A DNA stretch of 64,000 nt. Source: Stegostoma tigrinum (lineage: Eukaryota). The DNA lies in contig NC_081361.1 of NCBI RefSeq assembly GCF_030684315.1, positions 16,295,861-16,359,860 of the forward strand. The letters are read 5' to 3'. A program made the position numbers and the translations under genes. The notes below the pieces were generated by a model. It did no database searches. It was not told the origin of the DNA and saw only the letters and a list, made by a program, of their open reading frames with translations. Shown here piece by piece: positions 1 through 64,000 of this stretch. The first letter of the stretch is position 1. The number at the start of each line of letters is the position of its first letter.

Positions 1-650
1 GAGTTGATCCCCTGGCTTGATGATAATGGCTGAGCGGGGAATATGTCAGGCCACAAGGCTGTGGATTGTGCTGGAGTACAATTTTGATGCTGCTGATGGC
101 CCACAGTGCTTCATGGATGTCCTGACTCAAATTACCAAATCTATTCAAAGCCTACCCCATTCAGTACAGTCACTGTACCATACAGCAATATGGAGTGTCT
201 TTTTCAGTATGATAAAGGGGTTTTGTTCCCATAAAGACTAAGGCAGTGCTCCTTACTATCCCATATCCTTACTATCATGGGCAAATGGGGATTGGCATGT
301 GGTAACGTCTATTGATCAGATCTGGGGCTCCAGTTTGATTGTAGGCAACATATAAATCCTGTAGAACCAATGACAAGCTGAGTCAAGCAGGCTTATGTTG
401 CCATGTTGAATTTTATGCATGTTGAGCCTGTTTGGTGAGTTTGGGAAGACGGGAAGCTGAATATTAATGTGGTAAGCTGTGCCATAAACGAAGTAGTTAA
501 CAAGCAATAAACAACATCAATTGGCATCTCACTGCCATGCCACTTGTGAAAAGCATAAAGGATGGCACAACATGCTTCCAACACTGAGATAGGCATCATG
601 AGACTTCTTGTCCAATTCTCACGCACATTTAGCCACAACCTCATGACTCA
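1..650 (-). mobile_element. Degenerate non-LTR retrotransposon (CR1/L2-group) endonuclease-region fragment
   Basis: Resembles the APE-endonuclease region of a shark LINE on the minus strand; no intact ORF; recognition only. Confidence 0.45.
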
Positions 651-1344
651 GACCCTTGGATGGTTCTGCCCTTGCTGTCTGTTTTTACTGAGAAAAATCC
701 AAGAAAGCTCCTAGAACTGGAAATACGCGCAGCTAGGGAATTTGAGGAGTTGAAGGAAATTAATGTCCGTGAGATCATTGTGCTGGAGAAATTCATGAAG
801 CTGAAAGTTGATAAATCCCCAGCACCTGAAACGTTACATCTTATTGTTGATTAACAATAACTGTATCTTCTACAGAGATAGTTGATGCATTGGTTATTAT
901 CTTCCAAAATTGCCGAGATTCTGAAATGATTCTGCAGATTGGAAGCTATCAAATGTCACATGACTATTTATGAAGGGAGTGAGGAAATAAACAAGAAACT
1001 ATCATCTGTTAGCCTAATGTCTGTAGTTGGGAAATGTGAGAATCTATAGAGAAGGTGTGATAAATAGAAAATTGGATAATAATAACCTGAATGGACATAT
1101 TGTGGATTTGAAAATGGAAAATCATGCTTTGATGAACTTGTTGGAGTATGTTGAAGAAGTTGCTTGCAAAATTGGTTAACGGGAGCTGATAGACATGGTA
1201 TGATTAGATTTTCTCAAAACTTTTGATTAAATTCACCCCACGGATGGCTGTTTAGAAAAATTAAAGCATGTGAGATGGGGGTAATACACAGACATGAATT
1301 AATATTTGGCTAACAGCCAGGAACCTGAAAGCAGGAATAAGAAG

Positions 1345-1688
1345 GGTGAGGTGATGGCCTTGTGGTGTTATCACTAGTCTATCAATCCAGAGACCCAGGT
1401 AATGCCTTGGGGACCCAGGTTTGAATCCTGCCATGGTAGATAGTAGAATTTGACTTCAATAAAAAAATCTGGAACTCATGGTGACCATGAATCCATTGTT
1501 GATTGCTCGCAAAATGCATCTGATTACCTAATGTGCTTTAGGGAAGGTAACTGCCATCCTTACTTGGACTGCCCTATATCTCATTCTAGACCCACAGCAA
1601 TGTGGTTGACTTTTAAACTGCCTCTGGGCAATTAGACCATAAATGCTGGCCTGGCCAGTGATGTCAATGTTTCATGGCTGAATAAAGA
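1345..1688 (+). mobile_element. tRNA-headed SINE with LINE-derived 3' tail
   Basis: A-box tggccttgtgg, B-box ggtttgaatcc, tail ataaatgctggcctggccagtgatg..gaataaag; related copies at 27490 and 30722. Confidence 0.75.
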
Positions 1689-1789
1689 ACAATGTGTAAG
1701 AATTCTCATATTCACAAGCTGCGACTAGTGAGGTACTGCAAGGATCTGTACTTGTTCACAATCTATTTTGATAGTTTGGGTGCAGGGAC

Positions 1790-1992
1790 TGAAATAACTC
1801 TTTTAAGATGGCAACTCATCAACAATCATTTAGAAATGCTCCTCACTGAGTCAGCCATTCAATGAGTGGCAACATCCCTGGTATTCATATTTTTATGTCA
1901 GCCAAGGCTCCCTGATTAGACCAGATTAACAGCTCCAATCTGAGGACTCATATTCTGATGCCCAGATGGCTGACCTCGTTAGAATCACTACA
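1790..1992 (-). mobile_element. Short solo-LTR-like element, copy 1
   Basis: Reverse complement reads TGTAGTG...GTTATTTCA; flanks GGGAC/GGGGC; similar to copies at 20193 and 26146. Confidence 0.65.
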
Positions 1993-2475
1993 GGGGCCAA
2001 ATGTAATATTTCAAAATTTGTAAATGACACAAAGCTAAGTGTTACACCTTGAGCAAGATGTAATGTAGCTCTGCGACAGGCTGAGAAGTAGGCTGGAATA
2101 TGACAAATTGAATACAAAATGGAAAAATAAGAGGTTATCCACTTTGGTAGGAGGAACTGATATGCAGATTATTTCTTCAATTGTATGGGGATGCAAAGTG
2201 TAGATGTAGAAATGTGCCTGGTTGTCCTTGTCGATCAGTCACTGAGGATAACATGCAGGCACAGCAATTATTAAGAAACCTAATGGAATGATGGCCTTTA
2301 TCACAAGAAGATTTGAGTACTAGAGTAATAAAGTCCTCCATAAATTTTATAAGAACTTGGTAAGACCTCACCTGAAATGTCCTGCGTGCAAACAATATAA
2401 TATCACAAACAATGTATTATTGCCACAGGTATAGTGTGCTGAAGAGTCACCAGAATTGTTCACAAGATGGCAGAA

Positions 2476-2832
2476 TATAGAACATAGAACAGTACAGCAC
2501 AGTACAGGCCCTTCGGCCCACGATGTTTTGTCGAACTCTTACCCTAATCGTAAGGTCTATCTAACCTCCACACCAACCTTACACTAACATCCATATGCCT
2601 ATCGAAGAACTGCTTAAATGCCCTAATAAGGCCAACTCCACTTGCCTCTCTGGCAATGCAGTCCATGCCCCAACCACTCTCTAAGTAAAGAACCTACCTC
2701 TGACGTCCCCCCATATCTACGTCCACTCACTTTAAAATTATGCCCCCTTGTAATAGTTACCTCCACCCTAGGAAAAAGCCTCTGGCTGTCTACCTCTGGT
2801 CATTTTGTACACCTCTGTCAAGCCAACATACA
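2476..2832 (-). mobile_element. CR1 LINE 3' end
   Basis: tagaacatagaacagtacagcacagtacaggcccttcggccca tandem-repeat tail and 3'UTR hairpin. Confidence 0.8.
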
Positions 2833-2983
2833 TCTATCAAGTCAGGACTGTTGAACAAAAGAGATTAGGTAAACCAGGCCTGTATTCTGAGATAATGGGA
2901 ACTGCAGATGCTGGAGATTCCAAGATAATAAAATGTGAGGCTGGATGAACACAGCAGGCCAAGCAGCATCTCAGGAGCACAAA

Positions 2984-3018
2984 AGCTGACGTTTCGGGCC
3001 TAGACCCTTCATCAGAGA
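2984..3018 (-). ncRNA. Minimal type-I hammerhead ribozyme motif in pLTR
   Basis: Reverse complement of CTGATGA-agggtctaggccc-GAAA-CGTC-agct. Confidence 0.75.
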
Positions 3019-3702
3019 GGGGGATGGGGGGAGGGAACTGGAATAAATAGGGAGAGAGGGGGAGGCGGACCGAAGATGGAGAGTAAAGAAGATAGGTGGA
3101 GAGGGTGTAGGTGGGGAGGTAGGGAGGGGATAGGTCAGTCCAGGGAAGACGGACAGGTCAAGGAGGTGGGATGAGGTTAGTAGGTAGCTGGGGGTGCGGC
3201 TTGGGGTGGGAGGAAGGGATGGGTGAGAGGAAGAACCGGTTCGGGAGGCAGAGACAGGTTGGACTGGTTTTGGGATGCAGTGGGTGGGGGGGAAGAGCTG
3301 GGCTGGTTGTGTGGTGCAGTGGGGGGAGGGGATGAACTGGGCTGGAAAATCCCCTTCCCCCACTGCATCCCTCAACCAGCCCAGTTCATCCCCTCCCCCC
3401 ACTGCACCACACAACCAGCCCAGCTCTTCCCCCCCACCCACTGCATCCCAAAACCAGTCCAACCTGTCTCTGCCTCCCGAACCGGTTCTTCCTCTCACCC
3501 ATCCCTTCCTCCCACCCCAAGCCGCACCCCCAGCTACCTACTAACCTCATCCCACCTCCTTGACCTGTCCGTCTTCCCTGGACTGACCTATCCCCTCCCT
3601 ACCTCCCCACCTACACCCTCTCCACCTATCTTCTTTACTCTCCATCTTCGGTCCGCCTCCCCCTCTCTCCCTATTTATTCCAGTTCCCTCCCCCCATCCC
3701 CC

Positions 3703-3737
3703 TCTCTGATGAAGGGTCTAGGCCCGAAACGTCAGCT
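3703..3737 (+). ncRNA. Minimal type-I hammerhead ribozyme motif in inverted pLTR
   Basis: CTGATGA 3706-3712, stem II gggt-ctag-gccc, GAAA 3726-3729, palindromic ACGT stem III, GTC triplet 3731-3733; stem I only about 2 bp. Confidence 0.75.
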
Positions 3738-3852
3738 TTTGTGCTCCTGAGATGCTGCTTGGCCTGCTGTGTTCATCCAGCCTCACATTTTATTATCCAG
3801 GCCTGTATTCTTTCCAGTTTTGAAGAATGAAAGGTGATCTCATTAAAGCTTC

Positions 3853-4449
3853 TCTGGAAACGTCTCTGGAAACTCCTGTGGCAAGATGGCAACACAGTAA
3901 AACACTCCTACCAGAGCTCCTCTGCCCTGCCCATTCTTTTTGCTTTCTTTTTCTTTATTTCCTCTCTTTATTTTCACCCTTCCTGTGTTTTTTTTCTTCA
4001 GCTAATGACTTTGACATACCCGGAGAGGAATGGAAGAGTTGACGAGCCCTGGAGACTAATCCCAGAGCAGAGGTTGACGAGGGGAAGCAGGTCTGGAGAA
4101 AACTTAGCTTAGAACAGGAGAGAGCCGGTGGGGAGCAGACTAGAGGCTTGGAGTGGGACACCCCCCCACAAATTCTCAGCTACTGCACTGTAATGTTTAT
4201 GAGTAATTAGTTTGTATGACTGTAATGACTAGCCTTTTAACTGCCTTCCCTCTAACTTATTTTATGAATCACTGTAAATTAACACTTGACATTTTATTTT
4301 TATTTTCATCTTTTTGTATCTAAGATTTGTATCTAGGTTCATTGTACCTGAGATGGTACCATAAGAGGCAACATTGTAAACCTTTCTCTGTACTCCTGTA
4401 CATCTGTACTTGAGTATATGTCACAATGAAGGCGTTCTAATTCTAATTC
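3853..4449 (+). mobile_element. Non-coding ~600-bp retroposon with Rex1/Babar-like ends
   Basis: GGCAAGATGGC near the 5' end, 3' caatgaaggc(g/t)ttctaattctaattct tail; the CR1 host resumes directly after it. Confidence 0.5.
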
Positions 4450-4552
4450 TTCAAGAATACTTAAAGGGATGCACAGGGTAGATCCAAGTAAAATATTTCC
4501 CATGTTTGTGAAGTCAAAAACGTGACACTGGCACAATTTGAGAAGAAAAGAG

Positions 4553-4681
4553 CTCTCTGATGAAGGCTCTAGGTCTGAAAAGTCAGCTTTTGTGCTCCTG
4601 AGATGCTGCTTGGTCAGCTGTGTTTATCCAGCTTCACACTTTGTTATCTTGTATTCTCCAGCATCTGCAGTTCCCATTATC
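4553..4681 (+). mobile_element. Mini-PLE (family A), HHR to 3' tail
   Basis: Starts ctctCTGATGA, ends cccattatc; TSD TTTGAGAAGAAA(A)GAG 4537-4552 / 4682-4696. Confidence 0.9.
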
Positions 4682-4839
4682 TTTGAGAAGAAAGAGGTTG
4701 GTCTGAGACAAGTAGTAATATTTTATCCCTGAGGTTTGGGAAGCTTTTGAATTCTCTGCCACAAAATGATATGGAGGATGTTTTGCAAATGTTTTAGATA
4801 GAGATCGATAGGTTAATAATTACCAATGGCATACAAGGC

Positions 4840-5385
4840 CATAAGACCATAAGACATAGGAGTGGAAGTAAGGCCATTTGGCCCATCAAGTCCACTCCGC
4901 CATTAAATCATGGCTGATGGGCATTTCAACTCCACTTCCCTGCACTCTCCCCGTAGCCCTTGATTCCTTCTGAGATCAAGAATTTGTCGATCTCTGCCTT
5001 GAAGGCATCCAACGTCCCCGTCTCCACTGCACTCCGTGGCAATGAGTTCCACAAGCCCACCACTCTCTGGCTGAAGAAATGTCGTCTCATTTCAGTTTTA
5101 AATTTACCCCCTCTAATTTTAAGGCTGTGCCCACAGGTCCTAGTCTCCCCGCCTAACGGAAACAACTTCCTAGCGTCCACCCCTTCTAAGCCATACATTA
5201 TCTTGTAAGTTTCTGTTAGATCTCCCCTCAACCTTCTAAACTCTAATGAGTACAATCCCAGGATCCTTAGCCGTTCATCATACGTTAAACCTACCATTCC
5301 AGGGATCATCCGTGTGAATCTCCGCTGGACACGCTCCAGGGCTAGTATGCCCTTCCTGCGATGTGGGGCCCAAAATTGGACACAG
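4840..5385 (-). mobile_element. Young 5'-truncated CR1 LINE with open ORF2 C-terminus
   Basis: ORF 4926-5309 MIPGMVGLTYDERLRILGLYSLEFRRLRGDL...FFSQRVVGLWNSLP; (cataagac)n tail. Confidence 0.92.
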
Positions 5386-5705
5386 AGGTTAAAGGGGATG
5401 GGGCTGAGGTGACTCTTGTGTGCATGCTCCCTCAGAAAGTAAGCTCCAAGTCATTTTCAATTCCTTCCTGGAACAATTGAGAAAAAGAAATTTCCAAGCA
5501 ACACCCAGAAATCTAAGGTGCTCTTCCAACAAGCTCGCACAGCAAAACACCTCCCTCAACCCCTGTCACTTAAAATAAGCATTTTGGAAAATGTCCATTT
5601 TCTTTATCTTGGAAGCATCCTGTCAGTAAAAGCAGACATGAATAATGAAATTCATCACCACCTCCCAGCCAGCTCAGCCTTCAGTAAACTGCCGCCTCTT
5701 CATTT

Positions 5706-6021
5706 GGTGTGGCACAGTGGTTAGCATGGCTGCCTCACAGCTCCAGGGACCCGGGTTCGATTCCAGCATCAGGCGACTGTCTGTTTGGAGTTTGCACATT
5801 CTCCCCGTGTCTTCATGGGTTTCCTCCAAGTGCTCCAGTTTCTTCCCACACTCCAAAGATGTGCAGGCTAGGTGGGTTGGCCATGCCAAATTGCCAGAAA
5901 ATGTTCAGGGATGTGTAGATTAGATGGGTTATGGGGGGATGGGCCTGGGTAGGAAGCTCTGAGGTTTGGTGTGGACTTGTTGGGCCAAAAAGCCTGTTTC
6001 TACATGGTAGGGATTCTACGG
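5706..6021 (+). mobile_element. V-SINE (HE1-like)
   Basis: tRNA head ggcacagtggttagc..gggttcgattcc; V-domain tggagtttgcacattctccccgtgtc; CR1-type tail. Confidence 0.9.
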
Positions 6022-6427
6022 TATAAAGAGTATTTGAGAATAGCGATCACTGACCAAAGACTAACATCATGGTTTATACATCCACATGTTTCAGAGTCTT
6101 GAACAATCTGCAGCAGCTACTTCAAAACACAGGAGAAATACCTCTAGTGGTGTCCTTATAAAAGCCTCCAGACCTGATAAAAAAAAAGAGCAGCCCATCA
6201 ACAGAAAACTCTCCCAATCTGACCAGTGAATCGCTGAAAAACAATTCCAAAGGACTGGAACATGTCAGACAGCAGACTCCTGACGCAATTGCCCAACTCG
6301 GAATTTGACTGCGGAAGAAGACTTCCAGAAGAACAGCTGAACTGCTTTAGGGTTGGCCCCAAAGTATTCTTGAAGAAGTCAAACATTCCCAGTTAGTCAC
6401 GGTTTAAGACCAATCAAAATGGGAGGA

Positions 6428-6531
6428 ACCAAAACAAAGCTGCTGGAAAAGCTCAGCAGATCTGGCAGCATCTGTGGGGAGAAAACAGAGTTAATGTTTC
6501 AGGTCTGGTAACCCTTCCTCAGAACATTTCC
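6428..6531 (-). mobile_element. Mini-PLE (family C), tail-less, ending at HHR
   Basis: gctgctggaaaagctcagcag..gtttcaggtctggtaacccttcctcagaac; TSD TCAAAAT(G/A)GGAGGA 6414-6427 / 6532-6545. Confidence 0.8.
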
Positions 6532-7707
6532 TCAAAATAGGAGGAGGTTTATTTGGGAGGAAGCTGAACACAAGAAAGACTATGTTGGATGGGTGGAGAA
6601 GCAAGGTTGGAGCTTTGGAGGAAGTGTTCAAACCTCCAACTAAACCTATCTACTTGATTCTTAAAGATCCCCGTGCCCCGTATGTTAAAGATGCTGCAAA
6701 TTATGCATTGCCGTATCAGCCATCAAACCAGAGTGGAATCAAATCATACTCAATCTTGAGGGATTGCCTAAATGGTAGGAAGACTGTGTTAAAGAATTGA
6801 AATTCTTGCTGTGGCCAGTGCCATAATTATGATCTTGGGTCTTAGTGTGGTCAGTGGAGAATGCTACCTCTGAAAATCTCAGAATTCCCAGCTCATCTAG
6901 ATCAAATAATCTCTGAGGCAAGGAAAGTGGCACAAAACATATTGATGGAAACAAAAACGTGGAAAATTACTCCTGAACCATCTTAAACAATCAAAACTAG
7001 TCCAGGAAATCACATTGCCTATGGTATATTTCACAAGACTGCCATGTCTGATGTTACCCAAAAACAGCCTCAGCTTTAGTTGAACAAACAGAAGAGTGCT
7101 ACGCAATATCAACAGACCTCCAATAAACATCCATAGGATATTTTAATGCCATGTTACGCATGTCCTAGTTTCTCTTGTTTTGACGGATAACATAAGCATT
7201 GCTGCGTAAGGTAAAACCACTCTATGGATGCAAAAATGCACATTGTTTATCTATCCGAGAACTTTTCCTGTGAGTACATTCTGGAATGCTGTCTGCCCTA
7301 GGATATTGCTTCACCAGCCCGGTTATGGATCTTTGGTTATAGAATTACAATAAAATATGGCACATATACCACAGGGATCGCTCCTGCTCCGTAAACCATG
7401 TCTTTAATTGTGGGTTTGATATCTTGGTTGTCAAATATTCATATCCCTCACTCGGCTGACAGGTGAGCTGTGATGTTGAAAGTGATGATTAATTTCAAGA
7501 CTACAGGTATCATTGTCAAGAGGAGCTCACAAACTACAGAAAAGCGCTGCATTTTCCCAGGATCTCACTGTTGATCTGGATCAATGGGGAATGGCATGGG
7601 TGAAATGAAGTCTTCTTGTGTTCAAGCACTCCTGAAGTCAAGGAAGATAGGACAGCATTTGTAAAGGGAGCTTTACAATTGGAGGAGGACTTCACCTTTT
7701 CAAGCCA

Positions 7708-7815
7708 TATAGTCATAGAGATGCACAGCACGGAAGCAGACCATTTGTTCCAACTCGTCCATGCTGACCAGATATCCTAAATAAATCGAGTCCCGTTTGC
7801 CAGCATTTGGCCCAA
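7708..7815 (-). mobile_element. CR1 3'UTR fragment
   Basis: catagagatgcacagcacggaagcagacc..gccagcatttggccc. Confidence 0.75.
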
Positions 7816-10252
7816 TTTCTCATACTCTACAGGGCAAATGTCAATGATGATCTGGAATTCCATTTCTGGTGAGACCATACACAATGGCATCTGTATCATC
7901 TCTACTGAAACTCAATGATTGAGGTAGGAGCAACTTTGTTTTGGACTGAAAGTGTTATAGGTAGATTAGTTTCTTCTCTATATCTCTGTGCCTGAGGTGC
8001 GGTACAATATAACAATGAAGAAATGGAGGTGAAGTGAAGCTTGCTGCAGCCCTGTTTGGTTCCAGTTTTCAGTCAGATTGGACTTGTTGTGTTTTCCTTG
8101 CTGAGGATCCAGGTTTGCATATCATTGCAGAGCAGATAAAGGAAATTTTGACAACTTGCAGTCAGCAAACCACTGGCAAAGTATCATGAGTGGTTCCTTC
8201 ATGCTATCCTGTAAATCTATAGGAAAGAAAGTCGTTCCAACAGCAACATCCTCTGCCAAAACAACTTGCCAAGCATTTAGATGCTACTCACTCAAAAACT
8301 GCTCTAGTTGAGTGCAACATGCCATTCCCATGCCTAACATCAAGATTGCTGAAGTGCTGCCCTGTGCAGAACTTGGTTATGCTCAGGAGGTTCCCAGAAG
8401 GATACCTTTAGGAATGCTCTCAATGCATTTTGGCCCACTTTCTCATACACTTGTCCTGTAGTGTGTAAAAAGGTGGGCCAAATGCTGGCAAAATGGGGGT
8501 AGGTTTATTCAGGATATCTGATTGGCATGGGCGAGTTGGACCAAATGGTCTGTACTCACTGCTGACTCATGGGGGGCCAAATTGTAGAACGTTCATTTTG
8601 AAAGGAATTGCAGAGGCACAGTAAAGAACATTAAAAACCCTGTGACACATCACATTCTAACACACCCTCCAAATACCAAGTGCTCCACATGTGACAGAGT
8701 CTACAGATTGTACTGTGGCCTCACCAGCCATCTCAGAGCTCATCAGATCAGAGTGGAAGCAAGCCTTCCTTAACGCCAAGAGACTATCACCGAAGGAGCA
8801 GAATAAGACAATAGAAAACAAAGAGACTGTTCGCTCACTTATCTGTTTATCTGTTTCCCTTGTAGGATACATACATGTATAGCTTTTGATCTACCCATAT
8901 GCGTGGCATAACAGTTTTCAAATGCAAACACCATGAACCAAATAAGCCCCAAAATCTTTCGGAACTGAGAAAAAGCCAGACGCAATTAAATTCAGAAATC
9001 CTGCTGGTCGATCTCAATAATGTACAATGGGTTAAACTCGAGTTGAAGGTCAATAACTGGTTGGCTGGCACAGGCGACGGTTTAAGTTGTCAGATTGAGA
9101 AATCCTACAGTGCCCAAAAGACAGTGTAATTGCAGGGAGCTTGATGCATGTGGTGAAGGAATAACATTGGGAAGGACAGCTGAAGTACGGTGGAGATAAC
9201 CGAGAATTACAACACCATTCTGCTGCGTAATTAAAGTGCCCAACTGAAAGAAACAGAGGAGAGACATCTGTCAAGAAGTTTGACAAAGAGTTTAAAAGTT
9301 TCTCTGCTGTGTGAGCATGACAGACAGATTGCGAAACTCAGATTCAGCAGATCCTTATTGGGAATGACAGTGGCGTGATAGAACAGTTCTTAGTCATCTG
9401 ACTGTACCGGCATGCTGTTGGTCACCTGTTTTGAATGCTCATGCAGGGGGAGGGGCAGTTTAGAAACTGGTGAAGTTTATGCTGGCTTCTACTGAGGGGC
9501 ATTGAGCTTCCTAATAACTCAAGAGAGCTTGGCCTGCACCTCAGAAGGACAGGGAGCAAGGTTGCTGATCATGAAATATACAGAGCAAGTTTCTAGACAG
9601 CCCACATGCCTAGTTAAGTGAATAATATTATGTGATCTGATGGTATTGATGTACACCTGAATGCTCCCAATTTCCACAATGGTATTATACTTTATCAGTC
9701 ACTTCCAGAAGCAGAAATTGCAGCTCTGCCTTTCATTAAGCTCAAATATTTCTTTTTTTTTAATGAAATATTCAACTCGGCCAATTAACTGTGAATTTTA
9801 AATGGATCTTAAGATCCCTCAAGTGACTACCGTTAGTAATTTGGACTTGAACTTCAGTTTCCTTTCGATTGCAGTTATCCTATGTATGAAACTTTGAAGA
9901 GAAAATATTAATAAAGAGAAATGGAAATACTCAGTAGAGCAGGCCTTGTACCAGAGAGTAGATTTCCATTAGCACTTCACAGTCCAGGTGGAATTGACAT
10001 TGGTTCTCAAGCATATTGAGTTGCCTGAGACCTGAGATGAATGTTGTGACCACAGTTTGAGCATTAGAACATAAGAAAATATTAACAAACAAAAAAAACA
10101 TCGACCACCAGTTTCACTTGTAACACTTATTATGTGTATCTTGTCCTGCCTTGGGCTGAATAATTCCAGCATCTGGAAGTGATGATCCCTGAGGTAATAT
10201 TTCTAATGTGTGGACACCACTGTTCAGGGAAGCAAACATTTTCTCCTAAATT

Positions 10253-11040
10253 AAAACGAAAATAACTGTGGATGCTGTAAATCAGAAACAAAAATAAATG
10301 TTGCTGCGAAAGCTCAGCAGGTCGACTATCATCAATGAAGGGAAATCAGAATTAACATTTCAGGTCTGATGGCCTTTCCTCAGAACTGATAGTAGTTAGG
10401 CAATGTCAGTTTTATATGCGGAAGATAGGGTAGAGGGATGGGGTTAGGAGTAAACGATAGGTGTGGAGAGAGTCCAAATTGAGAGAAGAACAGTTGGACA
10501 GACAAAACAGTGGATAATGATCTTGCTGGGACGGTGAATAGATTTTAAGGAAGACTGTTAGTGACTAACAATAGGCAGTGCAAAATAGCAGACTATGTGA
10601 CAACAGGGCCCTGAGTGTGGGATAGGGGCTAGCACATGGGAGAGTTTAGGCCCTAAAATTATTGAACTCGATATTGAGTCCAGAAAGCTGCAGGGTACCC
10701 AAATGGAAAATGAGGTGATGTTCTTCCAACTTGCACTGAGCTTAACTGGAACAATGCAGCAAGCCTAAGACAGTGATGTTGGCCAGGGAACAGGGTGATA
10801 TATCAAAGTTGCTGGTAACTGGAAGATCAGGGTATATTTTGCAAACAGTATGTAGAAGTTCTGTAAAGTGGTCACCCAGTCTACACTTTCTTTTCCAGTG
10901 CAGAGGACACCACATTGAGCAGTGAATGTAGTGGACTAGATTGTGGGAAGTGCAGGTAAAGTACAGCTTCACCTGTTTGGGCCCTTGGGTATTGGGGGGG
11001 GGGGTGTGGGAAATGGGCAGGTGTTACACCTTTGGCAGTT
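10253..11040 (-). mobile_element. Degenerate PLE (family C) 3' part with GIY-YIG remnant
   Basis: ORF 10742-10972 FTCTSHNLVHYIHCS...KCRLGDHFTELL parallels the 62-kb GIY-YIG; HHR remnant at about 10350-10387. Confidence 0.85.
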
Positions 11041-11995
11041 CTTTCCTGTTGACTTTATCATGACTCACTGAGATAGCACACTTGAAATCAGGTCCTACTA
11101 TTCCAGGAGTCATTACAACATTGTTGTTGCTTAAAATAAATACCCAAAATCCCCAGCTCTCTGATGTTCCAACCTAGGTTCTGCATTAATGGGACCCATA
11201 GCTACAAAAATATCGTCCACAATATGTGTCAAATTCTTTGCTTTCCAAACATGTACACATCCTTCTGAATCTCTGGATTTTAATGCAGTTATTCCTCATT
11301 TCAGTCCACAGTTCTATAAAAAAGACACAAAAATGAAAAGGCACGGCCTTCACAATTTGCTCAGAGTTCAACCATGTTGGGAAGGAGACGATCATTCACC
11401 CCAGATGGCAGGATTTGTGAATGGAGGTTCCAGAACTTAGAAAGGTCAATATTCCCAAGATAAATAACAAACTGGAAATTGTGTGAACCTTGGAAATGCC
11501 ACTGTTGAAAATGAGATTTTACATGTTTTAATGCCAGCCAAGAAAATCAGGGAGAGATGTCATTTTGAATATTTAGTGAATATGAGATCATTGGGGAATA
11601 GTGTTTAAATTCAGAATAACTAGAGGTTTGTAGCTCACTTAGCTGGAGCAAAAAATTCCAATATCGTTAGACATAGCCCAATTGTGATGCAAGAACTAAT
11701 ACTGGGGACTCACATTTAATAACTTGTGTGAAATCTCAAAATGATCCAGTTGACATTGTCCGATAGTTTTGCAAGGAGTTTCAAACGTAACTTTCAAAAA
11801 TGTGCTGGTAACACAAAGAAGAGTAAGCTCTTTGCACATTTCTCCAGACCTTATGCCTTCCTATTAATTGTTGACTTTTTCCAATTTCAAGTTGTTTAAA
11901 GCATCATTCTCTTTCTCCCTAAACATCCTTCAATCACCTCCTTCAGGAAGTTCTCTGGTCTTAGAGAATGATGATTTCAAAATTGAAGATATCAT

Positions 11996-12113
11996 AGATA
12001 ATGGGAACTGCAGATGCTGGAGAATCCAAGATAACAAAGTGTGAAGCTGAATGAACACAGCAGGCCAAGCAGCATCTCTGGAGCACAAAAGCTGACGTTT
12101 CGGGCCGTGACCC
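11996..12113 (-). mobile_element. Mini-PLE (family A), truncated within HHR stem II
   Basis: agataatgggaactgcagatgctgg...gctgacgtttcgggccgtgaccc; no clear TSD. Confidence 0.9.
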
Positions 12114-12989
12114 ATTTCTCTGCTGTATATTTCTATGATTCACTATTATTTTGAGCAAAGTGCTAACTTTTTGTTTTAAAAAGTGCCAGTATCTCTGTCA
12201 AGACAGGCAAAAGAACTCTGAATAAACATTGTGCTCGGATGCCGAGAGCCAAATTTCAAAGAAGTTCAAACAGAAGGCATCAGATTTGTGAATGATAGCT
12301 GATCCTTTTAATTGTTCCAGCTTTTGATCTAAATAACATTGCTTAGCACCATGTGCAACATAAATTCCCCCGTTTTCTTGTGAATGATGATTGGAGAAAC
12401 TAGCTACCCAGGCTACAGGAAATAATTTGCACATAAGGCACCAATCACAGTTACCATCTTCAGCAAGAAAAAACTAGATAAATGTCTCCTTGACCATGAA
12501 AGGCAGTGCACCAAAACCTCATTCAACTGTACTTTCCGCAGTACTCAGCTCTCATCAGTTTTAGCTCACATTGCATTCACTGTCATGCTTGCTCAGAAAC
12601 CAGTGTGTTTTGTAGAGCATTCAGTCACTGGTAACTGTTGCTACTCACAAAGATTTCAATTCCATTTCTAGCCAGGTTCTTATCCAGTTACTTCTAAAAG
12701 AGTTGATTGACAAAGAAATTAACTAACTGTCCCTGTTGCATTGGCACAAGTCTGATGAAGCGAAAAGCTGTTCACATCTCTGGTTTCATATGTGAGGTTG
12801 TTGATTGTATACTCAGGTTCTCTTGTTCTGCAAACAAAACTCAACTTTAATATTCACATCTCCATGTCTGTCAATATAAATAAATATCATGATCATTTTC
12901 TAATTAAAACAAGTTAATGGATAGATAAACAACATGGATTTCAAATAGCCCGATAGCCTGATGAATAATTTTGTATTGCCATATTGTAA

Positions 12990-13255
12990 ACATAGACAAT
13001 AGGACCAGGAGGAGGCCACTCGCCCTTTGAGCCTGCCATTCTTCACAATTATGGCTGATCGTCCAACTCAATAGCCTAATCCTGCTTTCTCCCCATAACC
13101 TTTGATCCCATTTGTCCCAAGTACTATATCTAGCCAGCGCTTAAATACATTCAATGTTTAGGCAACATCTGCTTCCGGTGGGAATGAATTCCACAGGCTC
13201 ACCACTCTTTGGTTGGAGAAATGTCTCCTCGTCTTTGTCCTAAATGGTCTAATCT
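12990..13255 (-). mobile_element. CR1 3' end
   Basis: gaatgaattccacaggctcaccactct and CR1-type tail. Confidence 0.75.
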
Positions 13256-13419
13256 GTATATGTTATCCATATCAATTAGCAAGTAGAGTATGGATATAAT
13301 AAAATTTAATAGCATTAATAATTTTAGGGTAGCTATAGATGTGTATACATTATAAACTGGGTTATTTTCTGTTCTAAATGAGTTCCATCTGGAAATGTGG
13401 CATTACAGCCTTAGCGTTA

Positions 13420-13892
13420 TCGAAACATGCAGCATGGAAACAGACCCCCTTCGGTCCAACTCGTACATATTGACCAGATATCCTAAGTTAATCTAATCCT
13501 ATTTGCTAGCATTTGGCCCCTATCCCTCCAAAACCTTCCCATACGTGTACCCATCCAGATACCTTTTAACTGTTGAAATTATACCAGACACGACACCTTC
13601 CTCTGACAATTCATTCCATACGTGCACCACCCTCTACCTGAAAAAGTTGGCTCTTAGGTACCTTTTAAATCATTGCTTTCTCACTTTAAAGTTTTGGAAA
13701 CCCCTACCCTGGGCAAAAGACCTTGATTGCTCACCTTATCTGTGCCCCTTACAATTTTATACACCTCTATAAGGTCACCCTTCAGCCTCCAACACTCCAG
13801 AGAAAATGGTCCCAGACTATTAAGCCTGTCCCTAAAGCTCAAACCCTCCAAGGCAAGGCCCTTCTAAATCTTTTCTGAACTCCTTCAAGTTT
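13420..13892 (-). mobile_element. CR1 3' end
   Basis: cagcatggaaacagaccc..catttggcccctatccctc..cacctctataaggtcacc. Confidence 0.8.
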
Positions 13893-14754
13893 ACGAGTTT
13901 GGACTAATGCTGCATATGTTGCATTAGTATTACGCAGGTATAGAATGAATTTACAGTATGAATACTTAGCATATTTGATGAGATATTTGTAAGAATCTTA
14001 GCTGTTCTCCTTGTCTGAGAGAAACATATATCAGAAGTCACTGATGTTGAAAGAAGAACTATTGGGTTAATGAATGCGGTAGTTAATAAAGACTAATTTC
14101 AGGGGCATCGAACGATAAAGGATATCTGTTAGTCCGATTCATAATCCGAGCCATCAAATTCCATTTGAATATCTGTCTGAGTGATAGGTATATGAATAAT
14201 CCTTACATCTGGCAGCAGCAAAGCCTAGCTTAATGAATTACCCCAAGATTTGAATCTCTAGACAGCACACGTATCATACTTCCACCCACATGTTTATGGT
14301 TTGAAAACCAAAGTGAAGAAATAAAAGCTCATTGGGGTTTGATCAATCAGAGCCAACCTTTATTGATATATAATGTAACTGAACCTGGAGCTCCAATCTT
14401 GTGGAAGCAATGCCTTTCGAGACAAGAATGGTAATCAAATACTTAATCCTTTTTTTTGATGAATAAACAGTAACTTCTTTGAGCAAACCAGAACTTTGTT
14501 TTGTTTTATTTCATTAACACTCTGTCTTCTGTCTTTCAGATCCATAGGGCCCAGCAGAAGAGTGCCTAAATTTTAGTATGAGACCAGGAAAGTGAGAAAA
14601 GATACAAATGATAAGGAGATTAGACAAAGGAAACAACTGTCAATATAAAAGAGGAAGACAATGGGCATTGAACAACAGAAGAATGTAGTAACATCATTAG
14701 CCATTCTAGGAAGCCAATGTGAAAAAATCAGCTCACCAGTTCTAAGAGATTGTA

Positions 14755-14897
14755 TAGAATCATAGGATTTCTACATTGAGGAAGCAGACCATTTGGCCTA
14801 TTGAGTCCATACTGATCCTCTGAAAAGCATCACACCCAAACCCACACTCCCAACCTATAACCCTTCATTTCCCATGGCCAATTCATTTAACCTGCAG
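14755..14897 (-). mobile_element. V-SINE 3' fragment
   Basis: Matches the tails of the other V-SINE copies. Confidence 0.6.
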
Positions 14898-17254
14898 GTA
14901 ATGGCTCAAGTATGGGTGTAATGCATAAAAATCCAATAGCTCGGCTATGTCCAAAATTGATTTTATTTTCTGTTTGTCATCCATTTTGCCTATCGTGAGA
15001 TCCCATATTTATTTAGCATCAGTTCTCTTTCTCAATAATTATCTCTTTCTGCAATCATCTATGGCTATGATTTCCCTTCCTTAATCTGTCCACTACGTTT
15101 AAAAGAGTTTATGATATTATCCTTCTGCAGAAACTTGCCTCAGTTGTCGCATTCCATCAGGCTACCATCTACTCCTACCTGCCTGGAACAACTGACACAG
15201 GCCAGCACATGCACCGTTGGACCTTCAAAGATTCCCAAGTGCCTGACCTTGGGATCATCTTTTACCATAAACAATTCCTTCATCATCCACAGGCAGGTGG
15301 AAACTCTCAAAAGTGGCCAGGGTGACTTGCTTCTTTAATCAGTGCCCACAAAAAACAGAAGAATTTACATTGCACAAGATGCTAAGCACTTGTTGGAACA
15401 ATTAAAAGTATCAGACTTATTCCACAGATCAGATGCCTCCTGTTTGAACTGCCTCACCATGATTATTACATTCTGCCAAGCAGACTTGCCAGAACTTATT
15501 TCAGCTAAACATCAAAAATAGCAGAAACCATTCCACTCGGGAGCTACCAGAAACAGCATTCCTTTGACAAGGACACCATCCCACCCTGCTTTCTGTTTGT
15601 TCAAGTTGAACCAGGCTGCATGAAAGATTGATGTCATCTTTAGCCATTAACTGTGCTGCAGACCCCCACTGAGCTACCATTCCCACAATATTGCTCCCTT
15701 TTACTCTGCATCCAGCCCCCTCCTCCTGTCTAGAGATGATCATTCCTAGGCTCACTTCACTGGCCATTTTTTGTCCATCCTTTATAGCTTCAATGTATTG
15801 AAAAATGCACAAAATCCTGTTCACCCATCAATGTCATCCAGCTTACGTTGTAATGCGTTAAATTGAAAATGCTTGTTCCCTTATTCAAATATACTCATGT
15901 CCTTGTTTCAATACAATTCTCTTTCAAACGTACTTGAAATCTTGCCCCCATTGTGCAGTTATCTCTTCTCAACAATATCGGCTTTGAGTTGCTGAGGCCC
16001 AATTATCTGAGTCTCCCTCTACTTCGAAAACTTTTCTGAAACAGCCTCCTTTCAACAGTTTCCAAAGGCCTGAAGATCCTATTCTGCTATTTCCACTCTG
16101 AATTGCCTTGGATCAGTCTATAGGCTAAAGACGCCACAAAAGCAAGTTGTCATGGTAAAGATGCCTTTATTGTCCCCATATGTAACTATCTCTCTTTCAA
16201 AAGAATTATTCAGTTTTGCAGTTGAAATAAGTGAATTTGGCAGTCGCTTTGTGCTGAGGTTTTATTCATTATTTGCTTTTGATCAGCTTGCCTTGAATTT
16301 TACCATCACATTCCCTGCTATGAAAAGGAAGAGACATTTCCTATCAGAGCTCATCATTGAATCCACACAATCTCACCTCACTTTAAGCAACCAATATGCC
16401 CAAGTAATCAGGGTGCAGTAAATCCGTCCTCACTGTCGATGAGCTATGCACTCAAACTGAACAAATCACATTATTCAAGCTTGCAGGAAATAAGAAGAAG
16501 CCCCAGAAGATCATCTGGTAGCTCAGCTAATTGTGTTTTGTTGGAACTGCATGTGCCAAGGCCTGCAGTACATCATGCTTAATCCTGATGCAACTAATGC
16601 CAAATGCTGCACTTGACTGAACACGAATAGAGTTTTGCTATGTTGCACAGGAGACTCAATAACAAGCGCGACACAGCTCACCCCTCCAGTGACCATATGC
16701 TGATAGAAATGATGTTGCGCTATTTGTTTTTGACAAGAAGTATGAAGGCAATGTTGCCCTTAGGATCTGCTCGTAAAAGGTCCCTTCATTCCCTGATGGT
16801 TTTATATGTGGTGTATTACATTTGAACCTTCATTACTTGTCTTCGCCCCACAGCATCATTAAGCTCAGTGATGCACTCCCAAACAAAGTGCATAATTAAA
16901 GTCTGAGTCATTTAAAGTCATGTTTCTCATCTGATAAATTCGGATCTATAACTTCTGCTGGCATTATCAGCAGCTGGCAAAGAGCAGTTTGTGGCCCTTT
17001 GAGAGCTGCAGCTTGCTTCAAATGATTATTCGATGTTCTTACATTTCTACTGAAGGTTTTGATCACTTTGGAGTCTGAATGACTTTGTTGTGGTTGTTCT
17101 TCCTTACCTGAGTGGTACCTGGGCGTTCAATTTGCCTCCTCGACTAAGGTCAAATGAATCCTCAAACTCACTGTTCAGATGTGGCCACATTTTATGAGAC
17201 GGGATGGGGCCTGGGAATATCAAATGACTCTTCCCCACACCAGGAATACATTGG

Positions 17255-17368
17255 CAACACAAACAGAAATTTTTGGAAAAGCTCAGCAGGTCTTGCAGCA
17301 TCTGTGGAGAGAAATTGAGTAAACAGAGTGATCTGAGGAAGGGTCACTCGACCTGAAACGCAAACTCC
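17255..17368. mobile_element. Mini-PLE (family C) with inverted HHR segment
   Basis: Minus-strand 3' end followed by plus-strand ctgaggaagggtcactcgacctgaaacg. Confidence 0.7.
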
Positions 17369-17435
17369 ATTCTGCCAAATACAAACTATCCCTGTAATAA
17401 CTAGGTTTCTATAACCCACCTCTATTTACCCCATG

Positions 17436-17563
17436 AGAGATAGTCGGAACAGCCGATGCTGGAGTCTGAGATGACAAGGTGTGGAGCTGGAGGAACACAG
17501 CAGGCCAGGCAGCATCAGAGCAGCAGGAAAGCTGACGTTTCCGGTCTGGACACTTCTTCAGAA
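17436..17563 (-). mobile_element. Mini-PLE (older family A variant) ending just past the HHR
   Basis: TSD ATTTACCCCATG 17424-17435 / 17564-17575; CTGAAGA core variant. Confidence 0.9.
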
Positions 17564-17609
17564 ATTTACCCCATGTCTGGTCTGTTCTGGTCTGGTCCAT
17601 GTTTCCATT

Positions 17610-18052
17610 GACCAAGAATTGCTAAACAGTTTAGGCCTTTATTCATTAGTGTTTAGAAGAATGAGGATAAACCTATTGAAACAAACAATATTCTGAGGGG
17701 GCTTGACAGGCTAGATGTTGGAAAGGTGTTTCCTCTTGTGACGGAATCCAGATAAGGTGACAATGATACAGAATAAAATGACAGTGATTTAAAACTGAGT
17801 TTCAGGGAATTTCTTCTCTCAGGTAATAGTAATTGTCCAGAATTCTCAGGTCCAGACAGTTGTGGTGGCCACATATTTGAGAACATTTGAAGCGGGGAGG
17901 ATAGATTTTGAAAGATTGTGGAATGGAGAGCCATGAGAAGCTAGTACAGTTGAGAAGTTGAGGCTTAGGGCAGATCAGGCATGATTTTATTGACTGGTGG
18001 AGCAGGTTAATGGGCCAAATAGCTTACACATGTTTTTTTTTAATATGTTCTT
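17610..18052 (+). mobile_element. CR1 3' end
   Basis: LNSLGLYSLVFRRMR remnant. Confidence 0.75.
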
Positions 18053-18054
18053 AA

Positions 18055-18585
18055 TAGATGTAAGAGTAGAGGAAGGCCATTCAGCTGATTGAATTTGCTT
18101 TTTCATTCAATGAGATTGTGGCTGATATGATAATCTCAACCCCACTAACCTCACATTTTCCCACATCATATTCTATCTGTCAATTAACTTGTATCTTTCC
18201 CTCTATAGGCTCTCACCTATGTCCATGCCATCTGCAAACATGGCTATGGTGTATTCACTTCCCTCATCCAAGTCATTATAAATATCGTAAGCAACAATGG
18301 GCCCAACACTGATCATTATGTCACTTTTCTACTGACAGATTGCCATCCTTAAAACTCCCCCTTTACCCCAGCTCTCCGTCTTCTATTAGTTAGCCAATCT
18401 TTTACTCTTGCTCACACACAATCATAACACATCAGGCTCTACTTATTAAGTTGCAGTGCCTTGTCAAATGCTTTTGGAAATTTAAATATCTTACATTTAT
18501 TGATTCACTTTTATCTATCCGGTTTGGCACCTCCTTGACAAATTCTAAAAGCATTGTCAGCTGTCATTTCTCCTTTATGATGTGG
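18055..18585 (-). mobile_element. CR1 fragments
   Basis: 3' tail plus RT remnant (ccttgtcaaatgcttttggaaatttaaata). Confidence 0.65.
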
Positions 18586-18887
18586 GCTGTGTGATTTATA
18601 TATATATAGTTTGAATGATTGAATTTTGATTTAGTAGCTCATGGATTTTTCTGTGCGCCTGTGGTGTTTAGTGATTAATTTGCAAGTGTTTCTGTAGCCA
18701 TGATGATTTCTTATAAAACAAATCAAGAGGGAAGGCGTTTTCATACTTAATGGACTTTTTTATGCATGAGGAGTTTACAATTGAGCAAGGATAAATAAAA
18801 AAAAGTGCATCAGTTTTTCTGCCAGAAGTTTCCAGACATGACTTTTCTCTAAGATTACGGGAAAGCTTAAGATAGCATGTGGTCTGC

Positions 18888-18967
18888 GAGTAGCATGGTG
18901 ACTCAGTGGTTAGCACTGCTGCCTCATAACGCCAAGGACCCACATTTGATTCCAGAGTAAGAGGCAG
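18888..18967 (+). mobile_element. V-SINE head fragment
   Basis: gcatggtgactcagtggttagcactgctgcctca. Confidence 0.65.
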
Positions 18968-20192
18968 TGACAAGTTACTGCAGTGGTCATCCTTGCTACA
19001 GTTTAACCAAACTTCAAATAAAAATGAATGCAGAGTTTTGTCTTTTGGTGGAAGCAATTCAATTCTTTCACCATTTCATGATCATCGAAAGAAGAGAAAA
19101 TGAGAGTGAAGCAAATGAGGTGAGATGTTATTTAGAATCAGCTAAATTTTCTTCTTTAAGAATCAATTGCTTTGCAGCAGTTTAGCATAATTTATTTACA
19201 ATTTTAGCATTTTTATGATGACTTGAGCTGGGAAATTGTACCTAATGGTCTGTGGCAATACTGCAGTCATGTAATGACCCTCTACATCAACTTTTCCAAA
19301 GCTATGCTGCCTTCTCCCTCCAAACTTCAGCAAGACACACAGGATTGAAGTCGCTCTCAATAGCTTTGAATTCAGGGCCATGAGCTGCAATACAGTGTTC
19401 AATTTGTAACGGAATCTTTGTCCATTATTGCGCTGAGAGATGACAGCAATTCTATTAGTAATCTAATACGGGCATATTAGAGACTAGAGGCTGGTTCAAA
19501 GACTAATTATTTGAAATTCCCCCGGAGGCTCAAGGCAACTTCAACTGGGAAGCAGCAAGTTGTATGATGGCCCTCCTCTTCACCCAACACACGACACTCT
19601 ACCACAACCTACTCCACCCCCTTCACTCTACATCAAACTCTAGCCCAAAGTGAGAAGCAATTAGAAACCTTTGATCTCTCTCTTTCATCTTCATGTGGTT
19701 CTGTTTTGGTTTGACAGCACAAGCAATGCAGAAAGTGCCAGCCAATTTTTATAAAGTAGACTTTAGTCCAGAAATAAGCCAAACAGGATGGATTATTAAC
19801 TCATGAAAGGCACTGCATCTAATATCTGTAAGTCAGTCAGTAAACTGTCTGCTGTGCCCTATTCTTGTGCGAATCCACTTTAGTCCCCACAGTGGTGCTC
19901 AAATCTCCAAACTTGGAGCTAATATAAAATGACCTGGACTCACACCAAAAGCCTGCTAAGAGGCTTCATTAACATTGTTACAACAGTTGAATGAAGCTGT
20001 GACCAACCTCTAAGGACATAGGCACTGATCAAGCAGGCTTACCATGGTCAAGCACATCCATAACTCCACTGAGTGCTGGATCTACAAAACATTTTGCGCT
20101 GGGCCATAATGTTTTTACATTCAAAATGTTGAATGTTATGACCAGTAATCTGCATCTCTAGGCTGAACTGTCAACTTGATCATTTTAGCGAT

Positions 20193-20574
20193 TGTAATAA
20201 GTGAACCTCATAGAATATGAGTGATAATGGGAACTGCAGATGCTGGAGAATCCAAGATAACAAAGTGTGAAGCTGGGTGAAAACAGCAGGCCAAGCAGCA
20301 TCTCAGGAGCACAAAAGCTTTTGTGCTCCTGAGATGCTGCTTGGCCTGCTGTGTTCATCCAGCTTCACACTTTCTCATAGAATATGAGTTTCTGTTTGGG
20401 GCTGTTAATCTGGTCCAATGAGATACCACAGGCTGACTGATATTAGGAGGAGTGTAGAGGTTCTGTTCACTTTGAGAGCTGGCTCTGGTGGGGCTGGTTG
20501 AGTGTTAAGGACTCTTCATGTGGAAATAAAAGATAATTTGTTGACAGGTTACCAGAATCTGTGAAGTTATTTCA
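20193..20574 (+). mobile_element. Short solo-LTR-like element, copy 2, interrupted by a mini-PLE
   Basis: TGTAAT...GTTATTTCA with ccaat and aataaa; similar to copies at 1790 and 26146. Confidence 0.65.
20223..20373 (-). mobile_element. Mini-PLE palindrome with no spacer
   Basis: TSD CTCATAGAATATGAGT 20207-20222 / 20374-20389; symmetry axis gcacaaaag|cttttgtgc at 20317/20318. Confidence 0.93.
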
Positions 20575-20692
20575 ATCATGGCTTTTCGTGTTCAGCAAAG
20601 TGAAGCATGTCCATGTTGGTAAAGAAATATGTACACTTTCAGACCCGAGTATCAAGAAAAAAGTATCATTTAAAAAAGTAACATTCTCCACA

Positions 20693-21124
20693 TAATAATA
20701 AAGTATGAAGCTGGATGAACACAGCAGGCCAAGCAGCATCTCAGGAGCACAAAAGCTGACTTTTCGGGCCTAGACCCTTCATCAGAGAGGGGGATGGGGT
20801 GAGGGTTCTGGAATAAATAGGGAGAGAGGGGGAGGCAGACCGAAGATGGAGAGAAAAGAAGATAGGTGGAGAGTAGAGTATAGGTGGGGAGGTAGGGAGG
20901 GGATAGGTCAGTCCAGGGAAGACGGACAGGTCAAGGAGGTGGGATGAGGTTAGTAGGTCGGAAATGGAGGTGCGGCTTGGGGCGGGAGGACGGGATGGAT
21001 GAGAGGAAGAACAGGTTAGGGAGGCAGAGACAGGCTGGGCTGGTTTTGGGATGCAGTGGGGGGAGCGGAAGAGCTGGGCTGGTTGTGTGGTGTAGTGGGG
21101 GGAGGGGACGAACTGGGCTGGTTT
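20693..21124 (-). mobile_element. PLE family A pLTR, tail-less
   Basis: Highly similar to 2924-3345; HHR at about 20757-20786. Confidence 0.9.
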
Positions 21125-21487
21125 ATAATGTTCCATCAAGGATTTCCAGTGTACAAATAGTGTGGCTGAGGCACAAAGTAACTTCACCATTGTCCCAGAA
21201 AACATCCAAGTCAGCTCTAGTTCACATTTGCTTTTGGTACCTGTTGTGTAATATAATTCGGTAGGTTCGCGACTCTGTTAAAATCACATTCTCTGGCCTA
21301 TAACAATCAAGCAGCAAAAACCTGAAAAAATCAAAATTTCAGCTTTAAATGATGCAAATTCAAGCAATTTTATCTCCCATCAATTTGCTGCAACATTCAG
21401 CAAGAGTTTTCAGTTGTGTTGAGAAAAGACTGTTCAATTCATTCCTCTTGTGGCATTCTGGGTAGAATACAACTCTGGTTACATAGG

Positions 21488-21778
21488 TTTCCTTCAAAGC
21501 AGATACAGGCCATTCGGTCCATTGAAGTCTGCACCAAATCTCTGAAGAACATTCCCAATAACCCTGCATTTCCCGTGGCTAATCCAAATAATCTGCACAT
21601 CCCTGGACACTTTGGACAATTTTGCATGGCTAACGCCTGCCGTGGTAGGAAACCAGAGTGCCCATAGAAAACCACAAGACACTGGGAAAACATGCAAACT
21701 CCATGTATACAGTCTTCTGAGGGTGGAATCAAATCTGGATCCCCGGTGCTGTAAGGCAGCAGTACTAATATTGCCTCT
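21488..21778 (-). mobile_element. V-SINE
   Basis: catgcaaactcca, tRNA-like head at the right end. Confidence 0.8.
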
Positions 21779-21781
21779 GTG

Positions 21782-21832
<51 letters not shown>
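21782..21832. repeat. (CT)n microsatellite
   Basis: Directly visible. Confidence 0.98.
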
Positions 21833-21834
<2 letters not shown>

Positions 21835-22195
21835 GTCTCCCTTTGTGTTCCAGCCCCCATAACTGATAATGTGCTCTGTAATGTTTAAGTAGTCACACTC
21901 CAGGTTCAATGAACTGAGAACATTATCATGTAAAAATCTTGAAGACTATCTTAACAGAATAAAATCCTGCTTTGAGGCTGCATCAGGCTAGCACACATTA
22001 CTCCCAATACACATGAGAGGTTTTTTCAGGCACAGCTGTGAAATATTCCCTATGAAACACTTATACATAATATTTTAGTTTCTAATTCCAATATATAAAA
22101 TACATATGCACAACTATATATGACAATTACACTTTTATAATGAATAGATTTGAAGAGCTTTTCTAAAAGGTATTTCAGAGTCGAAAGCATTGTGT

Positions 22196-22525
22196 CATAG
22201 AATCCTTACAATGTGGAAGCAGCAGGCCATTTGGCACTTTGACTCCACAATAACCCTCTGAAGGGCACCCACCAGGCCTATCCCTATAACCCTGCACTTT
22301 CCATGGCTAATCCCCTGAGCCTATACATACTTGGACAATATATCATGTCCAATCCAGCTAAACCTGCACATCTTTGGACTGTGGGGGACATCTGGAGCAC
22401 CCAGAAGAAACCCATACAGACATCGGGATAACATGCAAACTCCACACAGACAGTTGTCTGAGGCTGGAATTGAGCCTGGGTCCCTGGTGCTGAGGAGCAG
22501 AAATGTTAACCATGCCACTCCCCCG
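22196..22525 (-). mobile_element. V-SINE
   Basis: acatgcaaactccacacagacagt..ggaattgagcctgggtccctgg. Confidence 0.88.
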
Positions 22526-22688
22526 GTGAAGAATGAAAATTTCAGGAAATCCATCCATCTCCAGTTTTCCTTCATTTTTTTTCACTCCTCTAAATCATTC
22601 CAAGCACTTTCTGTTAATCTTGTTGTTAATTACAGGCCTTTCCTCATGCTTTATAAATTGCTTGTTGACCACATCTATTACCTTTATT

Positions 22689-22871
22689 AGAGATAATGGG
22701 AACTGCAGATCCTGGAGAATCTGAGATAACAAGGTATGGAGCTGGATGAACACAACAGACCAAGTAGCATCTTAGGAGCAGGAAAGCTGACGTTTCGCGC
22801 CTCGACCCTTCATCAGACTCTAGGCTGGAAACATCAGCTTTCCTGCTCCTAAGACGCTGCTTGGCCTGCTG
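22689..22871 (-). mobile_element. Mini-PLE hairpin
   Basis: TSD TATTACCTTTATT 22676-22688 / 22872-22884; inversion junction at the HHR (about 22817). Confidence 0.9.
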
Positions 22872-24002
22872 TATTACCTTTATTGTCACACTTGCATCAT
22901 TTGTGCACTATCATAGCTGTCGGTATCTTCCTGACCCGGATTCCTTTTGCTGTTTTTCATTTCAGTACGCTTGCCTTTGTTTGTTCTTGCTGTTATCAAT
23001 TTCTATTTATCTTAATCATATCATGGTTGCTACATTCTAGACATGACTCATCACTGCAATTACTTGCTTGACCCATTTCATTTTCTAAGAACCCAATCTG
23101 GCAACACCTCCTCTCTCAAACTGGGAAACAGGTCTGGCTCACTGTAGAAATTCTATGCCCCTAAACCACCGCCATAATTTTAACTCCAGTCTATCATCAG
23201 ATGATTACAGTCAAGCATTAATATGACCCTATTATTTCTGCATATTTAATCTGTAATATGTCTCCATATCGCTTCTTACATTTCCCATGTAATGTTCAGC
23301 AATCTATAATAAACTCCCAAAAGACTAACCATTCCCTCTTACGCCTCAACTCTGAGCAGATTCAGCATTTGCACAATTATACATGTAATCTTGACAGCCT
23401 TCTGCCATGTTTGAATTTTGATTCATATAACACCTTACTATTTCTAATCTTCACTTCCTCAATATGTTTATAAGCTAAAATGTTCAGCTGCTATGTCTCT
23501 GTTACAATATTATACAATACTATTCTTAGCAACCAAGGTTTCTAGATCTCTCAAATTACTCAGCTTACTATTTAATTTCTACTTATTACCTGCACTTATT
23601 TTTAATTCTTCCTATTACATTGATGTTTGCCCCTATTAATTTTTTTTAACATTCTGTATTTCTTGTGCAATACCTTCTTTTCCTTAGCTTTGTTTTCCTC
23701 CACTTCCTGTTATTGATTAAATTACCTTTTAGAAAAACACCAATTTTTGTTCTAGAGAAGACATTTGTCCTGCTTAGCTCTAATGAAGTCTATCCACTTC
23801 AAAACTCTTTGTTACAGGTCAACCCACTGACCCTGTGCATGAACTCTTTCCATCTTGCACTACCTCTTCAGGCGTATAACACCATAGGTAGTAAGTGCAG
23901 AAGTATGGTAATTCACCCATACTTTAAACTCCATTCCCTATGAAATAAAGGCCAGCATTTCATTCGCTTTCTCTATTACATGCTCAACATGAATGTTATG
24001 TT

Positions 24003-24179
24003 GACAAAGTGTGGAGCTGGATGAACACAGCAGGCCAAGCAGCACCTAAGGAGCTCAAAATGTGTCTAGGCCCGAAACGTCAGCTTTTGTGCTCTCAAGA
24101 TGCTGCCTGGCCTGGTGTGTTCATCCAGCTCCACACTTTGCTATCTTGGATTCTCCAGCATCTGCATTTCCCATTATCT
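24003..24179 (+). mobile_element. Mini-PLE hairpin
   Basis: Inverted arm 24003-24060, main arm from HHR stem II to tail; degenerate TSD atgaatg(t/c)t... Confidence 0.88.
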
Positions 24180-24199
24180 ATGAATGCTGTTTTAGTGAT

Positions 24200-24510
24200 T
24201 CATAGAATCCCTGCAGTGCAGATAGAAGCCTTTTGATTCATTAGGTCTGCACTGACCCTCCCACCCAGATCTATGCCTCCTCACCATCATGTATCATGAC
24301 TAGCTCACCTAGCCTGTATAACCTTGACACTACAGGATATTTTTGCATGGTTAATCCACCTAAACTGCACATCTTTGGACTGTCGGAGCACTGGGATGAA
24401 ACCCACACAGACACGGGGAGCATGTGCAAACTCCACACAGATAATCGCCAAAGGCTGGAATCAAACCAAAGTTCCTGGCACTGTGAGACAGAAATGCTAA
24501 CCACTGTGCC
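24200..24510 (-). mobile_element. V-SINE
   Basis: gagcatgtgcaaactccacacaga..ctaaccactgtgcc. Confidence 0.88.
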
Positions 24511-24719
24511 AATTCATAGATGCTGGCCCCCAAATTCCTGTTCTCTGTAACTTTTGCCATTTAATTCGGACTCACGTTCTGTATTCTTCCTGCCAAAGTG
24601 CATAACATCATATTTTCCCACATTATATTCCTTCTGCCAAGTTTCTGCCCACTCGCTTAACCTGCCTTTCTGCAGATGTTTCCTTGTGTGTCATCCTTAC
24701 TGCTTGCATCTGGCTTCTT

Positions 24720-26110
24720 GGCAAGAAAGAAGCATAATATTCCCAAGGATTAGGAATAGTTTAGAAGTCAGCAAATGAGGTTTAAGGGATTGATTAAGAT
24801 GGGAAGATAAAGTATGAGAGTAAGCTTGTGAGGAAAACAACGAATAACTATAAAAGACTATACAGGTATGTATAGTGAAAAAGATTCATTAAAATTAATG
24901 TAGGCCCCTTACAGTCAAAAACAGAGTAATTAATAATGGATAACAAAGAACTGGCTAACAAATTCATAATTCACTTCTGCCTTTTCGAGGGTGGAAGTGA
25001 ATGATGTACCAGAAATGAAGGAGAACACAGGGTTTAGTGAGAGGGAGGAGCTGAATCAAATCTGTAAAGAAATAGTATTGGAAAAATTGATGTGACTGAA
25101 GGCTGATATATCTCAAGGGCCTGATAATCTACATCCCAGAACACTTAAGGAAATGGCCCGAGAAATAATGGATCTATTGAATCTTTCAAGATCCTTTAGA
25201 TTCTGAAACAGTTCCTATAGACAGAAGAGTAGCCAATGTAACCCATAATGTAAAGAGGTAGGTCGAGAGTAAACAGAGAATTATGGGCCAGTCAAGCAGA
25301 TGTGATTAGTGAGGAAGATACAGGAGTCCATTATCAAAGGTTTTAAAGTACAGCACTTAGAAACCAGTGGTCAAATCTGACACAACATGGGATCACAAAA
25401 TGGAAATCATACTTGACAAACCTACTGGAATTCTTTGAAGATGTAAGTGGTAGAGTTAGTCAGGGAGAGCCAGTTAATATGATCTATTTGGGCTTTCAGA
25501 AGGTTTTTGCAAAGTCCCATGCAAGAGATTAACAATTAAAGCGTAAATATTTTGGGGGTAATGCTTTGAGATGAACAGAAAATTATCAACAGGTAGGAAA
25601 CAAAGAGTAGGATAAAAGTGGGCAGGAACAATGATGAATTCTGCAATTATACAGGGCATTAGTAACACTACATCTGGAATATTGTGTGCAGCTCATCTGA
25701 CCAAGGGTGTTCTTGCTATAGAGGGAGTGCAGCCAAGATTTACAAAAATTAATTCTGGAGATGGTAGGGCTGATGCATGAGGAGAGATTGAGTCAGTTAA
25801 AATTATATTGGATGACTGTAATTCAAGCAGACAGCTCACCAGCACCTTCTCAAGGGCAACTAGGGGCAGGCAATAAATGCTGGCCAGCTGACAATGCCCA
25901 TGTGCCGCAAATGAATAAAAATAAATTCATTGAAGTTTAAAAGAACGAGGGAGATCTCATAGAAACATGTAAAATTCTAACAGGATTAAACCAGGATGGT
26001 AGGGGAATCCAGAACCAGCTAATAGTCTTAATTTTAGGGATAAGAGGTATACATTTTAGGATTGAGATGAATGGGAATTTCTGTACAGAGTGGTGAGCCT
26101 ACAGAATTCC
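24720..26110 (+). mobile_element. Degenerate CR1 ORF2
   Basis: SYLTNLLEFFEDV (about 25407-25445) and IYLGFQK(A)F.KVP remnants. Confidence 0.8.
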
Positions 26111-26145
26111 TCCTACCCTCTTTTAATATCTGGGTGAGTGGGTGC

Positions 26146-26369
26146 TGCAGTGAATGGAATGAGGAGCAGATGGATCTCATTGACAGTGAGTTCCTTGATT
26201 GGGACTGTTAATCTGAGCTAATCAGGGAGCCTTGGCTGACCAGAGTGTCAGAGGATCTCTTCAGTCTAGAGACAGGCTTTGATCTGGCTGGTCAAAGCCC
26301 ATGCACTCTGTACATGTAAATAAAGGGTAACTTGGTGACAGACTACCTGCCTCTGTACAGTTATTTTAA
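26146..26369 (+). mobile_element. Short solo-LTR-like element, copy 3
   Basis: 5-bp TSD GGTGC 26141-26145 / 26370-26374; aataaa near the 3' end. Confidence 0.7.
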
Positions 26370-27489
26370 GGTGCCCACTCCTCTTCCTCCCTAACCATCT
26401 GCTCAGCTGTTTGGGTAACGGTAACTCCCACTGAAAATAACTCCACATTCAACCTCCTCTTTGTACTTCAGTAGTCCTTTGCAATGTGAGAATACTTGCT
26501 TTTCTAAACTCAGGCTCATGTGCTCCCAAGCTATATGTAACCCAATAGCCATTGGAAAAATCACCCAATCACACTACACCATAGTATGCCTACTATTAAC
26601 ATAAAGACAAATTAGCATTGCGCAATACTGAACAGAAGTGCACAAGGGCAGCCAATTAATGTCAGATTTATACTTGTGTTTATGCTTCATTCAAGCCCAC
26701 TCCTTTTCTTCTAACCCTATCAGCATTTGCTTTCATTCCTTTCTCTCTCAATTACTTATCCACTATTTAATTATCAGGATATGAAAAGGAAGTAGGAGGC
26801 ATTCCATCAGCTCGCCACTCTCTGGTTGAAGAAATTTTTTCTCATCTCAATCCTAAATGATTACCTATTATCCATAAAGTATGGCCATAAACTGCTTCTG
26901 GACTCCCCCACCAGCAGGGCATCCGTTTTGCATCCAACCTGTCTTGTCCTGTTAGAACTTTATATAGATTTCTCGGAGATCTACCCACATTCTTCCAAAC
27001 TTCAGTGAATTTATTTTTATTCTTTCCTGGGATTGCACTTTATTACAAATGCCCATATTCTACATTCTCACCATTCTCTGAGTAAAGCCTGTCCTATAAT
27101 TACAATGTCTAGTTTTGGACTTCTTAAAAATGGAAACCTTATTGTTATTGTCTAATCAGCTGAATCCTGTCAGGCTGCATCGCTGAATTCTCTTTGTCAG
27201 AGAAAGTGTCCTAGCCCATTCAGTCTTCCCCGATAACAACTTAGTTTTCACTTTGGTCTTGTTAATCTTGCGTGCGCTTTCAACATTGCTTCTCTCACAT
27301 AGAGACAAAAAGAATGCACATTTAGTTGACTTGCAGCCTGGTATGCCAATGGGAGAATGAATCAAAATGAACAATTAAATAGTCCATCCATTCTAATCTA
27401 TCCCACTGAGTTAAGTACCTTTTTTTTGGCCTTGCCCTCTGCCTTAGTCTCTCATAGCTCAAGATGAATCAGATGTGGGATTTTTGTTT

Positions 27490-27880
27490 TATTCTTTCAT
27501 TCGGTGTCAGGTGGTAATCCAGAATCACAGCTTAATGCCAAAAGGGCATGTGTTCAAACTCTGATAGAGCAGCTGGTCGAATTAAAATTCTATGAATAAC
27601 TTTGGAATTTCAAATCGGTCTCAGTTTCATTGCCCCCATTACAATCATCAATCTTTGCAAAAGGCCATCAGATTCACTGATTGTGTTTAGTGAGGGAAAT
27701 CTGTCAGCATTAGATGGTCTGGCCCATGCGTAACTCCAAACAGATAGCAATATGTCTGACTCTTAATGTGTCTGGAATGGCTTGACAAGCAATTGCTGTC
27801 TTTGAGAGCAATCAGTGATCGGGCAATAGATGCTAGCATGATATAGCAATGACCAAGTCCCAGGGAAAAGAAAGACATTT
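27490..27880 (+). mobile_element. tRNA-headed SINE with LINE tail (old copy)
   Basis: Similar to 1345-1688. Confidence 0.6.
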
Positions 27881-28234
27881 GTCAACCACCTCTAATTGAT
27901 AACCACTTTCTGGAACTGCTGCAGTGCATCTGTTAAAGATATACCCGTACAGATGTTAGAAAGGGAGCTTGACCCAGAGAGCTAAACATTGGAAACTCTG
28001 TCAAGTTGGTCTCAATGCCCCATTGATATTTGTAGGTGCCTCCTGCAACCCTGCCTACAAGCTATCTCAGTGATCATCTTTAACAATAAGTTAGCAAGAG
28101 TTCTTCCAATGCAGTAAAACAGAGGACTATATTTATTTCTTGCAGCAGTTTGCCTAATTGTCTGCCTGGAGGAAGTAACACAATCATCACAAATTGCTGC
28201 AGGCTTCATGAATAAACCATGAACAATGCTCTTG

Positions 28235-28520
28235 CGATGAGTTATAAAATTTTGGGTTCAAGTCCTGCCCCTGGGTTTGAACACAGAAGTGCTGCCATTG
28301 TTCCAGAGGATCATAGGCTGCTCTCTCATGACAGAGGGATGACTGGTGATGAGGTGAGCTGGAGCGTCACCACTTCTCCGCGCAGCGCTGAGATAACGGT
28401 AACACTAGAGGTTGCTACACAATTCTGCTTGTCTGAATGTATGGAAATCTGAATGCACTAGTTCAGAGAAGAGCAGGGGAGATTGCACTCACCAATTTTT
28501 ATCAATCAATCAACACTGCA
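28235..28520 (+). mobile_element. DeuSINE-like fragment
   Basis: gggttcaagtcc head; gcactagttcagagaagagcaggggag..atcaatcaacac resembles the Deu domain. Confidence 0.5.
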
Positions 28521-28660
28521 AACATAAGGGAGAAAAATTCAATCCAAGTAGGAAGAACCACGTTTTGTGGGGCTGGAACAGGGAGAAACAGTAGGTCTGC
28601 CTGGGCAGCCCAGTTTATGGATTTCAGGGAGAAGGTCAAAGCAGGCTGTACAGGGCTGGG

Positions 28661-28786
28661 GGAGATAATGGGAACTGCAGATGCTGGAGAATCCAAGATA
28701 ATAAAGTGTGAAGCTGGATGAACACAGCAGGCCAAGCAACATCTCAGGAGCACAAAAGCTGACGTTTCGGGCCTAGAACCTTCATA
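28661..28786 (-). mobile_element. Mini-PLE (family A) ending inside the HHR core
   Basis: gagataatgggaac...gggcctagaaccttcat. Confidence 0.9.
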
Positions 28787-30721
28787 GTCACGATGAGCTA
28801 GAATGTTGTTGGAGAGGAGATTCCCAGGTGAGATGAGGTTGGTGAAGTTGTCATGCTTGATGGTGAGGCTATAGTCCAGGGGAGAGGGGACAATAAGAGG
28901 AGGTGTCCAAGAGCTGGAACTCAAACTCCACAATGCAGAGAACAGCATGCGAGACAACCACAGCACCACCTTATCAGCAAGCAGTGGGCAGTTCTCAATG
29001 AAGAGTTTGAGAGCAGATGAAAGGCCAGAAGGTGGAGTCCATTTTGAGGGAGAATGTTGGAGGTGGGTGAATGGGTCTGTGGGACAGGAAGAGGATGCCT
29101 GTATGAAGAAATGGGCACAGAGGTGAAGCTGACAAAAGAAAAAGTTTAATGTTATGTCATGTGCGAAATTCATTGAGGTGGGTGTGCAAGCAGATCAAAA
29201 CTAAGACTTTTGCTGTGTACTGAACGTTCAACTTCAGAAATCAGCACGGATAGTAAATACTTGACCATGAGATGGGGTTTGAAGAAAGAATGGAATCCAA
29301 GGGGATGGAGGATCCAGAGGATTATGGGTATCTTGGAGTTATTGCAACTTGCATTCCTTAATACCCGAAAGCAAAAAGAAAAGTTTCTTGTTAGAATGTC
29401 AAATGAGACAGAGGATGAAATGGAACTTGGGAGCAGTGCAGCCCTGCGCCAAGATGGGGCAGTACTGATGTAAAGAGAGGTAAAGACATAGGGCACTGAG
29501 TGTGGATCTCAAGAGATACTTGTGATCCTAGGTAGATGCAAAACCCAAAGGATGAAACTTCTATCAGAACTCACATGGGGTGAGTCTGAGCCAGAGGCAC
29601 TTGCTGGGAGATGAGATGTGGCTGTGGAAGTGTGTTTTGGTGAAAACTTTGTCAAACACCAGGAACGACAATGAAAGCAATGATGGCAAATGGGAAGAAA
29701 GGTTCGGATGGAAATCCTTTCAGACAGCAGAGCAGTTCAAGGTGGGCTCCAGTTAAAATTATTCATGAGATTACAGAGGTAAAAGCAGTGAGATTGTTCC
29801 TCTAGATACACAGGAATGCATGTGACCCTTACACTCTCCTCTGAAATGGCCTAGCAAGTTACTCAGTTGTATCAGACTGCTAAAAACTCTAAAAGCGATG
29901 AAAGCAGGCAGACCACCATGCATCAATGTAGGTATGAGAAGTGAAAATGAACATAACTTGTCAGGATGGCCAGAACAATAATCCGGTAAAATTAAAGTTA
30001 AAGTGCCCGCGATTCGTTTGGCTTATCCAATCCACAGATGGTGAAAGGAGAGGAACTGCAGGCCTTGCAAAAAGTAATCCTAATTGCTGTAGGATACAAC
30101 AGGGCAGGAAAGAAGAGTTGGCAGCAGAAGACAGAGCACCTAACTCCATTTGCCAGGTGTCTATGGACACTGTTTGGCACTGCGGAAGGAAATGCTAACA
30201 CTTCTCACCAGCCTAGGGCTGAACGTTAATCTCAAGAAGGCACAAGCACCAGGTCTCATATTTGGGAACCGTGATAGATCACAGAAAGCACAAAATCAAA
30301 GAGAAGCACAGAGGATGTAACTCATACTATCCTCCCCAGGGATGCTTGCTCATTTGTTCCTCTCCAGTCTCACTATGATATTATCAGGAATAGACTGAAC
30401 AACACACAGATGTAGTTGTTGAATTAAATCAGGCCCAAGCAAAGGCTCCTTCACTGCAGGTACCCAACCCAGAACTTCCCTCCACCTTGGTAGTTGCAGC
30501 CATGATGCCACACAGGCAAATCCTCCAAAACCAACACAATAAACTTGGTGCAAATATCCCAGACTCTTTCAAGGCAGAACAGAGATTGTCTCTGTATGTG
30601 AGAAACACTTGTTAACTGTGTTTTCAGCAGTGCAACATTTTGTCTATAGTATCGGCCTAAACCCCCAAACCATTCTGACAGAGCACATTCAACTTTTGCT
30701 GCATGACAGGATAAAAGACAG

Positions 30722-31020
30722 CGGGGAGGCGAGGGCCTCGTGGTATTATCACTGAGTTGTTCATCTAGAGGCTGCAACAATGTCCTCAGGACCTGGATTC
30801 CCAGAACACATGGTGGAATTTGAATTCAATAAATATCTAGAATTAGAAGTCTCATGATGACCATGAATCCATTGTCCAGTGTCAGGAAAAAACCCATCTG
30901 GTTTACTAATGTCCATTAGGGAAGGAAACTGCCATCCTTACCTGGTCTGGTACAACTAGCGCTGGGCAATAAACATTGGCCCAGTCAGCCACACCCACAT
31001 GCCCTGAATGAATAAAGAAA
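30722..31020 (+). mobile_element. tRNA-headed SINE with LINE tail
   Basis: Similar to 1345-1688 (gatgaccatgaatccattgt, agggaaggaaactgccatccttac). Confidence 0.78.
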
Positions 31021-33714
31021 AGATTGACTGCATCAGTTTGAGCTGAAGTCCCAATTCCATGCCCGAGAACAACGGAACTCTTTGCCTCTTCTACTGTGCC
31101 TCCAGATTCCCTTTTAAATAAATCACCACCACTTAATTGTATTTATATAGATCACTGGCCCACAGCTGTACAGAAATAGATCTCCCCTGAAAGGTTTTGA
31201 ATTGGGTCAGCTCCACTGCAGTGCAGATTCAAGTAAATTAGTGTGTTCCCCTTAACTATCAATCAATCTTGTGGCTCCATATAAATATTGCATGCCTTTA
31301 CCATTGAAATAAATCACTGCTCCTATCTGTATTTAAGTGGACTGTTGTAATTACAACTGGGCTGTTAAAATCCATGTAAGGTCTCGAACTTATTGAATAG
31401 CTTACGCATTCGTGCAATGGGATCAGTGGCCTGTAGATCATGTAAACAGATTATATTTCTTTAATTAGACGCCAAGTCCATGGGCCAGTTTTCCCAAGCT
31501 GGAGGCAGATGGGGTCACTTGTGGAAAAGTTACTCCACTAACTTTTTTTTCTCTCTCGGCTCCTGCGTCTCAAGACTCTGTCTCCCATTCTGATGTGACA
31601 GGTTGATGCTCTGGTAAGAGATACTAAGGCCATGACATGGAGCCAAAGTGTATATTGAATTGAGATACACTCCAATGATGATCTAACTAAATAACAGAGC
31701 AGATTCAAGGCTTTTCCAGTTCTTAGATTCCTATGTGTAGACTCCAGGCAGACAAAAAGTAAGGCAGGCAGATACACATACAGATTGGCACTCTTTAAAT
31801 ACAGGAACCACACCCAGTGCTTTGTCCATCTCCAACGCAGAGATGCTGAAACCAAGTGTAGAAGCCCTTATTATCACCTTGGATGTTATCTGCTCGTTCA
31901 ACTTAAAGTCAGGTGAAATTAGCAAGTATTGTCACCCAGTCTCACACTTGCTGTTGTGTTTATAGCCTAGGTCATCACAGAACTTGCTGTTGCATTACGG
32001 TGTATCAAGAGAATTCTAATATTGCTCAAGGTTGTTGTTCCCGATCATTTTCTGATTGATGTTTTACATATCCATGAGAGTCTTAGATGGCGGGCCAACC
32101 CTGGGCATTAGAAAACACTGCTAAAGCTGAAAAGATGTCCTCTTTGGTCAATGCCTTAATTTAAAGAAAATGTCACTCTTGCATTTAAATCCTTCCATGG
32201 CCCTGCATCCCTGTATTTCTGTAAATTTCTCCAACCTTGTAATCCTCTCAGAACTCTGCTCTTCCCAATTCTGATCTCGTGCACATTCCCAATTTTCTTA
32301 GTCCTCACAGACTGCAGCAGGTCAAGATGGTAGCGTCCCAACACTTTCTCAAGGGATGGGTTGTAAATACTAGCCCAGTCACTCAGGCCCACATCCCATG
32401 ACGGAAGAAAAACAAAACAGTTGCAACCATGTCGTCTGCTTCAGGAACTCTTGGAATTCTCTTCGTAAACCTCTCTGCCACTCCACCTTACTGTCTTCCT
32501 TTCAGGTCCTGCATAAAATCTACCTTTTGTTTGAAGAATCATTTCGTTACTCTCACTAACATTGGCTCTTAAGAATTACAAACACAGGGTGCTGAAGATT
32601 ATGAGACCAAGAGTGTGCCGAAACTGAATTAACATCGAGACTCAGATTTATTATGAAGGAACAAACTATACCTGTAAACAGAAACAGGTTGCGATCTGAA
32701 ATCCAGAACTTTCAGTTTTTATTCGAGATTTCCAGAATCTAGCAGCATTTTGCTTTTGTTGTCGCTGGCTGAAAGTGGTAAGTAAGCCCTTGAAGTGTGA
32801 GAAAGCTTGATTAATGTAAAATCAGTTCTGAAGCATCATGCCCAACCTTCCGTTCACTCAAAATAACACTTTTGATTACTTTTTCTGAGCAGTTTTCCAA
32901 CAATTTAATTAGTAGTTATCATCAACAAAAAAAACTGACAGATAGCAAAGGGTAAAGACTTTTAAAATGTTGTTATTTTTCTTCACACCCATTGTTTTTG
33001 AAAGAGGCATGACTCATTTTAAAAAGTGCTCTGATAATCAGGGCTGTCAGCTTATAAAGCTGCACACAACAACCTAGGATTTGATCACATGTAATTCTAA
33101 TCAGGAATGCTTCAATTGGGTTGAAATTTCTAAAGAAATCAAAAACCTGTGACCTTGCTTATGATGAGACTCCCTTTTTAAAAGATGATCCACAGCTCAT
33201 GGTGTTTCACGAATGTAGCAGTGATACATTACGTGTGTTTTGGGGTATATTCTTCTTCCTGCCTATGTCACTTCCCCAGGACTTCCAGCGTACCTCTCAT
33301 GCTACCAACAGTTCTTTTAATCTCTGTGACAAAGACAAATTGCACTTCCCAAATTGCTGACTATCCCCTGTGCGATTGCCTTTTAACTACAATATGCTGC
33401 AGTAAGCTCATATGTCTCGGCTGCTACTGCACAAGTATGTAATTCCCATCTCTTTTGCAAAAGCCTGACCCAACATGTAAGACTGGAGTGAAGAGATATG
33501 CTGAGGATCAAATTGATTTTCTTACTAGATCTTTATACGTGCAGCTAGCCAACCATCTTGGAGTGTGCACAAAGCTAAAGGAGGTGTCTGAGCAAGTTCA
33601 CAAGATACTGAACAGGAATCCTTTTTTTTAGTCAGTCGTGTTTGGAAGCAATTTGGTTCAAATATTATACTATTTAAAGAATTTGCATGAAAAGGTTTAA
33701 GGAAGACAAGGGGA

Positions 33715-34085
33715 CTCATAGAGTCACGGGGATGTGCAGCATGGAAACAGACCTTTCGGTCCAACTTGTCTGTGCTGACCAAATATCTTAAATTAACCTA
33801 ATACCATATGCCAGCATTTGATCCATTTCCCTCTAAACCCATCCTATTCGTGTAACCATCTAGTTGCCTTTTAAATGTTGTAATTGTACCAGCCTCCACC
33901 AACCAATGTCCTACACATCCACAACATGACCTCCCAACTCCTATACTCAATGCACTGACCGATAACAACAAGTGTACAAAATGCCTTCTTCACTACACTC
34001 TCTACCTGTGATTCCACTTTCAACAAACTATCAACCTGCACTCCAACGTCTCTTTGTTCGGCAAGACTCTCCAGGACCTTACCAA
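33715..34085 (-). mobile_element. CR1 3' fragments
   Basis: cagcatggaaacagacctttcggtccaac tail. Confidence 0.78.
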
Positions 34086-35261
34086 TGGGTCACTTTGAGG
34101 AGTGTACATCTGCCTTTTAAATAAAAAAGGCTTTTTGTTATGTTACCAGGCCAAACCCTTAGCTTTTGGTGCCAATAACTAGTCATTAAGATTACACGTA
34201 TAATTAAGAATGCGTCTGTTAGGAAGCTATGAATATACAATGAAGCACTTCCTAAAGTGCACATAAAATTCCTAGTAGGATTGGTTATCTGCTTTCTTGA
34301 AATGGTAGTTTTTTATGCACATCAAGGTCACAGTGATGAGGAATTTAACAGTTTTTCGCTCACTGGCCCCCTCTTTGCAACATAACGCTGCCAAAGACCT
34401 GACCTCACACTGCCAGTATGCTGACTTCACATTGTGCTTTATGGGTCAGGATGGTTAGGTGAACATTAGCAGCAATTGCACAGATGGTCTAATCTTTGTG
34501 ACAAAAGACTCCATGACTGCTTTGCACTTGTTATTGAATGCGATGATGGTTGAGGCAGGGGAAGGCGCCTACTGGAGATGCTTGGTTGGAAAAATGAAGC
34601 TGGGAATTATCATTGCTCTCCAGAAAGATCCTGGAGTAGTGGTTAGTTTAGATGTGGAAAATGAGGCCTCCTCATGCTTGATGTAGTAATGAACAGTTGA
34701 ACAAACCATGTACCATATTTTGATCATTCAAAGAGTTGGATCACTGGTCTCCTCTGTTTTAATGATTTGACACATCTGAAATATGGTTAATTCTTTACTG
34801 TTAGCTGTAGGGAACATAGGAAATGGTTAACTGTCACCCAGTGTAACATTAATAGAGGTGGATCTTCAATTCACTTTATTAAAATTGTTTTGTTGATCAT
34901 GTGTTTAAAAACTACTTTTAGTGAAACAACATTAATGTTTAAACGGCAAAGTTAAACAGATCAGTGATAGCAAATAGGTAGAAAACAAACAGCGAAGTGC
35001 AAACTATTTTATTTCTTAGCTGCCTATTTTCTAAAGGTAAACAGTGTGCTTGTGTAATGAATCACTGATTTCCATTCTATCTTTCTTCCTGTAATATAAT
35101 TCTTTCTTTTCATTCTGATTTGTTCCTCTTTTCATTTCACCTCTCTCTTAGCCCTTCTTCAATCCATAAATGAATCATTATTATATAGATTTTGAAATGC
35201 AGTGTTCATACCTAGTTCTGAACAACCATAATTTTATAACCTCAAACACTGAGGAACTGTA

Positions 35262-35491
35262 GATAACACAGTGTGGACCTGGAGGAACACAGCAAGCCAG
35301 GGAGCATCAGGGGAGCAGGAAAGCTGACGTTTCAGATAGGGACCCTTCTTCAATAATGGGGATTTCTGAAGAAGGGCCCTGGTCCAAGCTTTCCTGCTCC
35401 CCTGATGCTGCCTAGCCTGCTGTTTTCTTCTAGCTCCACAGTCACAGTGTGTTACCTCAGACTCCAGCATCAAAGGTTCTTACTATCACTG
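35262..35491 (+). mobile_element. Mini-PLE hairpin (older variant)
   Basis: TSD ACTGAGGAA(C/T)TGTA 35248-35261 / 35492-35505; both arms start at CTGAAGA. Confidence 0.88.
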
Positions 35492-35960
35492 ACTGAGGAA
35501 TTGTATCCTTCCTACTCTAGTCTAAGTCGATGTCTTTTTTTTGTGTGTTATCATCTCCATAGAGACTAATAATCTAAAAACCGATGAATGTCCTAGTGAT
35601 AGTTGGCATTATCAAAGGATGAGATTTCACACATTAAGACTTTACTGTAACAAACACACTAGTATCAACTTGGATCAAACATTAGTTATATGCAAATAAT
35701 ACTCCAAACAAAACAAAAGGATAATTATCATTGTATTAAAGAACTAGCGCAAAATTTTTGCCATGCGTCACACTTCTACAGATATGTATCATTACAAGAA
35801 CTCTTCAGCAGACTCAAATCTCTGGTTCATGCAAGTTTGATACTTTCATTGTCTTTCAAAAGTCACTTCCTGCAACCTGACTCTCACTTTCACTAGCAGA
35901 GCCCACCTCAATGACTCCTTCCACTCTAAATGAATTATGAATCATGAAAAATGAGCCATT

Positions 35961-36283
35961 GAGCGTGGTGGCTCAGTGGTTTGCAATGCTGCCTCACAAC
36001 ACTAGGTTCGATGCCACCCTTGGGCAACTGCCTGTGTGGAGTTTGCACATTCTCCCCATGCCTGTTTGGGTTTTCTCTGCGTGCTCCGGTTTGCTTTCAC
36101 AGTCCAAAGACGCATCGGTTAGGGTGGATTTGTCATGCTGTAGTGTCCAGGGAGGTGCAGGCAAGGTGGATTGGCTGTGACAAATGCAGAGATATGGCAG
36201 GGGGCTGAGTGAGATGCTCTTTGGGAACTGACGTGAACTTGATAGGCGAAATGGCTTGATTTAATACTGTAGGAATTCCATGA
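35961..36283 (+). mobile_element. V-SINE
   Basis: gtggctcagtggtt..tgtgtggagtttgcacattctcccc. Confidence 0.85.
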
Positions 36284-36357
36284 AATCTCCAAACATGTGG
36301 CTAGTTATGCTCCCTTATGTTTGTAATAAATCTAGCAAGCATCCTACTTGTTTGTTA

Positions 36358-36573
36358 GAGAGAATAGGAACTGCAGATGCTGGAGAATCTGAGATAACAA
36401 GGTGGAGAGCTGGATGAACACAGCAGGCCAAACAGCATTAGAGCAGCAGGGAAGTTGATGTTTTAGCTCTAAACTCTTCTTCAGAAATGGGTCTAGACCC
36501 GAAACGTCAGGTTTCCTGCTCCTCTGATGCTGTTGGGTCTGCTGTGTTCATCCAGCTCCATACTTTGTTATTT
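36358..36573 (-). mobile_element. Mini-PLE hairpin
   Basis: TSD CTACTTGTTTGTTA 36344-36357 / 36574-36587; junction cttcttcagaaa|tgggtctagacccgaaacgtc. Confidence 0.9.
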
Positions 36574-36944
36574 CTACTTGTTTGTTAACAGTCTTCCCCT
36601 GTTATTTAGAGCTTCCCCCTTTGCTTCACAGCGGTATCTTTGCTTTCTCCCTCACTTTCCATCTTTGTTTCAAAAAGCAGCTGTTCTCAGTCTACAAGCT
36701 GTCTTGATATTCCAGCACATTTCTATTGGAGTTTCTCCCCCATGGCAACCATATCACATCGGGTTATCACTACACTGGGTTCTTCTGGAATTCTTTGTCC
36801 CCTTCTTTAAATTAGAAGAGATGGTTTAAAACATGACTGTCTTATAAAGACCAGTATTTTTAACAGATGAAATTTATAAATATTGGTGTAAGCATGTTGC
36901 ATCAAGATCTTTGGAGTTTCATACTTAAAAAAACATGAGGGACT

Positions 36945-37378
36945 TCAATTTATATATAAACAGTTCCAACATTAAGATATCATAAAGCACTTTTCAACCA
37001 ATGAAATGGTTTAGAAATGTAATCACTTATGTTATGTTAACATTGTGACAATCGATTAGCATGCAGCAAGCTCTCACAAGCAACAACCTAATTATAAGTA
37101 GATAATCTGTTTGGATTGACATTTGTTCAAGGATAATTATTGACCAAGACGTTTTGGAGAATTTCCCTGCAATTTCAAACTGCACTACGGAATCTTTTGC
37201 TTTCAGCAGAGGGGAATGAATGTCAGTTTAATATTTATTCCAACAGGCAGCTATACTCAATAGCACAGCAGACAATCAGATTGCAAGATGGCTATCGGCC
37301 TAGATTAGGGGCTGACCTTAAATCTAAGACTTTCTGACACAGAGACAAGATTGCAATCCATTGAATCAGAGCTGACAC
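36945..37378 (-). mobile_element. DeuSINE (SacSINE1-like), near full length, old
   Basis: Reverse complement shows a tRNA-like head, a Deu-domain-like core (cagattatct, tgtgagagcttgctgc) and an L2-like tail (cattggttgaaaagtgcttt). Confidence 0.65.
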
Positions 37379-37434
37379 CATATTTACCTTGGAAAACATA
37401 AAAATGATATCATGTTGTTTCAAATTCCAGATGT

Positions 37435-38420
37435 TGTAGGAATGGGAGATGGCCATTCAGCCCCTCAAACCCATCTGACCATTCAATTGGATCATGGCTG
37501 ATCTGTGACCTCACTCCAGATGCCTGGCTTCGGCTCATATCCCTTAATACCTTTGCTTAACAAAAGGTTACTATTTTAGATTTAAAATTAACAACTGATC
37601 CAGCACCCACTGCCATTTGTGGAAGAGAGTTCCAAACATACAGCACCCTTTGTGTGTAGAAGTGCTGCCTAACATCTCTCCTGAACAGCCTGGCCCTCAC
37701 TAGTTCTAGAATTCCTAACCAGTGGATATAGTTTATCTTTATCTACTCAGACTGTTGCTGCTAATATCTTCCTGTTAACAACCTTCTAAATTCTATAAAA
37801 AACAGGCCAAATTTGTATAATCACTCCTCATAACTTAACCCCTGATGTCCAGATATCATTCTTGTAAACTTACGCTGTATTCCCTCTAAGACCAATATAT
37901 CATTCTTCAAGTGCTGTGCACAGATCTTCTCATAGTATTCCAGGTGGTGTCTAACCAGTGATTTGTATAACCACAGCATAATATCCGTGTACTTGTATTC
38001 CAGTCATCCAGATATGAAGACCAGCATTGCATTAGTTTTCTTGATTATTTTCTGTACATGTTTGCGACATTTTACAGATCTATGCATCTAAATTCTGAAC
38101 AGCTACAGTACTTAAATTCATTTCATCTAGAAAGTACCCTGATCCAACCGATCTCAGTCCAAAATGGATAACCACACACTTTCTTACATTGAACTCCATC
38201 TGTCACAGTTTTGCCCATTCACTTAGTCTATCAATATCCCTTTGTAATTTAATATTATCATCCATTGTCTACAATGCTGCCTAATTTTGTGTCATCAGCA
38301 AGCTTTGATAAATTACTTTCTATACCATTATCCAAGCCACAATAGATAATTTCAATAATTGAGGTCCTAATACAGATTCTTGTGGGATACCACTGATCCA
38401 CCCTGTCAATTTGAGTCCCA
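37435..38420 (-). mobile_element. CR1 3' ~1 kb
   Basis: ttttgtgtcatcagcaa (FADDTK motif on the minus strand) and CR1 tail. Confidence 0.85.
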
Positions 38421-38621
38421 ACTGAATATTTTGGTTAAATTATAGGAAGATAAAATCAGACAATAGAATCCTGGATGGCAATAATGTAAAATTAATCCTG
38501 CGAGACTATCATGTTTGTTCTGACTTATTACAAGAGCAATCCATAAGCTGTTCTGTTTGCTCTCAATCACTCTACTTCACATATCTGTTGACTCATTCCT
38601 TCAATCAAGCTCTACTTTCCT

Positions 38622-38714
38622 CTCTGATGAAGGGTCGAGGCCGGAAACATCAGCTTTTGTGCTCCTCAGACGCAGCTTGGCCTGCTGTGTTCATCCAGCT
38701 TCACACTTTGTTAT
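38622..38714 (+). mobile_element. Mini-PLE, tail-less single arm starting at the HHR
   Basis: TSD CTCTACTTTCCT 38610-38621 / 38715-38726. Confidence 0.9.
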
Positions 38715-39019
38715 CTCTACTTTCCTAAGATCCTGTGGTAAAGCCTTCCATGAACTAACAACCCTCTGTGTAAGTGTGCTTACTCCTAACTTATCTCTGC
38801 ACTTTCTTATTAACAATTTAATATATATCACTACTTGTTAATGACTCAGTAATATTCCATTCTTTACTACTTCATGTTATTAAATATCTTCATAATTTTA
38901 AACATTTTACCAAATATTCTTATCCTTTCCTGTCCATTAGATACTAACTAAGTATGTCTATTCATTTCCCATAACCTAAGTTCTCCATACTTCACAACAT
39001 TCCCTTTCTTTTAGCTTTA

Positions 39020-39362
39020 CTTGTTACACTTGCTGTCACCATGTCCTCCCTCCCTTCCCCCCACCCCAGTGGGACTATCTGTTCTTTCCAGTCTGGCAGT
39101 TAGACACACTATTATTCACCCATTCTCATATTCTAGTCACTGTCAATCTGCACTATCAATATCTTTTCTCCCCCAGCTCTCTACACTCCGACACACTGTC
39201 GGCCCCGAACTATAGCATAAATGCTGCCCCTTCCACACTTCACACCAGCTCTGATGAAGAGTCATCTAGACTCGAAATGCTAGCTTGCTCTCTAGCCATG
39301 CATGCTGCCTGACCATTTGTTATTTTCAGCAATGATTCCAGCATCTGCAGGAATTTGCACCT
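39020..39362 (+). mobile_element. PLE pLTR (older family) with HHR
   Basis: agct-CTGATGA-agagtc atcta gactc-GAAA-tgct-agct at about 39247-39285; tail ccagcatctgcag. Confidence 0.8.
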
Positions 39363-40672
39363 AATCTTATCTGATTGCCTCAACGGTCTGAACTACAAAG
39401 TATATTATTTGCAAATAGACTTTCATTCCCCACCTGGAGTGTACCAAGGATGCAACGTTCTTGTCTCTGCCCATTCTTTGTGACACCCACTTGTTTAACT
39501 AGTAGGAAATTAACATTTATAATGTAAATTTTGGTTCTTCTACAGTTCAAATATTGTATGCACTTTGGGCTCAACTATGGAAAGGACATTAAAGCCACAG
39601 TGTATCTGCAGTGTAGGTTCACCCACTGAATAATGGGGAGAAGCTATAGTTATAAGACTAAACTTGATGTACTGGAGATATTTCTGCACAAGCAAAGAAG
39701 GCAATAGGGATACTTAAATTATGAAGGGTTTCAATGAAGCCAACTGAGAAAGAATGTTAGTTGAAGAATAAGTCACAAGGAATAATACATTTAAATATAT
39801 AGCAATGAACATGAGGAGAAATGGCAGGACAGATCCCGATGCTCACGATTCTGTGAATAGCGTGCTGACCGATCCAATTTAACTGTTTATTAACCCTTCC
39901 AAGTTATGATTATTATATTTCCATATTATGCAGCTTGGGCCATTTTGTTAAAAGAACGTGGTTGAGTTCTTTCTCATAAAATATTTACTACATACAAGTT
40001 AATATTGCAGATCCTCACAATACCATGACATTAACACTAATTCATTATTTATTAGTTTATTATCCTATCTAGAGTTTTACAAATGCATAAATTATTCAAC
40101 AGAAATAAACTTAAATAAAATATGAAGTGAACATTTTCCTTCATGTGTTGGTTAGGACAAAAAGGAAGACCCAAGTAATTGACCACAATTAGTACAAAAG
40201 TGGAGTAATCTTATATTCCGTATCTCTGTTAACCTGGGTCTCACCTGCAATGTAACTCATCTTAAACTGGATAGTATTGTTGCTGAGCATTCAGTCTTCA
40301 GCCTAGTATTAGATACATACAGGCCACATGATCTCAAGGTCATGAATGTGATGAGAAAATTCATGTCAATTTATGGTTGTATAACTCCCCTGCAGTAACT
40401 GGGCTCGAGACATTCTGGGTTCAGATGAAGATGTGTATACCTGAAACAGTAATTCTGTTTCCAATTTCCACCACCCTCTTCCAAATGCTGCCATATTTGT
40501 TAGGTATTTTTAACATTTTCTGTTTGTATTACAGTTTCCCAGTGTTGGCGACAGTTTGTTCTTTGTTCTAATCTGCCATGCAGCATTCGTGGGCACCTTC
40601 AGAATTACAAAGTGAAATTGTCTCTACAGCATAAATGAGATTATAGATTATGGCAGCATACTCTGGCAGCAG

Positions 40673-40799
40673 AGATAATGGGAACTGCAGATGCTGGAGA
40701 ATCCAAGATAACAAAGTGTGGAGCTGGATGAACACAGCAGGCCAAGCAGCATCTTAGGAGCACAAAAGCTGACGTTTCGGGCCTAGACTCTTCATCAGA
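40673..40799 (-). mobile_element. Mini-PLE ending at the HHR, with junction filler
   Basis: TSD TACTCTGGCAGCAG 40659-40672 / 40824-40837. Confidence 0.9.
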
Positions 40800-42143
40800 A
40801 AAAGTGTCTACTCTATAAATGTCTACTCTGGCAGCAGGATGCTTTTTAGGTTTTGCTGAATCTGATTCAGCTCTCAGGTAACATTGTTTAAAGGGGATAA
40901 ATGGACTCAAAGCATCACATGATGTTGTCATTGCCAAGGAAATAACTAGGCTGGGTCTCAGCACAAGAAGACCACTAAAAATGTGCCTTCAAAGGCAGAG
41001 ATGACCACAATATCTATTAGGATTTATCGAACTAAGTTTCAGGTATGGTGTGTAAAGATGGCTGGTAAGCCCAGTTTGATCATTAAAAAAAGCTCCTTTG
41101 CATGTTAGACATGCCTATTGTTAGTATAGAGGATGTGCTTGTTGCTCTGGATTTGCAAGGCTAAACTTTCCTGTTGGCTGATACGTGGCTGTGTTCTGTT
41201 CAGAGGAGAAGGTGCATTTGTGGATAATACTGCACCATGTTGAATATACTGTGTAATGTATTGCTTCTGAAACAACATTGAAACTCTGAAGCTCTTTAGT
41301 GTGGCTTTCAAAGTGTTCTTGAAATATTGACTTTTCCAGGCTTCCTGTGAACCCTTAACTGTAGAGTAATTAACAAGCCAATGAGCATGCGTATAAAGAG
41401 CTACATCATGATGATGCCATGGGTACAGGAGAATTGAGGTGTATTGAAGAAAAGGAGGAGTGATTCTGATTTCATGCTTAACCATTTGAACAAAAGATTA
41501 GTTAGAAAGATATTTACTCCCAACAAGCTCTCTTATGAAGTGCAAGGGGCTCAACATCTTCAAAGATGCCCCAACATAAACTCACGAAAGCAGAGCTCGT
41601 TTGGCAAGTGTTCACCAAGGATTCTGGCAATGTGTCTTCTCCTGCATGGATACCTATACTCACCAGCAATTTTGAAAGTCTATTCTTTGAAAGGAATAGA
41701 AACAACTTGTTGGGATGAGAATTTCTTCACTGACACCACGAATGCACTTTGAACTGCATGGTCTTTGCTTGTTGTCATTCTCCTCTCTTTTGCCTGGTTA
41801 TTTTCCCATCTGTAACAATATTGACTGAAAGCTAACTCCGGTCAGTTCTCCGCTTCCAGCTACATGAGCCATTAACCACAGCGCAGTACATTTATTCTGG
41901 GACATTCACCCTGAGCTCAAGTTACAAATATTGGCATTGTGCATTTCTTGTTTCTCAATACCACGATTTCAAAATGCATCCTGGTCCAGCACACTTTGGC
42001 AGACTCTATCCTACATGACAATATTGGGCTTTATTTGATAAATGCTGTCCCATCAACAGAAATACAATTCTTGGAATCACATAACAGAGTGTAACTGTAT
42101 TGACAGTGATTCATTTTTCTTACTGAAGTGACTGAGCATAGTG

Positions 42144-42145
<2 letters not shown>

Positions 42146-42213
<68 letters not shown>
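42146..42213. repeat. (GT)n microsatellite
   Basis: Directly visible. Confidence 0.98.
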
Positions 42214-42215
<2 letters not shown>

Positions 42216-42778
42216 TTTCTGTAGTAGGGTAAATGCAATGTTATGTTCAACAGTGTATGTGGTAACTACTGAATCTTTTACTGAGACAGGCGTCCTCATC
42301 TTTCCTCCTTTTGACACAACTAGTTTTCACCTGCCAAATAACAATTACAAATGTTTCCTGCCACTAGTATCTTAAAGATATTTTGGAAATCATGCACAAC
42401 AGTTTATAAACAATTTGGGATCACAACAATAAGCCAAAACATTGCAGGAAATGTTTGCAGAGAATCCAATCCTCATTCACTTCAAAGAGCAAATTGGGCT
42501 ACCAAGTTTTCATTTAACAATCAGAATATTAGGAAAGATTTCCATTAACTTTAATTTTGTAATAATTTTTCCAATTACTTTCATGATACCACATTGTAGC
42601 TGAGTGCATTAGTTCAAGAAAAAATATTCTAATGAATTAGAAATTGAAGCATCTAATATGAGCTAGTTTATTACAATGATAATAAAATGCAGCTGATTTT
42701 GTTTTTTTTTCCCGTGAGTTCTTTGTCCAGAGGTAGGATTTTGATTATTCACTGAACCATGACAATGTGTTATGATAC

Positions 42779-43515
42779 AAGCAAAAACTGTGACTGCTGG
42801 AAATATGAAAAAAATCAGAAAATTTTGAAGAAACTCAGCAAATCTGGCTATTTCAGTGGGGAAAGAGAAACACAGTTAATGTTATATGTACAGACAGACT
42901 TTTCTTCAGAATCCCTTTTAAAGGGTGCTTGGAGCAAAGGACAAAGGCAGTGGATAATGGTGATAAAGGAGTGACAATGACGTGAAAGAGGTGTAAATGT
43001 TAACAGTGAAAAGGTGAAAATGGGTCTGCTCTGCTTAGGCCAAAACCGACAAAATGTAAATAAAACAGGGCTGAGGGAAGGTGGGGGATATAAAACAAAT
43101 GGATTACAGAGGTAATTCTCTGAAGCTGCGGGATTCAACATTGTGCTCAAGGGGTTGTCAAGTACCGAAGTGGAAAATCAGTCGCTGTTCCTTCACTTTG
43201 TGTTGAGCTTCAGTGGAGCATTAGAACAGGCCAAGGGCTGAAGTATTAACATGGGAACTAAGACAGATATTGAAGTGGCAAAACAATTGGAATGCTTGGG
43301 TCACTCTTACATGCAGAATGGATGTATTCAACAAAGCAATCACCCCATCTCTGTTTGGTTTCAGTGATGTAGAAGAGGCCGCATTTGTGAGCATTAACAT
43401 AATAGACTAGATTGAAAGGAGTGCAAGTAAGATGCAGTTTCGCCTGGGAGGGGTGTTTGGGACCTTGCTTAATGTGGAGGGAGGAGGTAAACAGGCAGGT
43501 GTTCCACATTTTGCA
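42779..43515 (-). mobile_element. Degenerate PLE 3' part with GIY-YIG remnant
   Basis: ORF 43258-43509 LTCTPFNLVYYVNAHKCGLFYITETKQRWGDCFVEY. Confidence 0.85.
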
Positions 43516-44031
43516 TTATTTTACTATAAGTAGAATGCAGACGCAAGCCTTGATGGTGCACCAGCCAATCATATTATTCACCATATTGACAAGAGATGGA
43601 ACTTGCTCTTAAGGAGAGGCAGTCAGAGTAGCTGAGATCTTAACTCTCTTTTTATGTATGGAGACACAAAATGCAATGACATGTATGATCAGCAAATTGC
43701 ATACTTAGATGTCAGTCTGCATCCTACTATCAATATTTTATGAGTGCATTTAGAAAGCTATTTACAAAAATAAAACAAATTTCCTCATAACAGAAGTAAT
43801 AATTCCCGTATAATTAGCATTAATGCTCCATCTCTTTCTTAACCACTCTTTTGGTGAATGTATTAAAAGGTACAGAGAATAAAAGATTTATTTATAACAT
43901 ATGAACAAACACATTTTATGTATGGATTACAAGTTTGAACAAAATCTTCATAATACAGATGATATCTATATTAGCAATTGCGTTGTTTTATTTGAATCTG
44001 CCAAAAAAAAACTGACCCTAAAAACCCACAT

Positions 44032-44947
44032 TATTGCAAAGTTGGGTAGCATACTTGTGAATTGGAAGGCAGGACATCAGAATTTGGTGTTTGTAAAATG
44101 TTAGTTTTTGTAACATACTATAGAGAAAGCAGCCTGTGGCTCGTTGAGAAGATGATATGCTTTCTCTATGTTTAGTGATTCAAAAAGGATATCTGTGGAT
44201 TTGCAGGTGTATGGAGCACCTGAATTGAAACATTTGGATGAAAAGGCTAAACTGTCAGTAGGCAAAGCAGCATTTTTATCAAGACAACCGGATTTTAGCA
44301 TTTAGCCAATTAATTTAAACCAGGCCCTTAGATGCCAAAAGCCAATTAAATTTAAATCTGATGGTCTTGACGCCTTAGGACAAATCCAGTTGTAAGAAAT
44401 TGACATGCCATCAAGGGTATAAAAGGTGAGCATATTTGGAAACACAGAGGAGAGCCAACTGCCATCTGTCAAGAAAACATCTCTCAGCATTAAGAGAAAG
44501 AATCACTGGCTCTCTCAGAATTCTCTAAACCTTAGGGTGAATTCAATCTAAATTAAATTTGTCTGCAGCACAAGTAATTAATGTTCCTGACAAAAGAATT
44601 TGACGGAGAAGGCATTCCTGACAGAAGGATCCACCAAGAAGATGTTCCTGACAGAAGAATTCTTCAGAGAAGACACAGAACATTCCCGGAAGATGTAACC
44701 TGACTGTGATTTTGAGGGACAACATTTTCTTTTTATTATTTAATATAAGTGGTACTTGTATTTATTGGAACAATATGCCATTAGCATTTTGTTTTATTCA
44801 GGAATAGTTAGTAGTCAGAAGGGGCTTACTTGGTTCATTAGTAATTTAGTCAGCTTGTTCAATGTTAGATTTAGATAAATAAATTATTAGCTGTTGATTA
44901 TAAAGTGAGTGTCACAGGTTTATTATTTTAACCACTCCTTTATAACA
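44032..44947 (+). repeat. 5' LTR
   Basis: t(a)ttgcaaagttgggtag...tttataaca, colinear with 49261-50288; lacks about 110 bp near the 3' end. Confidence 0.9.
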
Positions 44948-44950
44948 GAT

Positions 44951-44971
44951 TGGGGTGCTCAGGTCCATGAT
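44951..44971 (+). promoter_or_regulatory. Primer-binding site, tRNA-Pro-like
   Basis: tggggtgctcaggtccatgat versus canonical TGGGGGCTCGTCCGGGAT, 3 nt after the LTR. Confidence 0.6.
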
Positions 44972-45164
44972 CTGGCCAGCTCATGTCTAGGATCTGAATG
45001 GACCTGAACAGATTTGAACCGATTTGAGAAGATCTGAAGGGATTTAGGAGAGGGAAGAAAGTAGGCTTAGTGAGGGAGACAATGATGATGAGTGAGCCCA
45101 TCACAGCCAAAAGTCTTGTAGGGATATAAACAAATATGTCCAAATAATACCAAAATTCAACAAA

Positions 45165-46170
45165 AAAAAAGATGGAGATGCCTTTTTCATTTCCTTTGAG
45201 AAATTGACCACCCAGATGAACTGACCAGAGACTTTGTGGGTAATGTTAATTCAGAACAAGTCAGTAAGTGGGTCTAGTGAGGTGTCTGCAGCGCCATCAA
45301 TGAAGATTTCAAGGAAAATGCAGATGTTAAAACAGTTCATTTTGAGCCCCTGAAAATTGGTACCAGAAGCATAAAGTCATCAGTTTAGAAATATAAGAAA
45401 GGAAGCAGGTCAGACTTACACTGAATTTGAAAGAATTAAACAGAACCATGTTGATAGATTGTTGATGGCATTAAAGGTAGAAAAGACACATGAGGATCTT
45501 AGAGGGATTATTATGCTAGGGGTGTTTAAAATCTCCCTTCCAGAAATGATCAGAACTCATGCTGAGGAATGGAAAGTTAAAACAGTGAGAAGAGCTGCAG
45601 AGATGGTGGTTGAATACTTATTGGGCATAAATCGAAATCTAGCTTCCGAAGGCAATTTCATTCCATGACGGTTAGAAATTTGGAAAGAAGGAGCTCCTTC
45701 AATGAAATAAAAATGTGGATCACACCGGGAACAGTTTACCACACGTGGAAAAAGACACCCAAGAGGGTGTAAAAAACAAGAAAGACCTCAGGTGTTTTCA
45801 CTGCAGTCTTTTTTTATAGAATCCCTACAGCGTGGAAGCAGACCCTTTGACCCAACAAGTCTACACTGACCCTTGGAGCATCCTACTCAGACCCATCCCC
45901 TTATAACCCACCTAAGCAACACACCCATGAACACTAGGAGCAATTTAGCCAAGTCAATCCACCTAATCTGCACATCTTTGGACTTTGGGTGGAAACTGGA
46001 GCACCCAGAGGAAACCCACACAGAGACAGGGAGAATGTGCAAACTCCGCACTGACAGTTCCCAGAAGGTGAAATTGAACCCAGGTCCCTGTCACTGTGAG
46101 GCAGCAGAATTAACCCCTGAGCCACCTGAATTTGGGACACACAAAGTCACAGTGCCGATGGCTTAATAAA
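45165..46170 (+). pseudogene. gag: gag remnant with CCHC knuckle split by a V-SINE
   Basis: LRCFHC (about 45787-45804) ... GHTKSQC (about 46135-46158); capsid-like LPEMIRTHAEEWKVKTVRRAAEM. Confidence 0.7.
45815..46126 (-). mobile_element. V-SINE inserted in gag
   Basis: gagaatgtgcaaactccgcactgacagt. Confidence 0.88.
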
Positions 46171-46174
46171 ATCA

Positions 46175-47100
46175 CTGTATTACCCGTAGGAGGTCATCGA
46201 GGAGTGAGGAAGACTCAGACTAAGATACAGAGGCATTTCTATTGGCCTGCATTACATAAGGATGTGGTTGAATTTTGCTGTACTTGTCGTACGTGTCAGA
46301 TGGTAGGAAGGCCATGGGAAGTAGCACAACCAGGGCCTTTGATGCCAATTCCTGCATTTGAAGAACCTTTCATGAGGGATTATGATTGATTGTGTATGTT
46401 CCCTCCCTAAAACTAAAACTAGGAGCCAGTATTTGCTAAACATAATGGATGTGTCGACCAGGTTTCTGCTGGCCATTCCATTATGGAATGATTTTCTGCC
46501 AAATTAATGAAAGAGGTCATGGATATTTTAGGCACCAAAAATTTTAAATCTAGTCCATGCCATCCTGACTCCCAGGGAGCATTGGAAAGGTGGCACCAGA
46601 CCCTCAGACAATGCTGAGGGCTTATTGCCAGGATTACCCAAATGATTAGGATAAAGGTATACCATTTATATTATCTCATATTAAAGATACTCCAAATGAA
46701 TCAATTCAGTTTACTCCATTTGGATTGATATTTGGACACGAAGTAACAGGACATTTAAAATTAATTAAGGAAAAGTTGATAGGTCTGAAGTCAGAGATCT
46801 CACAGTTGGATTATGTGCCTGAGGTGACAGAAACATTAAATGGAGTAGATGAGTTAGCCAGACAACATTTCAAGTTAGCACAATGCCTAATGAAGCAGAT
46901 AAGAAATCTAAAGCCTCTGCATTTGCCCATGGCAATAAAGTATTTGTGCTGTTACCAGAGGTAGGAGATCCCTTCAAAGCAAGGTTTAGTGGTCCCTATC
47001 AGATTGAGAAGAAGTTAAGTCAGGTGAATCATCTGGTAAAGTTGTAAGAAAAGTTATTTGTTATGTTATGTGGCCATGCAAAATTCTTACTCTAACAGGG
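46175..47100 (+). pseudogene. pol: Integrase remnant
   Basis: GGHRGVRKTQTKIQRHFYWPALHKDVVEFCCTCRTCQMVG; HPDSQGALERWHQTL; KARFSGPYQI. Confidence 0.88.
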
Positions 47101-47329
47101 AAAGGGAACTGGAGAAACAGGTATTATTTACTGCCATTCAAAGCAAGGAATCAAATTGAGATGATTCAGATTTTGATGTCCCTCAGAATAAATAAATAAC
47201 AAAGAAGACCTTAAAGAATGGTATAAGGTAGTGAGCAATCTGTCCCAGGAAGAGAGAGCTGAATTGTAAGACTTGCTACTTTGCTATGAGGACTCATGTA
47301 GAAATAGAAGGGGGAGGACTAATACCCTA

Positions 47330-49065
47330 GAACATGAGGTTGATGTTAGGCTTGCTGTTCCAGTAAAATAACACTCCTACAGGCTTAATCCTCTCAAAGC
47401 AGTGCAGATTGAGATGGAAGTGATGGCCTAAGAGTATATCATAGAGCTAAGTCAAAGTGTGATATTCACTGATTGTGTAGGTTTCCAAGTCTGATGATGT
47501 TCAGCAGTCTCGCATAGATTATTGGAAGGTCAACGCTGTGACAAAATCAGACTAATTCTCAAATCCAAGGCTGGAGGACTGTGTGGAAAAAGTAGTACAA
47601 GCGATTTGCATCACAAAGTTAGACTTACTTCATGGTTACCGGCAAGAGCCTTTGTCAGAGAGAGCGAAAGAAGTTTCTGCTTTTATAACCCCAAATGGGG
47701 TGTATCAAGATAAAGTAATGCCCTTTGGACTGAAAAACACACCAGCTACTTTTCAAAGATATAGAGATCCTGGTGTTGGATTGGAATGGACAAGGTCAGA
47801 AATCACATTGCAACAGGTAACAGTCCAACAGCTTCATTTGAAAACACAGCTTTTGGAGCCCTACAGAGATAGTGAGAACAGCCGATGCTGGATTCAGAGA
47901 CAAAACAGTGTGGAGCTGGAAGAACACAACAGGCCAGGTAGCACCAGAGGAACAGGAAAGTTAGCTTTTCGGGCTGGGACTCTTCTTCAGAAAATGAAGA
48001 AAAATTGTGAAAATGAAATTTCCTGTAGGGTCGCAAACTGAAATGCCAATTTTCGTGCTCCTCTGATGCTGCCTGGCCTGCTGTGTTCCTCCAGCTCCAC
48101 ACTGTGTTGTCTTTTTCAGAGCTTTACTCCTTCTTTCAAGGGCTTGTGAACAGAGTTGTGGCAGAATTGAGAAATTGTGCAGCCTACATAGATGACTTGG
48201 TGGTCTTTAGCCATTCGTGGAAAGGTCACATGGAGCATTTGGCAAAGCTCTACTCAAAACTACAGAAGGCAATGTTGATCATAAACTTGGCAGAAATAGA
48301 ATTCTCAAAGGCAGGAGTGGTGTTCTTAATGCACAACATTGGGCACTTGTCAGATGACATCAAGGAAAATGAAGACAAAGGCCATGAAGGAATTTCCAAG
48401 ACCATCCTCAAAGACTACACACTGTTTTCCCTGTAGCATTTTACAAACACTAAATTCAAACATCCTGCCTTCCAATCCTCAAGTATGCTATGCATCTATG
48501 CAACACCTCCCCACATAAGAAATTTTTAGGATTGAGCATATTCTGAAGGAAATTTGTACCAAACTTTCGTAGCGTGATGGCACCGTTGATGGATTTGTTA
48601 GAAAAGAACACCAAATTTCAATGAATAGAACAATGCCAGGAGGCATTTGAGAGCTTAAAAGCATTGTTAAGTGCTGCACCTGTTACAGCTAAGCCAAATT
48701 TCTTGAAACCCTCGAAAATCACGATTGCGTAAGCGATATAAATGTTGGAAGTATGTTATCACAGGAGGGTAAGTGAGAAATTGAAAGGCCAATCGATTAG
48801 ATTTCAGAAAAATCTCAATATCCACCAAAAACAATGTTCAACCACTGAAAAAGAGTTATTGAGTTTGGTAATGGCCTTATAACATTTTAATATTTACTTT
48901 GCAAACAATGAGTCGGAGAAAGTTATGTATACCAATCAAATTGCTTTGACATTTCTGGAAAGATTTAAGGACAAGAACAGCATATTATTTCATTGGAGTC
49001 GAATGACACAAGCACTTAATTTATAGACTGAACATGTTGTGGATTATGAAAACGTTATTGCTTTA
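47330..49065 (+). pseudogene. pol: Reverse transcriptase / RNase H remnant
   Basis: ITKLDLLHGYRQ..SAFITPNGVYQDKVMPFGLKNTPATFQ; AAYIDDLVVFS; STTEKELLSLV. Confidence 0.88.
47762..48133 (-). mobile_element. PLE family B 3' end containing a nested family A mini-PLE (47865-48111)
   Basis: agaaatcacattgcaacaggtaacagtccaacagc..gaaaacacagctttt matches 53205-53270; RT frame interrupted at FQ(R)...FQG. Confidence 0.8.
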
Positions 49066-49249
49066 CTGTGGGTTAAAAGAAAAATGTTTCTGTAAACTAG
49101 AAACAGTAGTGTTCAATATTGTATATATGTAGAATTAGTACGAGATTTGCAACTCTAGATTAATGAGATATGGATCTTGTAACATAATGGAGTTAAGGTT
49201 TAAAATAAAATGAAGACATCATTTCATAATGATGGTTCATTTCTTTCTT

Positions 49250-49260
49250 AAGGGGGAAAT
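49250..49260 (+). promoter_or_regulatory. Polypurine tract
   Basis: aagggggaaat immediately before the TG of the 3' LTR. Confidence 0.75.
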
Positions 49261-50288
49261 TGTTGCAAAGTTGGGTAGTGTACTTGTGGATTAGAAGCCA
49301 GGACATTAGAATTTGGCGTTTATAAAGTGTTGGTGTTGGTAAAGTGTTATAGGGAAGGCAGTGCATAATCCCTTTAAAAGATGATGTGCTTTTTCTATGC
49401 TTAGTGATTCAGAAAGGATGTCTTTGAGTTTGGAGGTGCACAGAGAACCTGAATTGAAACATTTGTATGAAAAGGCTTTACTGTCAGCAGGCAAAGCAAC
49501 ATTTTTACCAAGGCAACAGTGTTTTTTTGCATTTAGCCAATTAATTTAAACCAGGCCCTTAGATACGAAAAACCAATTAAATTTAAATCTGATGCCTTTG
49601 ACGACATAGGACCAATTCTATTGTAAGAAATTGATTTTTCATCAAGAATATAAGAGATGAGGGCATTTGAAAACTCAGAGGAGAGCCAACTGCCCTCTGC
49701 CAAGAGAATACTTCTTAATTCTAAAAGAAGGAATCACTGGCTTTCACAGAATTCACCAAGCCTTAGAGTAATCTCCATCTAAATTAAAGGAACCCACGGC
49801 GCAAGTAGTTAACTTTCCTGACAAAAGAATTCAACATAGAAGGCATTCCTGAAAAAAAGGCATTCACTGAGAAGTTCATCCTGACAGAAGAATTGTTCAG
49901 AGAAGGCACAGAACATTCCGGAAGATGAATCCTGGCTGTAATTTCAAAAGGCTAATTTTTTTCATTTTATTTTGTAGAAGTGGGACTCATATTTATTGGA
50001 ACAGTATACCATTAGAATCCTGTTTTATTTGGGAATAGTTAGTAGTTAGAAAATCTTTATTTGGTTTGTTAATTTGAAAAAAAGTTTGTTTGTACACTGT
50101 TAGAGTTAGATAAATAAATTGTTACTTGTTGATTATAAAAGAGAGTGTTGGGGTTTATTTTGTTTAACCACTACAAGTTCCAGAAAATCAGGTTACACCA
50201 TTTTTCACACTTCTTTTTTAATGTGACATTCCTCTCTGGGGGTTTCAGTTTTAGTTGTCAGAAGGGGGTCAACTTCTGTTTTATAACA
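49261..50288 (+). repeat. 3' LTR
   Basis: TGTTGCAAAG...TTATAACA. Confidence 0.9.
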
Positions 50289-51599
50289 ACACAAATTCAG
50301 AAGATAATGTTCCTTGGTAACTGCATTGTCTAATATAGGAGTTTAAGAGAATGAAAACATAAAACATTACATAAAAAAATCAAAACATACCCCTAGGAAT
50401 AGACCCAGTAAATGTAGCAGCATAGTGATAAACAATTGGGAAGGAGGGAATGGTTGTTGGTGTCATTAATATTGAAGCCAGTTCACGTGGCATCAGGTCA
50501 CATATCAGCAAGGTAGCATCCTGTGGATTTCCATGCATCACTCTTCTGCAAATGATGAACCCATCCTCTTCCATGTTGAACATCCTTTAGATGAGAGACT
50601 CAGAGCTGCAACAACACAGAATGTACTCTTGTTTTGGAATCAGTGTCCATTGTCAAGACTGGCTCAGTAGGTGGCCAATGTGGTTGAATTGTGATGGACG
50701 TATCTGTCAGATTGGGCCTGCAATATCTTGTGAGGGGATCAACAGAGGGAAAAATCAACTAAACCTTGGCTTTACCTATCTATTTGTTACGGGAGCAAAG
50801 TACATAGCAGTATTTACAGAAGTGGATGCTACACCATGGAAGACAATGTCTCAATCTCACATTAAGCATACACTCCATTGTGTTAACGGCATAACCACAT
50901 TGCCAAAGTTCATAGGTTTACTAGCGCAAAGTCAAGCATCCATATTTGCACTGCGGGCTACCAGCAGCAGCAGAATTTTATTCAACCACAATGTGCAGTC
51001 TCAAAAATTCATTGCAATGCTAGTCCTTGAACTCCTTTATTTTAGGGCATGCACTTCACTGGTTACTTAATTTGATTCAAAAGTTTCAAAATCATCATAG
51101 TTCAGTCTTGCGAATGACTTTCATTCAGTTCTTGGAATGTTAATAATATATGTGAAGTTAGAAAGCTGAATATGAATCAAATTTTGATTCATGGAATTTG
51201 CCCTTTCACTGGTTTGTTGAATCATTGCCATCTCTGAAATTCTATGAATCAACTCTCCTTAGAGTCCAACATATACTTGGAATGCCCCATACAATTTTTA
51301 TCCTACTTTTCAAAGTACAGCACCTCATGTCTCTGGGTAGAACAGGTTTATCTTTTAGCTTTGGATTGTAATGTGTCTGGATTCAAGAGTGACATATTGC
51401 TGATACCGAATGATGGGGGGAGCAGAAGGAAATTAATGGTAGCTTGCATTCAGAATGGAGACAGCCCTAAGGAGCAAAGGTCTGGAAGTAACTATGAAAA
51501 CCCAACTCAGAAATAAGTGAACAGAAATAAGTGAAACAATTCATCTAAGCCATTGAGACAGAATTTAAGCAGCTCAAGCCTAGATCTATCCTTATGGTA

Positions 51600-52175
51600 T
51601 TTCAAGGGCCATAGCCTGTCAATTTCAAAAAGCTTCATTTATCCCTATTCTTTGCTTCCTCCATGAACTAAACCTCTTTCCAAGCTAATAGATCATTAGT
51701 TCATGACTCTTTATATTACCTACTAACCTTCTGGAAGTTAATTGCTGCTTTGTGGTATCTTATTTCTTTGAAATCCAAGTATACCACATCTCCTGTGTCC
51801 CATTTATCCATCCTATTAATTAAATGCTCAAAAACTCTATCAAAGATTTCACATACAATTTCAGTTTTGTTAAACTATATTAACTCTGCCTAATAACATA
51901 CAATGATATTCTAAGTTCATCGTTAAGACTTCCTTCATAATAGATATCTATACTTTTGTGATGATTGACCGCTAGTTCTCGACTTTATCTTCTTTGTTTT
52001 TGTGAATGACATGTTACACTTGTTAACTTCCAGTCTGCTGGAACTGTTCCAGATCCAAGGGAATTTCAGAAAGTTGTAACCAACAAATCTATTTTCTCTG
52101 CAGATCTCTGCTTTAGACCTCTAGGGTGTAAACTCTAAGGCCCAGGGCATTTACAGGATTGTAGTCCATTGGGCC
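51600..52175 (-). mobile_element. Degenerate CR1 RT fragment
   Basis: ctttgaaatccaagtataccacatc (VVYLDF-type motif on the minus strand). Confidence 0.65.
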
Positions 52176-52419
52176 TCTCCTTTGCTGTTATTGGTCCATT
52201 GGCCACTCTATTGTAGTATGTGGCTCATGTCTTCAACTGTGAAGCCAAACCCACTGGGCAGAGTTTTGTTTGTTTGAGAGTAGATGTGGAAGCAAGCCTA
52301 ACGGTGACAACCAGGTCTTCTCAAGGGTGGGAATAGACTGGATGGGGCCACTGTGTTCTGAGTGCTGAATGAGTGCAACCAATCCGGTCAGTGCACCAGT
52401 GAGCATGTCCTTTCGGTTC

Positions 52420-53062
52420 TGTTATGGACCAGACAAGACCCGTTAATAATATTTTAAGAAGGTAGCCTTGGCCTACACTTTTCCTTATTTTAAAGTGCTG
52501 TGTTTCAGTTGCAATATGACTGGTCAAACTACCCGGTGTTAAGCAAAACACAATTTATTTACACACTGTAGTTAAAATACAACAAAAGAAAGATAGATTT
52601 AGAAAAACAACTCCATCAGAAAACTTAAATTAATACATACAGGAATGATTTCTAATTAACTATTCCGATCTAGTAATTCCCCACAAATGCACCCCTTGGC
52701 AAAAAGGCAAATGCAAAACATAGATTGCCTCACATGCAACCTGGTAACAGGGAGAGCAAACAAAAATCAAGCGAAACCTCAGAAAGAGTAACAGCCAAGA
52801 GACATTTACTGCAGTTCCCAACCCTATTGAGACTCCAACAGCAAATGATGTTGAATCTCAAAATGAAACAACTAAAAACTAGACACCATATTCTGTGAAA
52901 GCTGGCCACACCCAGCAGCAGGCTGCTTCTATTATTCCAACTTTATCAAAAACCCAAGTCCTCACAAGCAGTTTACTTCACTGGCATTCCAAATAGACGG
53001 CTTGTTACCTCTCTCTTAAAACACCAGGATGAAATAACCTCTCAAGGCCACAGTTCTATTAC
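52420..53062 (-). mobile_element. Probable solo LTR
   Basis: Starts TGTTAT; aatttattt (minus-strand poly(A) signal) as in the Gmr1 LTRs; right end uncertain. Confidence 0.45.
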
Positions 53063-53199
53063 CTGCCTTTCCTTTCCTGTCAGCCCCTCCTTCTGTCTAC
53101 CTCTTCTGTTAATTCCGTATTTATATGGATTTTTAGGTAAATCAACCATTTACATAGATTAGCCTTTTAAATTGAGTCTCACTTGCCTGCCCCACCAGA

Positions 53200-54250
53200 T
53201 TTATTCAGAAGTCAAATGACACTAGGTTACAGTCAACAAGTTTATTTGAAAACACACGAGCTTTCTTAGCTCAGCTCCTTTGTCAACTGCAGTGAAAGAG
53301 GAGAGCACACAGACACATGGTTTATCGTCAGAGAGATCAAGTGCAGAGAGATCAAAAGATCATACAACTGGTGTGAGTGGGGTGTCAGATAATAAACCTC
53401 AAGAGTGATAGATGGCGATTAAGTGTTTATAAAATCAATGTCAGTGCTGTGCTGTCAGACAGTCAGGCAGAGCCATGGGATTATACAAAAGGTGACATCT
53501 CAGGTCAGACACTGAATTGTAGGTGTGAGGCCTTGTTTAAAATCTGTCTCAGAGTTTTAACCTGGAACCAGACTTGTTTTATTCCAAGAATAGCATTTAT
53601 GAGACACCACACTGATTGACTGTGAATACAATTTGTGTGCTTTTTGAACAAAATAGAATATATCTACAGATAATCAAATATCTTGGATGAAATGATTCAC
53701 CCCATAAATTTGTGTGTGTATGAGAGAGAGAGAGAGACAGTGTGTTGAGAGAGAATCTCTGAGAGTGAGTGTATNNNNNNNNNNNNNNNNNNNNNNNNNN
53801 NNNNNNNNNNNNNNNNNNNNNNNNNNNNNNNNNNNNNNNNNNNNNNNNNNNNNNNNNNNNNNNNNNNNNNNNNNNNNNNNNNNNNNNNNNNNNNNNNNNN
53901 NNNNNNNNNNNNNNAGTGTGAGAGCATACATATGTGAGTGTACGTGTGTGTGTGAGAGAACGTAATAAGTAATTCAAAACAGTACCAACAAATAAGGTAA
54001 AGAAATCATAAGAATTTATTGAGGTGATGCTGTCAAAACAAAACAGGAAAGAAGATTTTACAGATACAAGACTTTGTGGTGGGGTCACCATGAATTGCAG
54101 CATGGACTCAAGATAATGGTTGGGGCCATCTTCATAAGTACTGAACTTGGCTATCAGCCTCTGCTTGGCAATTCTGAGTTGATGTATATCTCAGAAGATG
54201 CCTTGGAGGACATTTACTGGAAGATAAGAGGCGAAATGTCCTTGATTGCT
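53200..54250 (-). mobile_element. PLE family B 3' part, spans an assembly gap
   Basis: GIY-YIG C-terminal remnant on the minus strand at about 54100-54250 (AKQRLIAKFSTYEDGPN); degenerate HHR at about 53258-53287. Confidence 0.75.
53775..53914. other. Assembly gap (140 N) within GA/GT microsatellite-rich sequence
   Basis: Directly visible. Confidence 0.99.
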
Positions 54251-54254
54251 AAAT

Positions 54255-54800
54255 AAAAATGAAAAGAACTGCTGATGCTGTAAACCAGGAACAAAAACAG
54301 AAGTTGCTGGAGAAGCTCAACAGGCCTGGCAGCATTTGTGAAGAGGAAATCAGAGTTAATGTTTCGGGTTCAGCGACTCTTCCTCAGTTCTGACTCTTCT
54401 TCAGTGCGGCATCTCATAAATTCCTGTTTTTGGATAAAACAAGCCTAATTCCAGTTTTGAGGGAGGGTCACCGGGCATATCCCACGTAATTGGGGCCCAT
54501 GCAGGTACCCATGGCCAGCCCTCCTCCCTGCAAAAAGTAAGAGAAGTTGAAAGAAAAGTTATTGAGGGCGAGGACAAGCTCATCCAAGCAGAGGACGGTG
54601 ATGGTGGGTGAGGACAGTTCAGGCTTTTCCTCCAGGAAGAGGTGGAAAGCCTTAAGACCATCTTGGTGAAGGATCAGCGTGCAAAGGGATTGCAAGTCCA
54701 TGGTACAGAAGAGGTGGCTGGAGCCTGCAAACTGGAAATTTTGAAACTGGCTTTAAGGATCAGAGGAACAGGACCAGGGGAGAGAAAATCAAGTCAAAAC
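54255..54800 (-). mobile_element. Rearranged PLE (family C): 3' end, short inverted piece, RT fragment
   Basis: ELVLALNNFSFNFSYFLQGGGLAMGTCMGPNY is a PLE RT motif. Confidence 0.82.
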
Positions 54801-56200
54801 AGTTGCCTAATTATTAGTTACTATTATCCGTGTTAACTTTGTGTCCTATATTTGTTCTAATAACTGAATTTGAACTCCGTAGGTGTCACCATGGGACTTG
54901 GAGTTTATGTTGCTGGACTTTTAGTTCAAGCCCTAGGCTCCCTTTTCCATTAATACAATGACTATACTGTCATTTCTTATTGTTATGTAGCTCTTCATTT
55001 GAGATTACATTCGGAGAGTGGAAAATTCACCATCTATGTTCTAATCTTTGCAGCTCATACACTCATCATACAGAGGATAAGAAGAATCTTCTCAAGAGCT
55101 AGTCACATATACAGCGGAATATGAAGTGTATTTTGTTTATTCCTTGAGTTTTAGAGCCACTGTTTTAATGTTATTGGCGCACAATACTTGGGGACAGAAG
55201 AAGGGATGTAATCCATTTACATTCCCCATTCCTGTCCAAGTGAATCACATCAACAAGAGTGCAAAATCAATAGGGCTTTTGTGAAATTGAGTACCTACAA
55301 TGCTGAAATGTGCAGAAAGTAGTTATATTACATCTGGAGCTGTGGGTATGTTACATGCACCCATCAGCTCCCATTACACGGGCTTCTCTTCATCATCTTC
55401 AAAGCTTTAATGATACTATCAGGCTTTGTCTGGTCGCTGTCAAAGTCTCAAATACTGAAAGGAACAATGATCTAAGAAAAATTACAATTATAATAATCCA
55501 TCATTTTCATGCTGAAAAGTATGACATCCCTGAAGAGCGACATTTAAAGTGAACATTTTAAACCTCAAATTGTCAACCATTTTAATTAATCATAAACACA
55601 TTTCCGGTCTAAATTCCAGAAGAAACTGAAAGGGTTTTAACACAATGTATTTTCAGCCCATGCGGATCAGAACTTTTAAGTGCTACCTCAGATTACACTT
55701 TGCTCAAATATACCAGAAAGGGGAGAAAATGGTTTGATCATGCTTTTAGCTCTGTAAGATTGTTGGAACAATTCAGAAAGAATGGAACTTTCTCAAGTTT
55801 TCAACCTCTGATGCTCCCAACCTTTGTTGAAAAATTAGTGTTCAAATGTGAAGTTTCATTTATCCCTCAACTATTTTCTCCATTACCTGCAATTCAAACT
55901 TGTTCCATTTACTTTTATATAATGAAAGCTTGAAAGCTGACTCCATACTTTGTACAACAGCAACACCATGTCAGGGAGAAGATGAGGTAAATTGAAAAGT
56001 AATTTAATTACCTTTAAATTTGGGTTGCAGAAGTCTGATGGCAAAAGTGCAGAGTATTCAAGGAAATAGAGCATGACGGTTTCCAGGATACAAGGATCCT
56101 GAAAAAGAATGTTGGATAAGGGTGTCACAATGTCTCCAAACCTCTGCTTGGAATTTGCCATTTTGATGATAATGCTGCCTTGACGTCCTATGGGACCCGA

Positions 56201-56628
56201 AGGTTGAAGGAATAGCAACTCATATTCCACTTGGGAACTCTGCAGCCCAATGATATCAATGTGGACTTCACACACTTCAAAATCTCCCCTCCCCCAACTG
56301 CTTCCCAAAACCAGCCCAGATCATCTTCGCCTCCCTCTCACCTATCCCCTCCTCCCACCTCAAGCCGCACCTCCATTTCCCACCTACTAACCTTATCCCA
56401 CCTCCTTGACCTGTCCGTCCTCCCCAGACTGACCTATCCCCTCCCCACCTCCCCACCTATACTCCCCTCTCCACCTATCTTCTCCTCTATCTTTCTTTAG
56501 TCCACCTCCCCCTCTCTCCTCATCCCCCCTCTCTGATGAAGGGTCTAGGCCCGAAACATCAGTTTTTGTGCTCCTAAGATGCTGCTTGGCCTGCTGTGTT
56601 CATCCAGCTCCACACTTTGTTATCTTGG
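56201..56628 (+). mobile_element. PLE family A GIY-YIG end plus pLTR, tail-less
   Basis: LGTLQPNDINVDFTHFKISPPP; HHR at about 56534-56561; degenerate TSD gacgtcctatgggac / ggcatcctaaggcac. Confidence 0.9.
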
Positions 56629-56689
56629 CATCCTAAGGCACTGTTTTTGTTTTGGAGAAAAGATTGTGTTTTTTTTCGTATATTCTCAG

Positions 56690-57420
56690 ACTATAAGAAA
56701 GCTGTTGTGAAACTTGAAAGGGTTCAGAAAAGATTTTCAAGGATGTTAGATAACAAGGTGTAGAGTTGGATGAACACAGCAGGCCAAGCAGCATCAGAGG
56801 AGCAGGAAGGCTGACGTTTCAGACCTAGAACCTTCTGCCCAAAATGTCAGCCTTCCTGCTCCTCTGATTCTGCTTGGCCTGCTGTGTTCATCCAGCTCTA
56901 CACCTTCTTATCTCAGTTTCTCCAGCATCTGCAGTTCCTACTATCTCTTTACAAGGATGTTACCAGGGTTGGTGGGCTTGAGTAATGGAGAGAGGCTGAA
57001 TAGGCTTGGGCTATTTTCCCTGGAGCATTGGAGGCTGATGGGTGGCCTTAAAGAGGTCTATAAATCATGAGGGGCATGGACAGGGTGAATAGCCATGGTC
57101 TTTTCCCCAGGATAGAGGAGTCCAAAAGTAGAGGGCATAGGTTTAAGGTGACAAGGGCAAGATTTAAAAGGGACCTATCGTGCAACTTTTTCACACAAAG
57201 GGCAGTAATGTATGGAATGAGCTGCCAGAGAAGGTGGTGGAGGCTGTGCAATTACAACATTTAAAAAGCATCTGGATTGGTATATGAATAGGAAGGGTTT
57301 GGAGGGATATGGGCCAAATGCTGGTAAATGGAACTAGATTGATTTCGAATGTCTGGTCAGAACGGGCAGGTTAGACTGAAGTGTTTGATTCTGTGCTGTA
57401 CATCTCTATGAGTCTAAAAT
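56690..57420 (+). mobile_element. CR1 3' end interrupted by a mini-PLE
   Basis: KLERVQKRF; MRGMDRVNSHGLFPRIEESKSRGHRFKV. Confidence 0.88.
56749..56947 (+). mobile_element. Mini-PLE hairpin
   Basis: TSD TTT(T/A)CAAGGATGTTA 56734-56748 / 56948-56962; junction within HHR stem II. Confidence 0.9.
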
Positions 57421-58450
57421 GCTATGACACTATGTATGTGAGAGTTTGCTGTAGAGCATGGAACTGCTGCAGAAGTTAGCTTTTATTCTGCATATTTATG
57501 TTCAAGTTAGATCTACAAACTCAGTGCTCCATAAGATGGATGTTCAGTCAAAGGGGAGTGCTGGATTAGTAACAGAAGGATTTATTGATTGACATGTTGT
57601 GGAAATGCCCTCAAATAAATTTTCCTTTTCCCAAAGTGGTGCTTCATGTCAGAGCCTCCCTAAGTGTTCGTCAAATCTTGCCTTTCTAATGTTCTAAGGG
57701 GATTTTGTTAGATTTCTCCAGGTGATTAGTTATTAAATGATGGATTGTGCAAATTAAGCATTGTTAGAAATGATTGTTTTCACACTTTATTTAATTTATG
57801 GCATGATTATCACCAGCACTCCAAGAGCTGTTGAGGCTGCTTTTAGATGCCAATTAATCAACAGCCATTATATTGCACATCATTTATCTTAGAATCTCAC
57901 TACATTGCTTTCTTGTGCAGGTTCCCATCCTTTTGGCGTTGGTTGCTATTGAGATGTCTTTCTGACCCCATTTCACTGGAAATTGCAACATTGGCAGTAG
58001 CATGCTTGAAAATCTTTTACCTTTTCTTTTTGAATCATGACATTGTGTCCTTTGGCATATTGTATTCATTTTCTCGGTCAAAATCTCCCTTTTCTCAATT
58101 GTACAGCGAAGAAGTTTAAAATAAATGTATTATGTTAATGTGTTATTTTCTTAGTGCATGATAATTATGTCACAAAATGTTATTTTCCACTAGCCTAGTG
58201 AAGCATGTGTTGTAAAGAAATGATCTCCTGGAGCTAAATGACGCTTTCTGGAGACTCCATTCTTAAGTCTTAATGCCATTTGTGCTATTATTGTACACCA
58301 GCCATTCTTTACTTTTGATGTAGGAAACACTTCATCAGTTTCAAATAACAGCTTATATTCATGTTGGCCACTGGTTCACATGCAAATAGACACAATGACT
58401 TATTAACACAGCAAAGCATAATTAACATTGTCATCCCATTTTGCCATTTT

Positions 58451-58810
58451 GAGTCATAGAGCCATAGAGATGTACAGCATGGAAACAGACTCTTCGGTCC
58501 AACTTATCCATGCAGAACTGAATCCCGAAATTAATCTAGTCCAATTTGCCAGCATTTAGCCCATATCCTTCTAAACCCTTCCTATTCACGTAGCCATCCA
58601 GATGACTTTTAAATGCTGCAATTGTACTAGCCTCCACCACTTCCTCTGGCAGCTCATTCCATATATGCACCACCATCCCTGTGAAAATGTTGCCCTTAGG
58701 TCCCTTTTAAAACTTTACCCTTTCACCTGAGACCCTTCAATTTTAGACTCCCCCACCCGGGGGTAAGGTCCTTGGCTAGTGACTCTATCCATGACCATCC
58801 TGATTTTATC
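58451..58810 (-). mobile_element. CR1 3' end
   Basis: (catagag)n tail, cagcatggaaacagac. Confidence 0.85.
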
Positions 58811-59384
58811 CGACATTATTTCCGCTTGTAGCTTTCCATCAGCTTCATCCTCTCCTGGTCGTAACTCCCTAAATCCAAGCTGCCCTCCACCAAACACTAT
58901 ATGACTCACTGTATAACAGCGTGTTCCCATCCTGTTCTTGTGCAGCTTGGTCCTTAAATCCAGTTCAGAATTTTGTGCCAAAGACAATTCCTGTTAACAA
59001 ACATAATCAATGATTTGCATTAATTTTACTATGTCTTTGCAGACAGTATTTAGACACTCCAGGACCCGACTTTAACTTGCCATATCGGTTTGGGTTTTGT
59101 GTGAGTTAAAGTCTCATTCAGATTTCTCTCTGGAAGATTCATCTGTACAATCAGCTGCCTGGTACTCTTAAACATGACTATATTTTATTATCCAAAGGAA
59201 GCAACTAATCCTTTAATGTAGTTGCAGTGTGTCCAACACAGATTTGGCATGGTTTTCAGGATAAGGGTCACTATCGTCTTTCCTAGCTTCAGATGTTATG
59301 CCCAATCTGAAGTCAAAGGACCAAACCTGGTAACTTCCTCGATTGTTGTCCTGACTTTCAAAATGAGGGAGAGGAGCAAGATGG

Positions 59385-60390
59385 GAGCATAAGAAGTATG
59401 AACAGGAATTAGGATTTGGCCCTTCAAAACTGTTTTGCCATCAATAAGATTATGACTTACCCGTTCCACACCTCAACTCCTCTTCCATACTCGCTCCTCA
59501 CAGACCTCAACTCTTGGTACTTCAAAAATCTGTCAAACTTCTCGTTAAATACTTTCAATGATATAGACTCCACAATTCTCTCTGAGGTGGAAAATTCCAG
59601 ACATTCGCTATCATCTAAGGGAAGAAATTTATTTGCTTCTCAGTTATAAATGAGTGTCCACTTATTCTATAAGTATGTCCCCTAGTTTGAGATTCCAGCA
59701 ACTAGTGGAATCATCTTTTCTACATCTCCCCTGTCATATTTCCTCAAAATTTTGTTTATTTCAATAAGATCTCCCTTCATTTTCCTAAACTCCAATGAAT
59801 AAAGTCCCAACCTTTCAGTTAGTCTAGGTAAATCAATCCCTTCATTCCAGAATCCGCCTAGTGAGTCTCTGTTCAGCTCCTGTCAATGCCAGTGTATCCA
59901 TTCTTAAACAGGCCAGAACTATACACAGTGCTCTAACCTCACAAACATTTTATTTTGGTATAACAATACTTTCCTGTTTTTAAGCTCCAGCCTCCTAGCA
60001 AAAAAGGTTAAAATTGATTTGCTTTCTTAATTACTTGCTGCATTTGCACGCTAACCTTTGGAGACTATGTGCCCAGATCCCTCTATGGTGCACCATTTTT
60101 TGAAGTCTCTACTTATTTAAATAATAATCTGCCTTTTGATTCTCCCTGCCAAGGTATATAACCTCACATTTTCCTACATTAAACACCATCAGTCAAGGTT
60201 TTTTTTTCCAACTCACTCAAACTTTCTACATTCCCTTTCAGATTCCATATGCTGTCATCACTACCTGCCTTCCTACCTATTTTTGTACCATTATCGAATT
60301 TTGATACATTGCTCTGCACCCCTCATCTATGTTATTAAAATAGAGCATAAATAATTTGGACACGAGGACTTATCTTTAAGGCACCCCAAT
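59385..60390 (-). mobile_element. Degenerate CR1 3' ~1 kb
   Basis: aagatctcccttcattttcctaaactccaatgaata (LYSLEFRK on the minus strand). Confidence 0.75.
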
Positions 60391-60392
60391 CA

Positions 60393-60645
60393 GGCAGCAC
60401 AGTGGCTTAGTGGTTAATACTGCTGCCTCAAAGTACTAGGAACTTAGGTTCAATTCCACCCTCAGCTGACTGTCTGTGTGGAGATTCCACATTCTCTATG
60501 CGCTTGTCTGGGTTTCCGTTGGGTGCTCTGGTTTCTTCCTACAGTCCAAAGATGTGCAGGTTGGCCATGCTAAATTGCCCATAGTGTCCAGGGATTTGCA
60601 AGCTAGGTGGGGTTGTGGAGATATGGTCGGGAGGTATGCCTGGGT
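60393..60645 (+). mobile_element. V-SINE
   Basis: ggcagcacagtggcttagtggttaatactgctgcctca. Confidence 0.85.
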
Positions 60646-61716
60646 ACACTTATCAAGGAGTGGTTCCTTTTACAGAGAACAGTGGATATCTACAATTAGC
60701 TGCTGCCTGTGAAACTGACTTCCTGTTTACCTTCATGTGCCATTCTGATCTGCTTAGTGTTAGCATTAGCCCAGGAACGTGGCACATATTCCAGGGAATT
60801 CAGCACCAGGGCCATCTGCAAGATAAGTTTTCATCCCTACATTTTGCACCCCCGCTCCAGAACAATCCTAAATTTCCACGTGGATTTTGCCTCTTTCGAT
60901 CAATTGATTTTGAGTGGAGTGAGCAGTGCAACAGATGGGTCAGAAATCCTTTGCCTTGCCATCATTATTCATATATTTCATATAAAGAGGTCAGGAGCCA
61001 AGGAAGATCCACTCTGGTGAGCAGGTTATTGCTGTTTGAACCCCTGACCCATTGTTATTAGGAAGGCAGTTTCAGTAATTGAATGAGTGTCCAGTAAGTA
61101 AATGGTGATACAATACCAGTTCAGTTGTGTGCCTTGATGGGAAATGTTAGGACGTGATACTTCCATTCATGTTCTGCCCTTGACCACAGGGGTATCCAAG
61201 ATACATTTCAATGTTATTTTTCTCTTACACACCAGAGAGCAAATTATGAAAGATAAGGTGTTGGAAATTTAACCTGCTCTTAACAAAACAACAGAACATG
61301 AACTTTTTCTATGAACAAGCTTCAAGCCAGAGGACTAACTTATTAGCTTATCTTCTGTCACTTGACATTGTATTCTTTGAAGACAACTTTCTTCTTTTTA
61401 CATGTCAAGCACGACATGCCCATATTCTGCTCAATAATTTTTTAAAAATATACATTTAAGAGCCTTTGAATTTTTGACATTCTTTTTCAAATTTCTTTTC
61501 ATTGCCTGGGAGCTGCCATATTGTTAAGTATAATCCAGGAGTGCTGTGTGAGGTATTTAGAGTGGTCCTGAACACTGTACACTTTCTCAGGGAAAATCCC
61601 TGAGTTTGATACAGCTGAAGATATTTGAGCCTAAAGCAATCCAGAATAACCCTTGCAGTGATGTCTGTGACTGGGACAATTGGCCTCCAACAAACACAAT
61701 CATCTTCCTTTGTATC

Positions 61717-63158
61717 AGAGATAATGGGGACTGCAGATGCTGGAGATTCCAAGATAATAAAATGTGGGGCTGGATGAACACAGCAGGCCAAGCAGCATCT
61801 CAGGAGCACAAAAGCTGACGTTTCGGGCCTAGACCCTTCATCAGAGAGGGGGATGGGGGGAGGGAACTGGAATAAATAGGGAGAGAGGGGGAGGCGGACC
61901 GAAGATGGAGAGTAAAGAAGATAGGTGGAGAGGGTGTAGGTGGGGAGGTAGGGAGGGGATAGGTCAGTCCAGGGAAGACGGACAGGTCAAGGAGGTGGGA
62001 TGAGGTTAGTAGGTAGCTGGGGGTGCGGCTTGGGGTGGGAGGAAGGGATGGGTGAGAGGAAGAACCGATTAGGGAGGCAGAGACAGGTTGGACTGGTTTT
62101 GGGATGCAGTGGGTGGGGGGGAAGAGCTGGGCTGGTTGTGTGGTGCAGTGGGGGGAGGGGATGAACTGGGCTGGTTTAGGGATGCGGTAGGGGAAGGGGA
62201 GATTTTGAAACTGGTGAAGTCCACATTGATACCATATGGCTGCAGGGTTCCCAGGCGGAATATAAGTTGCTGTTCCTGCAACCTTCGGGTGGCATCATTG
62301 TGGCAGTGCAGGAGGCCCATGATGGACATGTCATCAAGAGAATGGGAGGGGGAGTGGAAATGGTTTGCGACTGGGAGGTGATGTTGTTTGTTACGAACTG
62401 AGCGGAGGTGTTCTGCAAAGCGGTCCCCAAGCCTCCGCTTGGTTTCCCCAATGTAGAGGAAGCCGCACCGGGTACCGTGGATGCAGTATACCACATTGGC
62501 AGATGTGCAGGTGAACCTCTGCTTAATGTGGAATGTCATCTTGGGGCCTGGGATGGGGGTGAGGGAGGAGGTGTGGGGACAAGTGTAGCATTTCCTGCGG
62601 TTGCAGGGGAAGGTGCCGGGTATGGTGGGGTTGGAGGGCAGTGTGGAGCGAACAAGGGAGTCACGGAGAGAGTGGTCTCTCCGGAAAGCAGACAGGGGAG
62701 GGGATGGAAAAATGTCTTGGGTGGTGGGGTCGGATTGTAAATGGCAGAAGTGTCGGAGGATGATGCGTTGTATCCGGAGGTTGGTAGGGTGGTGTGTGAG
62801 AACGAGGGGGATCCTCTTGGGGCGGTTGTGGCGGGGGCGGGGTGTGAGGGATGTGTCGCGGGAGATGCGGGAGACGCGGTCAAGGGCATTCTCAATCACC
62901 GTGGGGGGAAAGTTGCGGTCCTTAAAGAGGACTTCCCTGGACTGACCTATCCCCTCCCTACCTCCCCACCTACACCCTCTCCACCTATCTTCTTTACTCT
63001 CCATCTTCGGTCCGCCTCCCCCTCTCTCCCTATTTATTCCAGTCCCCTCCCCCCATCCCCCTCTCTGATGAAGGGTCTAGGCCTGAAACGTCAGCTTTTG
63101 TGCTCCTGAGATGCTGCTTGGCCTGCTGTGTTCATCCAGCCCCACATTTTATTATCTT
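61717..63158 (-). mobile_element. Young Neptune-type Penelope-like element, 5'-truncated, with inverted pLTR
   Basis: TSD ATCATCTTCCTTTGT 61699-61713 / 63159-63173; inverted arms 61751-61977 and 62932-63158; HHR on both arms. Confidence 0.95.
62069..62930 (-). CDS. PLE ORF C-terminal part: RT thumb/linker, Cys motif, GIY-YIG endonuclease (no native start)
   Basis: Uninterrupted frame: CNRRKCYTC; NVVYCIHGTRCGFLYIGETKRRLGDRFAEH; VANHF; EQQLIFRLGTLQPYGIN. Confidence 0.92.
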
Positions 63159-63879
63159 ATCATCTTCCTTTGTGTTGGGCACATCTCCAAACAATACACT
63201 GCTTTTCTCTGATTCCCGCTGACGTCATTTTAGCTTGGACTCTTTTACATCACACTCATTCAAGGGCAGTCACTCTCGCCTCATTTTTAGAATTCACCAT
63301 TTTTGCCCATGCTTAGACGAAGGCTATAATGAGTTGAGTATTCTCGGCAGAACCCAGATTGAGTATCAGTGAGCAGATTATTGGTTAGTCAATGTTGTTT
63401 GACAGCACTGTCAACAACACCGTCCATCACATTGCTGATGTTTAAGAACATTCTGAAGGGAAAGTAAGTAGTTGAGTTTAATATGTCTCAAAGTTTTGTG
63501 AAACACTAGGCAATTTTCCATGTTACCAGGTAGTACCAGTGGTGATAAAGTATTGAAAAAGTTTGGCTGTGTGTGCATCTAGTTCAGGAGCGCTAATCTC
63601 CAGCGCTAAAACCAGGATACTCTCAAGGCCCATTGCCTTTCAAGTGTCCAGTGCCTTCACCCATTTCTTTACATGATATTAAATGAATCAAATGGTCTGA
63701 AGACTGGCATCTGTGATGCTGGGACCCCAGGAGGAGGCAAAATGGGCCATCCTCTTGGCATTTCTAGCAGTAGATGGTGGCAAATGCTTTATCCTTGTCT
63801 TTTGTACTGTTGTACTGGACTCCGTTCTCCAATGATTTGTTTGACTGCCCAACACTGTTCATGATTAGATGTATGAGGA

Positions 63880-64000
63880 GTGTTAAGCTTTTGATACTGA
63901 GACTGGAGGGATTGAGCTACAAGGAGAGGCTGGATAGACTGGGACATTTTTCCCTGGAGCGTAGCAGGCTGAGGCGGAACCTTATAGAAGCTTATAAGAT
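63880..64000 (+). mobile_element. CR1 ORF2 C-terminal fragment running off the window
   Basis: GLSYKERLDRLGHFSLERSRLRRNLIEAYK. Confidence 0.85.

What the first reader, a model, noticed from the sequence alone, without database searches (positions are those of the whole stretch)
4553..56947. Swarm of ribozyme-bounded mini-Penelope insertions (90-250 bp) with 12-16 bp TSDs
Seen: about 15 tiny PLE insertions (4553, 6428, 11996, 17255, 17436, 20223, 22689, 24003, 28661, 35262, 36358, 38622, 40673, 47865, and 56749). They contain only the hammerhead motif and the ~100 nt downstream of it, as single arms or hairpins. Most have clean TSDs. Their 5' ends or inversion junctions fall within the ~35-nt HHR or a few nt upstream, in at least two sequence families and several age classes. 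Known: PLE pLTRs carry minimal HHRs and insert with inverted pLTRs. Inference: random 5' truncation should not cluster like this. Either the ribozyme or the adjacent C-rich tract defines a minimal mobilisable RNA (a retrozyme/SINE-like non-autonomous unit driven by PLE RT and GIY-YIG), or it is a strong stop/template-switch point for the RT. This is the best candidate for an undescribed system in the window.
Basis: partly seen in the sequence, partly recalled or inferred. Interest (0 to 1): 0.85.

Follow-up and report, generated by a model that had tools for sequence, protein, structure and literature searches.

The report
Penelope minis copied from transcript start
These tiny insertions are end-pieces of a very abundant Penelope-type jumping gene that stop sharply three to four bases before its ribozyme, often with an extra G, likely because they were copied from the very start of the element's own capped RNA rather than forming a separate mobile element.

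Summary
All 15 sites hold short ends of Penelope-like elements (RT + GIY-YIG); 10 of 15 have 12-16 bp TSDs. Positions: 0 = first C of the hammerhead core, cut after +27. Short arms end at a wall at -4/-3, upstream of an intact core: in 1.35 Mb sampled, 26 of 98 young arms end in -13..0 (2 expected). Family 2 shows the same wall, 56 of 82. Genome-wide, 12,119 of 104,276 copies stop matching at -5, 8,100 with G there. A TATA-like box lies about 30 nt upstream in both families. Best reading (0.7): the RT primes internally near the transcript's 5' end and runs off the cap. Against: no RNA data; some G's are flank- or arm-templated; a smaller peak sits at the cut (3,544 at +28 vs 756 at +29; half are a palindrome). 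Minis share alleles with long copies and form no arrays, so they are neither retrozymes nor a SINE. The scan noted similar clustering in other genomes (e1-7858714, e1-7789271).

The parts
4549..4681 (+). Family-1 mini, single arm, 5' end at -4 preceded by G, 3' end with tail (+128); 12-bp TSD
4557..4588 (+). Minimal type I hammerhead motif in that mini (core C at 4557, predicted cut after 4584)
   Evidence: motif scan; activity untested
6428..6531 (-). Family-2 mini, 5' end at -3, 3' end +97; 14-bp TSD (one mismatch)
11993..12113 (-). Family-1 mini, 5' end about +8, tail present; no TSD found
17256..17367 (.). Family-2 mini hairpin (arm ending near +27 plus a short inverted hammerhead piece); no TSD found
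17436..17563 (-). Old family-1 mini, 5' end about -3; 12-bp TSD
20223..20373 (.). Hairpin mini joined at the 4-bp palindrome just after the predicted cut (+28/+28); 16-bp TSD
22689..22871 (.). Hairpin mini (-1/+11); 13-bp TSD
24003..24179 (.). Hairpin mini (+31/+10); degenerate TSD by eye
28661..28785 (-). Family-1 mini, 5' end about +3; no TSD found
35262..35491 (.). Old hairpin mini (-10 / about -3, with an internal deletion); 14-bp TSD
36358..36573 (.). Old hairpin mini (-7/+8); 14-bp TSD
38622..38714 (+). Family-1 mini without tail (+92), 5' end -3 to -5 (shared bases with TSD); 12-bp TSD
40673..40823 (-). Family-1 mini, 5' end about -4 plus about 22 nt filler; 14-bp TSD
47862..48113 (.). 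Old hairpin mini with a spacer of about 40 nt; no clear TSD
56749..56947 (.). Old hairpin mini (+5/+16); 15-bp TSD (one mismatch)
54253..54393 (-). Further family-2 mini not in the finding (alignment start -6, tail +133)
2889..3796 (.). Long young hairpin insertion (-330/-356), 908 bp, 15-bp TSD; long-class counterpart
61714..63158 (.). Long young insertion (-1084/-133), 1,445 bp, 15-bp TSD; carries the ORF's C-terminal part with the GIY-YIG region on the minus strand
63031..63037 (+). TATA-like element at -34; motif starts at -33..-36 in 67 of 80 long arms
   Evidence: promoter function inferred
63061..63061 (+). Position -4: inferred transcription start, where the genome-wide wall of 5' ends lies
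   Evidence: inferred
20695..21125 (-). Long family-1 arm (-334..+90)
56195..56632 (+). Long family-1 arm reaching the ORF end
10287..11032 (-). Long family-2 arm with TATAAA at about -33 and initiator-like bases at -6..-1

Best explanation
The minis are 3'-anchored pieces of autonomous Penelope-like elements whose 5' ends pile up 3-4 nt before the hammerhead, likely because the element's reverse transcriptase primes at the internal sites (+92 or +128) near the start of its own capped transcript and runs off the cap. SHOWN: two fixed 3' ends 36 nt apart; a wall at -4/-3 in two families and three age classes; G enriched just outside the wall; a TATA-like box about 30 nt upstream; hairpins with one tailed and one untailed arm; TSDs of 12-18 bp. 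FROM LITERATURE: PLE transcription starts inside the pLTR (PMC2377424); a PLE RT primes internally at two sites, extends both nicked strands and mainly uses uncut RNA (PMC11167929); untemplated 5' G in L1/SVA insertions is attributed to copying the cap (PMC3287187). INFERRED: the start is at -4; a transcript holds the priming sites at its 5' end (giving cDNAs of 96-132 nt) and, if it reads through, again at its 3' end (giving long copies); both nicks of a staggered cut prime a cDNA and the two meet head to head, often trimmed or joined by microhomology, which spreads ends from the wall to about +90. Most minis would be dead ends, lacking the TATA-like box and the leader.
For: Young family-1 arms (88% or more identity to natural copy L012; 152 arms in 1.35 Mb): 98 reach 0, 26 end in -13..0, and only 12 of the 72 survivors end in the next 100 nt; 2.0 expected at the upstream rate, P=2e-20. 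Old short arms measured against old long copies: 35 of 35 examined stop matching between 0 and -4 (3 of the 35 are family-2 cross-matches). Family 2: 56 of 82 arms that reach 0 end in -8..0. Genome-wide exact counts: 104,276 match to -4, 92,157 to -5; 8,100 of the 12,119 lost have G at -5, against about 26% expected. Neighbouring positions: G in 36 of 100 listed rows one base in and in 19 of about 67 true junctions one base out (both by eye). Family 2: 3,092 junctions at -4, G in 46 of 100 listed, G in 20 of 100 one base further out (by eye). 9,390 head-to-head junctions; 40 of the first 50 have a spacer of 11 nt or less, none over 18, although 30 was allowed (by eye). TATA-like motif starts at -33..-36 in 67 of 80 long arms; family 2 has TATAAA at -33 in 2 of its 4 reference copies and initiator-like bases with A at -4. 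A splice-acceptor-like AG lies 19 nt (family 1) versus 9 nt (family 2) from the wall, while the TATA distance is 30 versus 29. One old copy starts at -3 and reads on through tail, leader and ORF start, inside an 11-bp TSD with one mismatch, seen by eye (L035; n=1). 42 of 44 young hairpins have exactly one tailed arm.
Against: No RNA was seen; the start site and cap are inferred from DNA alone. Many G's are ambiguous: the base at -5 is C, so an inverted arm reaching -5 also gives G; by eye about 51 of the 69 G rows have element-derived flanks, and among flank-only rows G is 18 of 31 (family 2: 28 of 67; tests). In loci fetched for G junctions the G was inside the TSD in L203, L208 and L211 and clearly extra in L202, L212 and L225; many others had no callable TSD or a rearranged upstream. 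Only about a third of young short arms end at the wall itself (26 of 80); the rest end downstream, which needs the added trimming assumption. A secondary excess sits at the predicted cut: 3,544 junctions at +28 versus 756 at +29. The short:long ratio differs between subfamilies (p down to 8e-5), and short arms are slightly closer to each other than to long arms (0.028 vs 0.034). Arm-length concordance in hairpins (23 short-short, 16 long-long, 5 mixed) does not discriminate, because long-long arms also correlate (rho 0.70). Family 1's young start context is pyrimidine-only, unlike a textbook initiator (TCT-type motif, recalled).
Confidence: 0.7

Rival explanations
1. [quoted passage not shown]
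For: 3,544 junctions at +28 versus 756 at +29 under matched patterns. Two cDNAs ending at +28 would have self-complementary 3' ends and give exactly the palindromic hairpin seen in 54 of 100 listed rows. Tandem re-starts at +28 are among the listed rows. Helices I and II keep pairing across families.
Against: Most short arms keep the whole core upstream of the cut, and the main wall is 31 nt upstream of it. The palindrome pools several junction types and offers microhomology. Among flank-only rows the excess is about 1.9-fold against about 1.2 expected (by eye). The +28 pattern also covers more subfamilies than the -4 pattern. PMC11167929 found no RNA reads at the cut and uncut RNA as the main substrate. 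Plausible for a minority class only.
Confidence: 0.08
2. RT stalls or switches template at the hammerhead hairpin or the C-rich tract while copying a long RNA.
For: Loss per base is raised over the whole +40..0 stretch (about 0.4-1.5% per nt); the cDNA of the C tract is G-rich.
Against: Loss drops to about 0.17% per nt beyond -13 although about 400 nt of C-rich 3' UTR follow. Family 2 has the same wall with a different upstream sequence. A hairpin should stop RT at its 3' base, not 4 nt beyond its 5' side. A stall does not predict an extra G at one position.
Confidence: 0.1
3. A dedicated non-autonomous unit (retrozyme- or SINE-like) is transcribed as a short RNA and mobilised in trans; internally deleted donors joining the leader to the pLTR could be its masters.
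For: 3 of 269 sampled arms have the leader (about +112..+270) joined directly to the pLTR at about -64 to -46 (L122, two in L137); similar joints appear in DNA contigs. The short:long ratio differs by subfamily.
Against: The three junctions differ from each other. No allele is private to minis at any of the 12 variable columns, and the four commonest haplotypes hold both classes. No regular tandem arrays. Even with such donors, the mini's 5' end would still be the same transcription start.
Confidence: 0.1
4. Minis are remnants of longer copies after deletion or pLTR recombination, or an alignment artefact of a conserved core.
For: Old subfamilies diverge upstream of the hammerhead, and alignments to the young copy did end early for some old long arms. 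Minis are enriched in older alleles.
Against: TSDs abut the ends; the wall is base-sharp in young copies matched exactly; old short arms share no upstream sequence with old long copies; G enrichment is position-specific.
Confidence: 0.02

Closest known systems
5'-truncated insertions of endonuclease-positive Penelope-like elements with inverted pLTR and 30-40 bp tail (PMC8557442, PMC3846280)
   Same: Single ORF with RT and C-terminal GIY-YIG; minimal hammerhead in the pLTR; inverted 5' copy; tail on one arm; TSDs.
   Different: The passages I saw treat truncation as variable. Here about 45% of young insertions (44 of 97) form a separate short class with a base-sharp wall and an extra G.
PAc (Anolis Poseidon) internal initiation of reverse transcription (PMC11167929)
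   Same: Two priming sites just downstream of the hammerhead, both strands extended, uncut RNA as template; shortening the RNA's 5' end shortens the product in vitro.
   Different: Shown in vitro for another clade; the parts I read report no genomic class of run-off minis, start site or cap-derived G. Supplementary Fig. S2 was not seen and may bear on this.
Animal non-LTR retrozymes (PMC7229834; bioRxiv 10.64898/2026.07.22.740005)
   Same: Short, non-coding, hammerhead-bearing, pLTR-related, dependent on PLE enzymes; dispersed monomers exist.
   Different: Retrozymes are defined as tandem units with two or more hammerheads giving circular RNA. These minis are single or head-to-head, end at the PLE priming sites and start upstream of the cut.
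Full-length L1/SVA insertions with untemplated 5' G (PMC3287187)
   Same: Extra G at a fixed 5' end, read as copying of the cap.
   Different: There the product is the full element; here internal priming would make the run-off product only 96-132 nt.
D. virilis Penelope promoter in the pLTR (PMC2377424)
   Same: Transcription starts inside the pLTR, upstream of the tail.
   Different: That promoter is internal and TATA-less, with an intron before the hammerhead (PMC4209133); here a TATA-like box lies upstream and the start would coincide with the first base of helix I.

Membership tests
EN+ Penelope-like element (parent) | Single ORF with RT and C-terminal GIY-YIG endonuclease | tested here: met
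   L012 open frame of 1,088 codons; RVT_1 E=1.4e-5 and GIY-YIG E=2.5e-4, both just under Pfam's curated cut-offs; Atlas 0.98 to RT/HTH_animal/GIY-YIG clusters
EN+ Penelope-like element (parent) | Minimal type I hammerhead in the pLTR | tested here: met
   Motif scan 101 vs 3 shuffled; helix II 5 bp, helix I 2 bp (family 1) or 4 bp (family 2); Rfam no hit
EN+ Penelope-like element (parent) | 30-40 bp tail on one end and an inverted 5' copy | tested here: met
   3' ends at about +92 and +128; 42 of 44 young hairpins have one tailed arm
Neptune/Nematis clades | Zn-finger-like motif between RT and endonuclease | tested here: met
   Cys-x4-Cys-x2-Cys seen by eye in the translation; feature as stated in PMC8557442
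Neptune/Nematis clades | RT phylogeny places it in the clade | not tested
   No reference proteins fetched; the clade name is provisional
Non-LTR retrozyme | Tandem units with two or more hammerheads | tested here: not met
   10 irregular close same-strand pairs and no regular array among 270 arms
Non-LTR retrozyme | Unit RNA defined by ribozyme cuts | tested here: not met
   Main wall at -4/-3; only a secondary, ambiguous excess at +28
Non-LTR retrozyme | Circular RNA and self-cleavage | not testable with these tools
   Needs RNA or bench assays
SINE-like independent family | Own lineage with diagnostic variants absent from the autonomous partner | tested here: not met
   All 12 variable columns have both alleles in short and long arms (29 short, 49 long); frequencies differ
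SINE-like independent family | Promoter carried inside the unit | tested here: inconclusive
   The TATA-like box lies outside the minis; downstream promoter elements were not tested
Capped-transcript run-off product | Fixed 5' end with an untemplated G | tested here: met
   part of the G's are arm- or target-templated
Capped-transcript run-off product | Capped RNA starting at that base | not testable with these tools
   Needs CAGE or RACE

The most novel reading that the evidence does not exclude
Penelope-like RT makes a strong-stop-like cDNA by priming on the 5' copy of its own capped RNA, and these run-offs integrate by the hundred thousand. The promoter puts the first transcribed base at the first base of hammerhead helix I in unrelated families, and the excess of ends at +28 is a genomic footprint of minimal hammerheads cutting in the germ line; leader-pLTR deletion donors then form a true non-autonomous class.
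Probability: 0.25. Interest if true: 0.78.

Novelty: new variant of a known kind. Interest (0 to 1): 0.52.

Why it matters
How PLEs transpose in vivo and what their minimal hammerheads do are open questions. If the reading holds, the genome records the element's start site, capping and internal priming at base resolution over tens of thousands of events. It would explain the many lone minimal hammerheads in animal genomes (noted in PMC4209133) as by-products rather than a ribozyme-driven family, show that most templates are uncut, and give one sharp coordinate (+28) at which to test cleavage in vivo. Scaling the sample (173 short family-1 arms in 1.35 Mb) suggests several hundred thousand minis in this 3.2-Gb genome; the blocks were hand-placed, so this is rough.

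Tried and rejected
Rfam at E up to 1: no hammerhead family; only sub-threshold microRNA-type and similar hits, mostly on hairpins. Folding of four stretches: no stability beyond shuffles (z -0.43 to 0.46); uninformative for a dimer-dependent motif. Long-range TSD search without an anchor: too many chance hits, replaced by anchored searches. Alignment of old arms to the young copy: rejected as a breakpoint measure because upstream divergence ends alignments early; redone against old natural copies. The C14 block holds a segmental triplicate and was cut to its first 50 kb; the C5 block has no arms; window arms and edge-cut arms were left out of the counts. Sequencing runs: no RNA holder listed; contigs of two runs of one sample (kind not on record) were laid and cannot show starts. 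PDB sequence search: no match. Splice-acceptor reading of the wall: rejected because the bases before -4 are not AG and the AG-to-wall distance differs between families. Hairpin arm concordance: real but not discriminating. Literature searches for a cap-G or start-site wall in PLE minis listed nothing that reports it; subscription papers, Repbase and bioRxiv supplements were not searchable.


Full report
Coordinates. Position 0 is the first C of the hammerhead core in a natural young copy (L012, base 6110). The predicted cut is between +27 and +28. An arm is one stretch of element sequence; a hairpin is two arms head to head. Counts marked 'by eye' were read from the first 100 rows a search listed (contig C1 onward); whole-genome totals are the tool's.

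1. Observation. All 15 sites hold hammerhead-region pieces. Ten have 12-16 bp TSDs scoring 11 or more, against 1 of 420 control pairings; 24003 is degenerate; four have none. Inner ends in the window lie between -10 and +31. The window also holds five long arms or insertions and one more mini that the finding omits. Rfam misses the motif; a motif scan gives 101 hits against 3 in a shuffle.

2. Parent element. The window lies in a 3.2-Gb genome with a huge young family (259,228 first-look candidates, the listed matches 97-100% identical). [quoted passage not shown] This is an endonuclease-positive Penelope-like element, provisionally of the Neptune/Nematis type (no tree made). Beyond +128 lies a leader that runs into the ORF (L011, L035). 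Insertions end at about +92 or +128 (family 2: about +96 or +133). Of 44 young hairpins, 42 have one arm of each kind and 32 have TSDs of 12-18 bp. This matches the tail and inverted copy described for PLEs (PMC8557442, PMC3846280: passages) and two-site internal priming on both nicked strands (PMC11167929: parts 1-2 of 4).

3. I fetched 14 blocks of 100 kb at round coordinates and kept 1.35 Mb after cutting a segmental triplicate; window arms were excluded. Of 152 arms at 88% identity or more, 98 reach 0, 26 end within -13..0, and 12 of the 72 survivors end in the next 100 nt; 2.0 were expected at the upstream rate (P=2e-20). Old arms could fake this through upstream divergence, and some did; measured against old long copies, 35 of 35 examined stop between 0 and -4 (three are family-2 cross-matches). 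Family 2, on its own natural references, has 56 of 82 arms ending in -8..0. Short arms also end downstream, at about 0.45% per nt over +1..+92. So the pattern is a wall with a downstream shoulder, not a peak inside the ribozyme.

4. Genome-wide, at base resolution. 104,276 copies match exactly to -4 and 92,157 to -5, a loss of 11.6% at one base; one base in, the loss is 7,219 of 111,495. Both include point changes in long copies. With a filter that drops most long copies there are 6,639 junctions at -4 and 3,876 at -5, about a third of the latter still long-copy variants by eye. Of 9,390 head-to-head junctions, 40 of the first 50 have spacers of 11 nt or less and none exceeds 18 (by eye).

5. 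The extra G. 8,100 of the 12,119 have G at -5, against about 26% from base composition, 36 of 100 one base in and 19 of about 67 one base out (by eye). Family 2: 3,092 junctions, G 46, A 33, T 21 of 100; G 20 of 100 one base further out (by eye). Caveats: the reference base at -5 is C, so an inverted arm reaching -5 also yields G, and many rows have element-derived flanks; on flank-only rows G is 18 of 31 and 28 of 67 (P=2e-4 and 5e-3). In 36 fetched loci (35 distinct; 20 picked as looking non-hairpin, 16 the first G matches) the G was inside the TSD in L203, L208 and L211, extra in L202, L212 and L225, and unresolved or in rearranged junctions in the rest. A cDNA ending in an added C that anneals to a G would give both outcomes. 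Untemplated 5' G in L1/SVA is attributed to the cap (PMC3287187: passages).

6. Promoter anatomy. A TATA-like motif starts at -33..-36 in 67 of 80 long family-1 arms, across about 25% divergence. Long family-2 copies have TATAAA or a one-base variant at -33 and initiator-like bases with A at -4; old family 1 also has A at -4, young family 1 a pyrimidine run (initiator and TCT consensus recalled, from no call). In family 2, helix I is four base pairs and begins exactly at -4. D. virilis Penelope starts inside its pLTR (PMC2377424: passages and section 15), though from a TATA-less promoter. One old copy begins at -3 and continues through tail, leader and ORF start.

7. Mechanism. Shown: fixed 3' ends, wall, G bias, motif spacing, tail asymmetry, TSDs. 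Inferred: transcription starts at -4; the RT primes at +92 or +128 on the 5' copy and runs off the cap, or primes on the 3' copy and gives long insertions; two cDNAs from the two nicks join head to head, with trimming and microhomology spreading the ends; some jump on to other parts of the RNA (L035, L214, L216, L230, L232). 44 of 97 young insertions are short. Confidence 0.7.

8. Results against. No RNA evidence. Only 26 of 80 young short arms end at the wall. There is an excess at the cut: 3,544 at +28 against 756 at +29; 54 of 100 rows are the palindromic hairpin, which cleavage or plain microhomology would both give, and flank-only rows are about 1.9-fold up against about 1.2 expected (by eye). 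I could not run a control palindrome. Short arms are richer in older alleles. Three of 269 arms show a leader-pLTR join that could be a non-autonomous donor.

9. Comparison. Works like ordinary PLE insertion and belongs to it. Not a non-LTR retrozyme as defined (tandem units with two or more hammerheads; PMC7229834: passages; bioRxiv 10.64898/2026.07.22.740005: parts 1-3 of 5, supplements not seen): no arrays in 270 arms. Not an independent SINE-like family: no private alleles in 29 short against 49 long arms. PMC4209133 (parts 1-2 of 4) already notes many lone minimal hammerheads, probably truncated PLEs. I found no report of a start-site wall with extra G in searches (listings only, apart from the papers named); the library lacks most subscription papers. 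Two earlier scan notes on other genomes describe such minis, one with the hint that the template begins before the hammerhead (seen after my reading was written down).

10. Verdict. A real, strong pattern; a new variant of a known kind; interest 0.52. It is a readable record of how a PLE transcript is copied, not a new mobile system, unless the +28 class or the deleted donors prove real.

Noticed in passing
window 47556-48436: Two + strand frames with RT-like motifs of an LTR-retrotransposon kind (by eye), interrupted by the hairpin mini at 47862-48113.
   Followed up: no
window 39245-39290: A third hammerhead family: helix II with an A-U pair where the others have G-C, and a possible 4-bp helix I; few relatives in the sample.
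   Followed up: partly
L011 2023-10000 (G000:C38): Tandem array of about 2.6-kb units in which the leader is joined in frame to the RT region, dropping the ORF's N-terminal part (frames of 752-755 codons).
   Followed up: partly
L122 about 1960-2290; L137 6387-6700 and 7320-7505: Leader sequence joined directly to the pLTR at about -64 to -46: units of about 300 nt, each with a different junction; similar joints in laid contigs. Unexplained.
   Followed up: partly
L214, L216, L230, L232: A -4 mini preceded on the same strand by other parts of the element (hammerhead to +26, ORF start, 3' UTR, a second mini), suggesting template jumps after run-off.
   Followed up: partly
window 5709-5867, 18898-18955, 35960-36118, 60402-60560 and inverted copies: A dispersed family of about 150-190 nt that looks like a tRNA-derived SINE (label recalled).
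   Followed up: no
window 4926-5450: Minus-strand frame resembling the C-terminus of a LINE ORF2 (by eye).
   Followed up: no
window 56564-56809: Two separate insertions form a tail-to-tail inverted pair that draws sub-threshold Rfam microRNA hits.
   Followed up: no
L101-L110 (G000:C14) and L041-L050 (G000:C5): The C14 block repeats three times at about 24-25 kb; the C5 block is 50% G+C and holds no family-1 arm.
   Followed up: no

Follow-up and report, generated by a model that had tools for sequence, protein, structure and literature searches.

The head-to-head insertion at 20207..20389 of the window (the whole 64-kb stretch of DNA that was analysed) folds back on itself exactly where a minimal hammerhead ribozyme of its element family is predicted to cut. 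Our explanation is that both arms end there since a ribozyme-cut RNA served as the template and both nicked target strands primed cDNA on it; as a whole, we see the chances for and against it as evenly balanced. The cut-end step, in which the arm ends correspond to an RNA 5′-OH made by the ribozyme, appears highly probable from the genomic junctions, and twin priming at this insertion, once such an end is granted, is moderately favored.

The insertion is bounded by identical 16-bp target site duplications (TSDs) at 20207..20222 and 20374..20389; TSDs of 14-16 bp were found in 30 of 37 young one-tail head-to-head copies. The full left arm including its tail spans 20223-20319. The tail (20223..20255, minus strand) is 33 nt long, occurs on this arm only and corresponds to the stretch between two inferred reverse-transcription start sites, as starts in 100 young arms cluster at reference positions 1-4 and 30-44. 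It is followed by the pLTR sequence between the inner start motif and the predicted hammerhead cut (20256..20319, minus strand), with the minus strand in RNA sense and the plus strand representing the cDNA. The right arm (20316..20373, plus strand) is a tail-less inverted pLTR piece starting ~6 nt inside the usual inner start. AGCT at 20316..20319 is common to both arms and is the axis of the palindrome (20317|20318, spacer 0); the 3′ product of the predicted cleavage would begin with these four bases. Base pairing between the arms extends over 56 bp (20262-20317 with 20318-20373), and the tail with a few further bases (20223-20261) is unpaired, being present in the left arm only. There are two mismatches, at 20277 and 20282, with both odd bases in the left arm; because this pair of bases was present in 1 of ~460 scored family copies, they are likely later mutations. 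The predicted fold of the palindrome is far from chance (z = -16.6). On re-reading the window we recovered every element of this palindromic insertion reported in the first-pass annotation: the 16-bp TSD, the zero-spacer AGCT axis and the one-arm tail. The duplicated target at 20207-20221 is itself a small hairpin with 6-bp arms and a 3-nt loop, which may be chance. A separate neighbouring copy (20695..21124, minus strand, core near 20758-20785) reads through the hammerhead and was used as a comparator.

The arms appear to be pLTR pieces of an endonuclease-positive (EN+) Penelope-like element (PLE) of the Neptune type. A long copy elsewhere in the genome (L093) contains a 516-aa frame with a YIDD reverse transcriptase (RT) followed by a GIY-YIG-type and a His-containing stretch, hence an RT with a C-terminal GIY-YIG in one ORF as in EN+ PLEs, with Pfam scores of 20.1 bits for RVT_1 and 17.3 bits for GIY-YIG that are both under the curated cut-offs. 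The linker between its RT and endonuclease reads C-x4-C-x2-C, in agreement with the CX2-5CxxC motif of Neptune, which is common to Nematis, too (PMC8557442); this Cys linker points to the Neptune clade. We also found the EN+ PLE anatomy as defined in PMC8557442, consisting of a pLTR with a hammerhead, an optional tail of 30-40 nt, partial tandems and an inverted 5′-truncated copy. An ORF fragment of the same family at 62072..63076 (minus strand) gave a weak GIY-YIG match (E 0.006, under the Pfam cut-off), and no full-length ORF was recovered among the copies examined. The window contains eight more head-to-head insertions from this family or its older relatives (2889-3797, 22692-22875, 24006-24179, 35261-35440, 36357-36571, 47868-48113, 56748-56948 and 61717-63158), as well as a run of 140 N at 53775-53914.

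On the RNA strand of intact copies, AGCT directly follows the GUC of a minimal hammerhead, so that these copies read GAAACGTC^AGCT on the opposite strand of the window (e.g., core at 3015, minus strand). The intact minimal core used for comparison lies at 2988..3015 (minus strand) with the predicted cut between 2988 and 2987; the insertion at 20207..20389 itself lacks an intact core. The features of minimal type-I PLE hammerheads are present, namely the CUGANGA, GAAA and UH core, an extra base (A) before G10.1-C11.1 and a palindromic helix III. In 64 of the 92 young cores, helix I consists of 2 bp (CU/AG), shorter than the 4-5 bp of this type and equal to that of the D. virilis hammerhead variant (PMC4209133). 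The earlier remark that stem I looks too short to work can be refined, as helix III (ACGU, loopless) is equally minimal. The lowest-energy predicted fold is an inactive hairpin, CUGAUG/CGUCAG, with its base two nucleotides away from the cut. Rfam hammerhead models gave no gathering-score match in the 64-kb window and were absent among the 109 matches up to E 10 in 2900-3850. An AUG inside the hammerhead core (window 2975-3013, minus strand) opens a 13-codon frame; in PAc (Poseidon, Anolis), the main ORF starts at the corresponding AUG within the ribozyme (PMC11167929).

According to the proposed mechanism, the GIY-YIG endonuclease would nick the two target strands 16 nt apart, one 3′ end would prime at the outer start, yielding the tail, and the other at the inner start. 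Both cDNAs would run off the 5′-OH end of the RNA and finish in AGCT, and these self-complementary ends would anneal and then be filled in. In some insertions the RT would re-engage the inner start and add 68-bp units, each ending at the cut.

Priming by both target strands at two start sites on the RNA is consistent with most head-to-head insertions. In 46 unselected head-to-head insertions, exactly one tail was found in 44 and two in none. Where one arm was longer by at least 10 nt, this was the tail-less arm in 20 of the 44 one-tail insertions and the tail arm in 7. A tail-less arm that much longer cannot be a copy of the tail arm, which is impossible to reconcile, for these 20, with an alternative that starts from the same ribozyme-cut end and lets a single cDNA fold back at AGCT and be copied onto itself (snap-back). 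The short arms of symmetric loci start at reference 33-40 in 24 of 35 cases, where direct tail-less insertions and jumps also begin, which again speaks against snap-back, and in L150 and L179 the two arms cannot be mutual copies. Moreover, a zero-loop hairpin formed from a 4-base end is sterically poor. Snap-back does occur, as is evident from L180, a mirror copy whose right arm repeats the left, including an unusual junction that occurs twice, as well as one private base in unit 2. Across 29 symmetric loci, arms show 0.90 differences per 56 bases within a locus vs 2.52 between loci, a similarity that counts for snap-back and is compatible with twin priming alike. Asymmetric fold-backs from AGCT onto a nearby AGC are frequent, and the insertion at 20207..20389, like L180, starts off the usual inner start; both observations favor snap-back, as does the description of such a junction class for R2 (PMC11331408). 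For the insertion studied here we regard it as possible but rather doubtful. The earlier proposal of run-off at the hammerhead cut followed by snap-back is hence retained in its first part, to which the jumps and repeat stops described below testify, and given up as a general route in its second, owing to the 20 of 44 insertions with a longer tail-less arm.

Returning to twin priming on a cut RNA, we mapped where arms end around the predicted cut. Hand tallies were taken on place-ordered listings, in which rows from the same array cannot count as independent. Among the first 100 of 9,640 matches listed (ends within 17 nt; 3 rows dropped as intact or insertions), 36 ended precisely at the cut, i.e., after 7 matched bases, and 2 each at positions -2, -1 and +1. 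In full, 0 to 8 matched bases were seen in 20, 7, 7, 5, 2, 2, 2, 36 and 2 rows, and 9 to 16 in 0, 5, 0, 4, 0, 0, 5 and 0 rows. The 36 at-cut rows comprised 19 symmetric ones (11 loci) and 17 others. Secondary classes were formed by the 20 listed rows whose ends lie immediately before the U run, at 7 nt within the cut product, and the 5 ending three bases past the cut. We picked 20 loci from this listing for direct ends, of which L106 ended cleanly at the cut, L109 at 7-8, L107 at 5-7 and L110 at 6, the others having earlier ends or no readable duplication. Ends at the cut make up ~3% of arms (3 of 100 young arms from random 10-kb stretches), and 82 of the 85 unselected young arms reaching the cut in these stretches read through it.

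Head-to-tail joins onto the inner start site (jumps) are stronger evidence than palindromes because they need no palindrome. The search yielded 200 rows, and in the first 100 listed, tallied by hand, 77 jumps ended exactly at the cut (42 of 62 loci), 8 at +1/+2 (5 loci), 1 at -1 and 14 elsewhere, with 0 of 86 rows ending two bases short of it. The final T was not derivable from the partner in 20 of the 77 at-cut rows. The jumps originate in 93 of the 100 listed rows from one young subfamily, which is not the subfamily of the 20207..20389 copy. They build arrays with a unit of 68 bp, from start site to cut, with up to 9.4 copies within one TSD (L178). When the unit following an at-cut jump reached the cut, it stopped there again in 52 of 54 instances (28 loci), and in 16 of 17 where loci had been selected for reasons other than arrays; 16 additional units following at-cut jumps ended before the cut. 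Repeat stops at this rate, vs 82 of 85 arms reading through, argue that the template itself ended at the cut. A physical 5′ end of the RNA at this position, made by the ribozyme and due neither to a pause nor to later deletion, is likely.

The junctions vary inside single arrays (L141, L146, L179, L182, L184), and these arrays are therefore not later DNA duplications; in some other cases arrays may have grown partly in that way, as units 2-3 of L151 share private bases. The copying enzyme likely re-reads the cut RNA repeatedly, up to ten times in a row, with one RNA presumably re-used across units. We also considered, and rejected, a rolling-circle origin of the arrays from a circular RNA, as joins vary within arrays and the units lack the core. 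In L133 (1400-1800) and L137 (1200-1600), units end before the cut and shorten along the array, as if one RNA had been reused while it was trimmed from its 5′ end. Four loci (L188, L189, L190 and L193, near 4700-5300) hold tandem arrays of ~100-110 bp with the whole hammerhead core in every unit; they fit the definition of retrozymes, which suggests retrozyme birth by RT re-initiation. A comprehensive model, as likely to prove wrong as right, would have the hammerhead cut in vivo inside the retrotransposon particle and thereby bound a short template for repeat addition by the Penelope RT (up to 9 re-initiations), with a protein dimer priming both strands at the two starts and with reiteration on uncut RNA giving hammerhead-bearing arrays as a route to retrozymes.

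The end at the cut could also have been produced without the ribozyme, by pausing or drop-off of the RT at the base of the inactive hairpin or by a host nuclease. The base of the predicted hairpin two bases from the cut favors this possibility, and so do AG|CT joins found at the 5′ edge of the hammerhead, where the element has no AGCT. Owing to these joins the palindrome count alone is indecisive and, together with the position of the hairpin base, the palindrome alone could represent a stop two bases short with added bases. The jumps end at the cut and not at the hairpin base, since none of the 86 rows is two bases short, and a chance pause passed by 96% of RTs cannot yield 52 of 54 repeat stops, an argument that does not apply to a host nuclease cutting after GUC.

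A further control came from the main arm-end hot spot, which is not at the cut but lies 1-8 nt past the 5′ edge of the hammerhead, often with one C added. Among 100 young arm ends, 39 lay at reference 122-140 and 1 at 141-200; window copies with such ends are 4553-4681, 40674-40799 and 28664-28785. All 62 hot-spot rows were tallied by hand and 20 set aside as ambiguous or as belonging to other subfamilies. The added C was present in 31 of the 42 informative rows, from which we infer a capped end. This hot spot is likely a capped transcription start within a pyrimidine run, presumably resembling a TCT initiator, and would place the capped start ~30 nt upstream of the cut. At the cut site, the C-then-T pattern was found in 0 of 77 rows (Fisher p ~1e-9 on rows, with array rows not independent). 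Ribozyme cleavage would be expected to leave an uncapped end at the predicted scissile bond. The jump ends (0 of 86), together with this control, led us to reject a blunt fold-back located two bases before the cut.

Other hammerhead families were compared as well. Family B (L041 127-356, L088, L050; helix I of 3 bp), whose hammerhead has no palindrome at the cut, showed no sharp peak: among the first 100 of 358 rows listed, 5 clear and 2-3 ambiguous ends fell at the cut, whereas each of the three positions before it had 4-8 and the position just after it 4. In family C (L059, L091 and window 6431-6525, 17264-17371 and 54289-54403; helix I of ~4 bp), the jump search gave 14 rows. The paired bases of helix I differ among the hammerhead families. 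The lack of a sharp peak in family B, which also speaks for a pause or a nuclease, counts against the ribozyme-cut end, as do the small share of arms (~3%), the 2-bp helix I, the inactive default hairpin, the lack of an Rfam match, the origin of almost all jumps in one subfamily and, for PAc, the absence of RNA reads ending at the cut (PMC11167929). Weighing both sides, we consider an end made by pausing or a host nuclease improbable and the ribozyme-made end the better account.

Fold-back junctions were counted in the 3.2-Gb genome by an exact 18-mer junction pattern. The symmetric AGCT junction occurred 791 times (reversed-pattern control, 0), vs 281 at GGCC in stem II, 80 at ACGT and 26 at an upstream GGCC, with the stem II GGCC and ACGT controls counted with CpG decay allowed, which favors the controls; CTAG was the axis in about 2 of 50 among the matches listed (of 2,697). 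The comparison with neighbouring palindromic 4-mers, suggested in the first-pass annotation, came out in favor of AGCT. Set against 175,952 intact 18-mers, this amounts to a palindrome frequency of 0.45%, so that the majority of cDNAs pass the ribozyme. In L075, near 5000 (G000:C1:68047495), the AGCT end is stuttered threefold, by 7 bases, at a head-to-head junction. The junction counts bear on the alternative put forward in the first-pass annotation, a longer head-to-head insertion whose middle was later deleted between two AGCT copies. Microhomology shapes many junctions of the family, as this would require, but ACGT, only five bases away, and the upstream GGCC reached 80 and 26 vs 791, many symmetric loci are 99-100% identical to the young reference, and a deletion could produce neither head-to-tail units nor the direct ends located at the cut (L106, L109); it is disfavored and very unlikely. 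Self-priming on an antisense transcript, proposed in PMC3846280 for palindromic junctions of Penelope, matches the head-to-head geometry and the palindromic junctions but gives no reason for ends at a sense-strand ribozyme cut or for re-initiation at sense-template start sites, and is the least likely of all.

The element and the insertion are of a known kind, and the mechanistic record they carry is likely undescribed. In the PLE literature covered, in mostly open texts including the available parts of PMC3846280, PMC6765202, PMC8557442, PMC8782182, PMC11167929 and bioRxiv 10.64898/2026.07.22.740005, there was no report of insertion ends mapping to a hammerhead cut, of PLE twin priming or of reiterated start-to-cut units. 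The ~176,000 copies constitute a deep record of RT end points with a single-base peak on the predicted cut, likely a genomic record that weak-looking minimal hammerheads cut in the germ line. This addresses the question of whether minimal hammerheads of animal PLEs cut in vivo (PMC4209133, PMC8557442, PMC11167929), offers a testable account of how the typical one-tail head-to-head insertions of PLEs arise and reveals an apparent case of repeat addition by RTs from a telomerase-related clade. Each of these points is testable in the existing purified-protein system and in other genomes.

EN+ PLEs are already known to form inverted 5′-truncated copies that carry one tail and have palindromic junctions (PMC8557442, PMC3846280). 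With those of the Neptune clade, our element shares the pLTR hammerhead, the 30-40 nt tail at one end, the head-to-head copy, the palindromic junction and an RT with a C-terminal GIY-YIG and Cys linker. In the accessible text of these two papers the junctions are not linked to the ribozyme cut, and the function of the hammerhead is called unclear or antisense self-priming is invoked. In vitro, the PAc protein nicks and extends both strands, with two sites of initiation, and the PAc hammerhead requires protein to cut; cleavage was dispensable in vitro and RNA reads ending at the cut were not found (PMC11167929, available text). Two RT starts defining the tail and an AUG inside the ribozyme are shared with PAc, whereas here the cut forms the end of ~3% of genomic arms and of most jumps, and reiteration is not reported in the available text on PAc.

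Minimal type-I PLE hammerheads have low activity in vitro, and their authors state that there is no in vivo evidence (PMC4209133). The core, the extra A before stem II, G10.1-C11.1 and the palindromic helix III are common to these metazoan hammerheads and ours, which in contrast to them has a probable in vivo footprint, judged from genomic ends. The closest precedent for the cut-site trace is R2 with its HDV-like ribozymes, in which cut sites correlate with 5′ junction types (PMC3774820, PMC11331408). In both systems the cut site is marked in genomic 5′ junctions, with snap-back and extra-template classes. The ribozyme and the RT are different, however, and the cut of R2 provides the normal 5′ end, whereas here it is a minority end that feeds palindromes and arrays.

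Short tandem repeats derived from PLE pLTRs are shared with the non-LTR retrozymes (bioRxiv 10.64898/2026.07.22.740005). Retrozymes are cut-to-cut monomers of circles, unlike the cut-ended 68-bp units, which lack the core and have variable joins. A complete hammerhead in every tandem unit, as in non-LTR retrozymes, is found neither in 20207..20389 nor in the cut-ended arrays. In L1 twin priming, two target ends likewise prime on one element RNA; here, both cDNAs cover the same stretch. The likeness to telomerase repeat addition, and perhaps to DRT10, is the repeated copying of a bounded stretch of template, in our case 68 bp long and with jittery joins.
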